Source: Candidatus Multivoradales bacterium (GTDB taxonomy: Bacteria > Acidobacteriota > Thermoanaerobaculia > Multivoradales > JAHEKO01). Taken from it: a DNA stretch of 64,000 nucleotides. Both the position numbers and the translations under genes were made by a program. Below the pieces are notes generated by a model. The model was given only the letters and a program-made list of their open reading frames with translations. It searched no databases and had not been told where the DNA came from. The stretch is from positions 2,784,001 through 2,848,000 of the forward strand of contig CBDCXM010000009.1 in assembly GCA_965223855.1 (NCBI GenBank). Direction: 5' to 3'. Shown here piece after piece: positions 1 to 64,000 of this stretch. Numbering within the stretch: position 1 is the first letter of the stretch; every line of letters starts with the position of its first letter.

Positions 1-415
1 CGTCCACATCCACGTGCCCGCGGGCGCCATCCCGAAGGACGGACCGTCTGCCGGCGTGACGATGGCAACCGCCCTGATCTCGGCTCTCACCGGTGAGACG
101 GTGAGGCATGAACTCGCGATGACCGGCGAGATCACCCTGTCCGGAAGAGTGCTTCCCATCGGGGGCGTGAAGGAGAAGGTGCTGGGCGCCGTTCGGGCCG
201 GGATCACGTCGATTCTTCTTCCTCGGGACAACGAGCGAGACCTGGAGGACGTCCCGGCCGAGGTGCTGGAGACTCTGACGGTGATTCCTGTCGACGATCT
301 CGAAGAGGTGCTGAGTGCAGCCATCCCGGCCCTCGATCGACGGCTGCTCGCCGCGGGTACCGGCGAGGAGACGACAGGTGCGGCGGGTCGCAGGCAGGAC
401 CCGCTCCCGTCCTGA
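1..415 (+). CDS. lon: Lon protease, C-terminal proteolytic domain (5' truncated by window edge)
   Basis: [17 protein letters not shown] catalytic Ser motif, [20 protein letters not shown] with catalytic Lys. Confidence 0.95.
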
Positions 416-469
416 CGGTTCCTTCCGGATGCCTTGACACCTCCCGACGCCGTGTAGTCGGATCGGGCC

Positions 470-1024
470 ATGGCCTGGATTCGGACCATCTCCCCGGGTG
501 ACGCGACCGGACTGCTTAGGAAGATCTATGACGACGCGGTGCGCCGCGCCGGCAAGGTATTCCGCGTCGTCGAGCTGCAGAGCCCCCGGCCGAAGGTCCT
601 CCTCGCCTCGATGCGTCTCTATCAGGAGATCATGTTCAGCCCGGAGAGCTCTCTGACTCGGGCGGAACGGGAGATGATCGCCACGGCCGTCTCGGCGGCC
701 AACGATTGCCACTACTGAACGCGCGCGCACGCCGACGACCTCCGGGCCGAGGTCGAGGATCGCGAAGGAGGCGTCGAACTGGTGGAGGCGGTCGCCTCCG
801 ACTACCGGTCCGCGCCGCTCTCCGACCGCGAACGTGCCATACTCGATTACGCCATCAAGCTGACGCTTAGGCCGTCGGAGATGAGGCTGGAGGATGTCGA
901 GGGTCTTCGCGCCGCGGGCCTCGACGACGGAGGGATTCATGATGTTGCGCAAGTTACCGGCTTCTTCGCGCTCTACAACCGTCTTGCGGACGGTCTGGGA
1001 ATAGACCCGGAGCCTGACTGGTGA
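470..1024 (+). CDS. AhpD/carboxymuconolactone decarboxylase-like peroxidase-related selenoprotein (TGA 716-718 read as Sec, CxxU)
   Basis: ORFs 470-718 and 782-1024 share a frame. Read-through gives EREMIATAVSAANDCHY-U-TRAH, matching the AhpD motif E-x-I-A-x3-S-x2-N-x-C-x2-C-x3-H. A hairpin follows the TGA. Confidence 0.85.
736..755 (+). promoter_or_regulatory. Putative bacterial SECIS element
   Basis: Stem CGACCTC (736-742) / GAGGTCG (749-755), loop CGGGCC with G at the second position, loop starts 24 nt after the UGA. Confidence 0.65.
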
Positions 1025-3069
1025 ATCTGAAACTCGAGTATCAGAGCTTCCAGGAGTTCGCTTCCGAGGTCTGGCCCTGCCTCTCCGAAGAGGCGATGTG
1101 GGTGCCGTCGGAAGATCCCGCCGGAGTCGGGGAGGTGGTCGACTTCGACGTGACGCTGGCAGACGGTTTCCGCCTGTTTCACGGCACCGGCCATGTGGTG
1201 TCCGTCGGGACGGGACCGGCCGACGGTCCGGCCGGCAGCGGGATGATGATCAGTTTCGATCATCTCGATCGGCCGAGCCGCAACCTGATCCGCAAGGTGG
1301 TCAGCAAGCACGTCGCCGAAGGAGGCACGAAGTTCGAGCCGAAGATTCACGCACCCAAGGTTGAGCTCGTAGGAGATGACGACGTGGCGTCGCCGACCGT
1401 CACGGCAAGCGAGCCCGATTCCGACGAGCAGGCCGATAGCCCCGACCCGAGCGGAGACCGAGACACCGTGGACTTCCTCGTCGGCACCGCGGGCAGCGTC
1501 GAGGGCGAGGACCACGATGAGGCGGACACACCCGCCTTCGATCCTCCGCCTCCGGCGATCGAGGAAGAGGCTGCGAGCGACTCCGGGCTCGACATCGATC
1601 TCGCTCTCGACGAGGAGGCTTCGATGCCCGAGGAGCAGGACGACGATTCGTCTCTCGATCGCACCGTGATCGCGGCCGGACCGGTCACAGGAGCGTGGGG
1701 CGAGGACCGCCAGCCCGACCTGTCGAGCTTCCTCAGGCCGAGCGACAGCGAGCCTCCCGAGGAGAGCTCGGAAGAGACCGTCGACCTGCGGCATCACCTC
1801 GAGGAGTCGGAAGCCGAGCAGGACGAGCCGGCCTCGCCGGGCGTGACCCAGATCAGCGACATGAGCGCCGCCGAGGATCTCTCGCTCGAGGAGACCACCT
1901 TGACGAGCGACCTGGGGGCACCCCTCGAGGATCTGGACCGGACCGAAACCTCCGCGCTCGAGGCCGACGGGGGCGACTCGACCGCTTCGACGGAGTGGCA
2001 GGAGACGCGGGAGGAGTTCCTCGGAGCGCTTGCCGCTGCGGAGGATGATCGGCGTCAGTTCGATCCGGAGGGTCCTTCGAGCCTCGACCCGGAGAGTGAC
2101 GCCGCCGACCCGTGGAGGTCCCAGACCGAAGTCGGGACGACTCAACCCCTGACGCCTGGCCCTCCGGTGGAGGAGCCGCCTTCATGGAGCGAGGCGGAAG
2201 AGCCGCACGACGCCGCTGTCGGCGTCGAAGCCGACGGCGAGTGGGAGGAGGGGGCCGCACGCACCGCATGGTGGCCGTGGGTGCTCGTCGGCGTTCTGGG
2301 GCTGGCTGCCGGGGTGTTTGTTGCGCGCCAGATCGGTATCGGAGGCTGGGGGCCGACATCCGAACCGGCGACGCCCCCCGCCGGCGAGCTCACGGTACAG
2401 CAGCGCGGCGTGGCCGACGGCTCCCCGTCACCGGGAGAAACCACCGGTGCCGACACCCTCGATCGTCCCGCCGACGAGAGGACGGACCCGGCCGGCGACG
2501 GACCTGCGGAGTTCGCGGAGGAAGAGGCCGACGAGGAACTTGCGGAAGCGTCGGCGCCCGGCGAGGCGGCAGGAGCTCTCGAGGCCCCGATGCCGACGAT
2601 CGAGCCGTCGGACTCCGCCGTCGCCGCCGAGCCGGAGGCAGCCGGCGAGAGCGCTGCAGCCGAGGAACCGGAGACGAGACTCGCGGAGACGGCTCCGTCG
2701 GAGGCGGAACCCGATTCGTCTGTCAGTCCGGTGAAGCTCGAGCGGATTACGTTCCGGCGGGAGGGGGCGACGACCGTGGTGTCGCTCGGCCTCGATCGTC
2801 AGGTGACGGTCGATCGGATCGAGAACCTGAGGGTCGCGGGCGGAGAGCCGCGACACGTCGTCAAGATCCTCGGGATCGCGGGTCAGATTCCGGAAACCGT
2901 GGAGATCGGGACAGGCGAGGTCGTGAGGCTTCGATTCGGCAAGCACCGGGTCGGGGGCACGATGCAACTCCACGTGGTCGCCGACCTGACGGGCGGGGCG
3001 GTCGAGTGGCGAGGGCCGGTCGAGATCGACGGCCGGACGCTCCAGGTCCGCTTCGCCGGCGCCGAGTAG
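1021..3069 (+). CDS. Bitopic membrane protein: N-terminal PilZ-like (TIGR02266-type) domain, long acidic disordered linker, TM helix, C-terminal AMIN-like domain
   Basis: N-terminus LKLEYQSFQEF...VGEVVDFDVTLADG..HGTGHVV..GMMISF; TM WWPWVLVGVLGLAAGVFVA; C-terminus EPRHVVKILGI...VRLRFGKH...LHVVADL. Confidence 0.6.
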   Translation: MNLKLEYQSFQEFASEVWPCLSEEAMWVPSEDPAGVGEVVDFDVTLADGFRLFHGTGHVVSVGTGPADGPAGSGMMISFDHLDRPSRNLIRKVVSKHVAEGGTKFEPKIHAPKVELVGDDDVASPTVTASEPDSDEQADSPDPSGDRDTVDFLVGTAGSVEGEDHDEADTPAFDPPPPAIEEEAASDSGLDIDLALDEEASMPEEQDDDSSLDRTVIAAGPVTGAWGEDRQPDLSSFLRPSDSEPPEESSEETVDLRHHLEESEAEQDEPASPGVTQISDMSAAEDLSLEETTLTSDLGAPLEDLDRTETSALEADGGDSTASTEWQETREEFLGALAAAEDDRRQFDPEGPSSLDPESDAADPWRSQTEVGTTQPLTPGPPVEEPPSWSEAEEPHDAAVGVEADGEWEEGAARTAWWPWVLVGVLGLAAGVFVARQIGIGGWGPTSEPATPPAGELTVQQRGVADGSPSPGETTGADTLDRPADERTDPAGDGPAEFAEEEADEELAEASAPGEAAGALEAPMPTIEPSDSAVAAEPEAAGESAAAEEPETRLAETAPSEAEPDSSVSPVKLERITFRREGATTVVSLGLDRQVTVDRIENLRVAGGEPRHVVKILGIAGQIPETVEIGTGEVVRLRFGKHRVGGTMQLHVVADLTGGAVEWRGPVEIDGRTLQVRFAGAE

Positions 3070-3163
3070 CAGCGGAAGAAGCTCCAGGCGTGTCGCCGGC
3101 TCGCCGGTGGCCGGGATCTCACTCCGAAGCGGCCCCGGAGGCGCGGCGGGGACGGGGGCTTTG

Positions 3164-3910
3164 TCAGGGGACGCTGCGAACGACGCTCGCCGGCCGTTCG
3201 TCGGGGGCAGGCGGCCACGGGATGAGAAGCCCACGGCCGACCGCCTTCGCGACGTCCTCTCCGAACAGCAGGTCGGCGAGGTACATCGCGGCGTCGTAGG
3301 ACTTGACGCCCCCCTCAGAGGTGATCCTCGCGCCGTCGTGGACGAAGCTGACGTTGAAGCGCAGATCGAGCTCGGGGAAACGCTCGGCGAAGCGCGCGTA
3401 GTCGGCGGGGAAGGTCGTCAGCGCGTGCCCCTCGAGCAGGCCCGCCTCGGCGAGGACGAAAGCACCCCAGCACAGGGACAGCACATATCGGGCCTCACCT
3501 CCGGCGGTGGCGACCCACTCGACGAGTTCGCGGTTTTCGAGGTCTGAGTCCCTGCTGCCCCTGGCTGAGGGTACGACCAGGACGTCGATCGGACCCGCTG
3601 ACTCAAAACTCCGATCCGGCTGGAGGCGAAGCCCCTCGGCGGTGGTGACGGGTCCGCCGTCCGGCGAGACGGTGAGGACCTCGACCGCCCGGGCGGAGTC
3701 GTAGTGGCGGGCATGCTCGAGAACGTCGAGCGGTGCGACGAGCTCGGTGTTGTAGACGCCGTCCACGACGAGGAAGGCGATCGTCCAGGGCTCTTCTCCA
3801 GCATCCTGCTCGGGAGGGACGACGTCTACCGCGTTCGCTGCACACGCGGTCATCGAGAGGAGCGCGAGCAGCAGCGAGGCGGCGCGTGGCAGGAGTTCTC
3901 TTCGGCTCAC
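3164..3910 (-). CDS. DJ-1/PfpI family lipoprotein
   Basis: Lipobox-like SMTAC, IAFLVVDGVYNTEL, DVLVVPS, nucleophile elbow SLCWGAFVLAEAGLL. Start set at GTG 3910, 8 nt after a TACACT box. Confidence 0.85.
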   Translation of the reverse strand: MSRRELLPRAASLLLALLSMTACAANAVDVVPPEQDAGEEPWTIAFLVVDGVYNTELVAPLDVLEHARHYDSARAVEVLTVSPDGGPVTTAEGLRLQPDRSFESAGPIDVLVVPSARGSRDSDLENRELVEWVATAGGEARYVLSLCWGAFVLAEAGLLEGHALTTFPADYARFAERFPELDLRFNVSFVHDGARITSEGGVKSYDAAMYLADLLFGEDVAKAVGRGLLIPWPPAPDERPASVVRSVP

Positions 3911-4069
3911 GGGCGGGGAGTGTAGCACCCGGCTGCAGGGCGATTTCGCGACCGATAGGCGGCCACGAGAGGGGGAAGATCCCGATGCGATCGGCGATTG
4001 CGGGCCGCGTTAGAATGGCTCGCCCGGCTACGGGCTCCCACCGACCAACCCCCCTAGGAGAATCTTCCA

Positions 4070-4495
4070 TTGCCTTATCCCGAATTGATGGTCAAGCCGA
4101 TGCGTGACGAACTCGCCGCCGCTGGTGTGCGAGAGCTGCGCACGACAGAAGAGGTCGACGAGGTCCTGGGATCGAACGACGGCACGACGCTACTGGTCGT
4201 CAACTCGGTCTGCGGGTGCGCCGCGGGACAGGCCCGTCCAGGGGTGCGCCGCGCTCTCGAGCACGAGGTGACGCCGACCCGCAAAGCCACCGTCTTCGCC
4301 GGCCAGGATCTGGAGGCGACCGCCCGAGCTCGAGAGCATTTCGCCGACGTGCCGCCCAGCAGCCCTTCGATCGCGCTCTTCAAGGACGGCGAGCTGGCCT
4401 ATTTCGTGCCGCGCCACCGGATCGAGAACCGTTCCGCCGAGGAACTGGCGGCTGATCTCATCGGCGCCTTCGACCGTTTCTGCGCCCCGGCCTGA
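4070..4495 (+). CDS. BrxA/BrxB (YphP/YqiW) family bacilliredoxin
   Basis: PYPELMVKPMRDEL, VVNSVCGCAAGQARPG with CGC motif, TVFAGQD, PPSSPSIALFKDG. Confidence 0.92.
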   Translation: MPYPELMVKPMRDELAAAGVRELRTTEEVDEVLGSNDGTTLLVVNSVCGCAAGQARPGVRRALEHEVTPTRKATVFAGQDLEATARAREHFADVPPSSPSIALFKDGELAYFVPRHRIENRSAEELAADLIGAFDRFCAPA

Positions 4496-4506
4496 ACCTC
4501 TCGGTC

Positions 4507-4788
4507 GTGGGAACGTTCCACCAGGACAAGAGCGCCCTTCATGGGATTACCGTAGTCGTCGAGTCGACCGGGGCGGAGCTCTTCGTCGGCCGTTGCGACG
4601 ACGAGAACGAAGAAGCGGTGATCCTGCTCGACGCGGACGTGCACGTCGAGGGCGAGGGAGACAAGTCGCGCGAGGAGTACCTCCTTGCGGCCGCTCGCTT
4701 CGGCGTTTGGAAGAAGCACGATCGGCTGGTCATCCCGAGAGCTCAGGTTGCTTCGATTCGCCCGCTGGGTGAGTTCGACGCTGATTGA
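4507..4788 (+). CDS. Small hypothetical protein (possibly Sm/Hfq-like beta fold)
   Basis: Compact 93-aa ORF with typical codon usage in an operon between brx and pruA. Confidence 0.65.
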   Translation: MGTFHQDKSALHGITVVVESTGAELFVGRCDDENEEAVILLDADVHVEGEGDKSREEYLLAAARFGVWKKHDRLVIPRAQVASIRPLGEFDAD

Positions 4789-4841
4789 ACAGGCGGCTGC
4801 CCAAGCCGCATCGAAGCGGCCCAGCGCCGTGAGGAGGAAGC

Positions 4842-6473
4842 ATGTCGAATTCCATCGTCAACATCCCTGATCCGGTCAACGAGCCGGTACGCGACTATCG
4901 ACCGGGCTCTGCCCATACCCGGTCTCTCGAAGAGCAGCTGCAGGCGATGCTGTCGGAGGTGGTCGAGGTTCCGCTGATCATCGGCGGAGAAGAGGTGCGG
5001 ACCGGCACGACCGAGCCTGCCGTCTGCCCCCATGATCACGGGCACGTCCTGGCGCAGGTGCATCAGGGTGGAACGGAGGAGGTCGAGCGCGCCGTCGAGG
5101 CTTCGCAGCGGGCCTGGCACGAGTGGTCGGAGATGGCCTGGGAGGCGAGGGCGGCGGTGTTCCTCAAGGCGGCGGAGCTCCTCGCCGGGCCGTGGCGCGA
5201 CACCCTCAACGCGGCGACCATGCTCAACCAGTCGAAGACGGTCTTCCAGGCGGAGATCGACGCCGCGTGCGAGCTGATCGATTTCTGGCGCTTCAACGCC
5301 CACTATATGCAGGAGATCTACCGCGGTCAGCCGCAGTCCGCGCCGGGAATCTGGAATCGGGTGGAGTACCGCGCGCTCGAGGGATTCGTCTTCGCGGTCA
5401 CGCCGTTCAACTTCACATCGATCGCCGGCAACCTTCCGACCGCCCCGGCGCTGATGGGCAACACCGCGCTGTGGAAGCCGGCCTCGACCTCGGTGCTGTC
5501 CGGTTACTACATCGTCCGACTTCTCGAGGAAGCAGGCCTTCCGCCCGGAGTGATCAACTTCGTACCGGGGCGTGGGAGCCGTATCGGCAATCCGGCGCTG
5601 GCGAGCGAGCATCTGGCCGGGATCCACTTCACCGGCTCGACGGCGGTCTTCCAGGGGATGTGGAGGCAGGTCGGCGAGGCGATCGCCGGCTACCGCTCAT
5701 ATCCCAGAATCGTCGGCGAGACCGGCGGCAAGGACTTCGTCTTCGCCCACCCGTCGGCCGATGTCGATGCGCTGGTGATCGCCCTCCTCCGCGGCGCCTT
5801 CGAGTATCAGGGGCAGAAGTGCTCGGCGGCCTCGCGGGCCTACATTCCCAGCTCGCTGTGGAGCCGGGTGCGCTCCGACCTCGTCGATCAGGTCGAGTCG
5901 ATCGCCATGGGCTCGCCGCTCGACTTCTCGAACTTCATGGCGGCAGTGATCGACGAGAAGTCGTTCGACAACACGCTCGGGTACGTCGAGCACGCACGGA
6001 CGACGGGTGGGTTCGAGATTCTCACCGGGGGGAGCGGCGACAAGTCGGAGGGCTACTTCGTACAGCCGACGGTCGTACTCTCCGAGGATCCGCGCTCGAA
6101 GCTCATGACCGAAGAGATCTTCGCTCCGGTTCTGACGATCCACGTCTACGACGATTCAAGGCTCGACGACGCCCTGGCCACGTGCGACGGCGGGAGCCCC
6201 TACGGACTGACAGGTGCCATCTTTGCCCAGGATCGGGCGGCGATCGAGAGCATGAGCCGGGCGCTGCGCCATGCCGCCGGCAACTTCTACATCAACGACA
6301 AGCCGACCGGAGCCGTGGTCGGTCAGCAGCCGTTCGGCGGCTCGCGCGCGTCGGGCACCAACGACAAGGCGGGCTCGCCGCTCAACCTGCTGCGGTGGAC
6401 CAGCCAGCGGGCGATCAAGGAGACTTTCGTGCCGCCGCTCTCGTACCGATATCCCCACATGGGCGACGGCTAG
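4842..6473 (+). CDS. pruA: L-glutamate gamma-semialdehyde (P5C) dehydrogenase
   Basis: EIDAACELIDFWRFN, PFNFTSIAGN, FTGST, GETGGK, FEYQGQKCSA, EEIFAP, GTNDKAG; RBS GAGGAGG. Confidence 0.95.
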   Translation: MSNSIVNIPDPVNEPVRDYRPGSAHTRSLEEQLQAMLSEVVEVPLIIGGEEVRTGTTEPAVCPHDHGHVLAQVHQGGTEEVERAVEASQRAWHEWSEMAWEARAAVFLKAAELLAGPWRDTLNAATMLNQSKTVFQAEIDAACELIDFWRFNAHYMQEIYRGQPQSAPGIWNRVEYRALEGFVFAVTPFNFTSIAGNLPTAPALMGNTALWKPASTSVLSGYYIVRLLEEAGLPPGVINFVPGRGSRIGNPALASEHLAGIHFTGSTAVFQGMWRQVGEAIAGYRSYPRIVGETGGKDFVFAHPSADVDALVIALLRGAFEYQGQKCSAASRAYIPSSLWSRVRSDLVDQVESIAMGSPLDFSNFMAAVIDEKSFDNTLGYVEHARTTGGFEILTGGSGDKSEGYFVQPTVVLSEDPRSKLMTEEIFAPVLTIHVYDDSRLDDALATCDGGSPYGLTGAIFAQDRAAIESMSRALRHAAGNFYINDKPTGAVVGQQPFGGSRASGTNDKAGSPLNLLRWTSQRAIKETFVPPLSYRYPHMGDG

Positions 6474-6485
6474 CTCGGGAAGACG

Positions 6486-7247
6486 TTGTCGGCCGAGCGA
6501 CCTGCCGAACCGGTGGAGGGAGGCGGCCGGAGCCGACTCGCGATCTTCGATGTCGACGGGACGCTCGTCGATACCACCGCGTTGGACGAGGCGTGCTACC
6601 TCACAGCCCTCCAGAAGGTCTTCGACCTGCAGATTTCCGAGCAGGGGTGGAGTTGGGATCGCGAGCCCAACGTCACGGACAGCGGTCTGCTCGAATCCGT
6701 CGTCAATCGTCGGCGCGGATCGTCGCCGTCTGCTCAGGAGCGTCTGGCCTTCGAAAGGACCTTCGTCGGTCTGGTGAAGAGCGCGTTGGAGGAGAAGCCG
6801 GCACGTCAGATCGTCGGCGCCGGCGCTCTTCTGGAGGCACTGCAGGGCGCCCCAGACTGGGAGGTCGCCTTCGCCACGGGCGGCTTCGCCTCTTCGGCTC
6901 GACTGAAACTCGTCTCGGCCGGGCTTGCGGGTGAAGCGTTGGGCGGCGGCCCAAGACTGGTTGGTTGCGACCACAGTCCGGTGAGAAGCGAGATTGTGGC
7001 GCGGGCCGCCTCTTCGTTTCCTCATGCGCGGGACTGGGTCTCGATCGGCGATGGACCCTGGGACGCTCGCACCGCGGCGGAGCTCGGAATCGGCTTCGTA
7101 GGCGTCGTCCCCGCCGGGGTGGCGAGCCGGCAGCGTGCCGCACACCTCGGCCGTCTGGGAGCGACGGCGGTCCTCACCGACTACCGGGACCTCGGGAGTG
7201 TGCTCGCCACCCTCGAGCGGGCTGCGAGTCCCCGGATCCAGCCTTGA
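6486..7247 (+). CDS. HAD superfamily hydrolase
   Basis: Motif I IFDVDGTLVD, motif II ATGG, motif IV IGDGPWD. Confidence 0.88.
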   Translation: MSAERPAEPVEGGGRSRLAIFDVDGTLVDTTALDEACYLTALQKVFDLQISEQGWSWDREPNVTDSGLLESVVNRRRGSSPSAQERLAFERTFVGLVKSALEEKPARQIVGAGALLEALQGAPDWEVAFATGGFASSARLKLVSAGLAGEALGGGPRLVGCDHSPVRSEIVARAASSFPHARDWVSIGDGPWDARTAAELGIGFVGVVPAGVASRQRAAHLGRLGATAVLTDYRDLGSVLATLERAASPRIQP

Positions 7248-7276
7248 TCGGCAGAAGGCCTTGCTAGGGTGAGGGC

Positions 7277-8107
7277 ATGAGGATCGCTGCGGTCATCCCG
7301 ACACGCGACCGCAACGATCGTGTGCGGAAAGCGGTGAGGTCGGTCCTCGAGCAGGTTCGCCCGGTCGATGAGTTGATCGTCGTCGACGACGGATCCTCGG
7401 ACGGGACGGTAGAAGCTGTCGAAAGAGAGTTCGGCGACTCGGTCAGGATCCTACAGTCGAACGGCCGAGGGGTCAGTGCCGCCCGGAACCTGGGTGTGGC
7501 TGCTGCGAGCGCCTCCTGGATCGCCTTCCTCGATTCGGACGATCTCTGGCTTCCGGAAAAGCTCGAGCGCCAGGAGAGTGCCTGGAGGGAGGCGGACGAA
7601 CATCGAATCGTCCACAGCGACGAGATCTGGATCCGTGACGGAGTCCGGGTCAATCCACGAAAGCGCCACGCCAAGCGCGGTGGAAGGATCTTCCTCGACT
7701 GTCTTCCGCTGTGCGTCATCTCCCCGTCGAGCGTGCTTCTCGAGCGCCGGCTCTTCGAAGAGGTCGGCCGGTTCGACGAGAGTCTTCCGGCGTGTGAGGA
7801 TTACGACCTCTGGCTGCGGATCTGTGCCTCCGAGCCGGTGCTCTTTGTCGACGAACCGCTGGTGGTCAAGCACGGCGGGCATGACGATCAGCTTTCGCGC
7901 ACCGTCCCGGCGCTGGATCGTCACCGGATAGAAGCCCTGAGACGACTGCGCGGCAACCCCCGCCTGAGCGAGCTCGAGAGCAGGGCCCTCGAGCGTGAGC
8001 TGGCCCGCAAGGTCGGCGTCTACGCCTCCGGCGCCCGGAGGCGGGGGCGCGTCGAAGAAGCGGAGCGCTGCGAGGCGCTGGTCGCGCAGGTGGCGGCAGA
8101 CGCGTGA
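7277..8107 (+). CDS. Glycosyltransferase family 2
   Basis: VIPTRDR, VVDDGSSDGT, GVSAARNLG, FLDSDD, EDYDLWLR. Confidence 0.92.
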   Translation: MRIAAVIPTRDRNDRVRKAVRSVLEQVRPVDELIVVDDGSSDGTVEAVEREFGDSVRILQSNGRGVSAARNLGVAAASASWIAFLDSDDLWLPEKLERQESAWREADEHRIVHSDEIWIRDGVRVNPRKRHAKRGGRIFLDCLPLCVISPSSVLLERRLFEEVGRFDESLPACEDYDLWLRICASEPVLFVDEPLVVKHGGHDDQLSRTVPALDRHRIEALRRLRGNPRLSELESRALERELARKVGVYASGARRRGRVEEAERCEALVAQVAADA

Positions 8108-8937
8108 TCGTCGTCGTCGTCGCCACCGAGGTGGAAGGAAGGCCCTGGGTCGATACCCATCGACTGCGCCGCCGGTCTGCTGCGTGGCCCTGGTTCGAGG
8201 GTGACGGTATGGCGCTCGTCGTCAGCGGGATCGGTCGCGAGCGTGCGGCCGCGGCGGTGGGCTTCGCTGCAGCCCGACTCGAGGGAGAAGCCGTCGGCTG
8301 GCTCAACTTCGGGATCGCGGGCCATCCGACCCTCGAGCAGGGAGAGGTGCGGTGGGTCGATCGTGTCGAGGGACCGGTCGGGAAGCCCTTCTACCCGGTT
8401 TCCGGGCGGCGCCTGACGCTGGCGACGGCCGGGCTTCGCACCGTCGATCGTCCTGAGCGCGAGTTCCCGGCCCCCGTGCTCTACGACATGGAAGGCTCGG
8501 CGTTCGCCGCCACCGCCTCCCGGATCGCACCGCTCGAGCTGGTCCACCTCCTGAAGGTGGTGTCCGACAACCGCACGACGACGATGCCGGTGACACCGAA
8601 GGGTCGTCCCGACCCTGCGGTGCTCGGGTCATGGCTCGAGCGCGCCTGCGAGGCCGGCGGACGGGTGGTGGAGGAGCTGTTGCGCTCTCGGATCCGCCGC
8701 CTGCTGGAGCGGCGTCTTTCGGCCGAGGCGCTGGACTTCGCCGGCGATCGCCGACTCACGGTGACCCAGCGTCGACAGTTGCACCGGCTTCTCGAGCGCC
8801 ACCTGGCGCTGGAGGGACGCTTGCCGGACCCCGACCCGACACGAGAAGCGAACGTGTGGCTGGCCGGCCTCGAGCGCCAGGTCGAGCGATCGGCACGGGC
8901 GTCGGGCGGATCTCACGACCCCACGGCAGCTCCGTGA
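8104..8937 (+). CDS. Nucleoside phosphorylase/MTA-SAH nucleosidase-like protein
   Basis: VVSGIG, WLNFGIAG, YDMEGSAF, KVVSDN; coupled by GTGA overlaps to both neighbours. Confidence 0.75.
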   Translation: MIVVVVATEVEGRPWVDTHRLRRRSAAWPWFEGDGMALVVSGIGRERAAAAVGFAAARLEGEAVGWLNFGIAGHPTLEQGEVRWVDRVEGPVGKPFYPVSGRRLTLATAGLRTVDRPEREFPAPVLYDMEGSAFAATASRIAPLELVHLLKVVSDNRTTTMPVTPKGRPDPAVLGSWLERACEAGGRVVEELLRSRIRRLLERRLSAEALDFAGDRRLTVTQRRQLHRLLERHLALEGRLPDPDPTREANVWLAGLERQVERSARASGGSHDPTAAP

Positions 8938-9959
8938 ACCCGGGATCCCTCGTCTATCTGGAAGAGGCGGCCGCCGGGCACGAGCGGGCGAAGTGGCTGC
9001 TCGAGCGCTTGCGGCCCTCCTCGGTCGTGGCTTGCGGGCACTACGGCGAACTCTTCAACCGCAGTGCTCAGGACTTCCGGCTGCAGAAAGAGTCGCCGGC
9101 ATGGATCGTGGCGACGAAGAGGGGGCGCTTCCTGCACCCGGTGCCGGACGGCTTCGGTGTCGGCGGCAGCGAGAACTGGTACTTCTCCCACATGCTGAAC
9201 TGCCTCTACGACTGCGGGTACTGCTTTCTCCAGGGGCTTTTCCGCTCGGCCTCCTACGTCTGGTTCGTCAACTACGAGGCGTTCATGGCGGCGATCGACG
9301 CTCGTCTCGCCGAGAGTGCCGCCGAAGCGATCTGGTTCTTCTCCGGTTACGACTGCGACAGCCTGGTCTTCGATCGCCTCACCGGATTCTGTGACGCGTT
9401 CCTGCCGTTCTTCGCCTCTCGTCCGAGGGCCTGGCTGGAACTACGTACGAAGAGCGTCGAGGTCTCGGCGCTGGAGCGCCACGCTCCTTTCGACAACTGT
9501 GTCGTCGCCTTCAGCTTCACGCCGCGCCGGACCCACCGGGCGATGGAGGCGGGCGTTCCGTCCATCGAACGGAGGCTCGACGCGCTGTCACGCGTCCAGC
9601 GGCTGGGGTGGCGGGTCGGGTTGCGCTTCGACCCCCTGATCTGGTCGCCCGACCACCTCGAGCAGCATCGGGTGCTGGTGGACGAAGTGTTCGCGGCGGT
9701 CGAACCGGAGACCGTCCATTCGGTGACGCTCGGCACCTTTCGGCTCCCCGTCGGTTTCCACCGGCGCATGGCTCGGCAGCGTCCTTTCGATGCGCTGCTG
9801 GCCGGACCCCTGGAGGAGGGGGACGGAGAGATGAGTTATCCTGAGGAACTCGAACGCGAACTGCTCGACGGCTTCGTCGGCCTTCTCGAGGAGCGCTTGC
9901 CGGCCGATCGGATCTTCGGCCATCGCTCGCGCCGATCTGCTATAACCGCGACGCAGTGA
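8934..9959 (+). CDS. Spore photoproduct lyase-like radical SAM protein
   Basis: NCLYDCGYCFLQG CxxxCxxC motif, ELRTKS, VGLRFDPLI; start at GTGA overlap 8934. Confidence 0.85.
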   Translation: MNPGSLVYLEEAAAGHERAKWLLERLRPSSVVACGHYGELFNRSAQDFRLQKESPAWIVATKRGRFLHPVPDGFGVGGSENWYFSHMLNCLYDCGYCFLQGLFRSASYVWFVNYEAFMAAIDARLAESAAEAIWFFSGYDCDSLVFDRLTGFCDAFLPFFASRPRAWLELRTKSVEVSALERHAPFDNCVVAFSFTPRRTHRAMEAGVPSIERRLDALSRVQRLGWRVGLRFDPLIWSPDHLEQHRVLVDEVFAAVEPETVHSVTLGTFRLPVGFHRRMARQRPFDALLAGPLEEGDGEMSYPEELERELLDGFVGLLEERLPADRIFGHRSRRSAITATQ

Positions 9960-10375
9960 GCCGAAAATACCGTCAACACGGTTACCAGGACGAGGAGCCC
10001 CGAAACCCGCCCGGTGGAACACGCCCGGCCCGGCAGGATCGGTCGGAGGGGCCTCGCGGTCGGGGATTGGGCGCGCCTTCCGCGACTGTCTTCCGCTGCC
10101 GCGTCTGCTCGGGGCGGATCGATCTCGAGGGTGGCGTCGCCGTGGAGGCTTCGTGTCCCGGCTGCGGAGCAGACCTTCACACCTGCAGCCACTGCGCCCA
10201 TTTCGATGCCGCTGCGACCTTCGAGTGTCGAGTCGCCATCGACACGAGGATCGCAGCGAAGGCGAAGCGCAACCGGTGCGATCACTTCGAGGTGCGCTGG
10301 ACGAGCGAGTTCCAGGCGGAGGCTCCGAGCCGCAGCGATGCGGCGAAGGCGTTCGACGACCTGTTCGACTTCTGA
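9956..10375 (+). CDS. Cys-rich zinc-binding hypothetical protein
   Basis: CRVC, CPGC, CSHC, C..C pairs; C-terminal AKAFDDLFDF. Confidence 0.75.
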   Translation: MSRKYRQHGYQDEEPRNPPGGTRPARQDRSEGPRGRGLGAPSATVFRCRVCSGRIDLEGGVAVEASCPGCGADLHTCSHCAHFDAAATFECRVAIDTRIAAKAKRNRCDHFEVRWTSEFQAEAPSRSDAAKAFDDLFDF

Positions 10376-10408
10376 GTCCGGGGACGAGTTCGAGAGGAGA
10401 GGGAGACG

Positions 10409-11764
10409 ATGGAACAGTTGAGCGAGTGGATGTCGACGGCGAGCGGGTTCGTCTGGGGGCCGTACCTTCTGATTCCGCTGCTTCTGTCGACGGGTCTCTT
10501 CCTCACCCTGCGGCTGAAGGGGCTGCAGTTCACCCAGCTGTGGCACTCGCTGTGGCTCGCCCTCGTCGTCCGCAAGGAGCGTGGTGCCGAGGGGGACATC
10601 TCCCATTTCCAGGCCCTGATGACGGCGCTCGCCGCGACGGTCGGCACCGGCAACATCGTCGGCGTGGCGACGGCGATCGCGATGGGTGGTCCCGGAGCGC
10701 TCTTCTGGATGTGGATGACCGGGCTCGTCGGCATGGCGACCAAGTACTCCGAGGCGCTGCTGTCGGTGCGGTTCCGGGTGCCGGACGGCCGGGGCGGCCA
10801 CTCCGGCGGACCGATGTACTACCTCACCAACGGCCTTCCGGGTGTCGGCCGCATCCTCGGTCTCCTGTTCGCCCTCTTCGCCGCCGTGGCGGCCTTCGGC
10901 ATCGGAAACATGGTTCAGTCCAACTCGGTGGCCGACGCACTGCGTCAGTCGTTCGGCATTGCGCCCTGGGTGAGCGGAGCAGTGATGGCGGTGGCCGCCG
11001 GCGCGGTCATTCTCGGCGGCATCCGGTCGATCGGTCGTTTCACCGGTGTCTTCGTGCCGGTGATGATCGCCGCTTACATGATCGGCTCGGGCATCATCCT
11101 GGTGAAACACCTCGGTGACATCCCAGGGGCGTTCCGGCTGATCTTCGACAGCGCCTTCTCCGGAACCGCGGCGACAGGCGGCTTCACCGGTGCCGTAGTG
11201 GCTCAGGCCATCCGCTTCGGCGTGGCCAGGGGCATCTTCTCGAACGAGTCGGGGCTCGGCTCCGCCGGCATCGCGGCGGCGGCGGCCCAGACACGGGAGC
11301 CCGCCCGTCAGGCGCTGGTCTCGATGACTCAGACGTTCATCGACACTCTGGTGGTGTGCACCTTCACCGGCCTGGCGCTGATCGTGACCGGGGCCTGGGA
11401 ATCGGGCCTCAACGGTGCGCCGATGACCCAGCAGGCCTTCGCGACCGGCCTCGGCGGCGAGTGGGGCGCATGGATCGTCACCGTCGGTCTTGCGATGTTC
11501 GCCTTCTCGACCATCCTCGGGTGGAGCTACTACGGCGAGAAGTCGATCGAGTTCCTCGCCGGCCACCGGTCCATCACTCCCTACCGGGTGCTGTTCATCG
11601 TCGCGGTGTTCTTCGGTGCGATCCGCAGCCTCGACTTCGTGTGGACCCTCTCGGACGTGATGAACGGGCTGATGGCGCTGCCGAACCTCGTCGGGTTGAT
11701 CCTGCTCTCGGGTATCGTGGCGTCCGAGTCGCGGCAGTACCTGCGCTCCCGTCGGCATCGCTGA
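10409..11764 (+). CDS. Alanine/glycine:cation symporter (AGCS family)
   Basis: [49 protein letters not shown]. Confidence 0.95.
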
Positions 11765-11860
11765 GGGGCGTTGCCTCCTGCGGCGACCGACCTTCAGATC
11801 CCGGGCGCCCCGGAGCGCGACCGATCAGGCGATCGAGTCCGGTCGGTGTATCATCCCGCC

Positions 11861-12253
11861 ATGTCCGAGGATGAGAAGGCAGGCTTCCCGGCGGAGCCTT
11901 CGGAGACGGCCGTTTCGTCAGACGAAGTCGTGATCGAGAAGCTCGAGCCCGATTCGGGTGAGGGGCTCGAGCAGAAGCTCGAGCAACTGGCTACCTTCTC
12001 GGTGCTCACGGTCGGTACCTTGCTGAAGATGATCGAAGGCAAGGGGCCGGGCGCCCTCGGCCCGGAGGGCGAGATCAAGCTGGCGAAGGCTCGGGAAGGC
12101 GTCCTCGAGGCGATCACGGCGCTCGACGATTGGCTCGAGAGTAGCGAGGGGCAGGCGTCCGACCTCGACCTCGCAGGCCTTCGGGGCCGCCTCGTGCAGA
12201 TGGCCGCTCAGCTCGAGCAAACCTCGATCGACGACGGAACGCCCCCCTCCTGA
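11861..12253 (+). CDS. Hypothetical helical protein
   Basis: Coding-like ORF; ATG 11861 lies 6 nt after a TATCAT box. Confidence 0.6.
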   Translation: MSEDEKAGFPAEPSETAVSSDEVVIEKLEPDSGEGLEQKLEQLATFSVLTVGTLLKMIEGKGPGALGPEGEIKLAKAREGVLEAITALDDWLESSEGQASDLDLAGLRGRLVQMAAQLEQTSIDDGTPPS

Positions 12254-12267
12254 GGCAGGGACAGAAG

Positions 12268-13368
12268 TTGGTCGAGCACGAAGAGCTCGTTCAGGACTGG
12301 GCTACGAAACTGGGCGCTTCGCTCGGCTTCGACGTCGCCACGACCAGCTGGTTGCTCGCTGCGGCGCTGTTTCTCGTCATCGTCCTCGGCATGGCGGCAG
12401 TTCGCCATGTGCTGCTGAGCCGCCTGCAGGGTGTCGTCGATCGGAGCAAGAACCTGGTCGACGATCTCGTGCTCGACCTGGTGCGCCGGACCGGCTGGCC
12501 GTTCTTCGTGATCGTCGGCATCTTCGTCGGCTCCGTGGCGCTGCGTCTCTCGCCGCCGGTCGATGCTGTGATTCGCAGGCTCTTCTCGATCGCTCTCTTC
12601 GTCCAGGGTGGCATCTGGGCCAACTACGTCCTGAGCTTCGTCGTCGATGCCTACCTCCAGCGTCGACGTGGAGAAGACGCATCGAAGGTCGCGGTGCTGG
12701 CGCTCTTCAACTTCTTTGCCCGGATCGCCGTCTGGACGTTGGTCGTGCTGCTGGTCCTCGACAACCTCGGTGTCGAGGTGGTCACCCTGATTGCCGGCCT
12801 CGGCGTAGGCGGCATCGCCATCGGCCTGGCGCTTCAGAGCGTGCTGCGTGACACCTTCGCCTCGCTGTCGATCATCCTCGACAAGCCGTTCGAGGTCGGT
12901 GACTTCATCATCGTCGACGACCTTCAGGGGACGGTCGAGCACATCGGGATCAAGACCACCCGCATTCTCAGCCTCGATGGCGAGGAGGTCGTGATCGGCA
13001 ACAACGACCTGCTCTCCTGCCGGATCCGCAACTTCAAGAAGATCGCCGAGCGCCGAGTGCTGCAGCAGCTCCGGCTCGCCTACGACACGTCACCGGACGA
13101 CCTCGATGCGATCCGCCCGATCGTCAAGGAGGTGGTCGACGAGGTGGAAGAGACGCGCTACGAGCGGGCCTACTTCAAGAGCTTCGGCCACGAGGCGGTG
13201 GAGTTCGAGTTCGGCTACTACGTCACCCGGGGAGACTTCGAGCAGATGATGGAGCGCCGCCAGCAGGTGAATCTGGCGCTCCATCGACGGCTGACCGAGG
13301 AGGGATACCGATTCGGGCTGCCATCGCGGCGCGTCTACTCGGATGACGACGGGGCGGGCGAGGGCTGA
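12268..13368 (+). CDS. Small-conductance mechanosensitive channel (MscS family)
   Basis: LIAGLGVGGIAIGLALQ, DKPFEVGDFI, GTVEHIGIKTTRI. Confidence 0.93.
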   Translation: MVEHEELVQDWATKLGASLGFDVATTSWLLAAALFLVIVLGMAAVRHVLLSRLQGVVDRSKNLVDDLVLDLVRRTGWPFFVIVGIFVGSVALRLSPPVDAVIRRLFSIALFVQGGIWANYVLSFVVDAYLQRRRGEDASKVAVLALFNFFARIAVWTLVVLLVLDNLGVEVVTLIAGLGVGGIAIGLALQSVLRDTFASLSIILDKPFEVGDFIIVDDLQGTVEHIGIKTTRILSLDGEEVVIGNNDLLSCRIRNFKKIAERRVLQQLRLAYDTSPDDLDAIRPIVKEVVDEVEETRYERAYFKSFGHEAVEFEFGYYVTRGDFEQMMERRQQVNLALHRRLTEEGYRFGLPSRRVYSDDDGAGEG

Positions 13369-14888
13369 TGCGTCGCGCGGCGGGTCTGGTCGTCCTGGGG
13401 ATGGTCGGCGCCGGCCTCGGCGTCTTCACTCCATCGATCGAGGCGAAGAAGCCGGCTCAGGTGGAGAGTCCCGAGGACCTGTACATCGTCGACTGTCTGC
13501 TGCCCCCGAGGATCCGTCGACTCGGACGGAGATCGGTGACGCAGGCTCCCCGACAGCCGATCAAGACGACGGCACTCGAGTGCCGCATCCGAGGCGGTGT
13601 CTACACCGAGCCCGACCAGGCGAACCTCGGCACGGCGCTCCAGGTCTGGCTCGCCGCCGCTCAGAGCGGTGACGCCGAGGCTCAGTTCTACGTCGGTCAG
13701 ATCTTCGAGAAGGGGCTGGGGGTCGATCCCGACTTCGGCAGTGCCGCGCAGTGGTACCGCAAGGCGGCCGAGCAGGGGTACGCGGCGGCGCAGATCAACC
13801 TCGGCTCGCTCTACGAGACGGGGCGCGGAGTCGAACAGGACGGGGAAGAGGCGCTGCGCTGGTACCGGCGCGCCGCGGGTCTGGCAGAAGACCTCGTCGT
13901 TCTCCAGAGCGAGGAGGTAGAAGACCTCCGCGCCGCGAGGGACCGTCTGGAAGCGGCCGAGCGTGAGGTGGCCGACCTTGAGCAAGAGGTGACGCGACTG
14001 CGGGAGGCCGGAGCCGCCTCCGCGGAGGAGATCCAGCGTCTCGAGGAACGGACCCGCGAACTCGAGCGACAGTCCAGCGAGGCGGAGGATCTCAGGGCGG
14101 AGCTGGAACGGCTCAGCAGCTCCTCGGGAGCTGTTCCGGCCGCAGCGGGATCGATCCCGCTGCCCGGTCCGGGCGCCGTCAACTTCGGGAACTATCATGC
14201 GCTCGTCGTCGGCATCTCGAACTACGCCTCTCTCGACTCGCTTCCCGAGGCCGCGGAGGGGGCGAAGAGGATCGCCGAGACCTTGAGACGCGACTACGGC
14301 TTCGAGGTCGAGGTCCATCTGGACGCCTCGCGCCTCACCATCATGAAGGCGCTCAACCAGTTGCGCGAGCGACTGACCCCCGACGACAATCTCCTCGTCT
14401 ACTACGCCGGCCACGCGACCCGCGACACCAGGGGGACCCGTGCGTTCTGGCAGGCGGCGGACGCGGACGCGTCGAATCCGGTGAACTGGATTCCCACCGA
14501 GCTGGTCACGGAGCACCTCGATCTGGTCCCGGCGCGTCACGTGCTGGTGGTGGCGGACGCTCTCTTTACCGGTCTTCGCACCCGTTCGGCGGTCGCCCAG
14601 TTGCGACAGGGGATGACCGACGAAGAGCGCTACCACTACCTCAGGACCCTGCGGGAGAAGCGCTGCCGGCTCGTCCTGACTTCCGGGAGCGAGGACGGAG
14701 CGGGGGAGTTCACCGGCTCTCTGGCCGGACTGCTGGAGGCGAACGACGGTCTGCTCGAGGCGTCTCAGCTCTACCGCGAACTGGTACGCGGTCGTGACGC
14801 TTCGAACGAGGGGCCGCCGCCGGAGTTCGCGTCGATGCGATGGGCACGCAACGAAGTAGCGGACTTCTTCTTCGTCCGAACCCCGTAG
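13368..14888 (+). CDS. Secreted Sel1-repeat / coiled-coil / peptidase C14 (caspase-like) protein, catalytic Cys absent
   Basis: Signal peptide; Sel1 repeats (AQFYVGQIFEKGLGV, AQINLGSLYETGRGV); C14 domain HALVVGISNY...LVYYAGHA...VVADALF. Confidence 0.85.
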   Translation: MRRAAGLVVLGMVGAGLGVFTPSIEAKKPAQVESPEDLYIVDCLLPPRIRRLGRRSVTQAPRQPIKTTALECRIRGGVYTEPDQANLGTALQVWLAAAQSGDAEAQFYVGQIFEKGLGVDPDFGSAAQWYRKAAEQGYAAAQINLGSLYETGRGVEQDGEEALRWYRRAAGLAEDLVVLQSEEVEDLRAARDRLEAAEREVADLEQEVTRLREAGAASAEEIQRLEERTRELERQSSEAEDLRAELERLSSSSGAVPAAAGSIPLPGPGAVNFGNYHALVVGISNYASLDSLPEAAEGAKRIAETLRRDYGFEVEVHLDASRLTIMKALNQLRERLTPDDNLLVYYAGHATRDTRGTRAFWQAADADASNPVNWIPTELVTEHLDLVPARHVLVVADALFTGLRTRSAVAQLRQGMTDEERYHYLRTLREKRCRLVLTSGSEDGAGEFTGSLAGLLEANDGLLEASQLYRELVRGRDASNEGPPPEFASMRWARNEVADFFFVRTP

Positions 14889-14940
14889 GCGCGAAGACGG
14901 ACCTGGGCGTCGCGCCCCGCAGTTCCGCGCGGGCCACCGC

Positions 14941-14946
14941 TACATT
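14941..14946 (+). promoter_or_regulatory. Putative -10 box (TACATT) for the intergenic RNA
   Basis: TANNNT hexamer about 7 nt upstream of a structured non-coding segment. Confidence 0.4.
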
Positions 14947-14952
14947 CAGCAA

Positions 14953-15133
14953 AAGGCGACCACCGGAGTGGCGGGCGAAAGTCCGCGAGAAGGGACTCGA
15001 GTACGACGGATTCGCCGACCGCAGCAGTCCTGACGGGCTCTTTTCGTCCGGGCCGACCTTGAGTTCCGAGCGGGACGGCCGCGACCTGCCTGAGTCAGCG
15101 GGCGGTAGCCGGCCGGGAGCCGGTTCTCGCCCT
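14953..15133 (+). ncRNA. ssrS: Probable 6S RNA (or other ~180-nt structured ncRNA)
   Basis: Closing stem GGCGA-CC-ACCGG (14955-14966) / CCGGT-TC-TCGCC (15120-15131); inner stem GGGACTCGAG / CTTGAGTTCC; ACCTG...AGCGGG element resembling Firmicutes-type 6S RNAs; sits between convergent genes. Confidence 0.55.
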
Positions 15134-15219
15134 ACACGGAGTCCTTCCGGCTCGCGCATCGGCGACTGGAGGAACCGGCGCGGGACGGAGCAGGCAGGGT
15201 AGCGCCTGATGGCAGGGCG

Positions 15220-17310
15220 TCAGGCCCCGCTGCGCGCGACGAAGAAGAACTCGCCTCCACTGTGATCCGTCCGTGGAATCGGCGCAAACCGGGGGCGCTG
15301 GGGCATGCCCAGTGCCTGTGAGCCGTCGGCGACCGCATCGACCGTGGTCTGGAAGAGCCCGGAGGCCGCGAGCACGGCGTCGTTCGCTTCGAGCGCCTCG
15401 AGCAGCTCTCGAGCGAAGATCGAGTGGTCGCCGCCGCCCGAATCGAGTACCGGACTCAGGCCGCCCGAGGTCAGCAGCAGGCGGGACTTGTACCCGAGGG
15501 CCTCTTCGATCTCCGACGCAGAGCGCGGTGGGGGAGCGGTCTCCTCGGCGTTCCCGGGGGCGGCGAGTGCGCCGGAGAAGCACGAGTCCGCGACCACCAG
15601 CACTCGCTGCGCCTCCGTCTGGTCGAGCAGGGCACTCAAGGTATGAGTGGTGGAGATCCAGTTCGAGGTGTCGAGCGGATCGGCATCGACCGGCTGCCAG
15701 AAGCCGCTCTGGTTGCGGCCGTCGATGCGGCCGTGGCCGGCATAGAAGACGAGCAGGTTGTCGCGCGGAGTCATGCTGCTGGCCACACTCGAGAGCTGGG
15801 TGACGATCTCCGCACGGGTCGCATCGAGCAGGAGGTGGACTTCGAATCCATAGCGGTTCTCGAGCAGACCCGCCAGTTCACGGGCGTCGCGGGCGGCGCT
15901 CTCGAGCTCCGGCAGGTACTGGTAGCGATCGTTGCCGATCACGACGGCGTGGAAGTCGCCGAAGTCGAGCGCCGCGAGTGCCGAAGCGCTGGGGGCCGCG
16001 CGCGCTCTCAGGAACAGGAACGTGGCCACGGCCAGAAGTGCGACGAGGGCCAACCCGGCGACGAGGGGCGAGCGCCGGCTCCGCCACGGGACGCCGCCTT
16101 CGGTGGCGACGAAGGTGCCGGCCGGCGGTGTGCTAACCGCTGTGCCGGGTTCGGGCCTCGCCTCGGGTGAGAGGGTGGTCGCCTCGTCCCGCCCGGAGAC
16201 CGCCTGTCCTCGAGGCGGTGCGGCCACCGTCGCTCCCGCCGGCGTCGATGCCGAGGGGGACATCGTCGTTGGATCGTGCCCCGGGGGCGACACGGTCGTC
16301 GGGTCGGCTGTCGGCTGCGCCTCGCCCGGGTCGGCCTCCGGCTGCGTCCCGATGTCGCCTCCCGGCCCGGTCGGCACGGTCGAGGGCTGTAGTGGCTCGG
16401 ATTCCAGGATCGTCCGGTCGTGGCTGCCGGACTCCGACGCTCCGGCGGCGGCCGCCGCCAGCTGCGTGGCGAACTCACGCGCATCGGCGTAGCGGTCGTC
16501 CGGGCTCTTGGCGAGAGCGCGGAGCAGCACCGTTCGCAGCGGCTGCGAGACTTTGCCCTGCGGGTCGGTCTCGTCGAAGCTCCTCGGCGGATGGAACAGG
16601 TGTCCGGCGATCAACGACGTCTGGTCGGTGCCGGTGATCGGCAGGATCCCCGTCAGCAGCTCGTAGAGGGCGACGCCCAGCGAGTAGAGGTCGCTACGGC
16701 CGTCGATCGGCGCGTCGCCGCTTGCACCGAGCTGCTCCGGGGAGGAGTACCGGACCTTGCCGATGAACATCGCCGCCCGCGTCTCGAACTGCGCTCCATC
16801 GAGCGGCTTGGCGATCCCCATGTCGATGAGCTTCACCAGCAGCTCGCCCCGATGAGAGCGCGTCAGCATGATGTTGTCGGGCGAGATGTCCCGGTGAACG
16901 ACGTTGCGCTGGTGGAGATAGTCGAGCGCCTCGAGAGTCTGCAATCCGACTTCGAGGATCTGCGCCTGGGACAGCGGTGTCGGCGAGCGCTGCGTCTGGA
17001 CGAGGTCGCGGCCCTCGATGAACTCCATGACGATGCAGGCCATGCCGTCGTCGCCGACGACGAAGTCGTGAATCGCGGCGATGTTCTCGTGGCGTAGACG
17101 GGTCGCCACCTGGGCCTCCCTGAGGAAACGCGCCTGCAACTCCGCGTCGTGCTTGAGTTGAGGGCGGATCGTCTTGAGGACCCGAACCTCCTCCAGGTGG
17201 CGGTGGTGACCCTTGTAGATCTCTCCCATCCCACCTTCGCCGAGAAGGTCGAGGATCTCGTACTTGCGATCGATCTCCTCGATGCCGATGGAGAGAGGAG
17301 CGTCGCTCAT
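15220..17310 (-). CDS. Hanks-type Ser/Thr kinase - Pro/Thr linker - TM - extracytoplasmic caspase-like (C14) domain
   Basis: LGEGGMGEIY, HRDISPDN, DMG (DFG variant), YSSPEQ, SDLYSLG; TM LVAGLALVALLAVATFLFL; C14 dyad FYAGHG / VADSCFS. Confidence 0.92.
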   Translation of the reverse strand: MSDAPLSIGIEEIDRKYEILDLLGEGGMGEIYKGHHRHLEEVRVLKTIRPQLKHDAELQARFLREAQVATRLRHENIAAIHDFVVGDDGMACIVMEFIEGRDLVQTQRSPTPLSQAQILEVGLQTLEALDYLHQRNVVHRDISPDNIMLTRSHRGELLVKLIDMGIAKPLDGAQFETRAAMFIGKVRYSSPEQLGASGDAPIDGRSDLYSLGVALYELLTGILPITGTDQTSLIAGHLFHPPRSFDETDPQGKVSQPLRTVLLRALAKSPDDRYADAREFATQLAAAAAGASESGSHDRTILESEPLQPSTVPTGPGGDIGTQPEADPGEAQPTADPTTVSPPGHDPTTMSPSASTPAGATVAAPPRGQAVSGRDEATTLSPEARPEPGTAVSTPPAGTFVATEGGVPWRSRRSPLVAGLALVALLAVATFLFLRARAAPSASALAALDFGDFHAVVIGNDRYQYLPELESAARDARELAGLLENRYGFEVHLLLDATRAEIVTQLSSVASSMTPRDNLLVFYAGHGRIDGRNQSGFWQPVDADPLDTSNWISTTHTLSALLDQTEAQRVLVVADSCFSGALAAPGNAEETAPPPRSASEIEEALGYKSRLLLTSGGLSPVLDSGGGDHSIFARELLEALEANDAVLAASGLFQTTVDAVADGSQALGMPQRPRFAPIPRTDHSGGEFFFVARSGA

Positions 17311-17347
17311 GTGAGGGGTCCGCCGGCCGCCCGGCCGTGGCGCGCGC

Positions 17348-18871
17348 TCAGCTCCGCGCCATCAGCAGCGTATGGAGGAGCTTGCGTTGCGCGGACAGGT
17401 ACTGGATGTCCCCGCTGGGATCGCCGCCGAAGGTCTGCTCGAGCGTCTCACCGGTGTTGGCGTCGGTCGCCTCGACCGCGATCGTGCCGTCCTCCCGATA
17501 CTGGGTGTAGACACCGATCGGGTAGTTGAGTCGCGGGTTGGGGAGGGGACCGACGTTGAGGATGCCGAGGCTCACCGCCTGCTTCGGATCGCCCGAGAAC
17601 TGCACGAAATCGAGCACCATGTTCCGCTGGTCGTGGCGGGTGGTGTAGTACGTCTTGCTGATCCGCGTCGGAAGCGGCATGTTCTTCTTGATCAGCGTGT
17701 TCACGGTGACCTCACCGGTCGTCGGGTCGATGGTGCGCACGCCGACGTTGTAGCCGGTGACCCCCTTGAGCTCCGGCGGCAGGGTGTAGGCGACCTTCTC
17801 GCCGGAGAGCTGCGCGGCGCGCAGCGAGGCGCCGTAGGCGACGGCTTTGCTCGGCTCGTGGTAGAGCACCTCCTGCTCGTCGCCGTCGAACTCCTTGCGG
17901 ACCCGATCCACGACCGCCGGCACCAGGGATGACCCGCCGACGAGAAGCGCGGTGTTCACGTCCTTCTTCGACAGCCCCGCCTCCTTGAGGCACTGCAGCA
18001 TGACGTCGATCGTCTTCTCGATGTAGCCCTTGATGGCACGAACGAACTCGTCCCGCTCGATCTCGATCTCGACCGCCTCCCGACCGAGGATGACGGTCTT
18101 GCGGACACGCGGTGTGGCCGGGCCGCAGAGCTCGATCTTGATCGCCTCCGAAGCGCGCCGCAGTTCCAGGAGCGAACGCGCCGTCGGCTCGAACTTCCGG
18201 CCGAGGGCGTTCTCGAACTGGGCGAGGATGATCTCGCCGATCCGCTCGTCGAACTCCTTGCCTCCGAGATCGGAGAGTCCTGCCTTCGAGAGGACGTAGA
18301 TACCGTTGCTGTCGAGACTCAAGGCGGTGGCGTCGAACGTGCCGCCGCCGAAGTCGTAGGCGAGGAGCACCTGATCGTGCGCTTCGTGAGTTACGCCGTA
18401 GTGAAGTGCCGCGGCGACGGGCTCCTCGATGAGGTCGAGCAGGGGAAGGTCGGCGAGCATCGCGGCGGCCGCGACCGCCTTGCGCTGCGGGTCGTTGTAG
18501 TGAGCGGGGACCGTGATCACGGCGCCGTCCACGCGGCGACCGCCGTCCGCCTCCGCGTCGAAGCGCAGCTTGTCGAGCAGCAGAGCGCCGATCCCCTCGG
18601 CGTGCCAGGCGGCACCCTTGTCGTCGAAGTAGATCGGCTCGCGCTCCCCGAAGTGCCGCTTGAAGAAGCGGATTGCGGGCAACTCCGGATGGTCCTCGAC
18701 CATGTCCTCGGCCGTGGCGCCTACGAAGGCACTGCCTCCGGTGACGACCGCGACCGACGGCGTATGAAACCGCTCCTCGTCCCACGAATCCGGGATCAGG
18801 GCGCTGGAACCGTCGGGCTGGATTCTCGAAGCGAGCGAGTAGCTCGTCCCCAGGTCGATGCCGATCTTCAT
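17348..18871 (-). CDS. Hsp70-family protein (atypical, 507 aa, no helical lid)
   Basis: IGIDLGTSYS, AVITVPAHYNDPQRKA, EEPVAAAL, YDFGGGTFD, LLVGGSS. Confidence 0.92.
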   Translation of the reverse strand: MKIGIDLGTSYSLASRIQPDGSSALIPDSWDEERFHTPSVAVVTGGSAFVGATAEDMVEDHPELPAIRFFKRHFGEREPIYFDDKGAAWHAEGIGALLLDKLRFDAEADGGRRVDGAVITVPAHYNDPQRKAVAAAAMLADLPLLDLIEEPVAAALHYGVTHEAHDQVLLAYDFGGGTFDATALSLDSNGIYVLSKAGLSDLGGKEFDERIGEIILAQFENALGRKFEPTARSLLELRRASEAIKIELCGPATPRVRKTVILGREAVEIEIERDEFVRAIKGYIEKTIDVMLQCLKEAGLSKKDVNTALLVGGSSLVPAVVDRVRKEFDGDEQEVLYHEPSKAVAYGASLRAAQLSGEKVAYTLPPELKGVTGYNVGVRTIDPTTGEVTVNTLIKKNMPLPTRISKTYYTTRHDQRNMVLDFVQFSGDPKQAVSLGILNVGPLPNPRLNYPIGVYTQYREDGTIAVEATDANTGETLEQTFGGDPSGDIQYLSAQRKLLHTLLMARS

Positions 18872-18904
18872 GTCGAGCCGGTCCTCACGTCGACGATCGC
18901 CGCA

Positions 18905-21037
18905 TCAGTCGGACGAACCGGGCTTGGGCTTGTTCCGGCTCCCCAACGGTGGGCGCTTGGAGGAGGCTCCGCCCGGCTTGAGGCTCGCCTTCTTGCGAAG
19001 CTTGGCGAAGGGATCCTCCGCCTTCTCCTTCTGGCCGGCGCCGGCTCCGGGCCGGGCCGCTCCGGGTCGGGCCGCTCCGGGTCGCTCGGCACCGGGCCGG
19101 GCAGCGCCGGGCCTCGCGGTGCCGGCCGCGGCAGCTCCAGGCCGGGCAGGGGTGGCGGCGCCACCGCTCTTCATCGCTTCGAGCTTCTTCAGCGCTTCAG
19201 CCGCCTCTTTGGGCATCCCCGGCTTGGCGGCTCCGGCGGCCGCTGCGGGCGGGATTCCGGCAGGCATGCCGGGGGCCGCCGGCGCGGCGCCGGCATCGGG
19301 AGTCATGATCGAGGTGAAGAAGACGATCAACTGCTGGCTCAGCGTTTCGAGGTCGGCGGCGGACGCCGAAGACTTCTTGACACCCTCCGTGACCTTCCGC
19401 TGGGAGGCGTCGAGCGTCTTCAGCTGCTTCTGCAGGATCTCCTTGTCGGCAGCCGCCTCCCGTGCCACCTGATCGGTGATCGACTTGACGGTCGTTTCGA
19501 CGAGGTCGAGGGCGTTGTTCTGCTGCTCGGAGAGGTGCCGGGAGATCGCCTGATCCCACCCCTTCTGTACCTCACCGAGAGAGCGCTTCAGATCGTTGCG
19601 CATGCCCTCGCGCGCCTTGTCGAGCTCCTTGGCTACGGTCTCTGCGCTCTGCTTTCTCGCTCCGTTGTACACGTTGACGAGACCGAAGGAGAGGAGCACG
19701 ACCCCCATCGGAATCGTGAACTCGCGGTAGGAGCGGATGAACGACAGACCGAAGGCGGAGAAGACCATGAAGAAGACCATCTGGTAGCGACGCGCGGCCA
19801 TGAAGTAATCCATCGGTCCGCGGCGCGTGATCTCACTCTGGTAGGGACGGTTGAATCCGACCGAGCGATCGACCAGGTTGGTGAGGTGACGCTCCGACAT
19901 GTGATCGAAGTGGAGCGTGACGGGCGGAGCTCCCTTCGACTCGATCAGATTCTCGAGATGGGTTTCGACCTCGCGGAACAACTCGCGCATCCGCAGCAGG
20001 TCTTCGCGGCCGACGTCGGTGAGCGATCGCGACGCTTCGTCCAGCAGGCCGTCCTGGATCTGCTTCGGGATCGTCAGGACGAAGATCTTCGGCTTCTTCT
20101 CGTAGTCGAAGTCCTCGAAAGCGTCGATCCGCGCGTCGAGCTTGTTCGTGAGAATCCCGTCGTGGGTCGCCACCAGCTCGCCCATGCGCGCGGCCGAGGT
20201 CTTGGTGAAGGTGTCGAACTTCTTCTGCAGATAGGAGCGGACGTCGCCCAGCACCTCCGTCGGGTTCCCTCCCGATCCGGATCCCTTGGCGGCCATCTGC
20301 TGTTCGAGCGAGGCTCGCTTCGAGCGCATTCCACGACCCTCGTTCTCGAGGGCCGCGGCGAACGCGCCGTGCATCGAGGCGAGGGCGCGAGATGCCGACC
20401 ACAGCCCCGCCATCCGACCCGCCTGCTGCAGCGGCGGCCTGCCGAAGCTCTCCTCCAGATTCTTGGTGTGGAGGGTCTCGATCTCGACGATCTTGCAGAC
20501 CCAGTCGTCGCGACTTCCCAGACCGGCGATCGCCTGCGCCCAGTCGCTCTCCTTCGGAGCGACCATCAGCGTGAGCGGCCGGTTCTTGACCTCGGCGATC
20601 AGGGCTTCCATCCACTCCTGGCCGGGCGATTCCTTGGAGCCCCGCGCCACGACGAGCACCGGAGCGACTCTTTCGCCGGCCTGGCGGCCGCGTCCCTGCA
20701 TCCTGCTGCGGAGCCTGACGACGGAGCAGTTGCGCTGAAGGTCGACAGGGCGCCGCTCCTCTTCCTTCTCGCCGGTCGCGAGGTCGACGATCGATTCCGC
20801 CTCCAGCCCCAGCCATTGGGCGAGGGTCCCCGTCCATTGAGGATGGAGATCGCCGAGCAGCAGCACCTCCACCTCGACGGTGCCGGACTCGACGAGCGCC
20901 AGCAGCTCGTCCGCGTTCTCACGCAGTTTGACGAGCGCCGGCGCCCTGCCGGCGGCGTCTACGGTCTCCGAGAATCCGCGAACCTGGTCGCGGACCGTTT
21001 CCGCGGCGTTTTCGGGGCTGACTCGAGCCAGGGCCAT
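18905..21037 (-). CDS. Dynamin-like membrane protein with degenerate GTPase domain, helical stalk, TM hairpin and Pro/Ala-rich tail
   Basis: N-terminal helix then VEVLLLGDLHPQWTGTLAQWLG at the P-loop position; long helical region; hydrophobic hairpin MVFFMVFSAFGLSFI / FTIPMGVVLLSFGLVNVY; adjacent to Hsp70. CDS is clear, family call is inference. Confidence 0.5.
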   Translation of the reverse strand: MALARVSPENAAETVRDQVRGFSETVDAAGRAPALVKLRENADELLALVESGTVEVEVLLLGDLHPQWTGTLAQWLGLEAESIVDLATGEKEEERRPVDLQRNCSVVRLRSRMQGRGRQAGERVAPVLVVARGSKESPGQEWMEALIAEVKNRPLTLMVAPKESDWAQAIAGLGSRDDWVCKIVEIETLHTKNLEESFGRPPLQQAGRMAGLWSASRALASMHGAFAAALENEGRGMRSKRASLEQQMAAKGSGSGGNPTEVLGDVRSYLQKKFDTFTKTSAARMGELVATHDGILTNKLDARIDAFEDFDYEKKPKIFVLTIPKQIQDGLLDEASRSLTDVGREDLLRMRELFREVETHLENLIESKGAPPVTLHFDHMSERHLTNLVDRSVGFNRPYQSEITRRGPMDYFMAARRYQMVFFMVFSAFGLSFIRSYREFTIPMGVVLLSFGLVNVYNGARKQSAETVAKELDKAREGMRNDLKRSLGEVQKGWDQAISRHLSEQQNNALDLVETTVKSITDQVAREAAADKEILQKQLKTLDASQRKVTEGVKKSSASAADLETLSQQLIVFFTSIMTPDAGAAPAAPGMPAGIPPAAAAGAAKPGMPKEAAEALKKLEAMKSGGAATPARPGAAAAGTARPGAARPGAERPGAARPGAARPGAGAGQKEKAEDPFAKLRKKASLKPGGASSKRPPLGSRNKPKPGSSD
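19040..19146 (-). repeat. 15-bp coding repeats (RPGAA/RPGAE pentapeptides)
   Basis: PARPGAAAAGTARPGAARPGAERPGAARPGAARPGAG in the C-terminal tail. Confidence 0.8.
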
Positions 21038-21064
21038 GACGTGGGCGGCGCGGAGGCGCCGCGC

Positions 21065-21409
21065 TTAGTCGAACGCCTCGATCGCCTCTTTCTGGGTGTC
21101 GAAGGAGGGAATGATCTTGTGGATCAGCGCCATCTGGAGAACCTTGCCCACGTTCTCCTCGAAGTTGGCCAGGTGGACCTGCGCTCCCTTCTCCTTCGCG
21201 GCGACGTTGACCGCGACGAGCTCTCCTACGCCCGCCGAGTCCATCTTGGTGACCTTGCCCATGTCGACCACGAATTTGTCCTCTCCCTCCTTCAGCTCCT
21301 TGACGACGAGCTTCATGAGGTCGAAGTGATCCTGCCCAAGCACCATCTCGCCCTTGAGGCTGACGATGAGGACATCCTTCTGCTGACGTGTCTTGATCTC
21401 GAATGCCAT
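21065..21409 (-). CDS. STAS-domain anti-sigma factor antagonist (114 aa)
   Basis: IVSLKGEM...FVVDMGKVTKMDSAGVGELV with phospho-acceptor Ser; own RBS GGAGAG before ATG 21409. Confidence 0.9.
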   Translation of the reverse strand: MAFEIKTRQQKDVLIVSLKGEMVLGQDHFDLMKLVVKELKEGEDKFVVDMGKVTKMDSAGVGELVAVNVAAKEKGAQVHLANFEENVGKVLQMALIHKIIPSFDTQKEAIEAFD

Positions 21410-21599
21410 CGGACTCTCCCTCTCCGGCGTTTCCGCCGCGGTTCCTGCAGTCTCCTCTTTCGGCTGAGCGCCGAGTCTAGAGGACTTGGTCGTTGCCGAC
21501 AATGAATTGTTACCTCCGGCCCGATTACCCTTCGGCACACTGCCAGAGCCCTTCTTGTCTACGGAGCTATGGCTGCTGCGGTGGCGCTCGAAAGGATCG

Positions 21600-22006
21600 C
21601 CGGTCTCGGCGAGACGCCTCCTGTAGGGCGTCAGACGGCGGTCGATCGTCCTCACACTGAGGTCCAGAAGTTGGCGGGCGATCTTCGGTCGCACCTCGAC
21701 CCTGGTCCTCGCCCAGGTCACCAGCTCGGGCAACCGCTTCTTCAGTTTCGCGGCGGACGGGTAGCGGGCATGCCGCCACAGGGAGACCAGAAGCCGGGTG
21801 CCCTCGTTGTCGCTCTTCCGGGGCCGGCCGCGACGCCTCGGGAGCCTCGGTCGCGGGGGTTTTCGAAGCAGCCGGGTCGCGTACTTACGGTGAAACCCGG
21901 TCACCGCGCAAAATTCGTCCAGCAGCCGTGACTTCTCCGGACGCGTCGCTTTTCGATAGCGCGGCGCGATCGCCTTGACCATCTCGAGTTGCCAGTGTTC
22001 CCTCAA
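21600..22006 (-). mobile_element. Remnant N-terminal DNA-binding region of an integrase-core (ISNCY/IS481-like) transposase, no catalytic domain
   Basis: IAPRYRKATRPEKSRLLDEFCAVTGFHRKYATRLL..RRGRPRK..LWRHARYPSAAKLK..LLDLSVRTIDRRL; no DDE core follows. Confidence 0.7.
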
Positions 22007-22280
22007 AGGTCGGCCTGTCTGTTTCGGGCTCGGTAACAAACTATATGGCGTGGATCCTGCGAGCGCAAGCCCTCCGGGGTAAGAACGCTTTTGGCGTAAA
22101 CCGTTGACACGCCGAAACTCGGCTGATTCCCTGCCGATCATGCGAGGCGAGCTGGCACAGGGTCCTGGTCTCACCGGCGGTACGGGAGCCGGTGCTGTAA
22201 CGAATCGACCGGTGACGCGCCAGTCCGCTGTGCGAGTCCGCCTCGCGGGACGACCCATTTGCACAATCGAGGAGTAGGAG

Positions 22281-25200
22281 ATGATTGAACTCAGCGACGA
22301 ACAAAAACTACTTGCGCAGTCTCTGCTGCAGAAGAAGGCCGCCATGGAGGCGTACCGGGCAGCGGAGCTGCCGGCTTCCGCGATGCTCGAGGTCGGGCTG
22401 TCGATGGAGCAGGTGCGCGAGGCGGGCTACGAGCCGAACGAGCTCAAGGAAGAGCAGTTCGCGGCCGAGAAGCTGCATGGACTCTGGCCGGCGGCCGAAT
22501 TCCTGGACAGCGACTGGGAGCTGGCCGAACTGAAGGACGGCGGCTACGGCGTCATGGAGTTCAGGACGGGCGGCTGGGAGCCGAGCGTCCTGCTCGACGA
22601 CGGCGCATATACCGCCGAGGACTTCCACGGTGGTGGTGAAGCCGGCGAGGCCGAAGGCGAGGGCGAAGAAGGGGGCGACTCGGAGTCGATCTGGCCTGCG
22701 GAAGAGCTGAAGGCCGCCGAGATCGGTGCCGAGATTCTGCGGGAAGGTGGCTACACGGCGACCGAGCTGCGGGAAGGCGGCTACTTCGCCGGCGAGCTGC
22801 GCGAGGCCGAGTACACGGCCGCGGAGCTGCTCGAGGCCGAGTTCACCGCTGAAGAGATGAAGGACGGCGAGTGGGACGCTGCCGAGCTCAAGGACGGCGG
22901 CTGGGACGCCGAGGTGCTCTACGGCGTCTACAGCAACGAGGAGCTGCGCGAGGCGGGCTACGAGGCGGCGGCGATGAAGAGCGCCGGCGCCACCGCCAAC
23001 GAGATGCGCCAGGCCGGCTATAGCGGCGAGGACCTGCAGGAGGAGTACTCGCTGCCCGAGAAGCGCGAGGGCGGCTACGGCGCCGGCGAGCTGAGCGATC
23101 AGTACTCCGCCAAGGAGATGACCAAGGCGCAGTTCGGCGTCGAAGAGCTCTACCCGCACTACGACGTCGAGGACCTCAAGGAAGCGGGCGTCACGGCGAA
23201 GGAGTTGCTCGAGGAGGTCGAGGAGTGCTCGGTTTCGGACATCGCCGAGTTCTTCAGTGCGACCGAGCTCAAGGAGGCGGGGGCGACCGCCACAGAGCTC
23301 GAACAGGAGAACTTCAGTGCTGCCGATCTCAAGGAGGCGGGGTACCCGCTCTCCGAGCTGAAGGAGTGCTTCGACCTTCCCGACCTCAAGGAGGAGTTCA
23401 CTCTCCCCGAGCTCAAGGAGGAGTACGAACTCTCGGAGCTCAAGGAGGAGTTCGAGGTCTCGGAGCTCAAGGAGGAGTTCGAGCTCGGCGAGATGAAGGA
23501 GGAGTTCGGAGTCGCCGATCTCAAGGAGGCCTACTCGCTCGAGGAGCTCAAGCCCGAGTACGAGCTTTCGGAGCTCAAGGACGCCTACGACCTGGGCGAG
23601 CTGAAGGCTGAGTTCGAGCTTTCGGAGCTCAAGGAGGAGTTCGACCTCGGCGAGCTCAAGGAGGAGTTCTCGCTCGAGAAGCTGAAGGCTGAGTTCGACC
23701 TTCCGGAGCTCAAGGAGGAGTTCGATCTCGGAGAGCTCAAGCGAGAGTTCTCGCTCGAGGAGTTGAAGGAGGAGTTCGACCTCGGCGAGCTCAAGGAGGA
23801 GTTCTCCCTCGAAGAGCTGAAGGCTGAGTTCGAGCTTTCGGAGCTCAAGGAGGAGTTCGACCTCGGCGACCTCAAGCAGGAGTTCTCGCTCGAGGAGCTC
23901 AAGGCTGAGTTCGAGCTTTCGGAGCTCAAGGAAGAGTTCTCGCTCGAGGAGCTGAAGGCGGAGTTCGAGCTGCCGGAATTGAAGGAGGAGTTCGACCTCG
24001 GTGAGCTCAAGGAGGAGTTCTCGCTCGAGGAGCTCAAGGAGGAGTTCGAGCTTGCCGAGCTGAAGGAGGAGTTCTCCCTCGAGAAGCTGAAGGCTGAGTT
24101 CGAGCTCGAGGAGCTCAAAGAGGAGTTCGAGCTTTCCGACCTCAAGGAGGAGTTCTCGCTCGAGGAGCTGAAGGAGGAGTTCGATCTTCCGGATCTCAAG
24201 GAGGAGTTCACTCTCGAAGAGCTGAAGGCGGAGTTCGAGCTGACGGAACTCATGGAGGAGTTCGAACTCTCCGAGCTCAAGCGCGAGTTCTCGCTCGAGG
24301 AGCTCAAGGAAGAGTTCGAGCTTGCCGAGCTGAAGGAGGAGTTCTCGCTCGAGAAGCTGAAGGCGGAGTTCGAGCTCGAGGAGCTGAAGGAGGAGTTCGA
24401 CCTCGGTGAGTTGAAGGAGGAGTTCTCGCTCGAGGAGCTCAAGGAGGAGTTCGAGCTCTCGGAGCTGAAGGAAGAGTTCTCCCTGGAAGATCTCAAGGAG
24501 GAGTTCGAACTCGCCGAGTTGAAGGAGGAGTTCGAGCTTTCGGAGCTGAAGGAGGAGTTCGACCTCGGCGAGTTGAAGGAAGAGTTCGAGCTTCCCGAGC
24601 TCAAGGAGGAGTTCGATCTCGGCGAGCTCAAGGAGGAGTTCGAACTCGCCGAGCTGAAGGAGGAGTTCGAACTCGCGGAGCTCAAGGAAGAGTTCGAACT
24701 CGGTGAGCTGAAGGAGGAGTTCGAGCTTCCCGAGCTCAAGGAGGAGTTCGAACTCGGTGAGCTCAAGGAGGAGTTCGAGCTTTCCGAGCTGAAGGTAGAG
24801 TTCGAGCTTTCGGAGCTGAAGGAAGAGTTCGACCTCGGCGAACTGAAAGAGGAGTTCGAGCTTTCTGAGCTCAAGGAAGAGTTCGAGCTCGGTGAGCTGA
24901 AGGAAGAGTTCGAGCTCGACGAACTGAAGGAAGAGTTCGAGCTTTCGGAGCTCAAGGAGGAGTTCGAACTCGGCGAGCTGAAGGAGGAGTTCGAACTCGA
25001 CGAGCTGAAGGAGGAGTTCGAGCTTTCCGAGCTGAAGGAGGAGTTCGAGCTTTCGGAGCTCAAGGAAGAGTTCGAGCTCGAGGAGTTGAAGGAAGAGTTC
25101 GAGCTCGGCGAGCTGAAGGAGGAGTTCGAGCTCGAGGAGCTCAAGGAAGAGTTCGAGCTTTCGGAGCTCAAGGAGGAGTTCGAACTTTCGGAGCTCAAGG

Positions 25201-28200
25201 AGGAGTTCGAGCTCGAGGAGTTGAAGGAAGAGTTCGAACTCGGTGAGCTCAAGGAGGAGTTCGAGCTCGAGGAACTCAAGGAGGAGTTCGAGCTTTCCGA
25301 GTTGAAGGAAGAGTTCGAGCTTTCGGAGCTCAAGGAAGAGTTCGAACTCGAGGAGTTGAAGGAAGAGTTCGAGCTCGGTGAGCTCAAGGAGGAGTTCGAG
25401 CTCGACGAGCTGAAAGAGGAGTTCGAGCTTTCGGAGCTCAAGGAAGAGTTCGAGCTCGGCGAGCTGAAGGAAGAGTTCGAACTCGACGAGTTGAAGGAGG
25501 AGTTCGAGCTCGGCGAGCTGAAGGAAGAGTTCGAGCTCTCGGAGCTCAAGGAGGAGTTCGACCTCGGCGAGCTGAAAGAGGAGTTCGAGCTTTCGGAGCT
25601 GAAGGAGGAATTCGAGCTCTCCGAGCTGAAGGAGGAATTCGAGCTTTCGGAGCTCAAGGAGGAGTTCGAGCTCTCGGAGCTCAAGGAGGAGTTCGAGATC
25701 CCCGAGCTGAAGGAGGAGTTCGAGCTCTCCGAGATGAAGGAGGAGTTCGAGCTCGAAGAGCTCAAGGATCACTACGAGCTCGAGGAGCTGGCCGAGGAGT
25801 ACACCTGCGCCGAGCTCAAGGACGTCGACTTCACGGCGCAGGAGCTCTACGGGGTCGACTTCACCATGGGCGACCTCAGGGAGGCGGGCTTCACCGCCGG
25901 CGAGCTCAAGGAGGAGGGCTTCGAAGCGGGGCAGCTCCTCGAGGGTGAGTACGAGGCGCAGGATTGTCACGACGCCGGGTACGACGCCGCCGAGATGCTC
26001 GCCGGTGAGTGGCTCACCGAGGTACTGCACGGTGTCTACTCCGCTGCCGAGATGCTCGAGGGCGACTGGCCGACGGATCTGATGCACGGCATCTACACCG
26101 CGGCCGAGATGCTGGAGGCGAACTGGCCGACCGAGCTGATGCACGGCATCTTCGAGGCCGCCGAGCTTCTAGAAGCCAACTGGCCGACGGAGCTGGTGCA
26201 CGGCATCTACCAGGCCGCCGAGCTTCTGGAGGCGAACTGGCCGACGGAGCTGGTGCACGGGATCTTCGATGCCGCCGAGCTCCTGGAGGCGAACTGGCCG
26301 ACGGACCTGCTGCACGGGATCTTCCCGGCCGCCGAGCTTCTCGACGCGAACTGGCCGACGGAGCTGATGCACGGCATCTACCAGGCCGCCGAGCTTCTGG
26401 AGGCGAACTGGCCGACGGAGCTGCTGCACGGGATCTTCCCGGCCGCCGAGCTTCTGGAGGCGAACTGGCCGACGGAACTGGTGCACGGGATCTTCGAGGC
26501 CGCCGAGCTTCTGGAGGCGAACTGGCCGACCGAGCTGGTGCACGGGATCTTCCCGGCCGCCGAGCTTCTGGAGGCGAGCTGGCCGACGGACCTGATGCAC
26601 GGGATCTTCGACGCCGCCGAGATGTTGGAGGCGAACTGGCCGACCGATCTGATGCACGGGATCTTCCCGGCCGCCGAGCTTCTGGAAGCGAGCTGGCCTA
26701 CGGATCTGATGCACGGGATCTTCGACGCCGCCGAGATGCTGGAGGCGAACTGGCCGACCGATCTGATGCACGGGATCTTCCCCGCGACGGAGCTGTTGGA
26801 CGCCAACTGGCCGACGGAGCTGATGCACGGGATCTTCGACGCTGCCGAGATGCTGGAGGCGAACTGGCCGACCGATCTGATGCACGGGATCTTCCCGGCT
26901 GCCGAGCTTCTGGAGGCGAACTGGCCGACGGATCTGATGCACGGGATCTTCAACGCCGCCGAGATGCTGGAGGCGAACTGGCCGACCGATCTGATGCACG
27001 GGATCTTCCCGGCCGCCGAGCTTCTGGAGGCCAACTGGCCCACGGAGCTGGTGCACGGCATCTTCGATGCGACCGAGCTACTGGAGGCCAACTGGCCGAC
27101 CAACCTGTTGCACGGGATCTTCCCGGCCAAGGAGCTGCTCGACGCGGCCTGGCCGACGGAGCTGGTACACGGCATCTACGAGGCTGCCGAGCTTCTGGAG
27201 GCCGACTGGCCGACCGAGCTGGTGCACGGCATCTTCGATGCCGCCGAGCTTCACGCCGGCGGCTGGCTGGCCGAGCGCCTGCACGGCATCTTCGGCGCCG
27301 ACGAGGTCAAGGACGCCTACCAGCCCGACGAGGTCGAAGGTGTCTACGCGATGGAGGAGTTCTTCGGGGACGAGGTCTCCGAGGCGATCTCGAGCGTCGG
27401 TGACTTCACGTCGATGATCACGAGCGGCATCGACCGCCTCAACGAGATGCTCGCCGCCGCGCAGTCGGTGAAGGGCGACATCGTTGCGGCGACCGACGAG
27501 GTCAAGTCGCAGTTCGACGTTCTCGACCAGTCGATCAACGAGGCCGAGCAGCAGATCGCTCAGCAGGCCGAGGAGATCGCCGCCAAGTTCGAGGAGTTCG
27601 AGGCCAAGCTCACCGCCTTCGACGGCGGGGTGTCGGAAGGCACCGAGGGGCTGGAGAACGAGCTCAACGACGTCGAGGTGATGTCCAACGAGATGCTCTC
27701 GACGATGCAGACCCAGTACGAGGCCTGCAAGAGCGACCTCGAAGCGCTCGCCGATCAGGTGACGGAGTACCAGAGCACCACGACGAGCGAGGTTCAGGCG
27801 CGTCAGGAGCAGATCGAAGCGTTCCAGCAGGAGATCGAGTCGGTCGAAAGCGACTTCCGCGACAAGAAGGACGAGCTCGTCGACCACTACAACGGGATGC
27901 AGGACGGTCTGGTCAACAGCCTGTCGAACGTCCAGAGCGAGTTCGGCGGCCTGGTGTCTCAGACCTCCTCGAGCCTCACGGCTCTGACCGGAATGCTCGA
28001 CGACACGAGCTCGGAGAAGCTGGGCAACATGGCGACTCTGATGCTCGAGACGCTGGTGGGCGCCCTCGGCGATTCCGCCGGCGCCCTCGGCGACGCGCTC
28101 TCGTTCCTCGAGGGTGTCGGTGCGGCGGGCCAGGAGCTGATGGACGGCGCCGCCGGCGACGTCATCGGCCAGATGGAAGGCGTCGTCGACGTCATCGACC

Positions 28201-28244
28201 AGATCAAACCCGTACTCGACATGGTCGAGTCGATGCTCGGCTGA
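22281..28244 (+). CDS. Giant acidic repeat protein (1987 aa) with C-terminal ~300-aa helical domain
   Basis: RBS GAGGAG upstream; uninterrupted ORF; 10-, 9- and 19-aa repeat blocks; no signal peptide. Confidence 0.9.
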   Translation: MIELSDEQKLLAQSLLQKKAAMEAYRAAELPASAMLEVGLSMEQVREAGYEPNELKEEQFAAEKLHGLWPAAEFLDSDWELAELKDGGYGVMEFRTGGWEPSVLLDDGAYTAEDFHGGGEAGEAEGEGEEGGDSESIWPAEELKAAEIGAEILREGGYTATELREGGYFAGELREAEYTAAELLEAEFTAEEMKDGEWDAAELKDGGWDAEVLYGVYSNEELREAGYEAAAMKSAGATANEMRQAGYSGEDLQEEYSLPEKREGGYGAGELSDQYSAKEMTKAQFGVEELYPHYDVEDLKEAGVTAKELLEEVEECSVSDIAEFFSATELKEAGATATELEQENFSAADLKEAGYPLSELKECFDLPDLKEEFTLPELKEEYELSELKEEFEVSELKEEFELGEMKEEFGVADLKEAYSLEELKPEYELSELKDAYDLGELKAEFELSELKEEFDLGELKEEFSLEKLKAEFDLPELKEEFDLGELKREFSLEELKEEFDLGELKEEFSLEELKAEFELSELKEEFDLGDLKQEFSLEELKAEFELSELKEEFSLEELKAEFELPELKEEFDLGELKEEFSLEELKEEFELAELKEEFSLEKLKAEFELEELKEEFELSDLKEEFSLEELKEEFDLPDLKEEFTLEELKAEFELTELMEEFELSELKREFSLEELKEEFELAELKEEFSLEKLKAEFELEELKEEFDLGELKEEFSLEELKEEFELSELKEEFSLEDLKEEFELAELKEEFELSELKEEFDLGELKEEFELPELKEEFDLGELKEEFELAELKEEFELAELKEEFELGELKEEFELPELKEEFELGELKEEFELSELKVEFELSELKEEFDLGELKEEFELSELKEEFELGELKEEFELDELKEEFELSELKEEFELGELKEEFELDELKEEFELSELKEEFELSELKEEFELEELKEEFELGELKEEFELEELKEEFELSELKEEFELSELKEEFELEELKEEFELGELKEEFELEELKEEFELSELKEEFELSELKEEFELEELKEEFELGELKEEFELDELKEEFELSELKEEFELGELKEEFELDELKEEFELGELKEEFELSELKEEFDLGELKEEFELSELKEEFELSELKEEFELSELKEEFELSELKEEFEIPELKEEFELSEMKEEFELEELKDHYELEELAEEYTCAELKDVDFTAQELYGVDFTMGDLREAGFTAGELKEEGFEAGQLLEGEYEAQDCHDAGYDAAEMLAGEWLTEVLHGVYSAAEMLEGDWPTDLMHGIYTAAEMLEANWPTELMHGIFEAAELLEANWPTELVHGIYQAAELLEANWPTELVHGIFDAAELLEANWPTDLLHGIFPAAELLDANWPTELMHGIYQAAELLEANWPTELLHGIFPAAELLEANWPTELVHGIFEAAELLEANWPTELVHGIFPAAELLEASWPTDLMHGIFDAAEMLEANWPTDLMHGIFPAAELLEASWPTDLMHGIFDAAEMLEANWPTDLMHGIFPATELLDANWPTELMHGIFDAAEMLEANWPTDLMHGIFPAAELLEANWPTDLMHGIFNAAEMLEANWPTDLMHGIFPAAELLEANWPTELVHGIFDATELLEANWPTNLLHGIFPAKELLDAAWPTELVHGIYEAAELLEADWPTELVHGIFDAAELHAGGWLAERLHGIFGADEVKDAYQPDEVEGVYAMEEFFGDEVSEAISSVGDFTSMITSGIDRLNEMLAAAQSVKGDIVAATDEVKSQFDVLDQSINEAEQQIAQQAEEIAAKFEEFEAKLTAFDGGVSEGTEGLENELNDVEVMSNEMLSTMQTQYEACKSDLEALADQVTEYQSTTTSEVQARQEQIEAFQQEIESVESDFRDKKDELVDHYNGMQDGLVNSLSNVQSEFGGLVSQTSSSLTALTGMLDDTSSEKLGNMATLMLETLVGALGDSAGALGDALSFLEGVGAAGQELMDGAAGDVIGQMEGVVDVIDQIKPVLDMVESMLG
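23355..25811 (+). repeat. Tandem 27-bp coding repeat, 91 in-phase units of ELKEEF(E/D/S)L(S/G/E/P/A/D)
   Basis: First unit GAG at 23355, ELKDHYELE unit at 25758 (89 x 27 later); synonymous codon variation between units. Confidence 0.92.
25986..27296 (+). repeat. Tandem 57-bp coding repeat, 23 units of AAE(L/M)LEANWPT(E/D)L(M/V/L)HGI(F/Y)x
   Basis: Counted from the translation; W and HG are invariant. Confidence 0.92.
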
Positions 28245-28277
28245 TCGCCACTTCATCGGGACTAAGGAGAAAGAACA

Positions 28278-29279
28278 ATGTCAGAAGTACTGGATTTCGG
28301 AACGAGTTTCGACGAAGCGGCGCAGACGGTCAGCAACCTGATCTCGGACATGGCCGACCATGCCGCCACGGTGGCCGACCACAACTCGGTGATCGAAGCG
28401 GCCGAGAGTTCACTGCAGCAGGCGAAGGATCAGGCCTCTCAGATGCTCCAGGGCCTCGCCGGCGACGTCGGCAGCCAGAGCGAGGAGACCAACTCCCTGA
28501 GAGACGAGTTCGCCGGCACTGCCGATGAGCTCAAGGCGGCGGGCGACGCCGGCATGGAGGCCGTCGACGGCTTCAAGGAGGCGGTCGCCGACACCCACGA
28601 CGAGCTGTCCGACGCGGTCACCGAGACGGTGGACGAGGCGAACCAGCTCTACGAAGAGGTGCAGAGCGCAGTCTCGGACGCTGTGTCGATGACCGGCGAA
28701 ACCGCCAACCAGATGCAGGGCACGGCCGATCTGACGATGCAGACGCTCGGCGAAGTCGAGTCCTCGGTCACCGAGCTGACCGGTCGCATGGCCGACCTCG
28801 GGCAGGACACGGTCAGCAAGGCTCTCGACCTCGGCAGCAAGATCACCGACGACGTGCAGTCGCGCTTCGACGGCATGTTCGGAGATGTCACCGGCGCCCT
28901 GACGTCGGACTTCTTCGACCAGGCGGTCGCCGGCTTCGACGGCCTGTCGAGCAACCTTACCAACCTCTACGACAACTTCGAGGACGTGGTCAACGGTCTC
29001 GGCGACAACCTGATGGGACGGATGGAAGAGGTGTTCATGAACACCATCGAGCACGCCCAGGATCAGGCGGCGTCGAAGCTGGAGGAGGAGTTCAAGGAAC
29101 TCGTCAGCGACGCCGTCGAGTTTCTCGTCGCCGAGGTGGCCGAGAACCTCACCATGGCCACCGTCGGCTCGGCGACCACCGCGGCCCTCGGTCCGGCGGT
29201 GCCCGTCATCGTCGCGGCGAAGGCCGTCGTCACTCCCATCAAGACCGCCCTCGAGCTGCTCCGCAGCATGGGCCTCTGA
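28278..29279 (+). CDS. Acidic all-helical protein with hydrophobic C-terminal segment (paralog 1)
   Basis: RBS AAGGAG; no Pro until the C-terminal TMATVGSATTAALGPAVPVIVAAKAVVTPIKTALELL. Confidence 0.85.
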   Translation: MSEVLDFGTSFDEAAQTVSNLISDMADHAATVADHNSVIEAAESSLQQAKDQASQMLQGLAGDVGSQSEETNSLRDEFAGTADELKAAGDAGMEAVDGFKEAVADTHDELSDAVTETVDEANQLYEEVQSAVSDAVSMTGETANQMQGTADLTMQTLGEVESSVTELTGRMADLGQDTVSKALDLGSKITDDVQSRFDGMFGDVTGALTSDFFDQAVAGFDGLSSNLTNLYDNFEDVVNGLGDNLMGRMEEVFMNTIEHAQDQAASKLEEEFKELVSDAVEFLVAEVAENLTMATVGSATTAALGPAVPVIVAAKAVVTPIKTALELLRSMGL

Positions 29280-29303
29280 TCCGATCGCGAAAGGAACTAG
29301 ATC

Positions 29304-30230
29304 ATGCGCGATGTCATTGCACAGATTTTCGAAGCAGCCCCCAGCGCGAGTCCGCTGCTGGAGCAGGTAAACCAGGAATCAGAAGCCCTGATGGGGATCG
29401 TCGGCGAGCTGCAGGAGAACATCGGCAGTAAGCAGACGGCCCTGGCGGACGTCGCTTCCCGTCGCAACGAGAAGATGAGCGAGCTCCAGACCAAGGCGTC
29501 GGAGCAGCAGTCCCGTCTCGAGAGCGAGGTCGCGGACGTCGACGCCAAGGTCGGTGAGCTCAAGCGGGGTCTCGACGAGATCAAGGAGGGTGTCACCAGC
29601 GCCCTCGAAGCCGCCCAGCAGCAGATGGACGGCTTCCGCGGGCAGGTCGACGCCGGCCGCGAGCTCGTGTCGGGCGCCAACGAGGCGGCGCAGGCCGCCA
29701 TCTCCACGGTCCACGACCAGATCCAGGCGGGGCGCGAGTCGCTCCATCGGGCAACCGATTACGCCAACGAACAGATCGACGGCTTCCAGTCGAAGATCGA
29801 CGAGACGATGGAGTTCACCGAGAACATGGCGACCAACCTGATGGACCGCATGGAAGAAGGCATGCGGGACACGGGCGCCAAGGTCGAAGAGATGACCGGC
29901 ATGTCGTTCGAGGAGATGCACTCCGTCTTCACGAGCGGCATGGAGATGGTCCAGGGCAACGTCATCGAGAACGGCGTCAACATGGTGCTCGACGACCTCC
30001 AGGGCCGGATCGAGCAGCAGGCGAACCAGCTGATCGACCAGTTGGTCGACGAGCTCGTCGGTGCGCTCGGCAACGTTCGCGAGAGCGTTTTCGGCAACGC
30101 CGAGGACGCCGGCCTCGAGCGCAAGGCGACCGAGGCGGTTCTCGACGCACTCGAAACGGTGCTGGACCCGATGTTCAGCGCCATCGATCACATCAAGGGC
30201 ATGGCCTCGATGGTCGGTATCGACATCTGA
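29304..30230 (+). CDS. Acidic all-helical protein (paralog 2)
   Basis: RBS AAGGA; coiled-coil/amphipathic pattern; ends VLDPMFSAIDHIKGMASMVGIDI. Confidence 0.85.
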   Translation: MRDVIAQIFEAAPSASPLLEQVNQESEALMGIVGELQENIGSKQTALADVASRRNEKMSELQTKASEQQSRLESEVADVDAKVGELKRGLDEIKEGVTSALEAAQQQMDGFRGQVDAGRELVSGANEAAQAAISTVHDQIQAGRESLHRATDYANEQIDGFQSKIDETMEFTENMATNLMDRMEEGMRDTGAKVEEMTGMSFEEMHSVFTSGMEMVQGNVIENGVNMVLDDLQGRIEQQANQLIDQLVDELVGALGNVRESVFGNAEDAGLERKATEAVLDALETVLDPMFSAIDHIKGMASMVGIDI

Positions 30231-30271
30231 GCCCTGACAGACAGAGACCAACGAGGACACGGAGATAGAAC

Positions 30272-31174
30272 ATGAGCATTCTTGATGTCGTACAGCAGGC
30301 CATCAGCCAGGTCGAGAGCGATCTGGCCCAGCAGGCCGAGAATCTGGTCGGTGAGCTGCAGGACACCGGCAGCCAGGTGGAAGCCGCGGGCGGCGAAGTC
30401 GACTCACAGTGGCAGGACCTGGAGACCAAGGCTGAGTCGATGTTCGGCGCCGCCGACGATGCGATGAGTCAGATCGAGCAGGCGGGCGACGCGATGTCGA
30501 CGCGCGCCAGCGAGATCCGCTCGAACGTCGACTCGGCGATGGAGCAGGGCTCGAGTCTCTTCGAGTCGTGCCGCGGCGTCGTGGAGACGATGGACCAGGG
30601 GGTGCAGGAACTGATCCCCGACTGCGACAGCGTCATGGCGATGGTCGACGAGACCGTCAACACGCTGGCCAGTGAGATCGAGAGCCTCGACCAGGCGCTC
30701 GAGTCCACACGCGTGATCACCGACAACCACCTGCACGCCCCCTTCCAGGGACTGGTGGACGAGGTGAAGACCGAGATCTTCAACCGCGCCAGCGAGCTCG
30801 GTGGGTACGTCGACAGCGACTTCCTCACCACCGCGGCCGACGAGATCAGCCAGTTCAAGAGCCACGTCGACGAGGTGGTCACCAACGCCACCGACAAGCT
30901 CGAGGAGGTGCGCAGCACCGCCGAGAGCGAAGGTTCCAACGCGATGGAGCAGATGGGTTCGATGTTCGGCGAGCAGTTCGGCTCGCTCATCGGCACCGTC
31001 GAGACGATCGCCAACTTCATGACGCAGGTCGGCGGCATGATGGAGACGGCCGGTACGATGATCGGCACGACCACCTCGGTGATGAGTGCCGGAGCCGGTA
31101 CCACCGCGATCGGCGCCAAGGCTGCGATCGGGATCATCGAGGACATCGTCGAGATCTTCGAGAGCGTCACCTGA
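30272..31174 (+). CDS. Acidic all-helical protein with Gly/Thr/Met-rich hydrophobic C-terminus (paralog 3)
   Basis: RBS GGAG; ends VGGMMETAGTMIGTTTSVMSAGAGTTAIGAKAAIGIIEDIVEIFESVT. Confidence 0.85.
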   Translation: MSILDVVQQAISQVESDLAQQAENLVGELQDTGSQVEAAGGEVDSQWQDLETKAESMFGAADDAMSQIEQAGDAMSTRASEIRSNVDSAMEQGSSLFESCRGVVETMDQGVQELIPDCDSVMAMVDETVNTLASEIESLDQALESTRVITDNHLHAPFQGLVDEVKTEIFNRASELGGYVDSDFLTTAADEISQFKSHVDEVVTNATDKLEEVRSTAESEGSNAMEQMGSMFGEQFGSLIGTVETIANFMTQVGGMMETAGTMIGTTTSVMSAGAGTTAIGAKAAIGIIEDIVEIFESVT

Positions 31175-31312
31175 TCCGGTCGGTCCTTCCCATGAGGTGA
31201 GTCTCCGGGCGCGAGCTTCAGGTCGGTCCAGCCGACCGGGGGTTCGCGCCCGGCTTTGTCTCGACCACGACCGCGCGAGCGACCGAGAAGAGGAAGCGAG
31301 GAGAGGGGGAGC

Positions 31313-31970
31313 ATGAGCATTCTGGACGAGGTCGGAAAGGCGATCAGCCACGTCGAGGGCGACCTCGCCGAGCAGGCGATGGCGGCGAAGGACGAAAGGG
31401 TCGACGCGGTCCTGAAGATGACCAACGCGATCTTCGAGATCGACACGCAGTGGGAGGAGGTAAAGACGACGGGCGAGTCGATGTTCGGCGCCGCGGACCG
31501 TGCGATGGGCTGGATCGAGCAGGTGGGAGGCAAACTGTCCAGCCATGCGAACGAGGTCCGTTCGGGCATCGACGGCGCCATGGAGCAGGGCTCGAGCCTC
31601 TTCGAGTCGTGCCGCGGCGTCGTCGAGGCGCTCGACCACGGTGTGCAGGAGCTGATCCCCGATTGCGAAGGGGTGATGGGCAAGGTCGGCGAGATCGACT
31701 ACCTGAGCGATCGACTCGAGAAGACGCGCGCCTACACCGACAACCACCTTCACACGCCCTTCCAGGGAGTGGTGGACGACCAACGACTTCCTCACCACCG
31801 CGGCCGAGGAGAGCCAGTTCAAGAGCCACGTCGAGAACGTCGGCGCCGGTAACGAGAACCGGTCGCCTGACGAACGCGCCCGAATCGGTCTGTTCGGGGC
31901 GAAGGCCGCTATCGGCATCATCGAAGACATCGTCGAGATCTTCGAAAGTGCGTCTGATCGGCGCCGGTAA
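31313..31970 (+). pseudogene. Shortened duplicate of paralog 3, one +1 frameshift near 31780 (pseudogene or sequencing error)
   Basis: MSILDEV...AMEQGSSLFESCRGVVE near-identical to 30272-31174. After the shift it reads NDFLTTAAEESQFKSHV...GAKAAIGIIEDIVEIFES to TAA 31970. Confidence 0.75.
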
Positions 31971-31985
31971 CGGAACCGGTCGCCT
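31840..31985. repeat. Direct repeat of a ~28-bp hairpin element (31840-31868 and 31958-31985)
   Basis: TCGGCGCCGGTAACG(A)GAACCGGTCGCCT twice; each copy is an imperfect inverted repeat GGCG-CCGGT / ACCGG-T-CGCC. Confidence 0.75.
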
Positions 31986-32106
31986 CGCGCCCAAGTCTGT
32001 TGTAGCTATGGGACTTTGCCACCGAATCGTCAAAGGTCGGCGGGGTCCCCTGCTACAGTAGCGAGTTCAGGCTCAACGACCGACTTGGACCCTGGAGGAC
32101 CCGCCG

Positions 32107-33006
32107 ATGGCATCTCGCGCGAAGTTTCTGGAAGCGTTGACGATCGCGACACTGGTCGCCTTCGTGGGCGCCGCCGCCGCGTGGGGGCAGAGTTCCCCAC
32201 CGCCCAAACCGAAGACGAAGTCGACGACCCAGACTCAGTCCAAGGCGCCCCCGCCGAAGCCGAAGCGGGTCGGTCCGACGCCGGTCTACGTGCCTCCTGC
32301 GGTACTCATCCTGTCCGCCGACATGGACTGCGCGGTCGAACTCGACGGCGAGGAGCTGCTGCTGCTGCGCAAAGACGACGTTCAGGAGGTACCGAAGCTC
32401 CCGTCGGGCGAGCACCTGTTGCAGGCCTACCCGCTCGGCATCGAGGACGGACCCACCTGGAAGCAGTCGATCAAGATCCCCGAGACCGGAACCGTCGTGG
32501 CGACGATCGAGCTCAAGGAGCTGGTCGCCGAATGGGAGGAGGAGACCGAGAACGTCGATCGCTTCCAGGAGCGCGACAAGACGGTGTACGACAAGGACAC
32601 CGGCTTCATCTGGACCCGCTCGGTGTCGCCCGAGATGCGCTGGACCGACGCGGTCGGCTACTGCCAGCGCCAGCAGCCCGACGGCGTAGGGGGCTGGACG
32701 CTGCCGTCGCTCGACGACCTGTCGAAGCTCCACTATCCGGACCATCCCTCTCCAAGGCAGGAGACGGCACGTTCCGAGGGGGGCCGCAGTCTGCTCGGGA
32801 TCAAGCGTCGCGGAGAGATGCAGGTCCTCCCGAGGCTCATCTTCGAGGTCTTCGACCACAACTCCGTCTCCTCGCTCTGGGTGAAGGGGTCGGACGATCG
32901 TGTGAGTTGCAGCTTCCTCGGTGAGTTCAACTGCCGCATCGAATCGAAGAAGCACACCGGGTCGGTGTTCTGCGTGCGGCCCGCACAGGAAGGACTGGAC
33001 TTTTGA
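32107..33006 (+). CDS. Secreted protein with PEGA-like domain and DUF1566 (Lcl C-terminal-like) domain
   Basis: Signal peptide ending AWG; DRFQ..TVYDKDTGFIWT...MRWTDAVGYC...GWTLPSLDDL...VFCVR. Confidence 0.8.
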   Translation: MASRAKFLEALTIATLVAFVGAAAAWGQSSPPPKPKTKSTTQTQSKAPPPKPKRVGPTPVYVPPAVLILSADMDCAVELDGEELLLLRKDDVQEVPKLPSGEHLLQAYPLGIEDGPTWKQSIKIPETGTVVATIELKELVAEWEEETENVDRFQERDKTVYDKDTGFIWTRSVSPEMRWTDAVGYCQRQQPDGVGGWTLPSLDDLSKLHYPDHPSPRQETARSEGGRSLLGIKRRGEMQVLPRLIFEVFDHNSVSSLWVKGSDDRVSCSFLGEFNCRIESKKHTGSVFCVRPAQEGLDF

Positions 33007-33536
33007 GCGACGCCGGACTCCCGAAGATCACCATGATGATCTCGTTCGTCGCGATCCTGTTCGCCGGCGCTCTGGCGTACGTGATCATGACCTGGGCGGA
33101 CGCCAACGCCGCGAAGGCGGAGGCACAGCTGATCATCGACGACGAGGTGCTGGTCCAGGAGGAACAGGTCGCCGGCGAACTGAAGGTGTTCGAGGACCAG
33201 CTCGCGGCGCTCAAGGAGCGGGCCGGCGTGCTGGTGCGCGGCAAGATGGCGGTCTGCAACAACTCGACGGGGACGATCACCGTGTCGCTGCTGGCCGCGA
33301 CCTACCTCAACGATGCCGGCGAGTTCGAAACCTTCAACAGTGAGGGGTTCGGCCGCCAGTTGTGGCGCATCCCCGCCGGCGAGAAGCAGCTCCTGACCTA
33401 CTCTCAGGGCTCCACGAACTGGGACGGCGACGTCGGGTACTACTCGATGTGGCTGGAAGCAGGCGGGCAGGAGTACCCGTTCGCCGGCACCTGGCCCTCC
33501 GATTCCGAGTACTGCGTGCGCTGGACGGGTGCCTGA
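33003..33536 (+). CDS. Membrane-anchored protein: TM, short coiled coil, outer beta domain (DUF1036-like)
   Basis: TM ISFVAILFAGALAYVIM; MAVCNNS...TY..D.GEFETF.S....W.IPAG.....Y.....WDG....Y shared with the C-terminus of the next gene. Confidence 0.75.
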   Translation: MSDAGLPKITMMISFVAILFAGALAYVIMTWADANAAKAEAQLIIDDEVLVQEEQVAGELKVFEDQLAALKERAGVLVRGKMAVCNNSTGTITVSLLAATYLNDAGEFETFNSEGFGRQLWRIPAGEKQLLTYSQGSTNWDGDVGYYSMWLEAGGQEYPFAGTWPSDSEYCVRWTGA

Positions 33537-35445
33537 GGTGGCGGCTTTCAAGTACGCCTTCGACCGTGGTGGCACTCCGGTCGAGCTCAAGCCGGGCGAG
33601 ACGCTGATCGGTAGCGATCAGGACTGCGCGATTCGCATCGAGGGGACCGAGGCCGTGCAGGCTTCCGTCCGGATCGAGGGCGACGAGGTTTCGATCGAGA
33701 GCCGAGGCACCCAGGAGGACATCCGCATCAACGATCTCCCGGCGCGTGTCGCCGAGCTGTCGCCCGGCGACGACGTTCGCTTCGGAGAAGCCCGCCTGAC
33801 GCTCGAGAAGGGAGATTCGGGGCTCACGCTCAGCGGACCGGCGGGGAGCTTCCCACTCTCCGACGGGGAGAATCCGGTCGGACGCTCGCCCGAGGGCAAG
33901 GTCGTGCTCAACGACGGCTCGGTCAGCCGCGATCACGCGATCATCGTGGTGCTTCCGGGCCTGCGGGTGCTGATGCGGGATCTGAGGTCCTCGAACGGCA
34001 CCTTCGTCGGGGACCGCCGGTTGGGCGAGGCTCAGCTCAAGACCGGAGACACGGTGGAAATCGGCAAGGAGAAGCTGACCTTCGTCGCGACCCAGTTGCC
34101 GGGGGCCGCCGCCCAGCCGGCCGCGTCCTCGGGACCGAAGGAGTTCAAGCTCCTCGTCGGTACGGAGCTCAGGCCGCTGTCGCCCGGCCGCTACTCGATC
34201 GGCCGCTCGGCCGACCGGGACATCACGGTTGAGGACAACGAGGTCAGCGGCAATCATGCCGAGATCGTCGTCACCGCCGATGCCGCTCGCCTGCGCGACG
34301 TCGGGTCGAGCAACGGCACCCGTGTCAACGGACAGCAGATCTCGGGCGAAGTCGTCCTCAAGGACGGGGACACGATCTCGATGGGCCGCTCGGACCTCAT
34401 GTTCACGGCGCCGGTGGGCGACGCCGGTCTCGACAAGACGGTGCTCTCCGGCTCCCTGCCCGACCTCGGCAAGACGGTGGTCTCGGGAGGGGCGGGAGCC
34501 CCCGCGATGCCGCCGCCGCCGGCGAAGGCGACGCCGGATTCGCCGCTCGCGCTTCTCGATCTTCAGCCGGGAGCGTCGCAGGAGGCGATTCAGAAGAAGT
34601 TCCAGGAGCTCTACTCCGAGTACCAGATCCGGCTGACCAACGCCCCGACTCCTGATCTCAAGAACAAGTTCCAGCAGAAGCTCGAGGAGCTCCAGGCGGC
34701 CAGGGACAAGCTGATCGCGCCGGCCGCCGCAGGCGGCCTCGACCTGCCGGCGGCCGAGCCCGTTCACGGTAGCGCGGCTCCAGAGCCGCCGCCGGCGCCC
34801 GAGCCGGCTCCTGAGCCGGCGCCGCCGGCCGCGTCGAAGGGGCGCAAGAAGAAGGCGAAGCCGAAGAAGGCGGCAGCCGCCAAGGCGCCGAAGCAGGCCC
34901 CTGCCGAGCCCGGAGAGCGTTTCCCGGCTTCGGCGAAGGTCATGGCGGTGATCAGCCTGGTCGCCATTCTCGCGACGGCGGGACTGTGGGTCTTCAGTCG
35001 CTCGGCGATCACCGCCTCCGCCGACAAGGTGCAGGAGCTGGCGGATCTCCAGGCCAGTATCGTCGCCATGCAGGAGCGCATCCCGCAGGCCGAGCAGGAG
35101 ATCCTCGAGCTCCAGGAAGGGAAGATGTCGCTGCTCGAGAACAGCGAGTTCAAGATCTGCAACCTGTCGTCGGCGAGCGTGTGGGTCGTCTGGCTGCATT
35201 CGACCTATGTCAGCGACGACGGCAAGTTCCAGAGCTTCGACAGCGCCTTCTTCGACTATGAGACGTGGGAAGTGCCGGCCGGCGGCACGGTGAAGTTCGG
35301 CTACGTCAAGGACGACCAGGTCGTGTGGGACGGTTCGACCGTCTTCTTCACGGTCCTGATGCAGTACCGGGGCAAAGAGATCTTCCGCTCAGGAGCCTGG
35401 AGCGGGATCGGTAGCGACTGCTACAACCTCGCGCTCGACAACTGA
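33529..35445 (+). CDS. 3x FHA - J-like domain - Pro/Lys linker - TM - coiled coil - outer beta domain
   Basis: FHA motifs GRS..SRDHA..SSNGT and GRS..SGNHA..SSNGT (first FHA degenerate); PLALLDLQPGASQEAIQKKFQEL...KLEELQAARDKL; TM VMAVISLVAILATAGLWVF. Confidence 0.85.
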   Translation: MPEVAAFKYAFDRGGTPVELKPGETLIGSDQDCAIRIEGTEAVQASVRIEGDEVSIESRGTQEDIRINDLPARVAELSPGDDVRFGEARLTLEKGDSGLTLSGPAGSFPLSDGENPVGRSPEGKVVLNDGSVSRDHAIIVVLPGLRVLMRDLRSSNGTFVGDRRLGEAQLKTGDTVEIGKEKLTFVATQLPGAAAQPAASSGPKEFKLLVGTELRPLSPGRYSIGRSADRDITVEDNEVSGNHAEIVVTADAARLRDVGSSNGTRVNGQQISGEVVLKDGDTISMGRSDLMFTAPVGDAGLDKTVLSGSLPDLGKTVVSGGAGAPAMPPPPAKATPDSPLALLDLQPGASQEAIQKKFQELYSEYQIRLTNAPTPDLKNKFQQKLEELQAARDKLIAPAAAGGLDLPAAEPVHGSAAPEPPPAPEPAPEPAPPAASKGRKKKAKPKKAAAAKAPKQAPAEPGERFPASAKVMAVISLVAILATAGLWVFSRSAITASADKVQELADLQASIVAMQERIPQAEQEILELQEGKMSLLENSEFKICNLSSASVWVVWLHSTYVSDDGKFQSFDSAFFDYETWEVPAGGTVKFGYVKDDQVVWDGSTVFFTVLMQYRGKEIFRSGAWSGIGSDCYNLALDN

Positions 35446-35554
35446 TCGAGCGCGAAGCACGGTGACGGCGGGCGGAAGCTCGCACAACCGCAGATGCGCC
35501 ACAGTGGATGTAACGGGCGCCCATTCCGGGCGCCGGTATCGGCGTGGGGGAATC

Positions 35555-38500
35555 ATGAGGAACCTGTTTTCGTGCTCTGCAAGCGTGGGTTTGTGGACGT
35601 GTTCGTTCCTGGCACTGCTGCTGGTCGGTAGTGCACCGGCGGCTGCGGGTGAGTTCTTCTTCGTGTCGAACCCGAGCGTCGCCGAGGGCGACAGCGGCTC
35701 GGTCGATGCCGTCTTCACCGTGTCTCTCCTTCCACCCCGGCTCGAGGGGTGCGGGATCGAGAGCTTCCGCTACGCGACGGTGGACGTGACGGCCACGGCC
35801 GGCATCGACTACGGCGCGACGTCGGGCGCATTCACTCTCGACGGCTGTGATCCGGACACGCCGATCGACATTCCGGTGCCGGTCTTCGGAGACGTCGTCG
35901 ACGAGGGGGTGAGCGAGACCTTCCTCTTCAGGGTCACGTACGTCGAGACAGGGACCGAATTCGACGGTACGGGGACGATCGTCGACGACGATGCCGCAAC
36001 GATCTCGATCGCGGACAGCTTTCTCACCGAGGGAGACAACGGCACGCGGGACATGGTCTTCACGGTGTCGATGACCTCACCGTTCGATCTCGATGTCCCC
36101 ATCGATTTCGCGACCGCGGACGGAACGGCGACGGCGCCGGCGGACTACCGCGCAACCTCGGGTCGAATCATTCTGGCGTCGGGAGCGACGAGCGTCGACA
36201 TCGTGATTCCGGTCGAGGGAGAGCTGTTGGTCGAGGCTGACGAAACCTTCGCCGTCGACATCGCCCTCGGCCCGGGCGGTCCATTCCCACCGATCGTCGA
36301 TGCCCAGGGGATCGGGACGATCGTCGACGACGATTCGGTCGAGGTCTCGATCGCCGACACCACTGTGGTGGAGGGGGACAGTGGAACGACCGACGCCCTC
36401 TTCACGGTCTCCCTCTCGGGCCTGTCGGCGGAGTCGGTCTTCGTCGACTATCGGACCTCGAACGGTACCGGAAAGGCCGCCAGCGACTACCGCGCCACCT
36501 CGGGACGGATCTCGATCGCCCCCGGCGACTCGTCGGCGACGATCTCGGTGCCGGTCTTCGGCGATCTCGAGCCGGAGGGGGACGAGAGCTTCTTCGTCGA
36601 TCTGAGCGGCGCCGTCGGTGCATCGCTCGCCCGGACGAGGGGGGTAGCGACGATCGTCGATGATGACGGCGGCTCCATTCTCTCGCTGCTCGCCCCCGGG
36701 ACCGTTTCCGAGGGTGGCGGAGCGGCGACTCTCGTCGTCGAGCGGACGGGAGATCTCACTCAGGCCGCTTCGGTGGTCGTCGATGCGGCCGCCGGAACGG
36801 CCACCGCCGGCCAGGACTTCACGGCCACGACCGAGACGCTCGTCTGGGGAGCCGGGGTTGGAGGGACCCGAACGCTCGAGTTGCCGATTCTCGACGACAA
36901 CGAGATCGAGGGGAGCGAGTCCGTGGTGGTCACGCTCTCACAGCCGGCCGGAGCGGCCCTCGGAACCTCGACGGGCGAGCTGACGATCAACGACGACGAC
37001 GAGCCGCAGCAGGTCCAGATCGTCGGCGATCCGGTGCAGGTGACGACGGTGGAGGAGACGGCCGAGCTCACGGTCCGGGTTCTCGATACGGCCGGCGAGC
37101 CGATCCAGGGAGCGACGGTGGAATGGTCGGTCGATGGCGACGCGAGGCTCCTGGGCGAGCCGGTCGATGCGACCGACTCCCAGGGGGAGAGTCGCCAGTC
37201 GGTCGAGCTCGGAGAGGTCCCGGGCCGGGTCGTGGTGACCGCCACTCTGACCTCGACCGGACAGTCGATCCAGTTCGATCTGACGGCCGAGGGAAACCTC
37301 AGAAGGCTCTTTCCGTCGAGCGGCCTTCCGACCGGCGAAGCGTCGGTGGCAGGAGTTCTCGATCTGGCCTGTATCGATGCGACCGGGCAGTTCGGCAGCT
37401 TCTGCGACTACCTCTTCACGTTGCCGGGCCCGGGCGACCAGCTGGCGGTACTCGGTGAGGTGACACCCGAAGAGACGCCGGCGCAGGCGACGATCAGCAT
37501 GGAGTCGGCACAGACTCAGCTCGGCAACATCACCGCGCGCCTCAAGGCCCTTCACGGCGCGGGCACGCGGCAGGCGATCGACCAGTTGGCGCTGACGATC
37601 AACGGCCGTTCGGTGCCGTGGCAGGCGATCGTCGCGGCGATGGCTCCGGCGAAGGAGTTCGAGCTTCCGGACTTTGCGGCCGAGCTGGCGCCGCAGGACG
37701 ATGCCGGGGACTCCGGAGCGGCCACGGGGCCGATCGACGTCGATGCCGACGCCGCGCCCAGGCTCGGGTTCTTCGTCAACGGCAGGATCTCCATGGGCTC
37801 GCGCGACGAGACGTCCTCGGAAGAAGGCTTCGACGTGGACTCGAGCGGGATCACCACGGGGATCGACTATCGGGTCAGCGATCGGTTCATCGTCGGCGGA
37901 GCGCTCGGCTTCCTGGACACCGACCTCGAACTGGTTCGCGACGGCGGAGCGCTCGACGCCGAGGGGTACTCGCTGGCGGTCTACTCGACCTACTTCCGCG
38001 ACCGCTTCTACCTCGACACGATCGCCGCCATCGGGCGCAACGACTACGAGATCTCACGCCATGTCGACCTCGGGATCCCCTTCCAGGGGAGGAATCGCTG
38101 GATCTCCCGGGCCACTCCTTCGAGCGATCAGCTTTCGCTCGCTCTGTCGAGCGGTTTCGACCGCGTCGTCGGAGCGAGCACCGTCTCGCTGTTCGCCGGC
38201 GCTTCGTACGTCGAGGCGCAGATCGACGAGTACCGCGAGTCCGGCGGCGGGCCGTTCGACCTCATCCTTCGGCAGCAGGACGTGACTTCGCTTCTTTCCT
38301 CCGGGGGCCTCGAGTGGAACTACGCCTCGAGCCGCGACTGGGGGATCCTGCAGCCGACGGTACGGGCAACCTACCTCCACGAGTTCGATGACGACTCACG
38401 GCTGATTCGTGGCCGCTTCGTCGGCGACGTGACCGCCGGTGAGTTCGTGCTGGCGACCGACACCCCGGACAGGGACTACTTCAACCTCGGCGCTGGACTC

Positions 38501-38611
38501 ACGTTCGTGCTGCCGAAAGGACGCTCGATCTTCGTCTACTATGACGCCGATCTGGAGCGCTCGGACCTCGACCTCTACACGCTCTCATTCGGCGCGCGGT
38601 GGGAGTTCTGA
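35555..38611 (+). CDS. Autotransporter adhesin with ~4 Calx-beta domains and an Ig-like domain
   Basis: Signal peptide; repeated (V/T)EG(D)..FTVS...T.DGTA....DY....G...E.DE.F.V....G.GTIVDDD; beta-barrel ending GARWEF. Confidence 0.9.
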   Translation: MRNLFSCSASVGLWTCSFLALLLVGSAPAAAGEFFFVSNPSVAEGDSGSVDAVFTVSLLPPRLEGCGIESFRYATVDVTATAGIDYGATSGAFTLDGCDPDTPIDIPVPVFGDVVDEGVSETFLFRVTYVETGTEFDGTGTIVDDDAATISIADSFLTEGDNGTRDMVFTVSMTSPFDLDVPIDFATADGTATAPADYRATSGRIILASGATSVDIVIPVEGELLVEADETFAVDIALGPGGPFPPIVDAQGIGTIVDDDSVEVSIADTTVVEGDSGTTDALFTVSLSGLSAESVFVDYRTSNGTGKAASDYRATSGRISIAPGDSSATISVPVFGDLEPEGDESFFVDLSGAVGASLARTRGVATIVDDDGGSILSLLAPGTVSEGGGAATLVVERTGDLTQAASVVVDAAAGTATAGQDFTATTETLVWGAGVGGTRTLELPILDDNEIEGSESVVVTLSQPAGAALGTSTGELTINDDDEPQQVQIVGDPVQVTTVEETAELTVRVLDTAGEPIQGATVEWSVDGDARLLGEPVDATDSQGESRQSVELGEVPGRVVVTATLTSTGQSIQFDLTAEGNLRRLFPSSGLPTGEASVAGVLDLACIDATGQFGSFCDYLFTLPGPGDQLAVLGEVTPEETPAQATISMESAQTQLGNITARLKALHGAGTRQAIDQLALTINGRSVPWQAIVAAMAPAKEFELPDFAAELAPQDDAGDSGAATGPIDVDADAAPRLGFFVNGRISMGSRDETSSEEGFDVDSSGITTGIDYRVSDRFIVGGALGFLDTDLELVRDGGALDAEGYSLAVYSTYFRDRFYLDTIAAIGRNDYEISRHVDLGIPFQGRNRWISRATPSSDQLSLALSSGFDRVVGASTVSLFAGASYVEAQIDEYRESGGGPFDLILRQQDVTSLLSSGGLEWNYASSRDWGILQPTVRATYLHEFDDDSRLIRGRFVGDVTAGEFVLATDTPDRDYFNLGAGLTFVLPKGRSIFVYYDADLERSDLDLYTLSFGARWEF

Positions 38612-38643
38612 CGCAGCGGATCGACGGAGCGAGCGGGCCGGCT

Positions 38644-40353
38644 TCAGCCGGTCTCGCGCTTGAGCATCACCAGCGTCCGATCGTCGTGAAACGGCGTGCC
38701 GTCGGCGAAAGCGAGGAGCGCCTGGTCGACCGCATCCGAAATCTCGTCGAGAGGGCGATGAGCGTTCTCCTTCAGCAGGGCGATGAAGCGCTCGTCCTGG
38801 AACTGCTCGCCCGACGGGTTCTCCGCTTCGACGACGCCGTCGGTGAACATCGCGAGCAGATCGCCGGGCTCGAGCGTGACTTCACCGATCTCGTACTCGG
38901 CCCCGGGCACCATTCCGAGAGGGAACCCGGTCGCCTCGAGCTCCTCGACTTCGCCCGAAGTCCTGATGACGAGCGGCGGATTGTGTCCGCCGTTGACGAA
39001 GCGCACCGTGTTTTCGTTGGCGTTCGCCGCTACCATGAAGGCGGTCGCGAAGCGGTCGGGCGGCGTTCGCTGGTAGAGCGCCTGGTTCGCGCCCGCCATG
39101 ACGTCGGCGGGCGAAGTGATGCCGGCTTCGATCAGCGCCGAGCAGGTTGCCTCGAGAGAAGCTGCCAGAAGCGAGGCACCCATTCCCTTGCCACAGACGT
39201 CCACGATGAGCACCAGCGCTTCGTCCTCGAGCCCGGAGGCCTGGTAGTAGTCGCCGGAGACACCGCGCGACGCGTCGTTCTGCGCGGCGATCGAGAAGCC
39301 GTCGAGCTCGGGCAGCGACTTTGGAAGCAGCGACACCTGGAGCTTGCGGGCGAAGGCGAGCTCAGACTCGAGCTTTTCGCGCTCGGCGGCACTCTCCGCG
39401 AGGATCAGGTTGTGGAGACGCAGCGCCGTCACCGAGGCGAGCGCGGCGAGCAGTTCGAGATCCTCCTCGTCGAAGCTCTTGTGCTGGAGGCCGGAGCTGA
39501 GCGAGATCATGCCGAAGCACTCTTCCTCGTAGAGGAGGGGGGCAGCGCAGAGACTCTTCGCGCCGGAAGCGAGCAGACTCTTGGAATCGGCAAAGCGCTC
39601 GTCCGACTGAAGGTCGAAGGCGAGGGCCGCCTGGCCGCGCTCTACGACCTCGCGGACGAGCGTCTCCGACACCTTGTCGGGAGCGTCGTCGTCGGCGACC
39701 GAACGCCAGGCGCGAACTTCGAGGCCGTCGTCGCTGGACAGAAGCACCGTAGCCTCTTCCGGCTGCAGGTGCTCGAACGCTCCGTCGAGGACGAGCTCGA
39801 GCAGCTCGTCGACGGCGATCGACTCGCCGAGGGCGCGATGCAGCTCGGTGAGGAGCTTCAGGCGGTCGGCGTAGCGTTGCAGTGCGTCGTCGCCGGCGGC
39901 AGCGGGCGCCGGCTCGGCCGGCAGCAGCTCGGTCATCGGGCGAAGCATCGTGACGCCGTCTCCGCCAGCCGATGCCGGGTTCGCAGAGGGAGGTTGTGCC
40001 GCAGGAGGCTGAGCAGGAGGAGGGTCGGCCGGTTCCGCTTCGGGCTCTGCTGCGGGCTTCGGTACCGGCGGATGGATGCCGACTTCGGTTTGCGAGGCGC
40101 GGACGACGTCACCCGTCGTCACGGCGGTCGGGGCCTCGAGGCGCCGTCCGTTGAGGTACGTGCCGTTGCTGGAGCCGAGGTCCTCGACGAAGAGCGCGCC
40201 CTCGCTTTCGAAGAATCTCAGATGACGCCGGGAGAGGACGGCGTCGTTGATGACCAGATCACAATCCGGGGCTCGACCGAGTACGAGAGAGCCCCCCTCG
40301 AACGAGACGTCGCGTTCCGGCGCCTCGGCGGAAACCACCTTGAGCTGATACAT
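38644..40353 (-). CDS. FHA - GAF - PP2C/SpoIIE (RsbU-like) phosphatase
   Basis: GRAPDCD..LSRRH..DLGSSNGT; GAF region; VSGDYY, VDVCGKG, NGGHNPP, FTDGVVE, DDRT. Start set at ATG 40353, 7 nt after TAGAAT. Confidence 0.92.
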   Translation of the reverse strand: MYQLKVVSAEAPERDVSFEGGSLVLGRAPDCDLVINDAVLSRRHLRFFESEGALFVEDLGSSNGTYLNGRRLEAPTAVTTGDVVRASQTEVGIHPPVPKPAAEPEAEPADPPPAQPPAAQPPSANPASAGGDGVTMLRPMTELLPAEPAPAAAGDDALQRYADRLKLLTELHRALGESIAVDELLELVLDGAFEHLQPEEATVLLSSDDGLEVRAWRSVADDDAPDKVSETLVREVVERGQAALAFDLQSDERFADSKSLLASGAKSLCAAPLLYEEECFGMISLSSGLQHKSFDEEDLELLAALASVTALRLHNLILAESAAEREKLESELAFARKLQVSLLPKSLPELDGFSIAAQNDASRGVSGDYYQASGLEDEALVLIVDVCGKGMGASLLAASLEATCSALIEAGITSPADVMAGANQALYQRTPPDRFATAFMVAANANENTVRFVNGGHNPPLVIRTSGEVEELEATGFPLGMVPGAEYEIGEVTLEPGDLLAMFTDGVVEAENPSGEQFQDERFIALLKENAHRPLDEISDAVDQALLAFADGTPFHDDRTLVMLKRETG

Positions 40354-40474
40354 ATCGGCCATTCTAACGGCAGGAACTCCGCGTCACCTTCGGCGGCGCG
40401 GCCCAACGGTGTACGCTTTTTCTCGAATCTGCGCACACTTGGAATGCGGCATGGCGCCGCCTGAGGAGGGAACC

Positions 40475-41590
40475 ATGAGAGAACGCTCGCACACTTCGTA
40501 TCTTCTCGGTCTGTCGCTGCTGGTCTGCCTCGCGGCTTCGACCGGCTTCGCGCAGGAAGGCGATTCCGGCACTTTCGTCGTCGGTACCAAGGAGGCTCCG
40601 CCCTTCGCGATGAAGGACGCGGACGGCAACTGGAGCGGGATGAGCATCGAGCTGTGGGACCACATCGCGGGAGAGCTCGGCCTCGAGTACGAGCTGCGCG
40701 AGTACGACCTCGAAGGACTCCTGGAGGCCGTGCGGACCGGCGAGGTCGACGCCGGCGTCGCCGCACTCACCGCCACGGGGAAGCGCGAACTGGTGATGGA
40801 CTTCACTCACCCGTTCTACAACACCGGCCTCGGCATCGCGGTTGCGCCGCTCGAGCGGGAGAGCGCCCTGTGGTCGGGCATCAAGCGCTTCTTCTCGAGC
40901 CAGTTTCTCGGAGCGCTCGGCCTGCTGGCGGCGACCCTCCTGGTCGTCGGCTTTCTCGTGTGGGTCGTGGAGCGCAAGGCGAGCCCCGAGCAGTTCGGCG
41001 GCAGTCCGTTCAAGGGGATCTGGTCGGGATTCTGGTGGGCGGCGGTGACGATGACGACGGTCGGCTACGGCGACAAGGCGCCACGGACCGTCGCCGGTCG
41101 CATCCTCGCCCTCATCTGGATGTTCACCGCCATCGTCCTCATCGGCTCGTTCATCGCTGCCATGTCTTCGGCACTGACGGTCGGGCAGCTCGAGTCGCCG
41201 ATCCGCGGCCCGGAAGATCTGGTTCGCGCTCGCGTGGCGACCGTCTCCGGCTCGACCAGCGAGATCTACCTGCGCGATTCCCGCATCCCCTTCCGGCGCT
41301 ACGACTCCCTGCGCGACGCGCTCGACGCGGTGCGCGGCGGCAAGGAGGACGCGGCCGTCTATGACGCACCGCTGCTGCAGTTCGAGGTCAGCCGGCTGTC
41401 GGGCGTCCTCGAGGTGCTGCCCGGTACGTTCGACCGCCAGGACTACTGCATCGCCCTGCCCACCGGAAGCGAGCTGAGGGAGCCGATGAACCGCATTCTG
41501 CTGGCGGACTCGACCCGCTCGCTGTGGCGGGACATCGTCTTCCGGGTTCTGGAAGAGGCACCGGCACCGCCCCCGCGGCCCCAGAGCTAG
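40475..41590 (+). CDS. GluR0-like ligand-gated K+ channel (solute-binding domain split by a pore module)
   Basis: Signal peptide, SBP S1 (APPFAM, DFTHPFYNTG), WWAAVTMTTVGYGD selectivity filter, SBP S2; RBS GAGGAGG. Confidence 0.9.
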   Translation: MRERSHTSYLLGLSLLVCLAASTGFAQEGDSGTFVVGTKEAPPFAMKDADGNWSGMSIELWDHIAGELGLEYELREYDLEGLLEAVRTGEVDAGVAALTATGKRELVMDFTHPFYNTGLGIAVAPLERESALWSGIKRFFSSQFLGALGLLAATLLVVGFLVWVVERKASPEQFGGSPFKGIWSGFWWAAVTMTTVGYGDKAPRTVAGRILALIWMFTAIVLIGSFIAAMSSALTVGQLESPIRGPEDLVRARVATVSGSTSEIYLRDSRIPFRRYDSLRDALDAVRGGKEDAAVYDAPLLQFEVSRLSGVLEVLPGTFDRQDYCIALPTGSELREPMNRILLADSTRSLWRDIVFRVLEEAPAPPPRPQS

Positions 41591-41687
41591 GGGCTTCCTC
41601 GACAGCCCGCGTGGGTCGCGCGGGCGCGATCGGGCCGTCGGATCCTCTCGATTCGACGGCCCGAATCCGCGTGGTAGGTTCCGCCGC

Positions 41688-42189
41688 ATGGAAAACGCGC
41701 TTGTTGGTGTCGTCATGGGATCGCGCTCCGATTGGAGCGGGGTCATGGAGCATGCGGTGGCCACCCTCGAGAGTCTCGGAGTGCCTCACGACGTGAGGGT
41801 TCTCTCCGCCCACAGGACTCCAGAGGCCCCTCTTTCAGTGGCTCGCCGAGAAGGAGGAAGAGGGGGTTCAGGTGTTCATCGCGGCGGCCGGTGGTGCGGC
41901 GCATCTGGCCGGCGTCGTCGCGTCGAAGACGCTCAAGCCGGTGCTGGCGGTGCCGATGCCGTCGAAGCTCGACGGGCTCGACTCCCTGCTGTCGATGGTG
42001 CAGATGCCGGCGGGAATCCCGGTGCCGACCCTGGCGATCGGCAAGGCGGGAGCGGTGAATGCCGCCCTCGCAGCCGGGCAGATCGTCGGCCTCGGCAACG
42101 AGGCGGTCGCAGAGGCGGTCGCCGCCGACCGCAAGCGGCGTGCCGATGCCGTGCTGGCCGATCCCGACCCGCGCCTGCCGGCGCCGTGA
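41688..42189 (+). CDS. purE: N5-CAIR mutase PurE, apparent +1 frameshift at CCCC 41827-41830
   Basis: VGVVMGSRSD, SAHRTP in one frame; IAAAGGAAHLAG, DSLLSMVQMPAGIPV in another. Removing one C gives HRTPEALFQWLAEKEEEGVQVFIAAAG. Confidence 0.92.
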
Positions 42190-42398
42190 CGGTCGGCGAA
42201 GAGGGCAGAGACGCAGCAGGGGAGGATCGTCGGACGGATCGCTCCCCGGAGTCGGGTATCGCCTGGCTATGGGGAGCCGTGCTCCTCGAGCTGATCTCGC
42301 CCATTCCGGCGCTGCTGACGTTCGGAGCCGTCTACGTGCTGCTGGCGAAGCCGCCCTGGTTCCGTGCCGTCGTCGATGAGCTGTACGCCGGGCGATAG
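42186..42398 (+). CDS. Small membrane protein
   Basis: GTGA overlap with the purE stop; hydrophobic LELISPIPALLTFGAVYVLLAKPPWF. Confidence 0.6.
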   Translation: MTVGEEGRDAAGEDRRTDRSPESGIAWLWGAVLLELISPIPALLTFGAVYVLLAKPPWFRAVVDELYAGR

Positions 42399-42524
42399 GT
42401 CGGAGGAGTCAGGGCCGACTTCGGAGGGTGCTGCCGAGCCGGCCACGACGAGGTGCATGGCGCTCGCGGTGAAGGGCTTCGGGTAGGGAGAAGGCCGGCG
42501 ACGAGCTGGTGCTCGCGCGGTAGG

Positions 42525-44141
<1,617 letters not shown>

Positions 44142-44229
44142 CGGTGGTCTCTCCGTGAGTGCGGCGCGAGCGTAGCAGTTCGCCGGCCGGCGACGGTTCG
44201 GCCGCGGTGTCCGGCATTACAATGCGGCG

Positions 44230-45984
44230 ATGGCCGCTCTCGCCACGGCGCTATGCCTCGTCGCCTACGTCCTCGGATACAGGTTCTACTCGAAGTACCT
44301 GGCCACGAAGGTGTTCGGTCTCGACGACTCGAGGACGACGCCCGCCCATGTGCTCGAGGACGGCGTCGACTACGTCCCGACCCGGCGCTTCGTCCTCTTC
44401 GGACACCACTGGGCGTCGATCACCGGGCTGTCGCCGATGCTCGGCCCCGCGGTGGCGGTCATCTGGGGGTGGGCGCCGGCGATGGCGTGGGTGGTCCTCG
44501 GGGCGCTCCTCGTCGGCTGCGTCCACGACTTCGGCGCCCTCGTCGTGAGCATGCGCGCCGAGGGGAAGTCGATCGGCAAGGTTGCGGAGAGCATCGTCGG
44601 CGCGCGAGCGAAGACGCTGTTCCATCTCATCATCTTCTTCGGCATCGCTCTCGCGATGGGCGTGTTCGTCTACATCATCGCCGTGATGTTCTCGATCACC
44701 GAGGCGTGGGACCCCGGCCAGCCGCTGGCCGACCCGTCGTCGTTTCCCACGGCCGTCCTGCCGTCTACGGTGTTGATCCTGGTGGCGCTGGTGATGGGGC
44801 ATCTGCTCTACCGGCGGGGTGCTTCGCTGGCGCCGTTGACGGCGGCGGGCTTCGTGCTCGTCCTCGTCGGCGTCTGGGCGGGCATCGAATGGCCGCTGCT
44901 GGGGCTGGAGCGCGGTGACTGGCCGTCCCACGGCTCGTGGGTCGTGATCCTGCTCGGATACTCGTTCGTCGCCTCCGTGCTGCCGGTCTGGAGCCTCCTC
45001 CAGGCTCGAGACTTCCTCAACTCGCTGCTGCTCTATCTGGGGCTGGCGCTGTGCTACCTCGGCATCTTCGTCGGCTCGCCGGAGTTCGCGGCGCCCGCCT
45101 TCCGCCCGCAGCCCGAGGGGGCGCCGAGCTTCTATCCGTTCGTCTTCATCGTCATCGCCTGCGGCGCTGCGAGCGGCTTCCACTCGCTGGTCTCGTCGGG
45201 CACGACCGCCAAGCAGCTCGACCGCGAGAGCGATGCCAGGCCGATCGGCTACGGAGGCATGGTCGGAGAGTCGCTGCTGGCCCTGCTGGCGGTCGTCGCG
45301 TGCACCGCCGGCTTCGCCGGGCGCGAAGGGCTGGCGCCGTCCGCGGTGTGGCACGACACCTACGCCAACTGGGGCGCCATGCAGGCACTGGGGCAGAAGA
45401 TCGGCATCTTCATCACCGGCTCGGCGCACTTCATCGAGGAGCTCGGGGTGGCGGACCATCGCACCGCGACCGCCTTCATCGCCGTCGTCGTCGTCTCCTT
45501 CGCCCTCACCACCCTCGACTCGGCAACGAGGCTGCTGCGTTTCAACATCTCGGAGATGGGGGAGACCCTTCGCTGGCGGTGGCTGGGAGATCGATACGTC
45601 GCCTCCGGTCTGGCGGTGCTGGTGATCGCCGGTTTCGCCTTCTACGAGATCGGCGGGCGGCCGGCGGGGCTGGCGCTCTGGCAGCTCTTCGGCACCGTCA
45701 ACCAGCTGCTCGCCGGGCTGGCGCTGCTGGTGGTGACGCTCTATCTCCACCAGCGCGGCAGGAACGCCTGGGTGACCGCGGTGCCGATGTTCTTCATGCT
45801 CGGGTCGACCCTGGTGGCGATGATCGTCAATCTCCGTGCCTTCCACGCGGTGTGGGACGAAGGGGGAGCGATCCTCTTCGTCGTCGGGTCGATCCTGCTC
45901 GTCCTGGCGCTGTGGCTGTCGTTCGAGGCGGTCGCGGCTCTGCGTCGCAACCGCGGCCGCCGGATCGACTCGCTGACCTGCTAA
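44230..45984 (+). CDS. cstA: Carbon starvation protein A family transporter
   Basis: TPAH..EDGVDYVPT, GHHWASITG, IACGAASGFHSLVSSGTT, ALTTLDSATRL, LWQLFGTVNQLLA. Confidence 0.93.
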   Translation: MAALATALCLVAYVLGYRFYSKYLATKVFGLDDSRTTPAHVLEDGVDYVPTRRFVLFGHHWASITGLSPMLGPAVAVIWGWAPAMAWVVLGALLVGCVHDFGALVVSMRAEGKSIGKVAESIVGARAKTLFHLIIFFGIALAMGVFVYIIAVMFSITEAWDPGQPLADPSSFPTAVLPSTVLILVALVMGHLLYRRGASLAPLTAAGFVLVLVGVWAGIEWPLLGLERGDWPSHGSWVVILLGYSFVASVLPVWSLLQARDFLNSLLLYLGLALCYLGIFVGSPEFAAPAFRPQPEGAPSFYPFVFIVIACGAASGFHSLVSSGTTAKQLDRESDARPIGYGGMVGESLLALLAVVACTAGFAGREGLAPSAVWHDTYANWGAMQALGQKIGIFITGSAHFIEELGVADHRTATAFIAVVVVSFALTTLDSATRLLRFNISEMGETLRWRWLGDRYVASGLAVLVIAGFAFYEIGGRPAGLALWQLFGTVNQLLAGLALLVVTLYLHQRGRNAWVTAVPMFFMLGSTLVAMIVNLRAFHAVWDEGGAILFVVGSILLVLALWLSFEAVAALRRNRGRRIDSLTC

Positions 45985-45996
45985 GTTTCCGCGTTC

Positions 45997-47298
45997 ATGA
46001 GCTGGGAGAAGGTAGCGGCCGCGGGGCTGCTGAGCGGGTTCGTCGCCCTCGCCGCAGACGCGGCGCCCGACGTTCTGTTGGTGACCGTCGACACCCTGAG
46101 GGCCGATCGGTTGGGCGCCTACGGGTACGAGCGCGACACCTCGCCCCATCTCGACCGTCTGATGGCGCGCGGGGTGAGGTTCACCCAGGCGCGCACCCCC
46201 GAGCCGCTGACCGCCCCGGCGCTGGCGTCGATGCTGACCGGGCTCGAGCCGCACGAGCACGCGGCGAGCCGCAACGGCCTGCGGGTGCGGGGGGACCTGC
46301 CTTCGTTTCCACGCGTGCTCAAGCGGCGCGGCTACGACACCGCGGCCTTCGTCGGCAACTGGACGCTGCGGGACGAGCTTTCGGGCCTCGGCGAGCACTT
46401 CGAGGAGTACACGGAGGTCCTCAACAAGGCCCGCTGGTTCGGCTTTCTCAAGGGCGAGGCGACCGCGGAGGACCTGACCGACCGCGCGCTCGAGTGGCTG
46501 CAGGAGCGGGACGCCGAGCGCCCCTACCTGCTCTGGGTTCACTACGTCGAGCCGCACGCTCCCTACGTGCTGCAGGAGGCGTTCACCGACCAGGTAGGCC
46601 GCGGTGAAGCCGGTTCGAAGAGTTACCGCTACGACACGGAGATCGCGTTCGTCGATCACCACATCGCTCGCCTCCTGGAGGCGACCGACGACGAGGACAT
46701 CGTCGTCTTCACCGCCGATCACGGCGAGAGCCTCGGCGAGCACGACTACTGGGGACACGGGCGCCACCTCTACGAGCCGACGCTTCACATACCGATGAGC
46801 GTCACCTGGCCGGCGGGCCTCGAGACCGGGACCGTCGAGGCACCGGCGATGCTCCACGACCTCGGCGCGACGCTGCTGGCGCTGACCGGCCACGAGGTGC
46901 CGGAGTTCCTGGGGGGGTACGACTGGTCCGGGGTCCTGAGGGGTGAGCAGGAGGCCGACGTGACACGGGTGACGCGCTATCAGGCGCACAAGGGTGCGGT
47001 GCAGCGACGCGATGCTCCCCAGCGCGTCAGGCAGCAGGGGCTGCTCGAGGTCGCCCGGCTGGAGGCGGGAGTCAAGGAGATCCTGCGGGTCACCAATCTC
47101 CACCGGTGGACCTTCGATCTGACCGCGGACCCGGCGGAGCTGCGCTCGAGCGTGCCGCTCGCCTCCGCCGCGACCGACCCCCTCAATCGCTGGTGGAACG
47201 AGGTTCACGCCGGTCTGGAGCTCTCCGACGAGCTGCCGCCGCCGTCGCTCGACGACGAAGACCTCGAAGCGCTGCGAGCGCTCGGCTACATCGACTGA
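45997..47298 (+). CDS. Sulfatase-like hydrolase/transferase (alkaline phosphatase superfamily)
   Basis: VTVDTLRAD, PLTAPALASMLTG, WVHYVEPHAPY, TADHGESLGEH, ends LRALGYID. Confidence 0.88.
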   Translation: MSWEKVAAAGLLSGFVALAADAAPDVLLVTVDTLRADRLGAYGYERDTSPHLDRLMARGVRFTQARTPEPLTAPALASMLTGLEPHEHAASRNGLRVRGDLPSFPRVLKRRGYDTAAFVGNWTLRDELSGLGEHFEEYTEVLNKARWFGFLKGEATAEDLTDRALEWLQERDAERPYLLWVHYVEPHAPYVLQEAFTDQVGRGEAGSKSYRYDTEIAFVDHHIARLLEATDDEDIVVFTADHGESLGEHDYWGHGRHLYEPTLHIPMSVTWPAGLETGTVEAPAMLHDLGATLLALTGHEVPEFLGGYDWSGVLRGEQEADVTRVTRYQAHKGAVQRRDAPQRVRQQGLLEVARLEAGVKEILRVTNLHRWTFDLTADPAELRSSVPLASAATDPLNRWWNEVHAGLELSDELPPPSLDDEDLEALRALGYID

Positions 47299-47315
47299 GC
47301 GGAGGGGCCGCCCGC

Positions 47316-49211
47316 GTGGAGCAGATCGCGAAGTCGCGGCCGAGGTCGGAGCACCCCGGATCGGAGCCAGCCCTGTCGGGGCCGCCCGGTTCGCAACGGT
47401 CCGACAGGCGGCTCGCCCTGGCGCTCTTCGCCGTCACCGCTGCCATCTACGGCCTCGGCGCCTGCCCGACGATCTACGTCGGGGACAGCGGTGAGCTGGT
47501 GGCGGCGGCCTACACCCTCGGTGTGCCGCACCCGTCGGGCTATCCCCTCTATGTCCTCCTCGGCAAGTTGTGGACGCTGATCGTCCCGCTGGGCTCGATC
47601 GCCTTCAGGATGAGTCTCTTCAGCGTCTTCACCGGTGCCGCGGCAGTGGCGGTGCTGTTCCGACTGGCCCGGTCGTGGAACGCCGGGCAGGCCGCCTCCG
47701 CAGTCGCCGCCCTGTCGTTCGGGTTGCTGCCCGGCTTCTGGTCGCAGGCCAACGTGCAGCGGGTCTACACCCTCAACGCGTTGATGATGGCGCTGGCGCT
47801 GTGGGCGCTGTCGAAGTGGCTACGCGAGGGCTCGCGGCCGGCGCTGCTCGGGGCGATGTTCGTGGCGGGCCTCGGCGCGGCCAACCACCTGTACATGGGA
47901 CTGGCAGGGGGAGTAATGCTCGCCTACGGGTGGTGGAAACGGCCTGAAAGCCGACTCCGCCCGGGTTTGTGGTCGGCAGCAGCCGGGGCGTTCGTCGCCG
48001 GCCTTGCGCCCTACGTCTGGCAGATGCTGCGTTCTCGCGCCGATCCTCGTCTCGACTGGGGCGACCCGGAGACGCCGGCCGCACTGTGGGCCCACATGAC
48101 GCGCAGCACGCACTGGTCACGGGCGTGGTGGGAGGGGTGGCACGACCTGCCCACGATCGCCGGAGACTATCTGGAGAGCATCGGCGGCGAGTTCCTCTGG
48201 GTGGGCGCGGCCCTCGCCGTGTTCGGGATCGCGGCGGCGTGGCGTCGCGGCTGGCCGGTCGGCCTGCTGCTCGCGGCGGCGGGGGCGAACTTCGCCTCGA
48301 TGGCGGCTCACGGCTCCCACGCCGACCTCTTCATCTGGCACCGCTACTACGTGCCGACCTATCTGTGCGTCGCTCTCTTCCTGGCCGCCGGCCTCGAGTC
48401 CGTTCGCCGGCGCCTGCCCGGCAAGCTGTTCTGGCTGTCGCTTCTGCTGCCGTCGGCGCTCCTCGTCAGCGGCTGGCGGCAGCACGACCGCAGCGACTTC
48501 GGGATCGCGGAGGCGTTCAGCCGCGAGCTGCTCGCCGGATTGCCTCCCGGCTCCCATCTGGCGGCGTCGGACGACAACATCCTGTTCGTTCTCATCTACC
48601 TCGACCTCGTCGAAGGCGTACGGCCCGACGTCAACCTCATCTATCAGGGTGTCGGCGGCAGCGAGCTGCCGCCGCTGCGCTTCGAGCCGGGCTCCGAGGA
48701 GCTCTACTTCACCCACCATCCCAACTGGCAGCTCGATGCGGTCGAGTTGGTGCCCCGCGGACCGGTGTTCCAGGTCGCGCGTGCCGGCAGTGGTGTCGAG
48801 CCGAGTGTCTATGGTCCAGAGTGGTTGCCAGGGGAGCGGGACCCCGGAGTACCGAAGGACTACCTGACGCGAAACCTGCTCGGGCAGTGGCACTACATGA
48901 GGGCGCTCGCCTTCGAGCACAGCGACTGGGAGCGCTCGTTGCAGGAGTTTCAGCGGGCTGTCGAAGTGGCGACGACGAACGACGTCCTCTTCTATAACCT
49001 CGGGCTCGTGATGCGACGCCAGCAACGCCATCGCCTCGCCCTCGAGGCGTTCGCTCGCGCCGACCGGATCAACCCGCGCGGTATCCCGAGCAATCGCAAG
49101 GCTCTGGCGTCGGACCGCGCAAGCGAGACCCGGCCGCTGGCGAACGCGGAGACCGGCGCGTTCTCGCCGGCGGAGCGACTCCTGCTCGCCGCCGTGAGGA
49201 GCGACCTGTGA
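47316..49211 (+). CDS. DUF2723/TMEM260-like GT-C membrane glycosyltransferase with C-terminal TPR
   Basis: GDSGELVAAAYTLGVPHPSGYPLY, multiple TM helices, LDWGDP; RBS GGAGG before GTG 47316. Confidence 0.85.
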   Translation: MEQIAKSRPRSEHPGSEPALSGPPGSQRSDRRLALALFAVTAAIYGLGACPTIYVGDSGELVAAAYTLGVPHPSGYPLYVLLGKLWTLIVPLGSIAFRMSLFSVFTGAAAVAVLFRLARSWNAGQAASAVAALSFGLLPGFWSQANVQRVYTLNALMMALALWALSKWLREGSRPALLGAMFVAGLGAANHLYMGLAGGVMLAYGWWKRPESRLRPGLWSAAAGAFVAGLAPYVWQMLRSRADPRLDWGDPETPAALWAHMTRSTHWSRAWWEGWHDLPTIAGDYLESIGGEFLWVGAALAVFGIAAAWRRGWPVGLLLAAAGANFASMAAHGSHADLFIWHRYYVPTYLCVALFLAAGLESVRRRLPGKLFWLSLLLPSALLVSGWRQHDRSDFGIAEAFSRELLAGLPPGSHLAASDDNILFVLIYLDLVEGVRPDVNLIYQGVGGSELPPLRFEPGSEELYFTHHPNWQLDAVELVPRGPVFQVARAGSGVEPSVYGPEWLPGERDPGVPKDYLTRNLLGQWHYMRALAFEHSDWERSLQEFQRAVEVATTNDVLFYNLGLVMRRQQRHRLALEAFARADRINPRGIPSNRKALASDRASETRPLANAETGAFSPAERLLLAAVRSDL

Positions 49212-51262
49212 GGATGCGACCACGGGTTCCCTTGCTGGTGCTGGCGGCGTCGCTGGCGCTCACGGCCATCGGGTGCGGCGAGGGTGGCCCCAACTCGGGC
49301 GGGGACGGTGGACGGGTCCTCGTGCTCGCCATGGACGGTCTCGATCCGGCGACCCTCGATCTGTTGCTCGCGGAGGGGGAGTTGCCGAACTTCGCGCGCC
49401 TGCGGCGTCACGGAGCGTACGGTCGGCTGCAGAGCCAGCGCCCCCTGTTGAGCCCGATCGTCTGGACCACGGTCGCGACCGGCAAGACGCCCGACGTTCA
49501 CGGGATCTCCCACTTCGTCGCCACCGACCCCGCCACCGGAGAGCGGATCCCGGTCACCCGCGAGATGCGCCGGGTCAAGGCGGTGTGGAATCACGTCTCC
49601 GAGGCGGGGCACCAGGTGTTGGTGGTCGGCTGGTGGGCGACCTGGCCGCCGGAGGAGGTTCGCGGTTCGATCGTGAGCGACCACACCGCCTACCACTTCC
49701 TGTTCGAGGAAGGGCTTGCCGGCAAGCTGCAAGGCGACGAGACCTATCCACCCGCGTTGCTCGACGAGGTGCGACCGCTGCTGACCGCTCCGGACGAGCT
49801 CGATCCCGACTGGCTGGCCCGGTTCGTCGACGGCTCGGCGACGACCGACGGCGACGACGGGACGATGCGATTCGACGAGGATCTCTCTCACTTGCGGTGG
49901 GCGCTGGCGGCGGCGCGCAGCTACAGCCGCATCGGGCTCGAACTGTGGCGCGAAGAGGATCCAAGGCTGGGGATGGTCTACGTCGAAGCGACCGACTCGG
50001 TGGCGCATCTGTTCGGGCATCTGTTCCGGCGTGACGATCTCGTCGGCGAACTGGCGGAGCAGCAGAGCCGGTTTGGAGACACGGTCGAGGAGGTGTACCG
50101 GTACGCGGACGAGATCCTCGGCGAGTACCTCGAGGCGGTCGATTCGGACACCACCCTCGTGGTCCTCTCCGATCACGGCTTCGAACTCGGAGCTCTGCAC
50201 GACGATCCGAGCCGGGCTCGGGACCTGCGTCGGGTCAGCGAGCGCTTCCACCGGGAACACGGGGTGCTCTACCTCTACGGCAACCGGGTCCACACCGGGC
50301 GCCGCCTCGAGGGGGCGAGCATCCTCGATGTCGCCCCGACGCTTCTGGCGCTGGCCGGACTGCCCGCGGGGCGCGACATGCCCGGCCGGGTACTGAGCGA
50401 GGCGCTGCGGTTCGAAGCTCCGGAGCGGATCGCGAGTTGGGAAGGGGACGCGCCGCTCGAGGCGCCGAAGCTGTCGCGTGACCGCGACGTGGAGCAGGCG
50501 ACCCTGGAGCGGCTGCGGAGCCTCGGCTATCTCTCCGGTTCGGACGAGGCGGAGCCGTCGCCGGCCGGCCCGGAGGCGGGACGGTCGGACGCAAGCAGCC
50601 CCGGCTCCGTAGCCGTACCGAGCGACGCCGGATTGCGAAACATGGCGGCGATCCAGTTCGAGGCGGGCAACCTCGAGGAGGCTCTGGAGCTCTACGGCCG
50701 CCTGGTCGCCGCCGACCCTGCCGACGCCGGCCTCAGGACCTCGCTCGCCGGGGTGCTGGGAGCTCTCGGCCGGCTGCCGGAGGCGCGCGCCGAGATCGAT
50801 CGGGCGCTGGAGCTGGATCCCCTCAACGTCGAGGCGTACCACAATCGCGGTGTCGTCGAGGAACGGCTCGGCAACCGGGACCGGGCGATCGCCGACTACC
50901 GCACCGCGTTGCGCTACGCGCCGGACTACGAGCCGTCCGGCCGCGCGCTGTTACGCCTCGGGGCGGAGCGGACCGAGCGGGAGCTGACTGCGGCCGAGCT
51001 CGAGGCGGCGGCACTGTGTGAAGAGGCTGCCGACCTCGCCCGACGCGGTGACTACGACTCGGCCCTCGAGCGCCTCGACCGGGCGGCCGGGATCGCGCCT
51101 CGACTGGCGACCGTCTACCAGTACCGGTCCAACGTCGCCTACCTCGCCGGCGACCTCGAGGGGGCGATCGCGGCGCTCGAGGAAGGGCTGGCCCTCGAGC
51201 CGGACAACGCGCTCTTCGCCCGCAACCTGGCGGGGCTGCGACAGCAGCTCGGCGAGCGCTGA
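49208..51262 (+). CDS. Type I phosphodiesterase/nucleotide pyrophosphatase family lipoprotein with TPRs
   Basis: Lipobox AIGC; LAMDGLD, LSPIVWTTVATGK, LSDHGF, DVAPTLL; C-terminal TPRs. Confidence 0.85.
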   Translation: MRMRPRVPLLVLAASLALTAIGCGEGGPNSGGDGGRVLVLAMDGLDPATLDLLLAEGELPNFARLRRHGAYGRLQSQRPLLSPIVWTTVATGKTPDVHGISHFVATDPATGERIPVTREMRRVKAVWNHVSEAGHQVLVVGWWATWPPEEVRGSIVSDHTAYHFLFEEGLAGKLQGDETYPPALLDEVRPLLTAPDELDPDWLARFVDGSATTDGDDGTMRFDEDLSHLRWALAAARSYSRIGLELWREEDPRLGMVYVEATDSVAHLFGHLFRRDDLVGELAEQQSRFGDTVEEVYRYADEILGEYLEAVDSDTTLVVLSDHGFELGALHDDPSRARDLRRVSERFHREHGVLYLYGNRVHTGRRLEGASILDVAPTLLALAGLPAGRDMPGRVLSEALRFEAPERIASWEGDAPLEAPKLSRDRDVEQATLERLRSLGYLSGSDEAEPSPAGPEAGRSDASSPGSVAVPSDAGLRNMAAIQFEAGNLEEALELYGRLVAADPADAGLRTSLAGVLGALGRLPEARAEIDRALELDPLNVEAYHNRGVVEERLGNRDRAIADYRTALRYAPDYEPSGRALLRLGAERTERELTAAELEAAALCEEAADLARRGDYDSALERLDRAAGIAPRLATVYQYRSNVAYLAGDLEGAIAALEEGLALEPDNALFARNLAGLRQQLGER

Positions 51263-51293
51263 GAGCCAGCCGGTCGCCGGAGAAGTCCTCCGA

Positions 51294-52382
51294 TCAGCGG
51301 GCGCGGTGGATCTTCCAGCTCCCGACGACTTCGTCCCCTCGCACCACGGTGAAGGCGTCGAACTGTGCGACCGTGAGGCACGAGTGGTTCGGCAGGATTC
51401 GCACCCTGGTGCCGACCGGGAGAGCCGTCGAGAGCTTGCCGTGCTCCTGGCTGAGACCGGTCAGGCGCAGCTCGCGATGCAGTCGCGCCCCGGCGTAGTC
51501 GGAATAGATCTCGCCCCACGTGTCGCCGGCTCCGCGCTCGAGGCCCCGGTCTTTCGACAGCGCCAGCGCACCGGCATCGACGACCGCGCCGCCGCGAGCG
51601 TCGGAGACGACGGTCGCCAGCACGCTCGCCGCACAGTCGCGGACCCGGCACGATCCGAGCCGCACCTGCGTGTAGTCGTAGAGGGCGTAGTTGCCCGGGC
51701 GGGCCTCGTCGATCCCCGGAAGCTCGCGTACCGCGGCCATCGCCGGAGTGGAGCCGAGGGAGAGTCTGGGGCGCGCGATGCCGGCCGCTTCGATCCGATC
51801 GGCGGCACGCCGGAGTGCGGCCGCCTCTTCATCGGCGATGCGGGCGATGACCTCGGGGCTCGAGGCGGCATAGGCGTGCCCGGAGTGTGTCACCAGCCCC
51901 CCGAACTCGAGTCGAGCACTGTCGTCGATGCGCCTGACGAGCCGCAGCAGCTCCTGCGCCTCGGGCTCGACCCCGGCGCGGTGGTACCCGCAGTCGATCT
52001 TGACGTGGACGATCGCCCGGGCACCGGTTGCGAGGAGCGCCTCGAGCGCGACCTCGCTGTCGAGCAGCAGCCCGAGACGCACGCGGCTTGCGATCTCGAG
52101 CGCCTCGGCGAGACGGCCCGGGATGAGAGGGAAGGCCCACAGGAGATCGTCGATACCGGCCTCGGCGAACGCCTTCGCTTCCTCCAGGGTGGAGACGGTG
52201 CCACCCGCTCCGGAGCGCTCGACCTGACGGCGCGCGATCTCGACGCACTTGTGGGTCTTGAAGTGCGGCCTCAGCGCCACGCCGAGGCGTTCCGCCCTGG
52301 CCGCCATCGCCTCGAGGTTCCGTTCCAGGACCTCGAGGTCGAGGAGGAGCGCGGGGGTCGCTACCTCCGCGAACATCGGCAT
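51294..52382 (-). CDS. PLP-dependent D-threonine aldolase / DSD1-like enzyme (alanine racemase fold)
   Basis: TPALLLD, LRPHFKTHK, EARPGNY, SQEHG, PNHSC. Confidence 0.9.
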   Translation of the reverse strand: MPMFAEVATPALLLDLEVLERNLEAMAARAERLGVALRPHFKTHKCVEIARRQVERSGAGGTVSTLEEAKAFAEAGIDDLLWAFPLIPGRLAEALEIASRVRLGLLLDSEVALEALLATGARAIVHVKIDCGYHRAGVEPEAQELLRLVRRIDDSARLEFGGLVTHSGHAYAASSPEVIARIADEEAAALRRAADRIEAAGIARPRLSLGSTPAMAAVRELPGIDEARPGNYALYDYTQVRLGSCRVRDCAASVLATVVSDARGGAVVDAGALALSKDRGLERGAGDTWGEIYSDYAGARLHRELRLTGLSQEHGKLSTALPVGTRVRILPNHSCLTVAQFDAFTVVRGDEVVGSWKIHRAR

Positions 52383-52399
52383 ACCGACCGCTCGGCTGC

Positions 52400-53161
52400 T
52401 CAGAGCCGCAACGCCACGCCGAAGAAGGCGGCGTCGAGCTCGAAGTCGATGAAGTCGTCGCCGTCCTCGAACTGGATCTCCATCGTGCGCACGCCTGCGA
52501 AGGCGTAGAGCGCCTCCCAGATCCGCACCTGCACGCCCACCTCGAAATCGCTCTGATCGCCTTCGTCGGAAGCGACGAGGGCGGTGTACTCACCGAAGAC
52601 GTGCACCCGGTCGGTCGGCTCGAGGTCGACGGCGATGCCCGCCGAGCCGAACGCAGCCTCGAAGGTCTCGCTCACGGTGATCGGGATGAGCAGGTCGGGC
52701 GCCGTCAGGCTCGCCGAGCCGTCGAACGCCTTGACCTCGACCAGCGGTCCGGCGCGGAATCTGCCGTCGCCGCTCGAGAGGAACTGCCAGGCAAAGCCGG
52801 CCCGCAGATAGTCGAGGTCGAGCGCGGAGACGATGCGTTCGCTGATCTCGAACGTCTGACCGCCGAAGGTGATCGTCTGGTTGGCCACCAGATCGCCCGA
52901 GAACGAGATCGGCAGCAGGCCGAAGCGCACCTCGGTGCGCTGTGAAGGGAAGAGGCTCAGGCGGATGCCGGTCACCGAGTCGCTGGTGATTCCGAGGTCG
53001 CGCTCCAGGTCGATGTCGGAGCCGATTCCCGCCTCGAGCACCTGAACGAAGCCGGTCGCGTCGGGCTCCCACTGGAAGACCTCCAGCTGAAAGCGGTCGC
53101 GCTCCTGGGCGGCCACCGTCGAAGCACAAAGCAGGAGAGGGAGGATGAGACGGAATTTCAT
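52400..53161 (-). CDS. Outer-membrane beta-barrel protein
   Basis: Signal peptide MKFRLILPLLLCASTVAA, DIDLERDLGI, alternating strands, ends FFGVALRL. Confidence 0.75.
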   Translation of the reverse strand: MKFRLILPLLLCASTVAAQERDRFQLEVFQWEPDATGFVQVLEAGIGSDIDLERDLGITSDSVTGIRLSLFPSQRTEVRFGLLPISFSGDLVANQTITFGGQTFEISERIVSALDLDYLRAGFAWQFLSSGDGRFRAGPLVEVKAFDGSASLTAPDLLIPITVSETFEAAFGSAGIAVDLEPTDRVHVFGEYTALVASDEGDQSDFEVGVQVRIWEALYAFAGVRTMEIQFEDGDDFIDFELDAAFFGVALRL

Positions 53162-53219
53162 GACGGTCGGACTCCTTTCGATTGGCGGATCAGAGCGTTC
53201 TCGATGGTGCCGGTGCGTC

Positions 53220-56200
53220 CTATGGACTGCGCCACACGACCCCTGGCCAGAGGAACCATAGCTCGGCGATGGGTCTGGTTTCGAGCCCGAGTGCCTGCTG
53301 GACGGCGTACAGGTAGGCCTCTTCCTGCGCGTGATAGATGCTGGCCCGAGAAGCGATCTCGTCGCCCTCGACGACATCGGTCTTGAAGTCGACGACCGTC
53401 CAGCTGTCGGCCGAGGCGTCGTGCAGAAGCAGATCGATCGAGCCGACAAGGGCGTGGAGCGACTCCTCGAGGCCGTCGCGATCTTCCCGCCCACCCGCGG
53501 CGGCGGGGGACTCGCTCTCGAGGGCGGGTGGCAGCAGGACGGGCACCTCGCGCCCCACGACGGCCGCCCGGCTCTCGATCCAGCGCGGCCACAGATCGCC
53601 TGCCCGGAAGCGATCGACCAGCTCGTCGAAGCGCCGGGTCGCGTCACCGAGCGTCGTTCCTTCGAGCCCTCGGGCGAGATGCTCCCGCTCCTCTCCTCGG
53701 AGCCGTTCCAGCTCGTCTTCCGGATCCCGATCGAGGCGCCAATGCTCGAAGAGACGATGAACCGCCGTGCCGACGACCAGGGCCACGTCGCGGTCGCCCC
53801 CGCCCGGAACCGAGTCGGCCGGAACCGAGCCGGCCGCCTCCTCGTCGGCTGCCAGCGCTTCGAGCTTCTCGCCGGCCGCAGCCGAGGCGGCACGCGACCG
53901 CGGGCGGGCGGCGCGCCGGCGCGCGCCCTCGCGCTCGTCCTCGAGTGCGGCTGCGGTGCGCGCCATGGCGTCGAGCTCGGGAAGTTCGATGGACCGACCC
54001 CGGGCCGCCGCCGCGGACGGCTCAGCGGAGAGCAATGCAGGGAATCGCCAGCGAACCCCGTCGTGATCGAGCCAACTGCGATCCTCGACGCGACACCTCT
54101 CGGCGAGCTCGGCCACGAGAGTCGGACTCTCCAGGCGCGCATGGAGCAGGTCGAGCAGACTGCCTGCGTCGTCGGCGTCCACCGGCGATGCTTCTGCGGG
54201 CCAACCCCCGAGCGCCACCAGTCGGTGCCGCGCCCGGGTCATGGCGACGTAGAGCAACCGGACACTCTCCGCCGCCTCGGTGGTCGAGGTGCGAGCCTCG
54301 ACGTCGAGCCACCCGAGGGTTGGAGCACCGAGAAGCGCGTACTCGGGCGCATCCGTAGCTCGCCAGCGACGATCGAACTCCGCATCGCCGAGCTCGCGGC
54401 GCTGCTGGCGCGTACGGGCATGGAGCTGGGGGAGGTAGACGTGGTCGAACTCGAGTCCCTTCGCCTTGTGGATCGAAAGCACCTGGACCGTCTCCTCCCC
54501 CGAGTCCTTGGGAGGAGCCTCCTGCGCGTCGGGCGTTTCCTCGAGAGAGCGTCGCAGGGTGCGGACGATCGCTTGCATGTCGTTGCCGCGCTCGGTCATC
54601 GCCGACTCGAGGCGGCGGAAGAACTTGTCGAGATTGGCGAGCCGGTACTTGCCCTGATAGCGGGCTCCCTCGGAGACCTCGAGGAGGGTGAGCCGCCTGA
54701 GGTTGTCGAGGAAGGTGTCGGCGCTCTCCTCTCGGAACTGGCGCCGCAGTTCGGCCAGTGCCGTGACGGCGGAGTCGAGGGCGACCGGCCAGTCGGCAAG
54801 ACCCTCGAGCCCGGGGAGATCCTCGGGAAGCTCGGCGGCAGCCCCGGCGATCGTCTCTCTGAGCCGCTGGAGCGCAGGCGCGTCCGGGCCGTGCAGATCG
54901 GTGAGATCCCCTGGAAAACCGGAGCGCCACAGCGGCAACCAGGCGGCATCCGGCACACCGACGCTCGCCGAGCGCAGCCAGGCGACGAGAGAGAGATGAT
55001 CGAGCGGATCGACCACCGAGCGGACGAGAGCCGCCGCGTCGATCACCTCGCGGCGGCGGAAGTACTGACGATCGCGAGCGACGAGGAACGGGATGTCGAG
55101 AGCGCGGAGCGCGTCGAGATACGGCTCGACCCGCGTCATCGAGCGAAACAGCAGGGCGATCTCGTTCCAGGGGACGCCGGCTTCATGATGAAGGTCGAGG
55201 ATGTCGCGGGCGATCGCGGTCGCCTCGATCTCGAGCGACTCGTCGACCGAGGACGTCGGGTGGAGGTCGTTGCGGCCGTTCGCCCAACTGACCCAGAACT
55301 CGACCGGCGCCCATCGGGGGGCGTCGAGGCGGCTGCCGTCCTGGTCGGGATCGAGTGGGTGAAACGGCGGCTGCACTCCGGTGCGCTCGACCATCGACGG
55401 GGCGACCGCGGCTTCGACCTCCTGCAGGATCGGGGCGTCGGACCGGAAGTTGCGGGTCAGCGGCAGCCGCCGCACGGCGTCGTCACCGGAGTCGGCGAGC
55501 GCAGCGGTGACGAAACCGTCGTAGATGGCGAGGTCGGCGTCCCGCCAGCCGTAGATCGACTGTTTCGGGTCGCCGACGAGGAAGAGGCCGGGGCGAGTCT
55601 CCGCCGGGGCGGCGAGGGCGAGCAGCCGGACGATCTCGCACTGCAGTGGGTCGGTGTCCTGGAACTCGTCCACCAGCAGCTGCCGGATCCGCCGCTGCTC
55701 CCTTCGCAGCAGAGCTTTGTGGGAAGACAGCAGCGCGGCCGCGTGGCGGAGCAGGTCGGCGAAGGTGGCCACACCTCGGGAGGCGGCGAGCCGCTCGCAC
55801 TCGGCCAGCATCGGTCCCAGCGCCCGTCGCGCGAGGTCGAGCCTCGCCGGATCGAGACGGCCGGCATGCGTGAGCAGTCCTCGGAGCTCGCCGATCGCGG
55901 CGGGGAACTCCGGAACCTCGCCGAGTTCGGCCGTTTCCGCCTGGGTCAGCGTGCCGCGACGCCAGGACCTGAGCTTCGAGAAGTGCGGTGCCCAGATCCG
56001 TTCGAGCGCCCGAGCGAGTTCGGTGAGCCCCGCAGCTGTCGCCTCGGCGGCCGCGACCACCGGCAGGCTCTCGTCGAGGGCGGCGGCGATCTCCGGCGCC
56101 TTGCCGCTCCTGACCTGGCGCATCGCGTGCGAGGCCATGTCGTGAACCCGCCGCAAGGCGCCGCCGAGTCGGTCCGTGAACGACTCGATGCGTGGTGGGG

Positions 56201-56906
56201 ACAGCGGGTCGGCTTCGAGCGCTCCCGACTCGACTCCCTCGGAACGCAGAGTCAGGAGCACGGCGGCAAGAGTCTCGGGGCCGACCGCCCGCTCCGAAAG
56301 GAGCGCGAGCGGATTGCCGCGTGGCCGCGCGTAGGCGCCGCGCAGCGCGCGGTCGACGACCTCGTGAACGATTTCTTCCGTCAGACGCAGATCGGCATCG
56401 ACTCGCAGCTCCGGGTGGAGCCCGGCCTCGAGCGGTGCGGCCGCCAGCAGTCCTCGGCAGAAGGCGTGAATCGTCTCGACGGTGAGGTGATCGAGGGCCC
56501 CCAGCAGGTGATGGGCTCGTTCCTGAAGCGCACCGTTCGCCTCCGCGGAGAGGAGTCGCGGGTCGAAACCGACCGGGGGATCGGACGGATCGGCGGCCAG
56601 TCGTGCATAGGCCGAGGCGACTCGGCTCGCCATCTCCGCCGCGCCCGCCTCGGTAAAGGTGATGGCGACGATTCCGTCGAGTACGTCGGCGGCGATCCGT
56701 TCCGGCCTCGCATCGGCATCGGCCTGGTGAGCGGCGTCCCAACCGCGGTCGAGCGACCAGGCGAGGATGCGGGCGACGAGGGTGGTGGTCTTCCCGGTGC
56801 CGGCACCCGCTTCGAGCACCAGCGTCCCGTCGAACTGCGTCTGGGCCGCCTCGCGGCCGGCTGCGTCGGCGCCGGAAGAGAGGCGGGCAGTCGTCGACCT
56901 CGTCAC
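53220..56906 (-). CDS. addA: AddA-like UvrD helicase / PD-(D/E)XK nuclease
   Basis: EAGAGTGKT, TFTEAGAAEM, LVDEFQDTD, VGDPKQSIY, SIHKAKGLEF, YVAMTRA, GSIDLL..VVDFKT; start at GTGA overlap. Confidence 0.88.
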   Translation of the reverse strand: MTRSTTARLSSGADAAGREAAQTQFDGTLVLEAGAGTGKTTTLVARILAWSLDRGWDAAHQADADARPERIAADVLDGIVAITFTEAGAAEMASRVASAYARLAADPSDPPVGFDPRLLSAEANGALQERAHHLLGALDHLTVETIHAFCRGLLAAAPLEAGLHPELRVDADLRLTEEIVHEVVDRALRGAYARPRGNPLALLSERAVGPETLAAVLLTLRSEGVESGALEADPLSPPRIESFTDRLGGALRRVHDMASHAMRQVRSGKAPEIAAALDESLPVVAAAEATAAGLTELARALERIWAPHFSKLRSWRRGTLTQAETAELGEVPEFPAAIGELRGLLTHAGRLDPARLDLARRALGPMLAECERLAASRGVATFADLLRHAAALLSSHKALLRREQRRIRQLLVDEFQDTDPLQCEIVRLLALAAPAETRPGLFLVGDPKQSIYGWRDADLAIYDGFVTAALADSGDDAVRRLPLTRNFRSDAPILQEVEAAVAPSMVERTGVQPPFHPLDPDQDGSRLDAPRWAPVEFWVSWANGRNDLHPTSSVDESLEIEATAIARDILDLHHEAGVPWNEIALLFRSMTRVEPYLDALRALDIPFLVARDRQYFRRREVIDAAALVRSVVDPLDHLSLVAWLRSASVGVPDAAWLPLWRSGFPGDLTDLHGPDAPALQRLRETIAGAAAELPEDLPGLEGLADWPVALDSAVTALAELRRQFREESADTFLDNLRRLTLLEVSEGARYQGKYRLANLDKFFRRLESAMTERGNDMQAIVRTLRRSLEETPDAQEAPPKDSGEETVQVLSIHKAKGLEFDHVYLPQLHARTRQQRRELGDAEFDRRWRATDAPEYALLGAPTLGWLDVEARTSTTEAAESVRLLYVAMTRARHRLVALGGWPAEASPVDADDAGSLLDLLHARLESPTLVAELAERCRVEDRSWLDHDGVRWRFPALLSAEPSAAAARGRSIELPELDAMARTAAALEDEREGARRRAARPRSRAASAAAGEKLEALAADEEAAGSVPADSVPGGGDRDVALVVGTAVHRLFEHWRLDRDPEDELERLRGEEREHLARGLEGTTLGDATRRFDELVDRFRAGDLWPRWIESRAAVVGREVPVLLPPALESESPAAAGGREDRDGLEESLHALVGSIDLLLHDASADSWTVVDFKTDVVEGDEIASRASIYHAQEEAYLYAVQQALGLETRPIAELWFLWPGVVWRSP

Positions 56907-59900
56907 GATCCGAGCCGCCAGGACAGCGCGAACGCCGCTTCGAGAGGGGAGAGCGTCGTGACCTGACGAGCGCCGTCGCGCGCCCCCATCCACTCCTTCA
57001 AGCGGCGTCGGGATCCGGAATCACCTCGCAGGCAGGCGTCCCGGACTTCGCATACCCGGCAGCGGAACGGTTCCCGTTCGCCATCGGGCTCCACCATTCG
57101 AGGGTAGAAGGCGCCGAAGTCCCAGGTGGCGAGGCCGGCGGCGACGGCGGCGCCGAAGGCCACTTCGATCTCGTCGTCGTCCCCATCCACCGAGACCTCC
57201 CTCACCGAGCGACCGCCCGCGATCTCCGGATGGAGGAACAGGTAGCGCCCGCGATCGCTCGGCTCACCGCCGGCGAGCGCGTAGGCCGGAGCCTGCAGGC
57301 GATCGCCGCGCCGCACGCCGTCGAGAAGGGCCTTTCGACGACCGGCGGCGGTCTTCGCCTCGGAGACCGGCCGTCGGCCGGTCTTGAGATCGGTGGCGAC
57401 GAAGGAGCGGCCGTGCAGGTCGAGCCGATCCGCCCTGAAGTGCAGCCGTCTGGCCCTGCCGGCGTAGTCCTCGACCTCGAGGACCCCCTCGAGCTCGGCG
57501 CCGAGGACGTGAGGGGGCTCCCTGCCCTCGAGCTCCCTGGCGTGCTCCAGATGGGCTGCGGCGGCACGGGCCAGCAGCTCGGGGAACCCGCGAACCGTGA
57601 GGCCCTCCGCGCGGCACAGCCGCCGCGCGGCTGCGACCACCATCTTCTCCAGATCCCGCTCTTCGGGCCAGGGGATCGGCACCGGCAAACGCGCCCGCGC
57701 CAGCTCGAAGCTCCTGACCTCCTCGCCCAGGCCCCGATGGACGATCTCTTCGGCCACCTGGTGGACCAGAGAGCCGAGCAGCCGCGGCGTGACACCGGGC
57801 AGTGTCGAGAGAGGATCCGGCACCGGGCGCAGCCGCAGAAGCCGCTCCAGGAAGGCCTGCCACGGGCAGCCGGTGAGCCGCTCGAGCGTCGTGATCCAGA
57901 GCTTCTGAAGCCGGCGGGGGTCGTCCTCGGTCGCCCTGCCGACGAGTCCCAGATAGGGCCCTAGATCGCGGCGTGCCGCCCTCCCTGCCTCGGTCGAGAG
58001 ATCGGGGTCCAGGGCGTCGAGAACCTGGACGCGCGCCCGCGCCAGGGCTTCGCGATGGTCGAGATCTTCGGGCAGCAGGCGGCCGAGTGCGTCCCGCAAG
58101 GTCGAGCGGTCACGGCGAATCGCCGTCGCCACCAGCACCTCGTCGGCCGACCGCGGCATCGGATCCGTGCGGGCGAGGGGAGCGCGCGCCAGCGGGGGGC
58201 GTTCCCAGTCGGTATCGTCGCGGCTCCAGCGCAATCGCTCCAGCAGGGGCGAAGGGGCCACGGGGGCCTGATCGTCGTCCGTGTCCTGCCACGAGAGCGT
58301 GACGTGCGGGGCGGAAGCGAGGAGCTGGTCGAAGAGGAAGCGCTCCTCGTCGTGGCCGAGCCGCTTCGGCAGCAGGTCAGGGAGCACCGAATGCCCGAGC
58401 CGTCCGAGAAGGTGCCGCAGCGGATCCGGCAGCAGAGGGTCCTCGCGGACCACGCGGGGGAAGGTGCCGCGGTTGAGACCGATCAGGAAGAGGTGCTCGC
58501 TGGTACGCCCTCGTGCCTCGGTGACGTCGAGAACCTGGATCCCACCGCCACGTCCCCCGAGGGGCACTCGGCCCGAGTCGAGCAACGGGACCGCCAGCAG
58601 CTCGACGAACTCGTCCAGCGTGACGGTGCCGCCGTCGAGCGCCTCGAGCGCGTGCAGGGTCGAAGGGGGCGGAAGGTCTTCTTCCCTCCAATCGAGCGAG
58701 CCCAGCAGGGCCTCGAGGTGCGCGAGATGCTCCGGGACCGTCGTCGCCGACTCCCAGGTGGTGAACCGTTCGACCAGATCGCGGCCGAGCTCGGCTGCGG
58801 CGCGCAGAGTCGCTGCCGGTACCCTCCGCCTTCTCAGGCGGCCGGAACTCTGATCGGCGGACTCGAAGCCGAGGCGGGTGTCGAGGGGCAGATCGTGCGC
58901 CAGCCGGGCTTCGTCCTGAGCGAGCGCCTCGACGTCCTCCAGCCGCGCGATGCCGAGGGCGGCGAGAGCGGTTCTGACCTCGGAGATCGGCCGTCCACCT
59001 ACGGTCGCCGGCAACGAGTCGAGCCATCGTTCGACCGGCACCCGGGAGCGGCGTCGAAGCAGGTCGACGAGGGCGTCCCGACGACGCCCTCCAGCGGTAC
59101 GCGCCGCTCGTGTCGCGTACCCGGAGTAGGGGAGTGCCAGAGCTCTGAACTGCTGTCGCAACGCCCGCTCGTACGGCTGTAACCGTCGGGCGACGACAGA
59201 GATCGTCTCGGGCTGCGCCCCTGCGTCCAGGAGCTGGCGGATTCGCAACGCCACCTCCCGCAGCTCACCGTCGCTGCCGAGAGCGCGGAAGATCTCGAGC
59301 CGTGGTGCATCGGTGCGTGATTCGTCGATCGTTGTCGTGAGATCGCCGAAGCGCTCGCGGAAGTGACGGGTGAACGGGTTGTCGGGAGTTCGATCAGGAT
59401 CGGCGCCCGCGCCCGTGACGGCAGCATCCTGTGCCGCGGCAGCGAGGACCGGATCCGGCGGACGATCGAGGTAGATTCGGCCGCCGCACCTAGCCAGCAG
59501 AGCGCGAAGAAAGTCGATCGCCACGCCGCTCGCGTCGGCGAAACCGTAGACCCAGCAGCTCGATCGGGCGACGAGCGGCGCTTCCGCGAAGAGCGTCTCG
59601 GTCGCACGTTGCAGCACCGTGGAGCGGCGCCCGGTCGACGTGGCCTCGAGTGCGGCATGAGCGGCACCCGCGACCGCCAGCAGGGACCGGGCACGCTCCA
59701 GCTCGCGTTTCGACGCCAGCGTGCCTCCCTCGGCATCGAGGGCCTCCATTGCCGCCTCGCCGAGGGCGGGCTCGAAGCCGGCATCGAGAAGGTCCCGGAC
59801 GCCGGAGAGAAGGGCCGAGTAGCCGTCCTGGAGGTGCTGCAGCTCGCGGCGAAGAACCCGGTCGGCTTCGGCCGCCCGGCGCACCAGCAGCGGGAACAGG

Positions 59901-60223
59901 TCGCGCCCCGCAAGAGCCCTGCCGGCGGCGTCGTCGACCGCCTCGAGGGCGGCACCGAAAAGTGTCGTGATCCGCACTCCGATGACGGCGCCCCTGAGGG
60001 CGACGATCCTCGCGTGAAGGTGATCGCGCAGCGCCTGTGAGGGCACGACGATGAGCAGCGCTCGGTAGTCCGGGTCGCCCGGCTGCGGTCGCGCCGCGAG
60101 GTCGGACAGCAGCCTGTGCTCGGCTGCAAGAGGGCCGGCGGTGAGAACGAGCCTGCGTTCGCTGCCCGAGGTCGAGCCGGGACCGGGGCTCGGTGTCGGT
60201 CCGGAGTCCGGGTCGCGCGTCAC
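56903..60223 (-). CDS. addB: AddB-like inactive helicase / Fe-S PD-(D/E)XK nuclease
   Basis: ARG...GLNRGTFP, EERFLF, GCPWQ...RADRLD..DLKTG..LQAPAY...CRVCEVRDAC four-Cys staple. Confidence 0.8.
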   Translation of the reverse strand: MTRDPDSGPTPSPGPGSTSGSERRLVLTAGPLAAEHRLLSDLAARPQPGDPDYRALLIVVPSQALRDHLHARIVALRGAVIGVRITTLFGAALEAVDDAAGRALAGRDLFPLLVRRAAEADRVLRRELQHLQDGYSALLSGVRDLLDAGFEPALGEAAMEALDAEGGTLASKRELERARSLLAVAGAAHAALEATSTGRRSTVLQRATETLFAEAPLVARSSCWVYGFADASGVAIDFLRALLARCGGRIYLDRPPDPVLAAAAQDAAVTGAGADPDRTPDNPFTRHFRERFGDLTTTIDESRTDAPRLEIFRALGSDGELREVALRIRQLLDAGAQPETISVVARRLQPYERALRQQFRALALPYSGYATRAARTAGGRRRDALVDLLRRRSRVPVERWLDSLPATVGGRPISEVRTALAALGIARLEDVEALAQDEARLAHDLPLDTRLGFESADQSSGRLRRRRVPAATLRAAAELGRDLVERFTTWESATTVPEHLAHLEALLGSLDWREEDLPPPSTLHALEALDGGTVTLDEFVELLAVPLLDSGRVPLGGRGGGIQVLDVTEARGRTSEHLFLIGLNRGTFPRVVREDPLLPDPLRHLLGRLGHSVLPDLLPKRLGHDEERFLFDQLLASAPHVTLSWQDTDDDQAPVAPSPLLERLRWSRDDTDWERPPLARAPLARTDPMPRSADEVLVATAIRRDRSTLRDALGRLLPEDLDHREALARARVQVLDALDPDLSTEAGRAARRDLGPYLGLVGRATEDDPRRLQKLWITTLERLTGCPWQAFLERLLRLRPVPDPLSTLPGVTPRLLGSLVHQVAEEIVHRGLGEEVRSFELARARLPVPIPWPEERDLEKMVVAAARRLCRAEGLTVRGFPELLARAAAAHLEHARELEGREPPHVLGAELEGVLEVEDYAGRARRLHFRADRLDLHGRSFVATDLKTGRRPVSEAKTAAGRRKALLDGVRRGDRLQAPAYALAGGEPSDRGRYLFLHPEIAGGRSVREVSVDGDDDEIEVAFGAAVAAGLATWDFGAFYPRMVEPDGEREPFRCRVCEVRDACLRGDSGSRRRLKEWMGARDGARQVTTLSPLEAAFALSWRLGS

Positions 60224-60296
60224 CGTCCGATGGCAGCATGCCCCCCTCCCCGCTGTCAACCATGCGGCGACCGCGTGGGATACTCCCGCCTCGGGC

Positions 60297-60971
60297 ATGC
60301 AGATCACCGAACCGACGACGCTCCTCACCGACTACCTGCTCGCTGCGGTAGGCATCTTCTTCGCCGCCAGGCTCGGGCGAGCGTTGAAGGGCAGTCTCGC
60401 TCGGTCGGCCGGGAGCGACTCGGCGGCGGATCCTCGGTCGGTGACGATCTGGTGGCGGCGGGCGCTTCTCGGCATGAGTGCCGGCGCCCTGCTGGGAGGA
60501 ACGTTTCACGGCTTCACGCTGCTGTTGCCCCAGTGGGCCCTGACCGCTCTGTGGAAGGGGACGATGCTCTCCATCGGCGCCGCCAGCGCGGCGCTTCTCC
60601 TCGCCTCGGTGGCGGCCTTCGGCATGCGCCCCTCCGCGCGCGGCTGGGTCTGGCTGGCCGGCGTCAAGTGGGTACTCTTCGCCGCCTGGGTGCTGTTCGT
60701 CGATGACCGGTTCCTCGTCGCCATCCTCGACTACGGCAGCGTGATGATCGCCAGTGTCGCGATTCACGGGGTGGCCGTGCTCTCGTCTCGTCGCTGGGCA
60801 CGGTGGATCCTGGCCGGTCTGGCGACCTCCCTGCTCGCCTCCGTCGTGCAGCAGTTCGGTCCGAGTCTCCACCGGCACTTCAACCACAACGACCTCTACC
60901 ACCTGATTCAGATGGTGGCGTTGTGGCTGCTCTATCGGGGTGCGTTGGCGGCTGTCGACTCCGACGGCTGA
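60297..60971 (+). CDS. Polytopic membrane protein (DUF6962-like)
   Basis: EPTTLLTDYLLA, GGTFHGF, FNHNDLYHLIQM with conserved His. Confidence 0.7.
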   Translation: MQITEPTTLLTDYLLAAVGIFFAARLGRALKGSLARSAGSDSAADPRSVTIWWRRALLGMSAGALLGGTFHGFTLLLPQWALTALWKGTMLSIGAASAALLLASVAAFGMRPSARGWVWLAGVKWVLFAAWVLFVDDRFLVAILDYGSVMIASVAIHGVAVLSSRRWARWILAGLATSLLASVVQQFGPSLHRHFNHNDLYHLIQMVALWLLYRGALAAVDSDG

Positions 60972-61544
60972 ACCTCCAGGGAAGAGGACGCGGGAAGAGC
61001 CTTGCCGGCGGCGCGTTGGGCAGGCGGTTGGCCGGGAGGGGGTGCGGAATCGGTTCATGAAGGCTCAGGCCAAGGAGGGCCGTGGCGGCTTTGCCCTGGG
61101 GCATCGCGAGGGGCGCCGGGTAGGGCGAAGTGATGGGGCGGTCGGTCGTCAATCCGCCCCTTCAGCCGGCGCAGCAGGCGCGGAGGAAACTCGCCGGCGG
61201 GAGGCGTGTGCTGCAGTCCGGGCGCGCGGAGACCCGGAAGTGCGCTACCGGTAGGGTCCTGTGCAGTCGCAGGCAACCTAGGTTCACGCTGCCTGCCTGG
61301 ACGAGCGTCGATGGCTCGCGCGAAGGACGGCCCTGAGAATCGACCTCGGAGCGGAGTCGCGGGGGAGCCGCGACGGTCGGCACTCGAGCGCCGACTCGTC
61401 GCCTTCGAGGTCTCCTGGAGACCGTCCGCAGGAGTCCTTCGACCTTCGAGCGCGGCGGTGGCGCCGCTGACCGGAGGCGGAGTCGCTGCCGTGGTTGTTG
61501 TCGCTACAATGCCGACTCGGCCTGAGGCCGAGGGGAGACGACGC

Positions 61545-62768
61545 GTGGCCGACCAGAGACTCGACAAGTTGAAGATCGATCGAGGTGCGCCGCCGAGCGA
61601 GAGCGGGCTGGACCGACGGTGGATCGCCGTGTCCGTCGGCGCCCTGCTGGTGATGGTCGCGGCGATCTGGTGGTGGACCCGGCCCGAAGTACCGACCGTC
61701 CGCACCGCGCCGGCGCGCGAGGTGAGCGCCGGTGGAGGGGGGCGCGGGGCGACGATCCTCAACGCCTCCGGCTACGTCACCGCCCGGCTGCAGGCGACGG
61801 TGTCGTCGAAGGTCACGGCGCGGGTGGTCGAGGTGCTGATCGAGGAGGGGATGGAGGTCGCCGAGGGGCAGCTGATGGCGCGCCTCGACGACTCGAACAC
61901 GCGGGTCGGTCTGCGGCTGGCGCGGGCGCAGGAAACGGCCGCGCGCGCACAGCTCCAGGAGACCCGTGTCCGACTCGCCGAGGCCGACCTCGAACTCGGC
62001 AGGGTCAGAGAGCTGGTTGCGGCTCAGATCGGCTCCACGGCCGATCTCGATGCGGCCGCCGCGGCCCGTGATTCGCTGGCGGCGCGGCTCGAGCAGCAAC
62101 GCGAGCAGGCGGAGGTGGCGCGGCGCCAGGTGGGTGTCTGGGAGCAGGAGCTCGCCGATACCGAAATCCGCGCTCCCTTTGCCGGCGTCGTGGTGTCGAA
62201 GAACGCGCAGCCGGGAGAGATGATCTCGCCCGCGGCGGCGGGCGGCGGCTTTACCCGCACCGGGATCGGCACGGTGGTCGACATGGCCTCGCTCGAAATC
62301 GAGGTCGACGTCAACGAGAGCTATATCAACCGGGTCTATCCCGGTCAGGTGGTCGAGGCGACGCTCGACGCCTACAGCGACTGGCAGATCCCCGCGCGGG
62401 TGATCGCCATCGTCCCGACCGCCGACCGCCAGCGTGCCACGGTCAAGGTGCGAATCGGCTTCGACGAACTCGACCCGCGCATCCTCCCTGACATGGGAGT
62501 GAAGGTCGCGTTCCGTGAGGCCGAGACAGGGGGCGACGAGCAGAGGACTTCGATCGTCGTTCCTCGGGCAGCCGTCTCGCGCGACGGAGGGCGTGAGGTG
62601 GTGTGGCTGGTGAAGGACGGCTTCGTCGAAAGGCGAGCCGTCGCGGTAGGCGGGGACTCGCCCGACGGAACGCTGGTGCTCTCCGGGGTCGGCCCGGGAG
62701 ACCAGGTCGTGGTCGAGAGTTCACTGCCGCTCGAGGATGGACAGAAGGTTCGGGAGGAGTCGCCATGA
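61545..62768 (+). CDS. Efflux periplasmic adaptor (MacA/HlyD-like MFP)
   Basis: TM, LNASGYV, VSSKVTARV, IRAPFAGVV, EVDVNES, PDMGVKV. Confidence 0.92.
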   Translation: MADQRLDKLKIDRGAPPSESGLDRRWIAVSVGALLVMVAAIWWWTRPEVPTVRTAPAREVSAGGGGRGATILNASGYVTARLQATVSSKVTARVVEVLIEEGMEVAEGQLMARLDDSNTRVGLRLARAQETAARAQLQETRVRLAEADLELGRVRELVAAQIGSTADLDAAAAARDSLAARLEQQREQAEVARRQVGVWEQELADTEIRAPFAGVVVSKNAQPGEMISPAAAGGGFTRTGIGTVVDMASLEIEVDVNESYINRVYPGQVVEATLDAYSDWQIPARVIAIVPTADRQRATVKVRIGFDELDPRILPDMGVKVAFREAETGGDEQRTSIVVPRAAVSRDGGREVVWLVKDGFVERRAVAVGGDSPDGTLVLSGVGPGDQVVVESSLPLEDGQKVREESP

Positions 62769-63461
62769 GTGCTCTGGTCGAGGTCGCAGGAGTCGACAAG
62801 TCGTTTCCGCCGCGGTGCGGAGGTGATCCAGGTTCTCGAGAAGCTCGATCTTGCGGTCGGAGAGGGGGAGTTCCTCGCCCTCATGGGGCCGTCGGGATCG
62901 GGCAAGTCGACGCTGCTCAACCTGATCGGCGGGTTGGACCGGCCGACCTCGGGAACGGTGACGGTGGGTGGCGCTCGGATCGACGCTCTGAGCGATCGCA
63001 AGCTCGCCGGCTGGCGCTCGCGGCATGTCGGTTTCGTCTTCCAGTTCTACAACCTGATGCCGATGCTCTCCGCCGCGCGCAACGTCGAGTTGCCGCTCCT
63101 GCTGGCGCCGCTGTCGAAGAGGGAACGACGCGAGCAGGTGGCGACGGCACTCGACATCGTCGGTCTGTCCCACCGGACCGGCCACTATCCGCGTCAGCTC
63201 TCCGGCGGCGAACAGCAGCGTGTCGGGATCGCGCGGGCGATCGCCACCGACCCGACCCTGATCCTCGCGGATGAGCCGACGGGCGACCTCGATCGCGAGT
63301 CGGGAGACGAGGTGCTCGAGATCCTGAAGGCGCTGTCGGGCGAGCAGGGCAAGACGATCGTCATGGTGACGCACGACCCGCTCGCGGCTCAGCGGGCCGA
63401 TCGCACCCTCCATCTGGACAAGGGGCGGCTCGTCGAGAGGGCGCAGCAGGGGGTGGCATGA
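62765..63461 (+). CDS. ABC transporter ATP-binding protein (LolD/MacB-type), apparent +1 frameshift at ~62804-62808
   Basis: ATG 62765 [14 protein letters not shown], then in the shifted frame [36 protein letters not shown]. Confidence 0.92.
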
Positions 63462-64000
63462 AGTTCCTGCCGATCCTGTGGAGCAACCTGCGGCGCAAGA
63501 AGACGCGCACGATCCTCACGATGCTGTCGATCCTCATCGCGTTCCTTCTGTTCGGCTACCTGGTGACGATCGATCAGGCGCTGGCGATGGGGGTGAGCCT
63601 GGTGGGGGAGGACCGTCTCGTGACGCGGCACAAGGTCTCTCTCATTCAGCTCCTTCCCGCCAGCTACGAACAACGCATGGAGTCGATCGACGGCGTCGCT
63701 CAGGCGACCCATGCGACCTGGTTCGGCGGCGTCTACCAGGATCCCAAGAACATCTTCCAGCAGTCGCCCGTGAAGCCCGAGGAGTACCTCGAGATGTATC
63801 CGGAGTTCCTGCTGCCCGAAGAACAGCTGGAGGCGTGGAAGAGCACCCGCACGGGTGCCGTGGTCGGGCGCACGATCGCCGACAAGTACGGCTGGGAGAT
63901 CGGTGACAAGGTGCCGATTCAGGCGACGATCTGGCGCCAGAAGGGGGGCGGTGCCACCTGGACGTTCGACATCGTCGGCATCTACGACGGCGCCGACGAC
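63458..64000 (+). CDS. ABC transporter permease (MacB/FtsX-type), 3' truncated
   Basis: ATGA overlap; [35 protein letters not shown]...WFGGVYQDP. Confidence 0.88.

Follow-up and report, generated by a model that had tools for sequence, protein, structure and literature searches.

Organization of the locus

The window analysed here is a 64,000-nucleotide stretch of the genome of a Candidatus Multivoradales bacterium. It contains a gene cluster with two divergent operons. The leftward operon (minus strand) begins with a gene encoding a wHTH-like domain, a linker and a STAS domain (21065..21982, STAS domain 21065-21403; STAS 1.6e-12 and anti-sigma antagonist superfamily 3.8e-15 in Pfam/NCBIfam). 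It is followed by the genes for a 710-aa dynamin-fold membrane protein, here termed DLP* (18905..21037), an Hsp70 of 507 aa (17348..18871; Pfam HSP70 3.2e-70, profile positions 104-493 of 599), and a Ser/Thr kinase joined by a transmembrane (TM) helix to a caspase-like domain (15220..17310; Pfam Pkinase 1.1e-43, Peptidase_C14 1.5e-19). Next to this operon, on the plus strand, lies a gene for a secreted protein with Sel1 repeats, a coiled coil and a pseudo-caspase domain (13368..14888; Pfam Sel1 2e-20, Peptidase_C14 2.6e-12).

The rightward operon (plus strand) opens with a 1987-aa protein in which subunit A is fused to an acidic repeat arm (22281..28244; Pfam Decapeptide 2.7e-87). Three acidic helical proteins follow, subunits B (H1, 333 aa; 28278..29279), C (H2, 308 aa; 29304..30230) and D (H3, 300 aa; 30272..31174), all with orthologs in the loci L018, G401 and G278. 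Downstream of a pseudogene (31256..32010) are the genes for a secreted Lcl_C/DUF1566-domain protein with a signal peptide (32107..33006; Pfam Lcl_C 6.5e-7), a small TM protein of 177 aa with a CN domain only (33003..33536; CN HMM 1.3e-39; TM helix residues 4-34), a 638-aa adaptor with FHA, J-like, TM and CN parts (33529..35445; Pfam FHA 2.4e-39, Yop-YscD_cpl in three stretches), and an autotransporter with four Calx-beta domains and Big_1 in its passenger (35462..38611; Autotransporter 2.8e-50, Calx-beta 2.1e-43). An FHA-GAF-SpoIIE/PP2C phosphatase gene on the minus strand is convergent on this operon (38644..40362; SpoIIE 3.3e-50, FHA 2.2e-18, GAF 3.4e-13).

All these genes are supported by GC3 and by Pfam/NCBIfam profile searches, and according to their coordinates they are spaced by 16-41 nt or overlap by 4-8 nt. 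The gene list and tight packing given in a preliminary description of this DNA, its STAS gene included, were thus recovered. The pairs proposed there (Hsp70 with the J-like domain, kinase with FHA and PP2C, STAS with PP2C, intact caspase with pseudo-caspase) are all physically present as genes.

Helical subunits and repeat arm

Four helical paralogs had been counted behind the repeat protein. The first three stand, as subunits B to D; the fourth (31256-31852) proved to be a frameshifted and internally deleted copy of the third. This pseudogene shares 56% identity with H3 over 166 aa, and its H3-like C-terminal pieces run on in another frame. Sequence comparison places the real fourth member elsewhere, at the C-terminus of the repeat protein: the subunit A domain corresponds to its last ~300 aa (~1700-1987), with orthologs at the C-terminus of the giant protein of G401 and as a stand-alone 297-aa protein in G278. 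Subunits A, B, C and D form four orthologous groups in the Acidobacteriota, encoded once each and always in the order A-B-C-D in the four of four loci that reach far enough. All of them are amphipathic along their whole length. The hydrophobic periodicity of subunit B exceeded that of all 100 shuffles, and subunits C and D have periods of 3.57 and 3.56 residues, respectively (power 268 vs a shuffle maximum of 106, and 245 vs 78). Subunit B carries a conserved Gly/Ala/Thr-rich hydrophobic C-terminal segment and has only five relatives among 5.8 billion proteins; its AF2 model was unusable (pLDDT 41.8).

The 1987-aa protein has a pI of 4.05. Its arm consists of a block with a 10-residue period (1-370), nonapeptides of the type ELKEEFxLx (371-1165) and 19-mers (1166-1700), with ~88-90 copies of the 9-mer (27-nt period) and ~23 of the 19-mer (57-nt period) according to TRF and autocorrelation. 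This acidic arm of ~1,700 residues is found in the window's clade. The subunits and the arm could form a stable fibre or lattice anchored by DLP*, a cytoskeleton-like or compartment scaffold for which Hsp70 would merely be the assembly chaperone. Long amphipathic helices throughout, a long and regular arm with ~90 and ~23 tandem units, and stoichiometric single copies in fixed order all fit such an arrangement. However, the arm is missing in G278, Bacteroidota-type loci lack the helical set in the flanks seen, and no known cytoskeletal family was matched in Pfam. We regard this reading as improbable.

The Lcl_C protein of the window has a hydrophobic N-terminus and scores below the curated cut-off; its G401 ortholog, likewise placed after subunit D, scores above it (1.4e-10).

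DLP*, a dynamin fold without a Walker A motif, and the adjacent Hsp70

An alpha/beta domain forms the N-terminus of DLP*; the protein also has a helical stalk, a hydrophobic hairpin (~415-460) and a tail that is disordered and rich in Ala and Pro. Profile searches assigned its sequence to no Pfam or NCBIfam family. Nevertheless, the term 'dynamin-like' of the preliminary description is justified by the fold: the top seven Foldseek matches of the AF2 model (pLDDT 77.6) were BDLP, the Campylobacter DLP pair, IniA and LeoA (probability at least 0.99). Atlas neighbours are clusters without Pfam annotation and Dynamin_N clusters. The DLP* family contains 420 representatives at E<=1e-3. None of the 56 members examined has a Walker A motif, and an invariant W68 occupies the position of the P-loop lysine. 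Judged from model and alignment, DLP* is a dynamin fold with a degenerate nucleotide site, although another nucleotide-binding mode is still conceivable. Because the P-loop is missing despite the dynamin-like fold, working in the manner of DynA or LeoA cannot be assumed. The earlier statement that pairs of dynamin-like and Hsp70-like proteins are already known found no support in our literature search.

In each of the 12 loci that could be assessed, the gene immediately downstream of DLP* encodes the Hsp70, which is always 505-509 aa long. This protein consists of the NBD, SBD-beta and the start of the lid only; the alignment ends at about residue 546 of DnaK, as expected from its earlier labelling as 'lid-less'. 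We found 294 relatives at E<=1e-100, and nearly all of the 120 matches listed are 504-512 aa long. The module Hsp70s form a separate clade (support 100/100) from the genome's own two DnaKs and from E. coli DnaK, HscA and HscC, in a tree with long branches and these three E. coli references only. Aligned to DnaK, the ATPase motifs are intact. Several other positions differ from DnaK in 11 of 11 sequences: R167 is replaced by D/G, N170 by E, T173 by V, Q378 by R/H, and the linker VLLL by LPPELKG. DnaK residues R167 and Q378 and the linker (L391) are named as contacts of the HPD motif in PMC8215388.

The membrane adaptor and envelope components

The adaptor contains, in this order, two to three FHA domains, a J-like domain (~335-395), a basic stretch, a TM helix (464-492) and a CN domain. 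It is predicted to be bitopic, with the J-like side in the cytoplasm and the Cys-containing CN domain in the periplasm. That a J-like domain is present, as had been suggested, was confirmed by profile matches to J domains in the PDB (best 1.7e-4). It lacks the HPD motif and has a conserved LTNAPTP in its place. The HPD-receiving positions of the Hsp70 are changed together with the J-like domain, and the alignments indicate that the interface is rewired. Without HPD, stimulation of the ATPase may fail, in which case the Hsp70 would be a holder or switch and not a motor. The small CN protein is a paralog of the adaptor C-terminus, and the CN HMM verifies the outer domain that had been noticed in both TM proteins. 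Orthologs occur in G401 (202 aa) and G278 (184 aa), and adaptors combining J-like and CN domains adjoin the DLP*-Hsp70 pair in G401, G278, L006, L023 and L024.

The components of the cluster are distributed over the cytoplasm, inner membrane, periplasm and outer membrane, and genes for outer-membrane proteins recur beside the module in several forms: an autotransporter homolog (41% identity, 886 aa) directly adjoining Hsp70 in L017 and L019, a DUF481 protein in G278 and a barrel protein in L006. This would suit an export or surface-assembly apparatus, in which Hsp70 and the adaptor prevent the giant protein and subunits A-D from folding and pass them on to a membrane route that depends on DLP*, with the autotransporter, the Lcl_C protein and the CN domains as envelope parts. 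FHA/kinase/PP2C triads gate T6SS assembly, and we found a match to the TagH model. But these outer-membrane proteins share no homology, no signal peptides are predicted in A-D or the giant protein, and no obvious cargo accompanies the triad in Bacteroidota-type loci. Moreover, we found no secretion ATPase, secretin, T6SS, T7SS or other translocon core among the cluster proteins, which agrees with the earlier failure to recognise a T6SS or T7SS core. Export is therefore an unlikely function.

The kinase-caspase protein is predicted to have a cytoplasmic kinase, a TM helix (413-440) and a periplasmic caspase-like domain. Its His and Cys are present in four of four loci, whereas the Sel1-linked domain has kept the His and lost the Cys in five of five, in line with the proposed contrast of an intact and a pseudo-caspase. 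The former is linked to the module in L002, L019 and L021, the latter in L002, L017, L019 and L021.

Distribution and conserved core

The gene set co-occurs in 15 other loci from ~8 lineages. According to the preliminary description, a failure of the genes to co-occur in other genomes would have refuted the proposal; from the recurrence seen we conclude that this is one conserved multi-gene system and not a chance juxtaposition. Hsp70, DLP* and the J-like adaptor form the universal core in Acidobacteriota and Bacteroidota-type contigs, to which the Acidobacteriota add A-D. Within the flanks seen, Bacteroidota-type loci are devoid of helical proteins, STAS, kinase and caspase, and G401 and G278 of kinase, caspase and STAS. 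Recurrence of the STAS, kinase-caspase, pseudo-caspase and autotransporter genes is confined to the Thermoanaerobaculia-type clade, and a PP2C gene beside the module is seen in the window only, the flanks of the other loci ending too early. Since these signalling genes are so restricted, phospho-gating is an add-on and not the essence of the system. Of the phospho-gated system originally suggested, the conserved gene set holds, but gating as a general trait does not.

Alternatively, only the Hsp70/DLP* pair might be functionally linked, and the rest would be neighbours by descent in one clade. Many loci do come from related Thermoanaerobaculia-type lineages, and L002 even shares the window's housekeeping flanks. 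However, the DLP*-Hsp70 pair of G401 is located on the other side, on the same strand as A-D, and is still adjacent to them; G278 has yet another order and retains the adaptor, the CN protein and A-D; and the linkage of kinase-caspase, pseudo-caspase and autotransporter survives rearrangement in L019 and L021. We therefore consider such an explanation very improbable.

The window's genome has one copy of the system, which is sparse overall: 2 of 401 genomes of the window's phylum and 2 of 301 Bacteroidota genomes, counts in which the seed genomes and a single marginal hit are included. The copy in L006 adjoins an integrase and a Fic/DUF4062 gene. The sparse spread and the integrase agree no less well with an accessory or defence island than with housekeeping repair. 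A described counterpart of the gene set was found neither in PADLOC, Pfam and NCBIfam nor in literature searches. It is thus a rare and conserved bacterial gene set, and so far undescribed, as had been suspected.

Possible functions

The main rival to the interpretation that we prefer is a conflict or anti-phage system of the abortive-infection type. Here, CN and caspase-like domains would sense invasion, kinase/FHA and Hsp70 would act as a threshold switch, and the amphipathic A-D, whose hydrophobic C-termini are rich in Gly and Ala, and/or DLP* would be latent membrane-damaging effectors. Besides the sporadic spread and the neighbours of the L006 copy, the GxxxG/T-rich hydrophobic ends of subunits B and D fit this proposal. 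Scores against the 'EACC1-associated caspase' model were obtained for the caspase-like proteases, albeit below its cut-off, and the kinase is similar to the PD-T4-6 and MADS6 models, although such similarity is generic for Hanks kinases. Dynamin-like proteins do have roles in defence: DynA does so according to PMC8844932, and PADLOC contains LeoA/LeoBC models. But DLP* matches LeoBC only weakly (3e-5), and the Hsp70 matches no PADLOC model. The search revealed neither a nuclease, NADase or TIR nor any other recognised effector, no relatives were found on viral contigs, and the housekeeping genes that flank the cluster in the window and in L002 are conserved in synteny and do not form a defence island. 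Overall, we judge a defence role to be rather unlikely.

The best reading, to which we assign a probability of about 0.4, is a putative Hsp70-powered, phospho-regulated membrane scaffold. Its most likely physiological role, as far as the sequences suggest, would be remodelling or repair of the envelope or membrane under stress. The adaptor would tether the Hsp70 at the inner membrane and tune it via the rewired J/Hsp70 interface. Since DLP* lacks a canonical GTP site, we propose that Hsp70 ATP hydrolysis provides the energy for assembly, opening or disassembly of DLP* oligomers on the membrane. Hsc70-auxiliary uncoating and Hsp70-driven remodelling of VIPP1 are precedents. In the Acidobacteriota, the amphipathic A-D could be a co-polymer or client of this Hsp70/DLP* machine.

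In the window's clade, the membrane scaffold would be controlled through threonine phosphorylation. The periplasmic caspase-like domain of the kinase, together with the secreted pseudo-caspase/Sel1 partner, might sense an envelope signal. Phosphorylation would be read by the FHA domains of the adaptor and the PP2C, and reset by the PP2C. Partner-switching or a transcriptional output could be provided by the wHTH-STAS protein. STAS is encoded upstream of DLP* in 9 of the 15 loci. The N-terminal domain of this gene gives weak wHTH matches and is conserved in frame in six loci, so that the gene probably starts near 21982.

Composition of the cluster and its surroundings

The genome carrying the window comprises 4.5 Mb at ~67% GC and has Thermoanaerobaculia (Acidobacteriota) MAGs as its nearest relatives among named genomes. 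Because of this high GC content, the window contains many spurious ORFs, and genuine genes were chosen by third-position GC and family matches (Pfam, NCBIfam); by these measures, the gene inventory and coordinates of the preliminary description are correct. The cluster consists of two divergent, tightly packed gene rows. The leftward row (minus strand) encodes, in this order, a STAS protein, a 710-aa protein without family assignment, a 507-aa Hsp70, and a protein combining a kinase, a TM segment, and a caspase-like domain; a plus-strand gene for a secreted Sel1/caspase-like protein is convergent on this row. The rightward row starts with a 1987-aa repeat protein, followed by helical proteins of 333, 308, and 300 aa and a degraded copy of the third, and goes on with a secreted protein of the Lcl_C (DUF1566) type, a TM protein of 177 aa, an FHA protein of 638 aa, and an autotransporter. 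An FHA-GAF-PP2C gene is convergent on it. Rfam models at gathering thresholds did not match anywhere in the 13-42 kb part of the window.

The cluster is flanked by genes for an MscS-type mechanosensitive channel (window 12268-13368, plus strand), which is syntenic in the foreign loci L002 and L019, and for a Na+/alanine symporter (10409-11764, plus strand), syntenic in L002. An ORF at 8631-9959 (plus strand) matches a spore-photoproduct-lyase-like (SPL) domain (E 5.9e-13). The PP2C gene adjoins a ligand-gated K+ channel of the prokaryotic glutamate-receptor type (SBP_bac_3, Lig_chan, Ion_trans_2; 40409-41590, plus strand). Several long overlapping ORFs without family match occur on both strands at 42453-47208, with first-position GC exceeding third-position GC.

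Conservation and rarity of the module

The 710-aa protein, hereafter DLP* (18905-21037, minus strand), is encoded in 15 foreign loci from ~8 lineages, several of these loci being near-duplicates of each other. DLP* and the Hsp70 are universal, and the 638-aa adaptor with its J-like and CN domains (33529-35445, plus strand) occurs in every locus with flanks long enough to show it (G401, G278, L006, L023, and L024). Acidobacteriota encode in addition four acidic helical subunits, A to D, and a CN-only protein. Features of the Thermoanaerobaculia-type clade are a STAS gene upstream of DLP* (9 of the 15 loci) and a giant-repeat gene divergent from STAS (8 loci). Also within this clade, the kinase-caspase and Sel1/pseudo-caspase genes are found in L002, L019, and L021 and partially in L017, and an autotransporter gene adjoins the Hsp70 gene in L017 and L019. 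Gene order varies among the window, G401, G278, L019, and L021 while the linkage is kept, and this persistence through reordering favors function over mere descent.

The system is rare. Among 401 genomes sampled from the window's phylum it is present in 2, the window's own genome included, a number that is a floor, as a stricter first look was applied. For Bacteroidota, the count is 2 of 301 sampled genomes, including the seed genome and one marginal match. The window's genome carries a single copy. In a Bacteroidales locus (L006, 3650-6491), the triad of DLP*, Hsp70, and adaptor has a tyrosine integrase gene and a Fic/DUF4062/HATPase_c_4 gene immediately upstream, which suggests a mobile or island context for the triad there.

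DLP* combines a predicted dynamin fold with loss of the GTP site

The AlphaFold2 model of DLP* (pLDDT 77.6, 25-sequence alignment) consists of an α/β head, a long helical stalk, and a hydrophobic helical hairpin. When this model was compared to the PDB with Foldseek, the best seven matches comprised BDLP, the Campylobacter DLP pair, IniA, and LeoA (E 1.8e-7 to 1.2e-5, probability at least 0.99), followed by the eukaryotic proteins Mgm1, MxA, Drp1, and OPA1. TM-scores were low (0.15-0.20), as expected for flexible multi-domain conformers. Independently, the ESM Atlas neighbors of DLP* were Pfam-less clusters and Dynamin_N clusters. The predicted structure is that of a dynamin-type fold with a G-like domain, a helical stalk, and a membrane paddle.

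DLP* does not match any Pfam or NCBIfam family at E<=0.01, including Dynamin_N and MMR_HSR1. A Walker A motif (GxxxxGK[ST]) was found in the head domain of none of the 56 family members; the sole similar string among them is a chance match in a low-complexity tail. The P-loop position, between strand and helix, reads G-x-L-H-P-x-W-T instead, with an invariant Trp at the lysine site. At E<=1e-3, an exhaustive profile search returned 420 cluster representatives, and 279 remained at E<=1e-10; the majority of relatives have 550-600 aa, and the 10 representatives looked up are annotated as hypothetical proteins only. For 4 of 10 short-form representatives, the longest contig has the same length as that of a module Hsp70 among the matches listed, no more than a hint of linkage. 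A scan of viral contigs with the short-form alignment did not reveal any relative. If true, DLP* would be the first dynamin-fold family without a nucleotide site throughout that is yet conserved across phyla, which raises the question what drives a dynamin scaffold without GTP.

The module Hsp70 and its J-like partner are altered at their shared interface

An Hsp70 of 505-509 aa is encoded directly downstream of DLP* in all foreign loci with sequence at this position (12/12; in another three loci, left out here, the sequence stops inside the DLP* gene or at its edge). The protein from the window (17348-18871, minus strand) matches Pfam HSP70 with 3.2e-70 over profile positions 104-493 and comprises the actin-like NBD and SBD-β. 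In all 11 module Hsp70s compared, the ATPase motifs IDLGT, FKR, EEP, and DxGGGTFD are kept. These 11 proteins form a clade of their own (support 100/100, stem 1.97) outside the DnaK, HscA, and HscC branches, in a tree with long branches and few references (E. coli DnaK, HscA, and HscC and the two ordinary DnaKs of the genome). The NCBIfam equivalog model gives 228 bits, far under its cut-off of 648 bits. At least 294 relatives were found at E<=1e-100, nearly all of 504-512 aa among the matches listed; they are labelled 'Hsp70 family protein' or 'DnaK'. DnaK, HscA, and HscC are the only bacterial Hsp70 types recognized in the available text of a review (PMC8215388).

All 11 proteins share a set of substitutions relative to DnaK: R167 is replaced by D or G, N170 by E, T173 by V, and Q378 by R or H, and the hydrophobic linker VLLL has become LPPE(L/F)(K/R)G. 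Moreover, all of them end at about DnaK residue 545-548 of 638, so most of the lid is missing. In the canonical complex, as described in the available text of PMC8215388, the HPD of the J domain forms bonds through D35 with R167 and Q378 and through H33 with the linker at L391.

Residues ~335-395 of the 638-aa FHA protein are conserved beside the Hsp70 in distant loci. A profile built from five of these segments retrieved J domains from the PDB (DNAJB8, 1.7e-4; DNAJA3, 3.6e-3; DNAJB6, 5.4e-3), and most of the 43 matches listed were J proteins. The HPD position is T-N-A, within an invariant L-x-N-A-x-T-P, and the HPD tripeptide was found in no cluster protein. The HPD is reportedly indispensable in all systems tested. 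Both sides of the canonical J/Hsp70 contact are therefore altered together. After the J-like segment come a basic stretch, one predicted TM helix, and a periplasmic CN domain with conserved Cys residues, which also makes up the 177-aa neighbor protein.

Four helical subunits and a repeat arm

All-against-all BLAST and HMMs resolved the helical proteins into four orthologous groups: A, the C-terminal ~300 aa of the 1987-aa giant, B (H1), C (H2), and D (H3). The order A-B-C-D is kept in the window, L018, G401, and G278, which are all four loci reaching far enough. Direct BLASTP between H1 and the C-terminus of the giant was not significant, and it took orthologs and HMMs to reveal their kinship. 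The A of G278 stands alone as a protein of 297 aa; therefore, the repeat arm is a clade-specific addition. The preliminary description had counted a fourth helical paralog. This 198-aa ORF turned out to be part of a pseudogene of D (31256-32010), a tandem copy directly after the intact gene that is frameshifted and internally deleted.

A to D are all acidic and show a hydrophobic periodicity of ~3.55 residues, above each of 100 shuffles; B and D have hydrophobic C-terminal segments rich in Gly, Ala, and Thr. The AlphaFold2 model of B was all-helical with a pLDDT of 41.8 (6-row alignment), too low for a fold search, and its best ESM Atlas score (0.81) was under the usable range. Pfam matches to apolipoprotein, ApoLp-III, and phasin on A to D and to DUF982, Baculo_PEP_C, and NPV_P10 on the giant were rejected as spurious; they lie under the curated cut-offs and were treated as compositional. 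PHROGs gave weak tape-measure or tail matches only for A to D, CN, Lcl_C, and DLP*, which are typical of low-complexity helices.

The repeat arm consists of three blocks, one with a 10-residue period, one of ~90 nonapeptides, and one of ~23 19-mers; these units of 9, 19, and 10 residues are candidates for a pentapeptide-type β-helix. Over the nonapeptide array (24001-26000), GC falls to 0.57 and GC skew climbs to +0.28, reflecting a coding strand that is purine-rich due to GAG, GAA, and AAG codons.

A proposed Hsp70-driven membrane machine

The analysis shows the composition and conservation pattern of the module, the missing P-loop of DLP*, joint changes on both sides of the J/Hsp70 contact, and the predicted topology. 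We propose that the adaptor would tether the module Hsp70 at the membrane and that the Hsp70 ATPase would drive both DLP* and the assembly of A to D. In the clade of the window, a periplasmic caspase-like sensor kinase, together with FHA readers, the PP2C, and the wHTH-STAS protein, would gate this machine. We assign this reading as a whole a probability of roughly 40%. It is weakened by the sparse, island-like distribution of the system, by the phospho-signalling genes not being universal, and by the helical subunits, which defied modelling (pLDDT 41.8).

In a more far-reaching version, a membrane remodeller of dynamin fold would be powered by the Hsp70 ATPase in place of GTP hydrolysis, through a co-evolved, HPD-independent J/Hsp70 interface. 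Among the dedicated Hsp70 machines of bacteria, the module would then be of a fourth kind, a parallel in prokaryotes to the auxilin-Hsc70-dynamin logic, and in Acidobacteriota it would build or dismantle a four-subunit helical coat with an acidic repeat arm of tens of nanometres, gated by the periplasmic caspase-like sensor kinase. Taken jointly, these points are rather unlikely to hold. If true, they would imply a further dedicated Hsp70 class whose allosteric linker differs and whose J-type partner acts without HPD. DLP*, the CN domain, and the helical subunits A to D are families without a Pfam or NCBIfam model, and hundreds of metagenomic proteins labelled 'hypothetical' or 'DnaK' could be re-annotated. 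The three-gene version of the Bacteroidota type is small enough for direct tests of membrane remodelling or phage defence.

Comparison with known systems

The finding is real and is explained by none of the systems it was tested against. Full-text searches of the literature, with subscription journals and supplements outside their scope, did not reveal any description of a dynamin-fold/Hsp70 module. DLP* has its fold (α/β head, long helical stalk, and membrane hairpin) in common with BDLP, DynA, IniA, LeoA, and LeoBC ('Eleos'), and membrane association is likewise expected. Unlike these bacterial dynamin-like proteins, the DLP* family lacks Walker A throughout, and DLP* is encoded by one gene, not as a DLP pair, with an Hsp70 as its obligate neighbor instead.

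That the same machinery serves defence is an alternative that we consider rather unlikely. With PADLOC, the DLP* stalk weakly matched LeoBC (3e-5), and coiled-coil-type matches occurred for H3; the helical proteins gave weak matches of the same type to ZorA, Leo, LmuB, and JetC. Neither a second DLP gene nor the LeoA plus LeoBC combination of Eleos was found, the kinase yielded generic kinase matches, and PADLOC did not match the Hsp70, STAS, FHA adaptor, or PP2C at all. DO-GTPase/GAP1 conflict systems, as far as the available text of Kaur et al. 2020 (PMC7159879) describes them, resemble the cluster in encoding an Hsp70 (sometimes without peptide-binding domain), DnaJ-fused partners, kinase/PP2C, and caspase-type peptidases. 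Their defining components in that text are active DO-GTPases of the TRAFAC class and GAP1, frequently accompanied by GrpE or tubulin, and the term 'dynamin' does not occur (PMC7159879). Among the cluster proteins, no GTPase family was found by Pfam, NCBIfam, and PADLOC, and no GrpE, tubulin, or GAP1 was detected, the latter having no dedicated model. The CnuD protein of CoCoNuT likewise provides an Hsp70 NBD/SBD unit in a non-housekeeping multi-gene system beside a GTPase-class protein; according to the available text (PMC11090510), it has degenerate ATPase motifs and accompanies McrBC-type GTPases and nucleases, whereas the ATPase motifs of the module Hsp70 are intact and the cluster contains no McrBC genes.

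Readings in which the machinery acts in export or as a scaffold are less probable still. Pfam and NCBIfam searches of the cluster proteins did not reveal any secretion-system core, GTPase, nuclease, or other effector families. Like the T6SS Thr-phosphorylation pathway (PpkA/PppA/TagH-Fha), the cluster combines a Hanks kinase in the membrane with a PP2C and an FHA protein, and the FHA protein matched the TagH model (7.8e-19) with 68.8 bits, under the curated cut-off of 120. No T6SS core gene had been seen initially, and in agreement with this TssA-M, Hcp, and VgrG are missing from the families of the ORFs at 8.6-47 kb. Comparison to tripartite α-pore-forming toxins (Hbl/Nhe/Ahl) gave NheA as the sole match, with E 0.003 and 16.5 bits where the cut-off is 500; A to D have no signal peptides, contrary to the three secreted Hbl/Nhe/Ahl paralogs, which have a ClyA fold and a hydrophobic head.

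For the reading of a tethered Hsp70 acting on DLP* and A to D, analogies come from eukaryotes. Hsc70 and auxilin act in uncoating with dynamin, and chloroplast Hsp70B and CDJ2 remodel VIPP1. The likeness would be functional, in that a membrane-bound assembly of helical or dynamin type is remodelled by an Hsp70 and its J-type adaptor. Homology is confined to the J and dynamin folds and to Hsp70 itself; in contrast to these systems, the dynamin-fold protein of the module lacks a GTP site and its J-like domain lacks HPD. The nearest functional analogue, though not orthologous, is E. coli HscC with the tail-anchored DjlB and DjlC. Both Hsp70s are dedicated, divergent, and shortened and are encoded beside membrane-anchored J-type partners, as far as the available text of PMC8215388 describes the E. 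coli system, and Sel1-repeat genes are close by in both loci. The module Hsp70 differs from HscC in its position off the HscC branch, in the loss of R167 and Q378, and in a J-like partner without HPD, and HMM comparison of DLP* with E. coli DjlB and DjlC did not reveal any similarity. In the E. coli K-12 hscC region (676000-690000), the Sel1-repeat genes ybeQ and ybeT and DUF1266 genes lie beside djlB and djlC.

Signalling and envelope accessories

The STAS protein scores 55.7 bits with TIGR00377 (cut-off 53.45) and contains a DSAG motif, which we take to be the phosphorylatable-Ser motif. A SpoIIE-type phosphatase is encoded alongside it, and no HATPase-type anti-sigma kinase (RsbW/SpoIIAB-type) was found in the cluster. 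An N-terminal extension of the STAS gene (21404-22345, minus strand) is conserved in frame and without stop in six loci, filling a formerly apparent intergenic region of 880 nt; the domain is Arg-rich with weak winged-helix matches. The HTH segment upstream of STAS presumably resembles transposase N-termini, and the stretch of 880 nt separating STAS from the giant gene was considered as a transposase remnant. This was rejected, since 6 loci conserve it as protein in the STAS frame and the genome has a single copy of it.

The four FHA domains counted in the preliminary description are plausible, with two to three in the adaptor (three in the G401 ortholog) and one in the PP2C protein. The autotransporter matches the entire Pfam Autotransporter profile (2.8e-50, positions 1-255 of 255), as expected for the C-terminal translocator barrel of 12 strands in type Va. 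Both caspase-like domains are extracytoplasmic according to TM or signal prediction. His and Cys are kept in the domain on the kinase (4/4 loci), and Cys is lost in that on the Sel1 protein (5/5). Their scores with the caspase_w_EACC1 model, 80.1 and 60.7 bits, fall short of the cut-off of 140; an EACC1 partner was not identified in the cluster by the general family searches. Two kinase genes lie beside the module at L021 (6949-12515), one of them encoding an 1176-aa kinase-caspase protein; the kinase arm is therefore expanded in some lineages.

Follow-up and report, generated by a model that had tools for sequence, protein, structure and literature searches.

The closest described relative of the repeats analysed here is the repeat region of DotG/IcmE, a component of the type IVB secretion system that carries an N-terminal membrane anchor; we know of no solved structure for any decapeptide repeat, the DotG region included. 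Tandem nonapeptides are found in RTX beta-roll proteins, which are giant, very acidic and devoid of an N-terminal signal peptide; curli are secreted and Q/N-rich, and single alpha-helices of the ER/K type show roughly balanced E and K/R in an i/i+4 pattern. According to two reports, the number of DotG repeats varies between species (PMC6761968) and the repeat region is unresolved in cryo-EM (bioRxiv 10.1101/2025.06.23.660953). Proteins built of pentapeptide repeats, among them MfpA, Qnr and HetL, whose fold is a quadrilateral, right-handed beta-helix, offer another comparison. The literature gives their consensus as (A/C/S/V/T/L/I)(D/N/S/K/E/I/R)(L/F)(S/T/R/E/Q/K/V/D)(G/D/E/N/R/Q/K) (PMC8145042) and describes them as rod-like beta-helices that mimic DNA (PMC8145042, PMC7980463).

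The gene described here lies in a 64,000-nucleotide window, the whole stretch of DNA that was analysed, and encodes 1987 amino acid residues (22281..28244, + strand). It is the earliest-start ORF of its frame, with a Shine-Dalgarno-like GGAG...GGAG stretch directly 5' of the ATG. The product, hyper-acidic and made of repeats joined to a helical subunit, contains 25.5% E, with 605 D+E against 138 K+R (net charge -467, of which -410 falls across the repeats). As the first-pass annotation had stated, there is no signal peptide: a Kyte-Doolittle scan of the protein found no TM-like or signal-like hydrophobic segment. The same annotation had begun the protein with some 350 residues of degenerate 10-mers. 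The 10-mers are present (about 31, aa 45-358, 22413..23354, +) and match Pfam Decapeptide, but the first 44 residues (22281..22412, +) are a non-repeat head conserved in two unpublished genomes (G002 and G005) and in the locus L034 of a public MAG. There follow 91 in-phase 9-mers of the form ELKEEFxLx (aa 359-1177, 23355..25811, +), a hinge of six 10-mers that is the best single Pfam Decapeptide stretch (aa 1178-1235, 25812..25985, +), 23 19-mers of the form AAELLEANWPTELVHGIFx with one His per unit (aa 1236-1672, 25986..27296, +), a degenerate linker (aa 1673-1693, 27297..27359, +) and the 294-residue C-domain, helical subunit A (aa 1694-1987, 27360..28244 with the stop codon, +). Block mapping and Tandem Repeats Finder (27 nt x 90.5 copies with 0% indels; 57 nt x 23.2 copies, with a higher-order 114-nt unit x 10.6) confirmed the initial count of 9-mers, hinge and 19-mers.

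The 9-mer block makes up 41% of the protein and runs without any indel. Its column profile is E-L-K-E-E-F-E-L-S, with L2 in 89/91 units, K3 in 89/91, F6 in 85/91 (Y in the other six) and L8 in 87/91; position 4 is Glu in 76/91, and position 9 is Gly or Pro in 29/91 (Gly alone in 21, with a single further Gly at position 7). Each unit has one K to four or five acidic residues, which amounts to a net charge of -260 over 819 residues, or -31.7 per 100. Large hydrophobics account for a third of the residues, at fixed positions and under purifying selection. The strongest lag in the array is five units (45 residues) and reflects duplication history, not coil length.

The likeness of the decamers to the DotG/IcmE repeat, pointed out in the first-pass annotation, was borne out by searches. 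The protein matches Pfam Decapeptide (PF25296) in eight stretches with 287.1 bits against a cut-off of 45 (E 2.7e-87), and the five matches in its own genome all lie within this ORF. The NCBIfam DotG/IcmE model (NF033900) matches at 2.1e-72 over the repeat region only, its 244.6 bits standing against a cut-off of 750, and PDB chains of the IcmE/DotG repeat region match at 4.2e-53. What the two have in common is a repeat of 10 residues, xELKxAGF/YxA, strung together in long tandem arrays. A match to the LIM protein 9e5c (1.8e-32) is low-complexity, involves another E-rich 9-mer and implies no homology. Among 46 other long Decapeptide-family proteins, two (P0069 and P0073) interleave ELKLEFELA 9-mer runs with ELIAGGFTLA 10-mers, so that 9-mers and 10-mers occur in one type of array. 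The present protein differs from the DotG family in its 91 contracted 9-mers and 23 19-mers, in its C-terminal partner, a long-helix subunit, and in its Glu content, which is 25% here and only 3-9% in those 46 proteins.

Each decapeptide can be divided into two pentapeptide-like halves, A-E-L-K-E followed by A/G-x-Y/F/W-x-x; the 9-mer joins a pentad to a tetrad, and the 19-mer is a 20-mer minus one linker residue, the L034 ortholog having a matching 20-residue pair of W-type and Y-type repeats. Membership of the pentapeptide family is defined by the consensus in at least eight contiguous pentads. Checked against the consensus in PMC8145042, every other pentad (A/S-E-L-K-E, the first half of both 10-mers and 9-mers) fits, whereas those in between (A/G-G/E-Y/F/W-x-A, or the tetrad E-F-E-L) fit incompletely, with G at i-2 and Y/W at i. 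The proteins are likewise acidic and rod-like, and there are weak matches to the HetL and Alr5209 models, but Pfam Pentapeptide_4 scores 16.5 bits, below its cut-off of 38. No pentapeptide-repeat protein is among the 50 structural matches listed for our low-confidence 19-mer model. The predicted coils would have 19 and 18 residues in place of 20 and would number about 87; solved pentapeptide-repeat proteins, to our knowledge, have far fewer.

The description of the repeats as a solenoid fared unevenly. Single-sequence AF2 gives the 19-mers two paired beta strands per unit at a low pLDDT of 55-68, which weakly suggests a beta-solenoid, whereas the 9-mers reach only 30-42, with some helix, and in the ESM Atlas they score 0.76, with nothing usable. 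VIA-align matches the 19-mer model to beta-solenoids, namely curli CsgA, the best look-alike (8c50_A, Z 21.0, rmsd 9.2, 297 aligned), EtpA (8vba_A, Z 20.0, rmsd 4.2, 439 aligned) and an antifreeze beta-helix that depends on Ca (3p4g_A, Z 18.3, rmsd 3.1, 268 aligned), Z values that rest on a low-confidence model of repeats, which easily score high. With the same repeat model, Foldseek returned no PDB match at E <= 1e-3. The 16% identity in the VIA-align row for 6x62_DX is meaningless because that chain is described as a polyalanine beta-helix whose identity is unknown (PMC7511231). Curli-type solenoids share a strand-turn-strand coil of about 19-23 residues with the model, but the 6% identity to CsgA indicates no sequence relation. 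RTX proteins resemble the present one in size, acidity, tandem 9-residue units and the missing signal peptide, and an 18-residue two-strand coil is a possible common geometry; however, none of the 91 units has the GGxGxDxUx motif, no type I secretion genes are adjacent, and an HlyD/ABC pair about 33 kb off is not syntenic.

The modelled helix in the 9-mers raises the alternative that this block is an extended single alpha-helix or a disordered acidic bristle, with beta structure confined to the 10-mers and 19-mers. E, L, K and F all favour helix, and the density of like charge is extreme. That same charge is unbalanced, unlike the ER/K pattern, which the 9-mers do not show, and Gly or Pro recurs at position 9. 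The fixed hydrophobics have a power of 156 at 160 degrees (beta-like) and of 0.1 at 100 degrees (alpha), and the mixing of 9-mers into the 10-mer arrays of related proteins also speaks against this alternative. Against the solenoid, a strict in/out strand would point the Glu at position 4 inward; P0069 and P0073 have Leu there, which gives strict polar/apolar alternation. We consider the helix or bristle unlikely, and a solenoid fold of the 9-mers the better candidate.

The C-domain had been said to resemble the products of the genes downstream, and it does. A profile of its family (2.0e-86 for the C-domain itself, across positions 3-295) recovers from the same genome orf308 (4.5e-19) and orf333 (1.9e-11), and blastp links it to orf300 (5e-6). 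We define here a four-paralog family of about 295 residues, A to D, encoded in the order A-B-C-D beside a pair of Hsp70-like and unk710 genes and covered by no Pfam model: subunit A is the C-domain, B is orf333 (28278..29279, +), a long-helix protein whose hydrophobic C-terminal tail (aa ~300-325) is conserved, C is orf308 (29304..30230, +) and D is orf300 (30272..31174, +), followed by a terminator-like hairpin (31236..31253, +; consensus match only). Hydrophobic residues in A-D recur with a period of 3.6-3.67, in phase over 260 residues (z 6.7-9.7, against -0.2 to 1.4 for a period of 3.5), and AF2 with 40 sequences models the C-domain as one helix over residues 3-256 (pLDDT 78.6, pTM only 0.34). 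Pfam and NCBIfam gave only sub-threshold helical families for A-D, and the C-domain profile found only generic coiled-coil and apolipoprotein matches in the PDB. ESM Atlas leads for the C-domain are hypothetical clusters of ~300 residues, commonest in Cyanobacteriota (0.87-0.88). Among proteins of 1092-3478 residues no C-domain homolog was found at E <= 0.001, and the absence of the fused form from that collection may be due to assemblies breaking in the repeats; a search for related loci with the C-domain alone gave 399 pattern matches, none confirmed.

Upstream, on the minus strand, lie a lidless Hsp70-like protein with a nucleotide-binding domain and a beta substrate domain (17348..18871, -), the 710-residue unk710 (18905..21037, -), which belongs to no known family and has a basic tail and, near aa 410-455, a hydrophobic hairpin, and a divergent ORF with a C-terminal STAS domain (21065..21982, -; start codon inferred). 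G002 and G005 conserve the N-terminal part of this divergent ORF. The unk710 gene is always paired with the Hsp70-like gene. Downstream, orf177, which has a TM segment and a domain, and a protein with three FHA domains and a TM segment (33003..35445, +) share a C-terminal domain and are syntenic in L034 and a further genome, G311. With PADLOC, the cluster matched no defence family above noise, and helical parts gave weak LeoA/LeoBC and ZorA-tail matches; the PD-T4-6 kinase matches of a neighbouring kinase are expected of any Ser/Thr kinase.

The cluster recurs in four other genomes, and the fusion to a helical subunit followed by its paralogs gains from this synteny. Subunits A-D find their best matches one-to-one in four genes each of G311 and L034, in the same order. 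In G311 these genes encode 297, 325, 313 and 303 residues and adjoin an Hsp70-like gene (57% identity), a homolog of unk710 and FHA genes; the G311 subunit A lacks repeats, and a search of its genome for Decapeptide gave no match. L034, from an uncultured acidobacterium, has the whole cluster with a subunit A of 1058 residues, comprising the shared head, about 740 residues of 10-mers only and the C-domain; this ortholog is less acidic (19% Glu). G002 and G005 keep head, repeats in other mixes, C-domain and neighbours. The arm is optional in the cluster and measures anywhere between 0 and about 1650 residues, depending on the genome. Repeat number differs between species, as it does in DotG (for the latter, PMC6761968). 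The strong difference in repeat content between orthologs that keep head and C-domain fits the evolvable length proposed at the outset.

We give a probability of about one half to the reading of this protein as a polyanionic beta-solenoid arm of variable length, carried by a helical complex associated with the membrane. Subunit A of the long-helix set A-D, whose conserved, uncharacterised cluster also encodes a lidless Hsp70-like ATPase, a 710-residue membrane protein and FHA/TM proteins, would have gained in this lineage a very long N-terminal arm of DotG-type decapeptides. A pair of decapeptides would make up one coil, of 20 residues, in a beta-solenoid of the pentapeptide type, and loss of one residue would yield the 19-residue coils of the 19-mers and the 18-residue coils of 9-mer pairs. 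The resulting polyanionic rod of some 87 coils, roughly 40 nm long and capped by the conserved 44-residue head, would be attached to an amphipathic helix some 250 residues long (roughly 38 nm). Judging from paralogy and synteny, the helix would form a bundle together with B, C and D, which the hydrophobic tail of B may hold at the membrane. The arm would be a spacer that sets the distance between head and helical complex, its length and charge changing fast in evolution.

The arm might also be active, either as a nucleic-acid mimic or decoy, by analogy with MfpA and Qnr, or as a high-capacity Ca2+/Mg2+ binder with cation-dependent folding or stiffness, as in RTX. Its charge invites this, since the low Glu content of the 46 other long Decapeptide proteins makes the acidity here look special and selected, as do the DNA mimicry described for pentapeptide-repeat proteins, the Ca2+-dependent 3p4g_A among the look-alikes of the 19-mer model and the basic tail at the end of the partner unk710. 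The RTX GGxGxD motif is missing, however, the conserved cluster has no gyrase or nucleic-acid gene, and it is kept where the arm is less acidic (L034) or absent (G311); an active role seems to us improbable next to that of a passive spacer. More doubtful still is a compound picture of a new beta-solenoid contracted from 20 to 19 or 18 residues per coil, whose ~400 net negative charges would make a ~40-nm DNA-like or cation-gated rod presenting the head, as the working end of an undescribed four-long-helix membrane machine with a dedicated lidless Hsp70, a degenerate dynamin-like membrane protein and FHA/STAS Ser/Thr-phospho control.

One might suspect an array expanded during assembly, or an ORF that is no real gene, because neither reads nor contigs reach across the array, the G002 and G005 assemblies are broken within their repeats and there are long antisense ORFs. 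This is very improbable: 84 of the 91 9-mer DNA units are distinct, no exact repeat exceeds 56 nt in the 9-mer array or 61 nt in the whole gene, and of 27 strain variants on co-occurring contigs (runs X3/X4) 26 affect the third base of a codon and 25 are synonymous, whereas in the frame of the long antisense ORF only 1 of 26 is. The array is therefore no assembly artefact; the gene is real and under purifying selection, and it has orthologs in four other genomes. Three runs contain contig pieces that match exactly within the array (X1 covers 30/30 depth bins), but these runs may be the source sample and so are not independent. That the protein itself serves a type IVB secretion system as a component like DotG/IcmE, as the NCBIfam match might suggest, is refuted by the lack of the TrbI/VirB10 domain (PF03743), which is absent from the protein and gave no match in its 92%-complete genome, and the sub-cut-off score limited to repeats, the missing TM anchor and the absence of T4SS genes from the window agree.

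The protein combines three coil lengths (10+10, 10+9 and 9+9) as long near-ideal arrays in a single chain, a natural test set for how far a solenoid tolerates contraction and extreme charge. The DotG region, part of a major secretion system, is among the decapeptide repeats for which we know of no solved structure. The protein also marks a conserved cluster of four long-helix paralogs, a lidless Hsp70-like protein, a 710-residue membrane protein and FHA proteins, in which the optional arm of 0 to about 1650 residues provides a natural handle on the effects of distance and charge.

The giant open reading frame (22281–28244, plus strand) stands as the first-pass annotation described it and encodes a product of 1987 residues; a GGAG-rich, ribosome-binding-like stretch precedes it. 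Read in register along the plus strand, it specifies a non-repeat head (residues 1–44), about 31 degenerate 10-mers (45–358), 91 nine-residue units without an indel (359–1177), a hinge of six 10-mers (1178–1235), 23 nineteen-residue units AAELLEANWPTELVHGIFx (1236–1672) and, after a short linker, a C-domain of 294 residues, which apart from the head and linker is the block order originally noted. The 9-mers follow the profile E-L-K-E-E-F-E-L-S, with Leu at position 2 in 89, Lys at position 3 in 89, Phe at position 6 in 85 (Tyr in the other six) and Leu at position 8 in 87 of the 91 units. Tandem Repeats Finder reported 27 nt × 90.5 (no indels), 57 nt × 23.2 and a higher-order unit of 114 nt × 10.6. 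Glutamate makes up 25.5% of the protein, and 605 acidic residues (D+E) against 138 basic ones (K+R) give a net charge of −467; per 100 residues, the net charge of 10-mers, 9-mers, 19-mers and C-domain amounts to −19, −32, −17 and −16, respectively. A hydrophobicity check found no candidate segment for a signal peptide or transmembrane helix in the giant protein, in agreement with the earlier remark that a signal peptide is absent.

The resemblance of the C-domain (subunit A) to the downstream paralogs orf333, orf308 and orf300 (subunits B, C and D), also noted before, was recovered for orf308 and orf333 by the family profile, whose matches in the same genome were the C-domain (2.0e-86), orf308 (4.5e-19), orf333 (1.9e-11) and a gene at a second locus (6.3e-18). 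Hydrophobic residues in A–D recur with a period of 3.6–3.67, in phase across 260 residues (z 6.7–9.7), with none at 3.5; A–D are long straight amphipathic helices, not heptad coiled coils. AlphaFold2 with 40 sequences modelled residues 3–256 of the C-domain as a single helix (pLDDT 78.6, pTM 0.34). An I-K-x-x-L-x-x-V/L-like motif is common to the C-termini of all four subunits, and B ends in a hydrophobic tail that is conserved. B, C and D scored below the cut-off of every Pfam and NCBIfam family, and the C-domain in isolation just above that of Baculo_PEP_C (41.6 vs 38 bits), which we read as a generic helical match. Among 1.84 billion representatives, the C-domain has 65 relatives at E ≤ 1e-3, of which 17 reach 1e-10 and 2 reach 1e-30; almost all are stand-alone proteins of ~270–300 aa, or fragments. 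The second locus (G000:C9:919708-920532; L033 8705–10551, minus strand) comprises two tandem ~300-aa helical genes, one of which gives the profile match at 6.3e-18; their neighbours are a DUF900 hydrolase and an FG-GAP protein, and an Hsp70-like gene is absent from the vicinity. Just 3' of a terminator-like hairpin (31236–31253), a 198-aa ORF (31256–31852, plus strand) is 56% identical over its residues 20–177 to residues 1–166 of orf300 and appears to be a tandem duplicate of subunit D that has been truncated or frameshifted.

Upstream on the minus strand lie an Hsp70-like gene (17348–18871), whose product is without the helical lid since its alignment to DnaK covers residues ~5–500, and unk710 (18905–21037), encoding a 710-aa membrane protein with no PDB or Pfam relative. 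All 25 relatives of unk710 are unnamed or 'hypothetical', one being from a Thermoanaerobaculia MAG, and the PADLOC dynamin-like LeoBC model matched it weakly (3e-5). The adjacent STAS gene (21065–21982, minus strand) is longer than the STAS domain; its Arg-rich N-terminal part of ~190 aa has no Pfam family match. In two comparison genomes, G002 (60% identity) and the unpublished G005 (43%), the gene divergent from the giant one encodes a conserved counterpart of this part. Caspase-domain (Peptidase_C14) fusions flank the cluster (13368–14888, plus strand; 15220–17310, minus strand), one joining Sel1 repeats and the other a Ser/Thr kinase to the caspase; the kinase gene adjoins the Hsp70-like gene in G002 too. 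Downstream, orf177 (33003–33536, plus strand; a TM segment and a ~140-aa domain) and a triple-FHA protein (33529–35445, plus strand) have a common post-TM C-terminal domain. In Shivajiella indica (L037), three tandem ~570-aa paralogs adjoin the Hsp70-like gene, and their N-termini are similar to residues 335–428 of the FHA protein. Directly 3' of the FHA gene is an autotransporter (35462–38611, plus strand) with four Calx-beta domains and a Big_1 domain, followed by an FHA-GAF-PP2C (SpoIIE) phosphatase (38644–40362, minus strand). The phosphatase, kinase, FHA and STAS genes suggest phospho-Ser/Thr control of the region.

In the phylum-level draw, the C-domain family was matched at E ≤ 1e-5 in 58 of 401 genomes (including the unpublished G063); besides the source genome, strong full-length matches occurred in G311 only (five, best 9.7e-62), the rest being short, partial and coiled-coil-like. 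The class-level draw gave a match at E ≤ 1e-8 in 1 of 401 genomes, the source genome itself, and the nearest-relatives draw a family match in 4 of 41. G311 carries genes of 297, 325, 313 and 303 aa that pair, as reciprocal best matches and in the same order, with the C-domain, orf333, orf308 and orf300, adjoining Hsp70-like (57% identity), unk710-homologous (E 1e-56), orf177-like and FHA genes. Its subunit A is without a repeat arm, and Pfam Decapeptide, the family that covers the repeats, had no match in that genome. On a public MAG contig (L034, CAWKPF010000002.1, titled 'uncultured Acidobacteriota bacterium'), an unk710 homolog (35% identity) and an Hsp70-like gene (63%) precede the giant-gene ortholog and orthologs of B, C and D (31% each), followed by Lcl-like, orf177-like and FHA genes; the sequence stops inside the FHA gene, before any autotransporter position. 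This ortholog (frame 1077 aa; likely product from Met 20, 1058 aa) has the same head, ~740 aa of 10-mers only and the C-domain (34% identity), and all 12 Decapeptide matches in its genome lie within its frame. G002, of the same genus as the source genome, has one contig with the head and 10-mers that ends within 9-mers (567 aa from Met) and another that opens within 9-mers and then encodes the hinge, 11 19-mers, the C-domain (67%) and B; the divergent neighbours are identical in kind to the window's. Two contig ends of G005, the sole and unpublished source for this variant (1043 and 824 aa), together supply the same head, 10-mers, 9-mers of another type, the C-domain (34%) and B, again with the same neighbours. 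From these comparisons, arm length therefore ranges from 0 to ~1650 residues and unit type varies, with head and C-domain kept. These differences fit the tuning of length by repeat number proposed earlier; the 19-mer count of G002 (11 vs 23) is provisional because the G002 assembly is fragmented. The Hsp70-like/unk710 pair is more widespread than A–D, occurring in Bacteroidota-titled loci (Shivajiella indica among them) and a Planctomycetales MAG at 37–49% identity and, more distantly (Hsp70 identity 31%), in Pseudomonadota-titled loci; among 80 fetched loci, A–D-like genes were found in L034 only (4 ORFs), plus one marginal match (4e-4) in L077.

We give a probability of about one half to a joint reading in which A–D would assemble at a membrane face and the arm on A would be a polyanionic solenoid spacer. 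The main rival holds that charge, not length, is the point, the protein being a DNA mimic or decoy or a cation-gated rod. It draws on pentapeptide-repeat DNA mimics, documented in PMC8145042 and PMC7980463, and on the extreme Glu content, which is specific to the lineage of the source genome; Glu content is 3–9% in all 46 long Decapeptide-family proteins that a search with the full-length giant protein retrieved. We consider it rather unlikely.

The spacer reading takes the repeats as a solenoid. In the 10-mer A-A-E-L-K-E-A-G-Y-T, Leu and the aromatic residue (Y/F/W) lie at a spacing of five, and a small residue occupies position −2 relative to each; its first half, A-E-L-K-E, fits the pentapeptide-repeat consensus of PMC8145042, and the second half does so in part only. 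The 19-mer reads as E-L-L-E-A-N-W-P-T then E-L-V-H-G-I-F-x-A-A and, judging by its residues, is a 20-residue W-type/Y-type pair minus one linker residue after W; the L034 ortholog retains the 20-residue version (...ELLTGEWPAEAMRNVYEAEE...). The 9-mer reads as having lost one residue between L and F, leaving a pentad and a tetrad. We infer one continuous solenoid with coils of 20, 19 and 18 residues, which would amount to ~87 coils and ~40 nm at the usual beta-solenoid rise of 0.48 nm per coil.

The solenoid named in the first-pass annotation finds weak support in one block: without an alignment, AlphaFold2 gave the 19-mers a beta-solenoid-like model with two strands per unit (pLDDT 55–68), but the 9-mers reached only 30–42. 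The 19-mer model aligned with the beta-solenoids CsgA (Z 21.0, rmsd 9.2) and EtpA (Z 20.0, rmsd 4.2) and with a Ca-dependent antifreeze beta-helix (Z 18.3, rmsd 3.1), such high scores coming easily with repeat models. The main hydrophobic harmonic of the 9-mer array lies at 160 degrees (power 156, vs 0.1 at 100 degrees), which counts for a solenoid. So do the 29 of 91 units whose position 9 is Gly or Pro, and the Leu at position 4 of the relatives' 9-mers, which yields strict alternation. Against it count the low 9-mer pLDDT, the prevalence of Glu at position 4 (76 of the 91 units), awkward if inward-facing, and the lack of a Foldseek match to the repeat model at E ≤ 1e-3. We consider a second rival, that the 9-mers are helical or disordered, rather unlikely as well.

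The kinship of the decamers with those of DotG/IcmE, pointed out earlier, was borne out. Pfam Decapeptide (PF25296) scored 287 bits (cut-off 45) over 8 stretches of the giant protein and was confined to this ORF in the source genome; the NCBIfam DotG/IcmE model (244.6 bits vs cut-off 750) and PDB IcmE/DotG chains (4.2e-53) matched the repeat region only. That the protein is DotG is essentially excluded: it shares the repeat but has no TrbI/VirB10 domain, and none was found in its genome (92% complete). The DotG repeat region differs in length among Legionella species (PMC6761968) and is still unresolved in cryo-EM work, according to bioRxiv 10.1101/2025.06.23.660953. Period-10 or period-20 windows predominate in the 46 family proteins, and only P0069 and P0073 interleave 9-mer runs (ELKLEFELA) with 10-mers (ELIAGGFTLA). 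Across the 46, the domains joined to the repeats vary widely (TrbI, EF-hand, RRM, ion channel, tape measure), and the Decapeptide repeat therefore behaves as a general-purpose module.

An assembly expansion, the outcome that had been named as fatal to the array, is essentially excluded. The 91 DNA units of the 9-mer array comprise 84 distinct sequences with a mean pairwise identity of 78%, and the longest exact repeat is 56 nt in the array and 61 nt in the whole gene; the units are thus old, diverged at synonymous sites, and not assembler copies. The stretch is present in four public runs of one study (three of them one sample); contigs of run X1 covered 30 of 30 depth bins, and run contigs gave exact-match pieces within the array, spanned by none of them. 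Since the runs may include the source sample, these contigs are not independent support. Contigs of runs X3 and X4 contained a second strain, whose variants in the giant gene (n=27) fall at third codon positions in 26 cases and are synonymous in 25, the other two being D/E exchanges. The giant ORF is a gene under purifying selection in its plus-strand frame. Two long minus-strand ORFs of high GC3 cross the repeats (22308–26144 and 23585–25765; 1278 and 726 aa). Of 26 of these variants scored in the frame of the former, a single one would be synonymous; we regard these ORFs as shadows of repeat codon structure, because nearly every strain variant is non-synonymous when read in antisense.

On the spacer reading, A–D would come together as a hetero-oligomeric long-helix assembly on the cytoplasmic side of the membrane, with the hydrophobic tail of B as its putative anchor, and the polyanionic solenoid arm on A would hold the conserved head tens of nanometres away from it.
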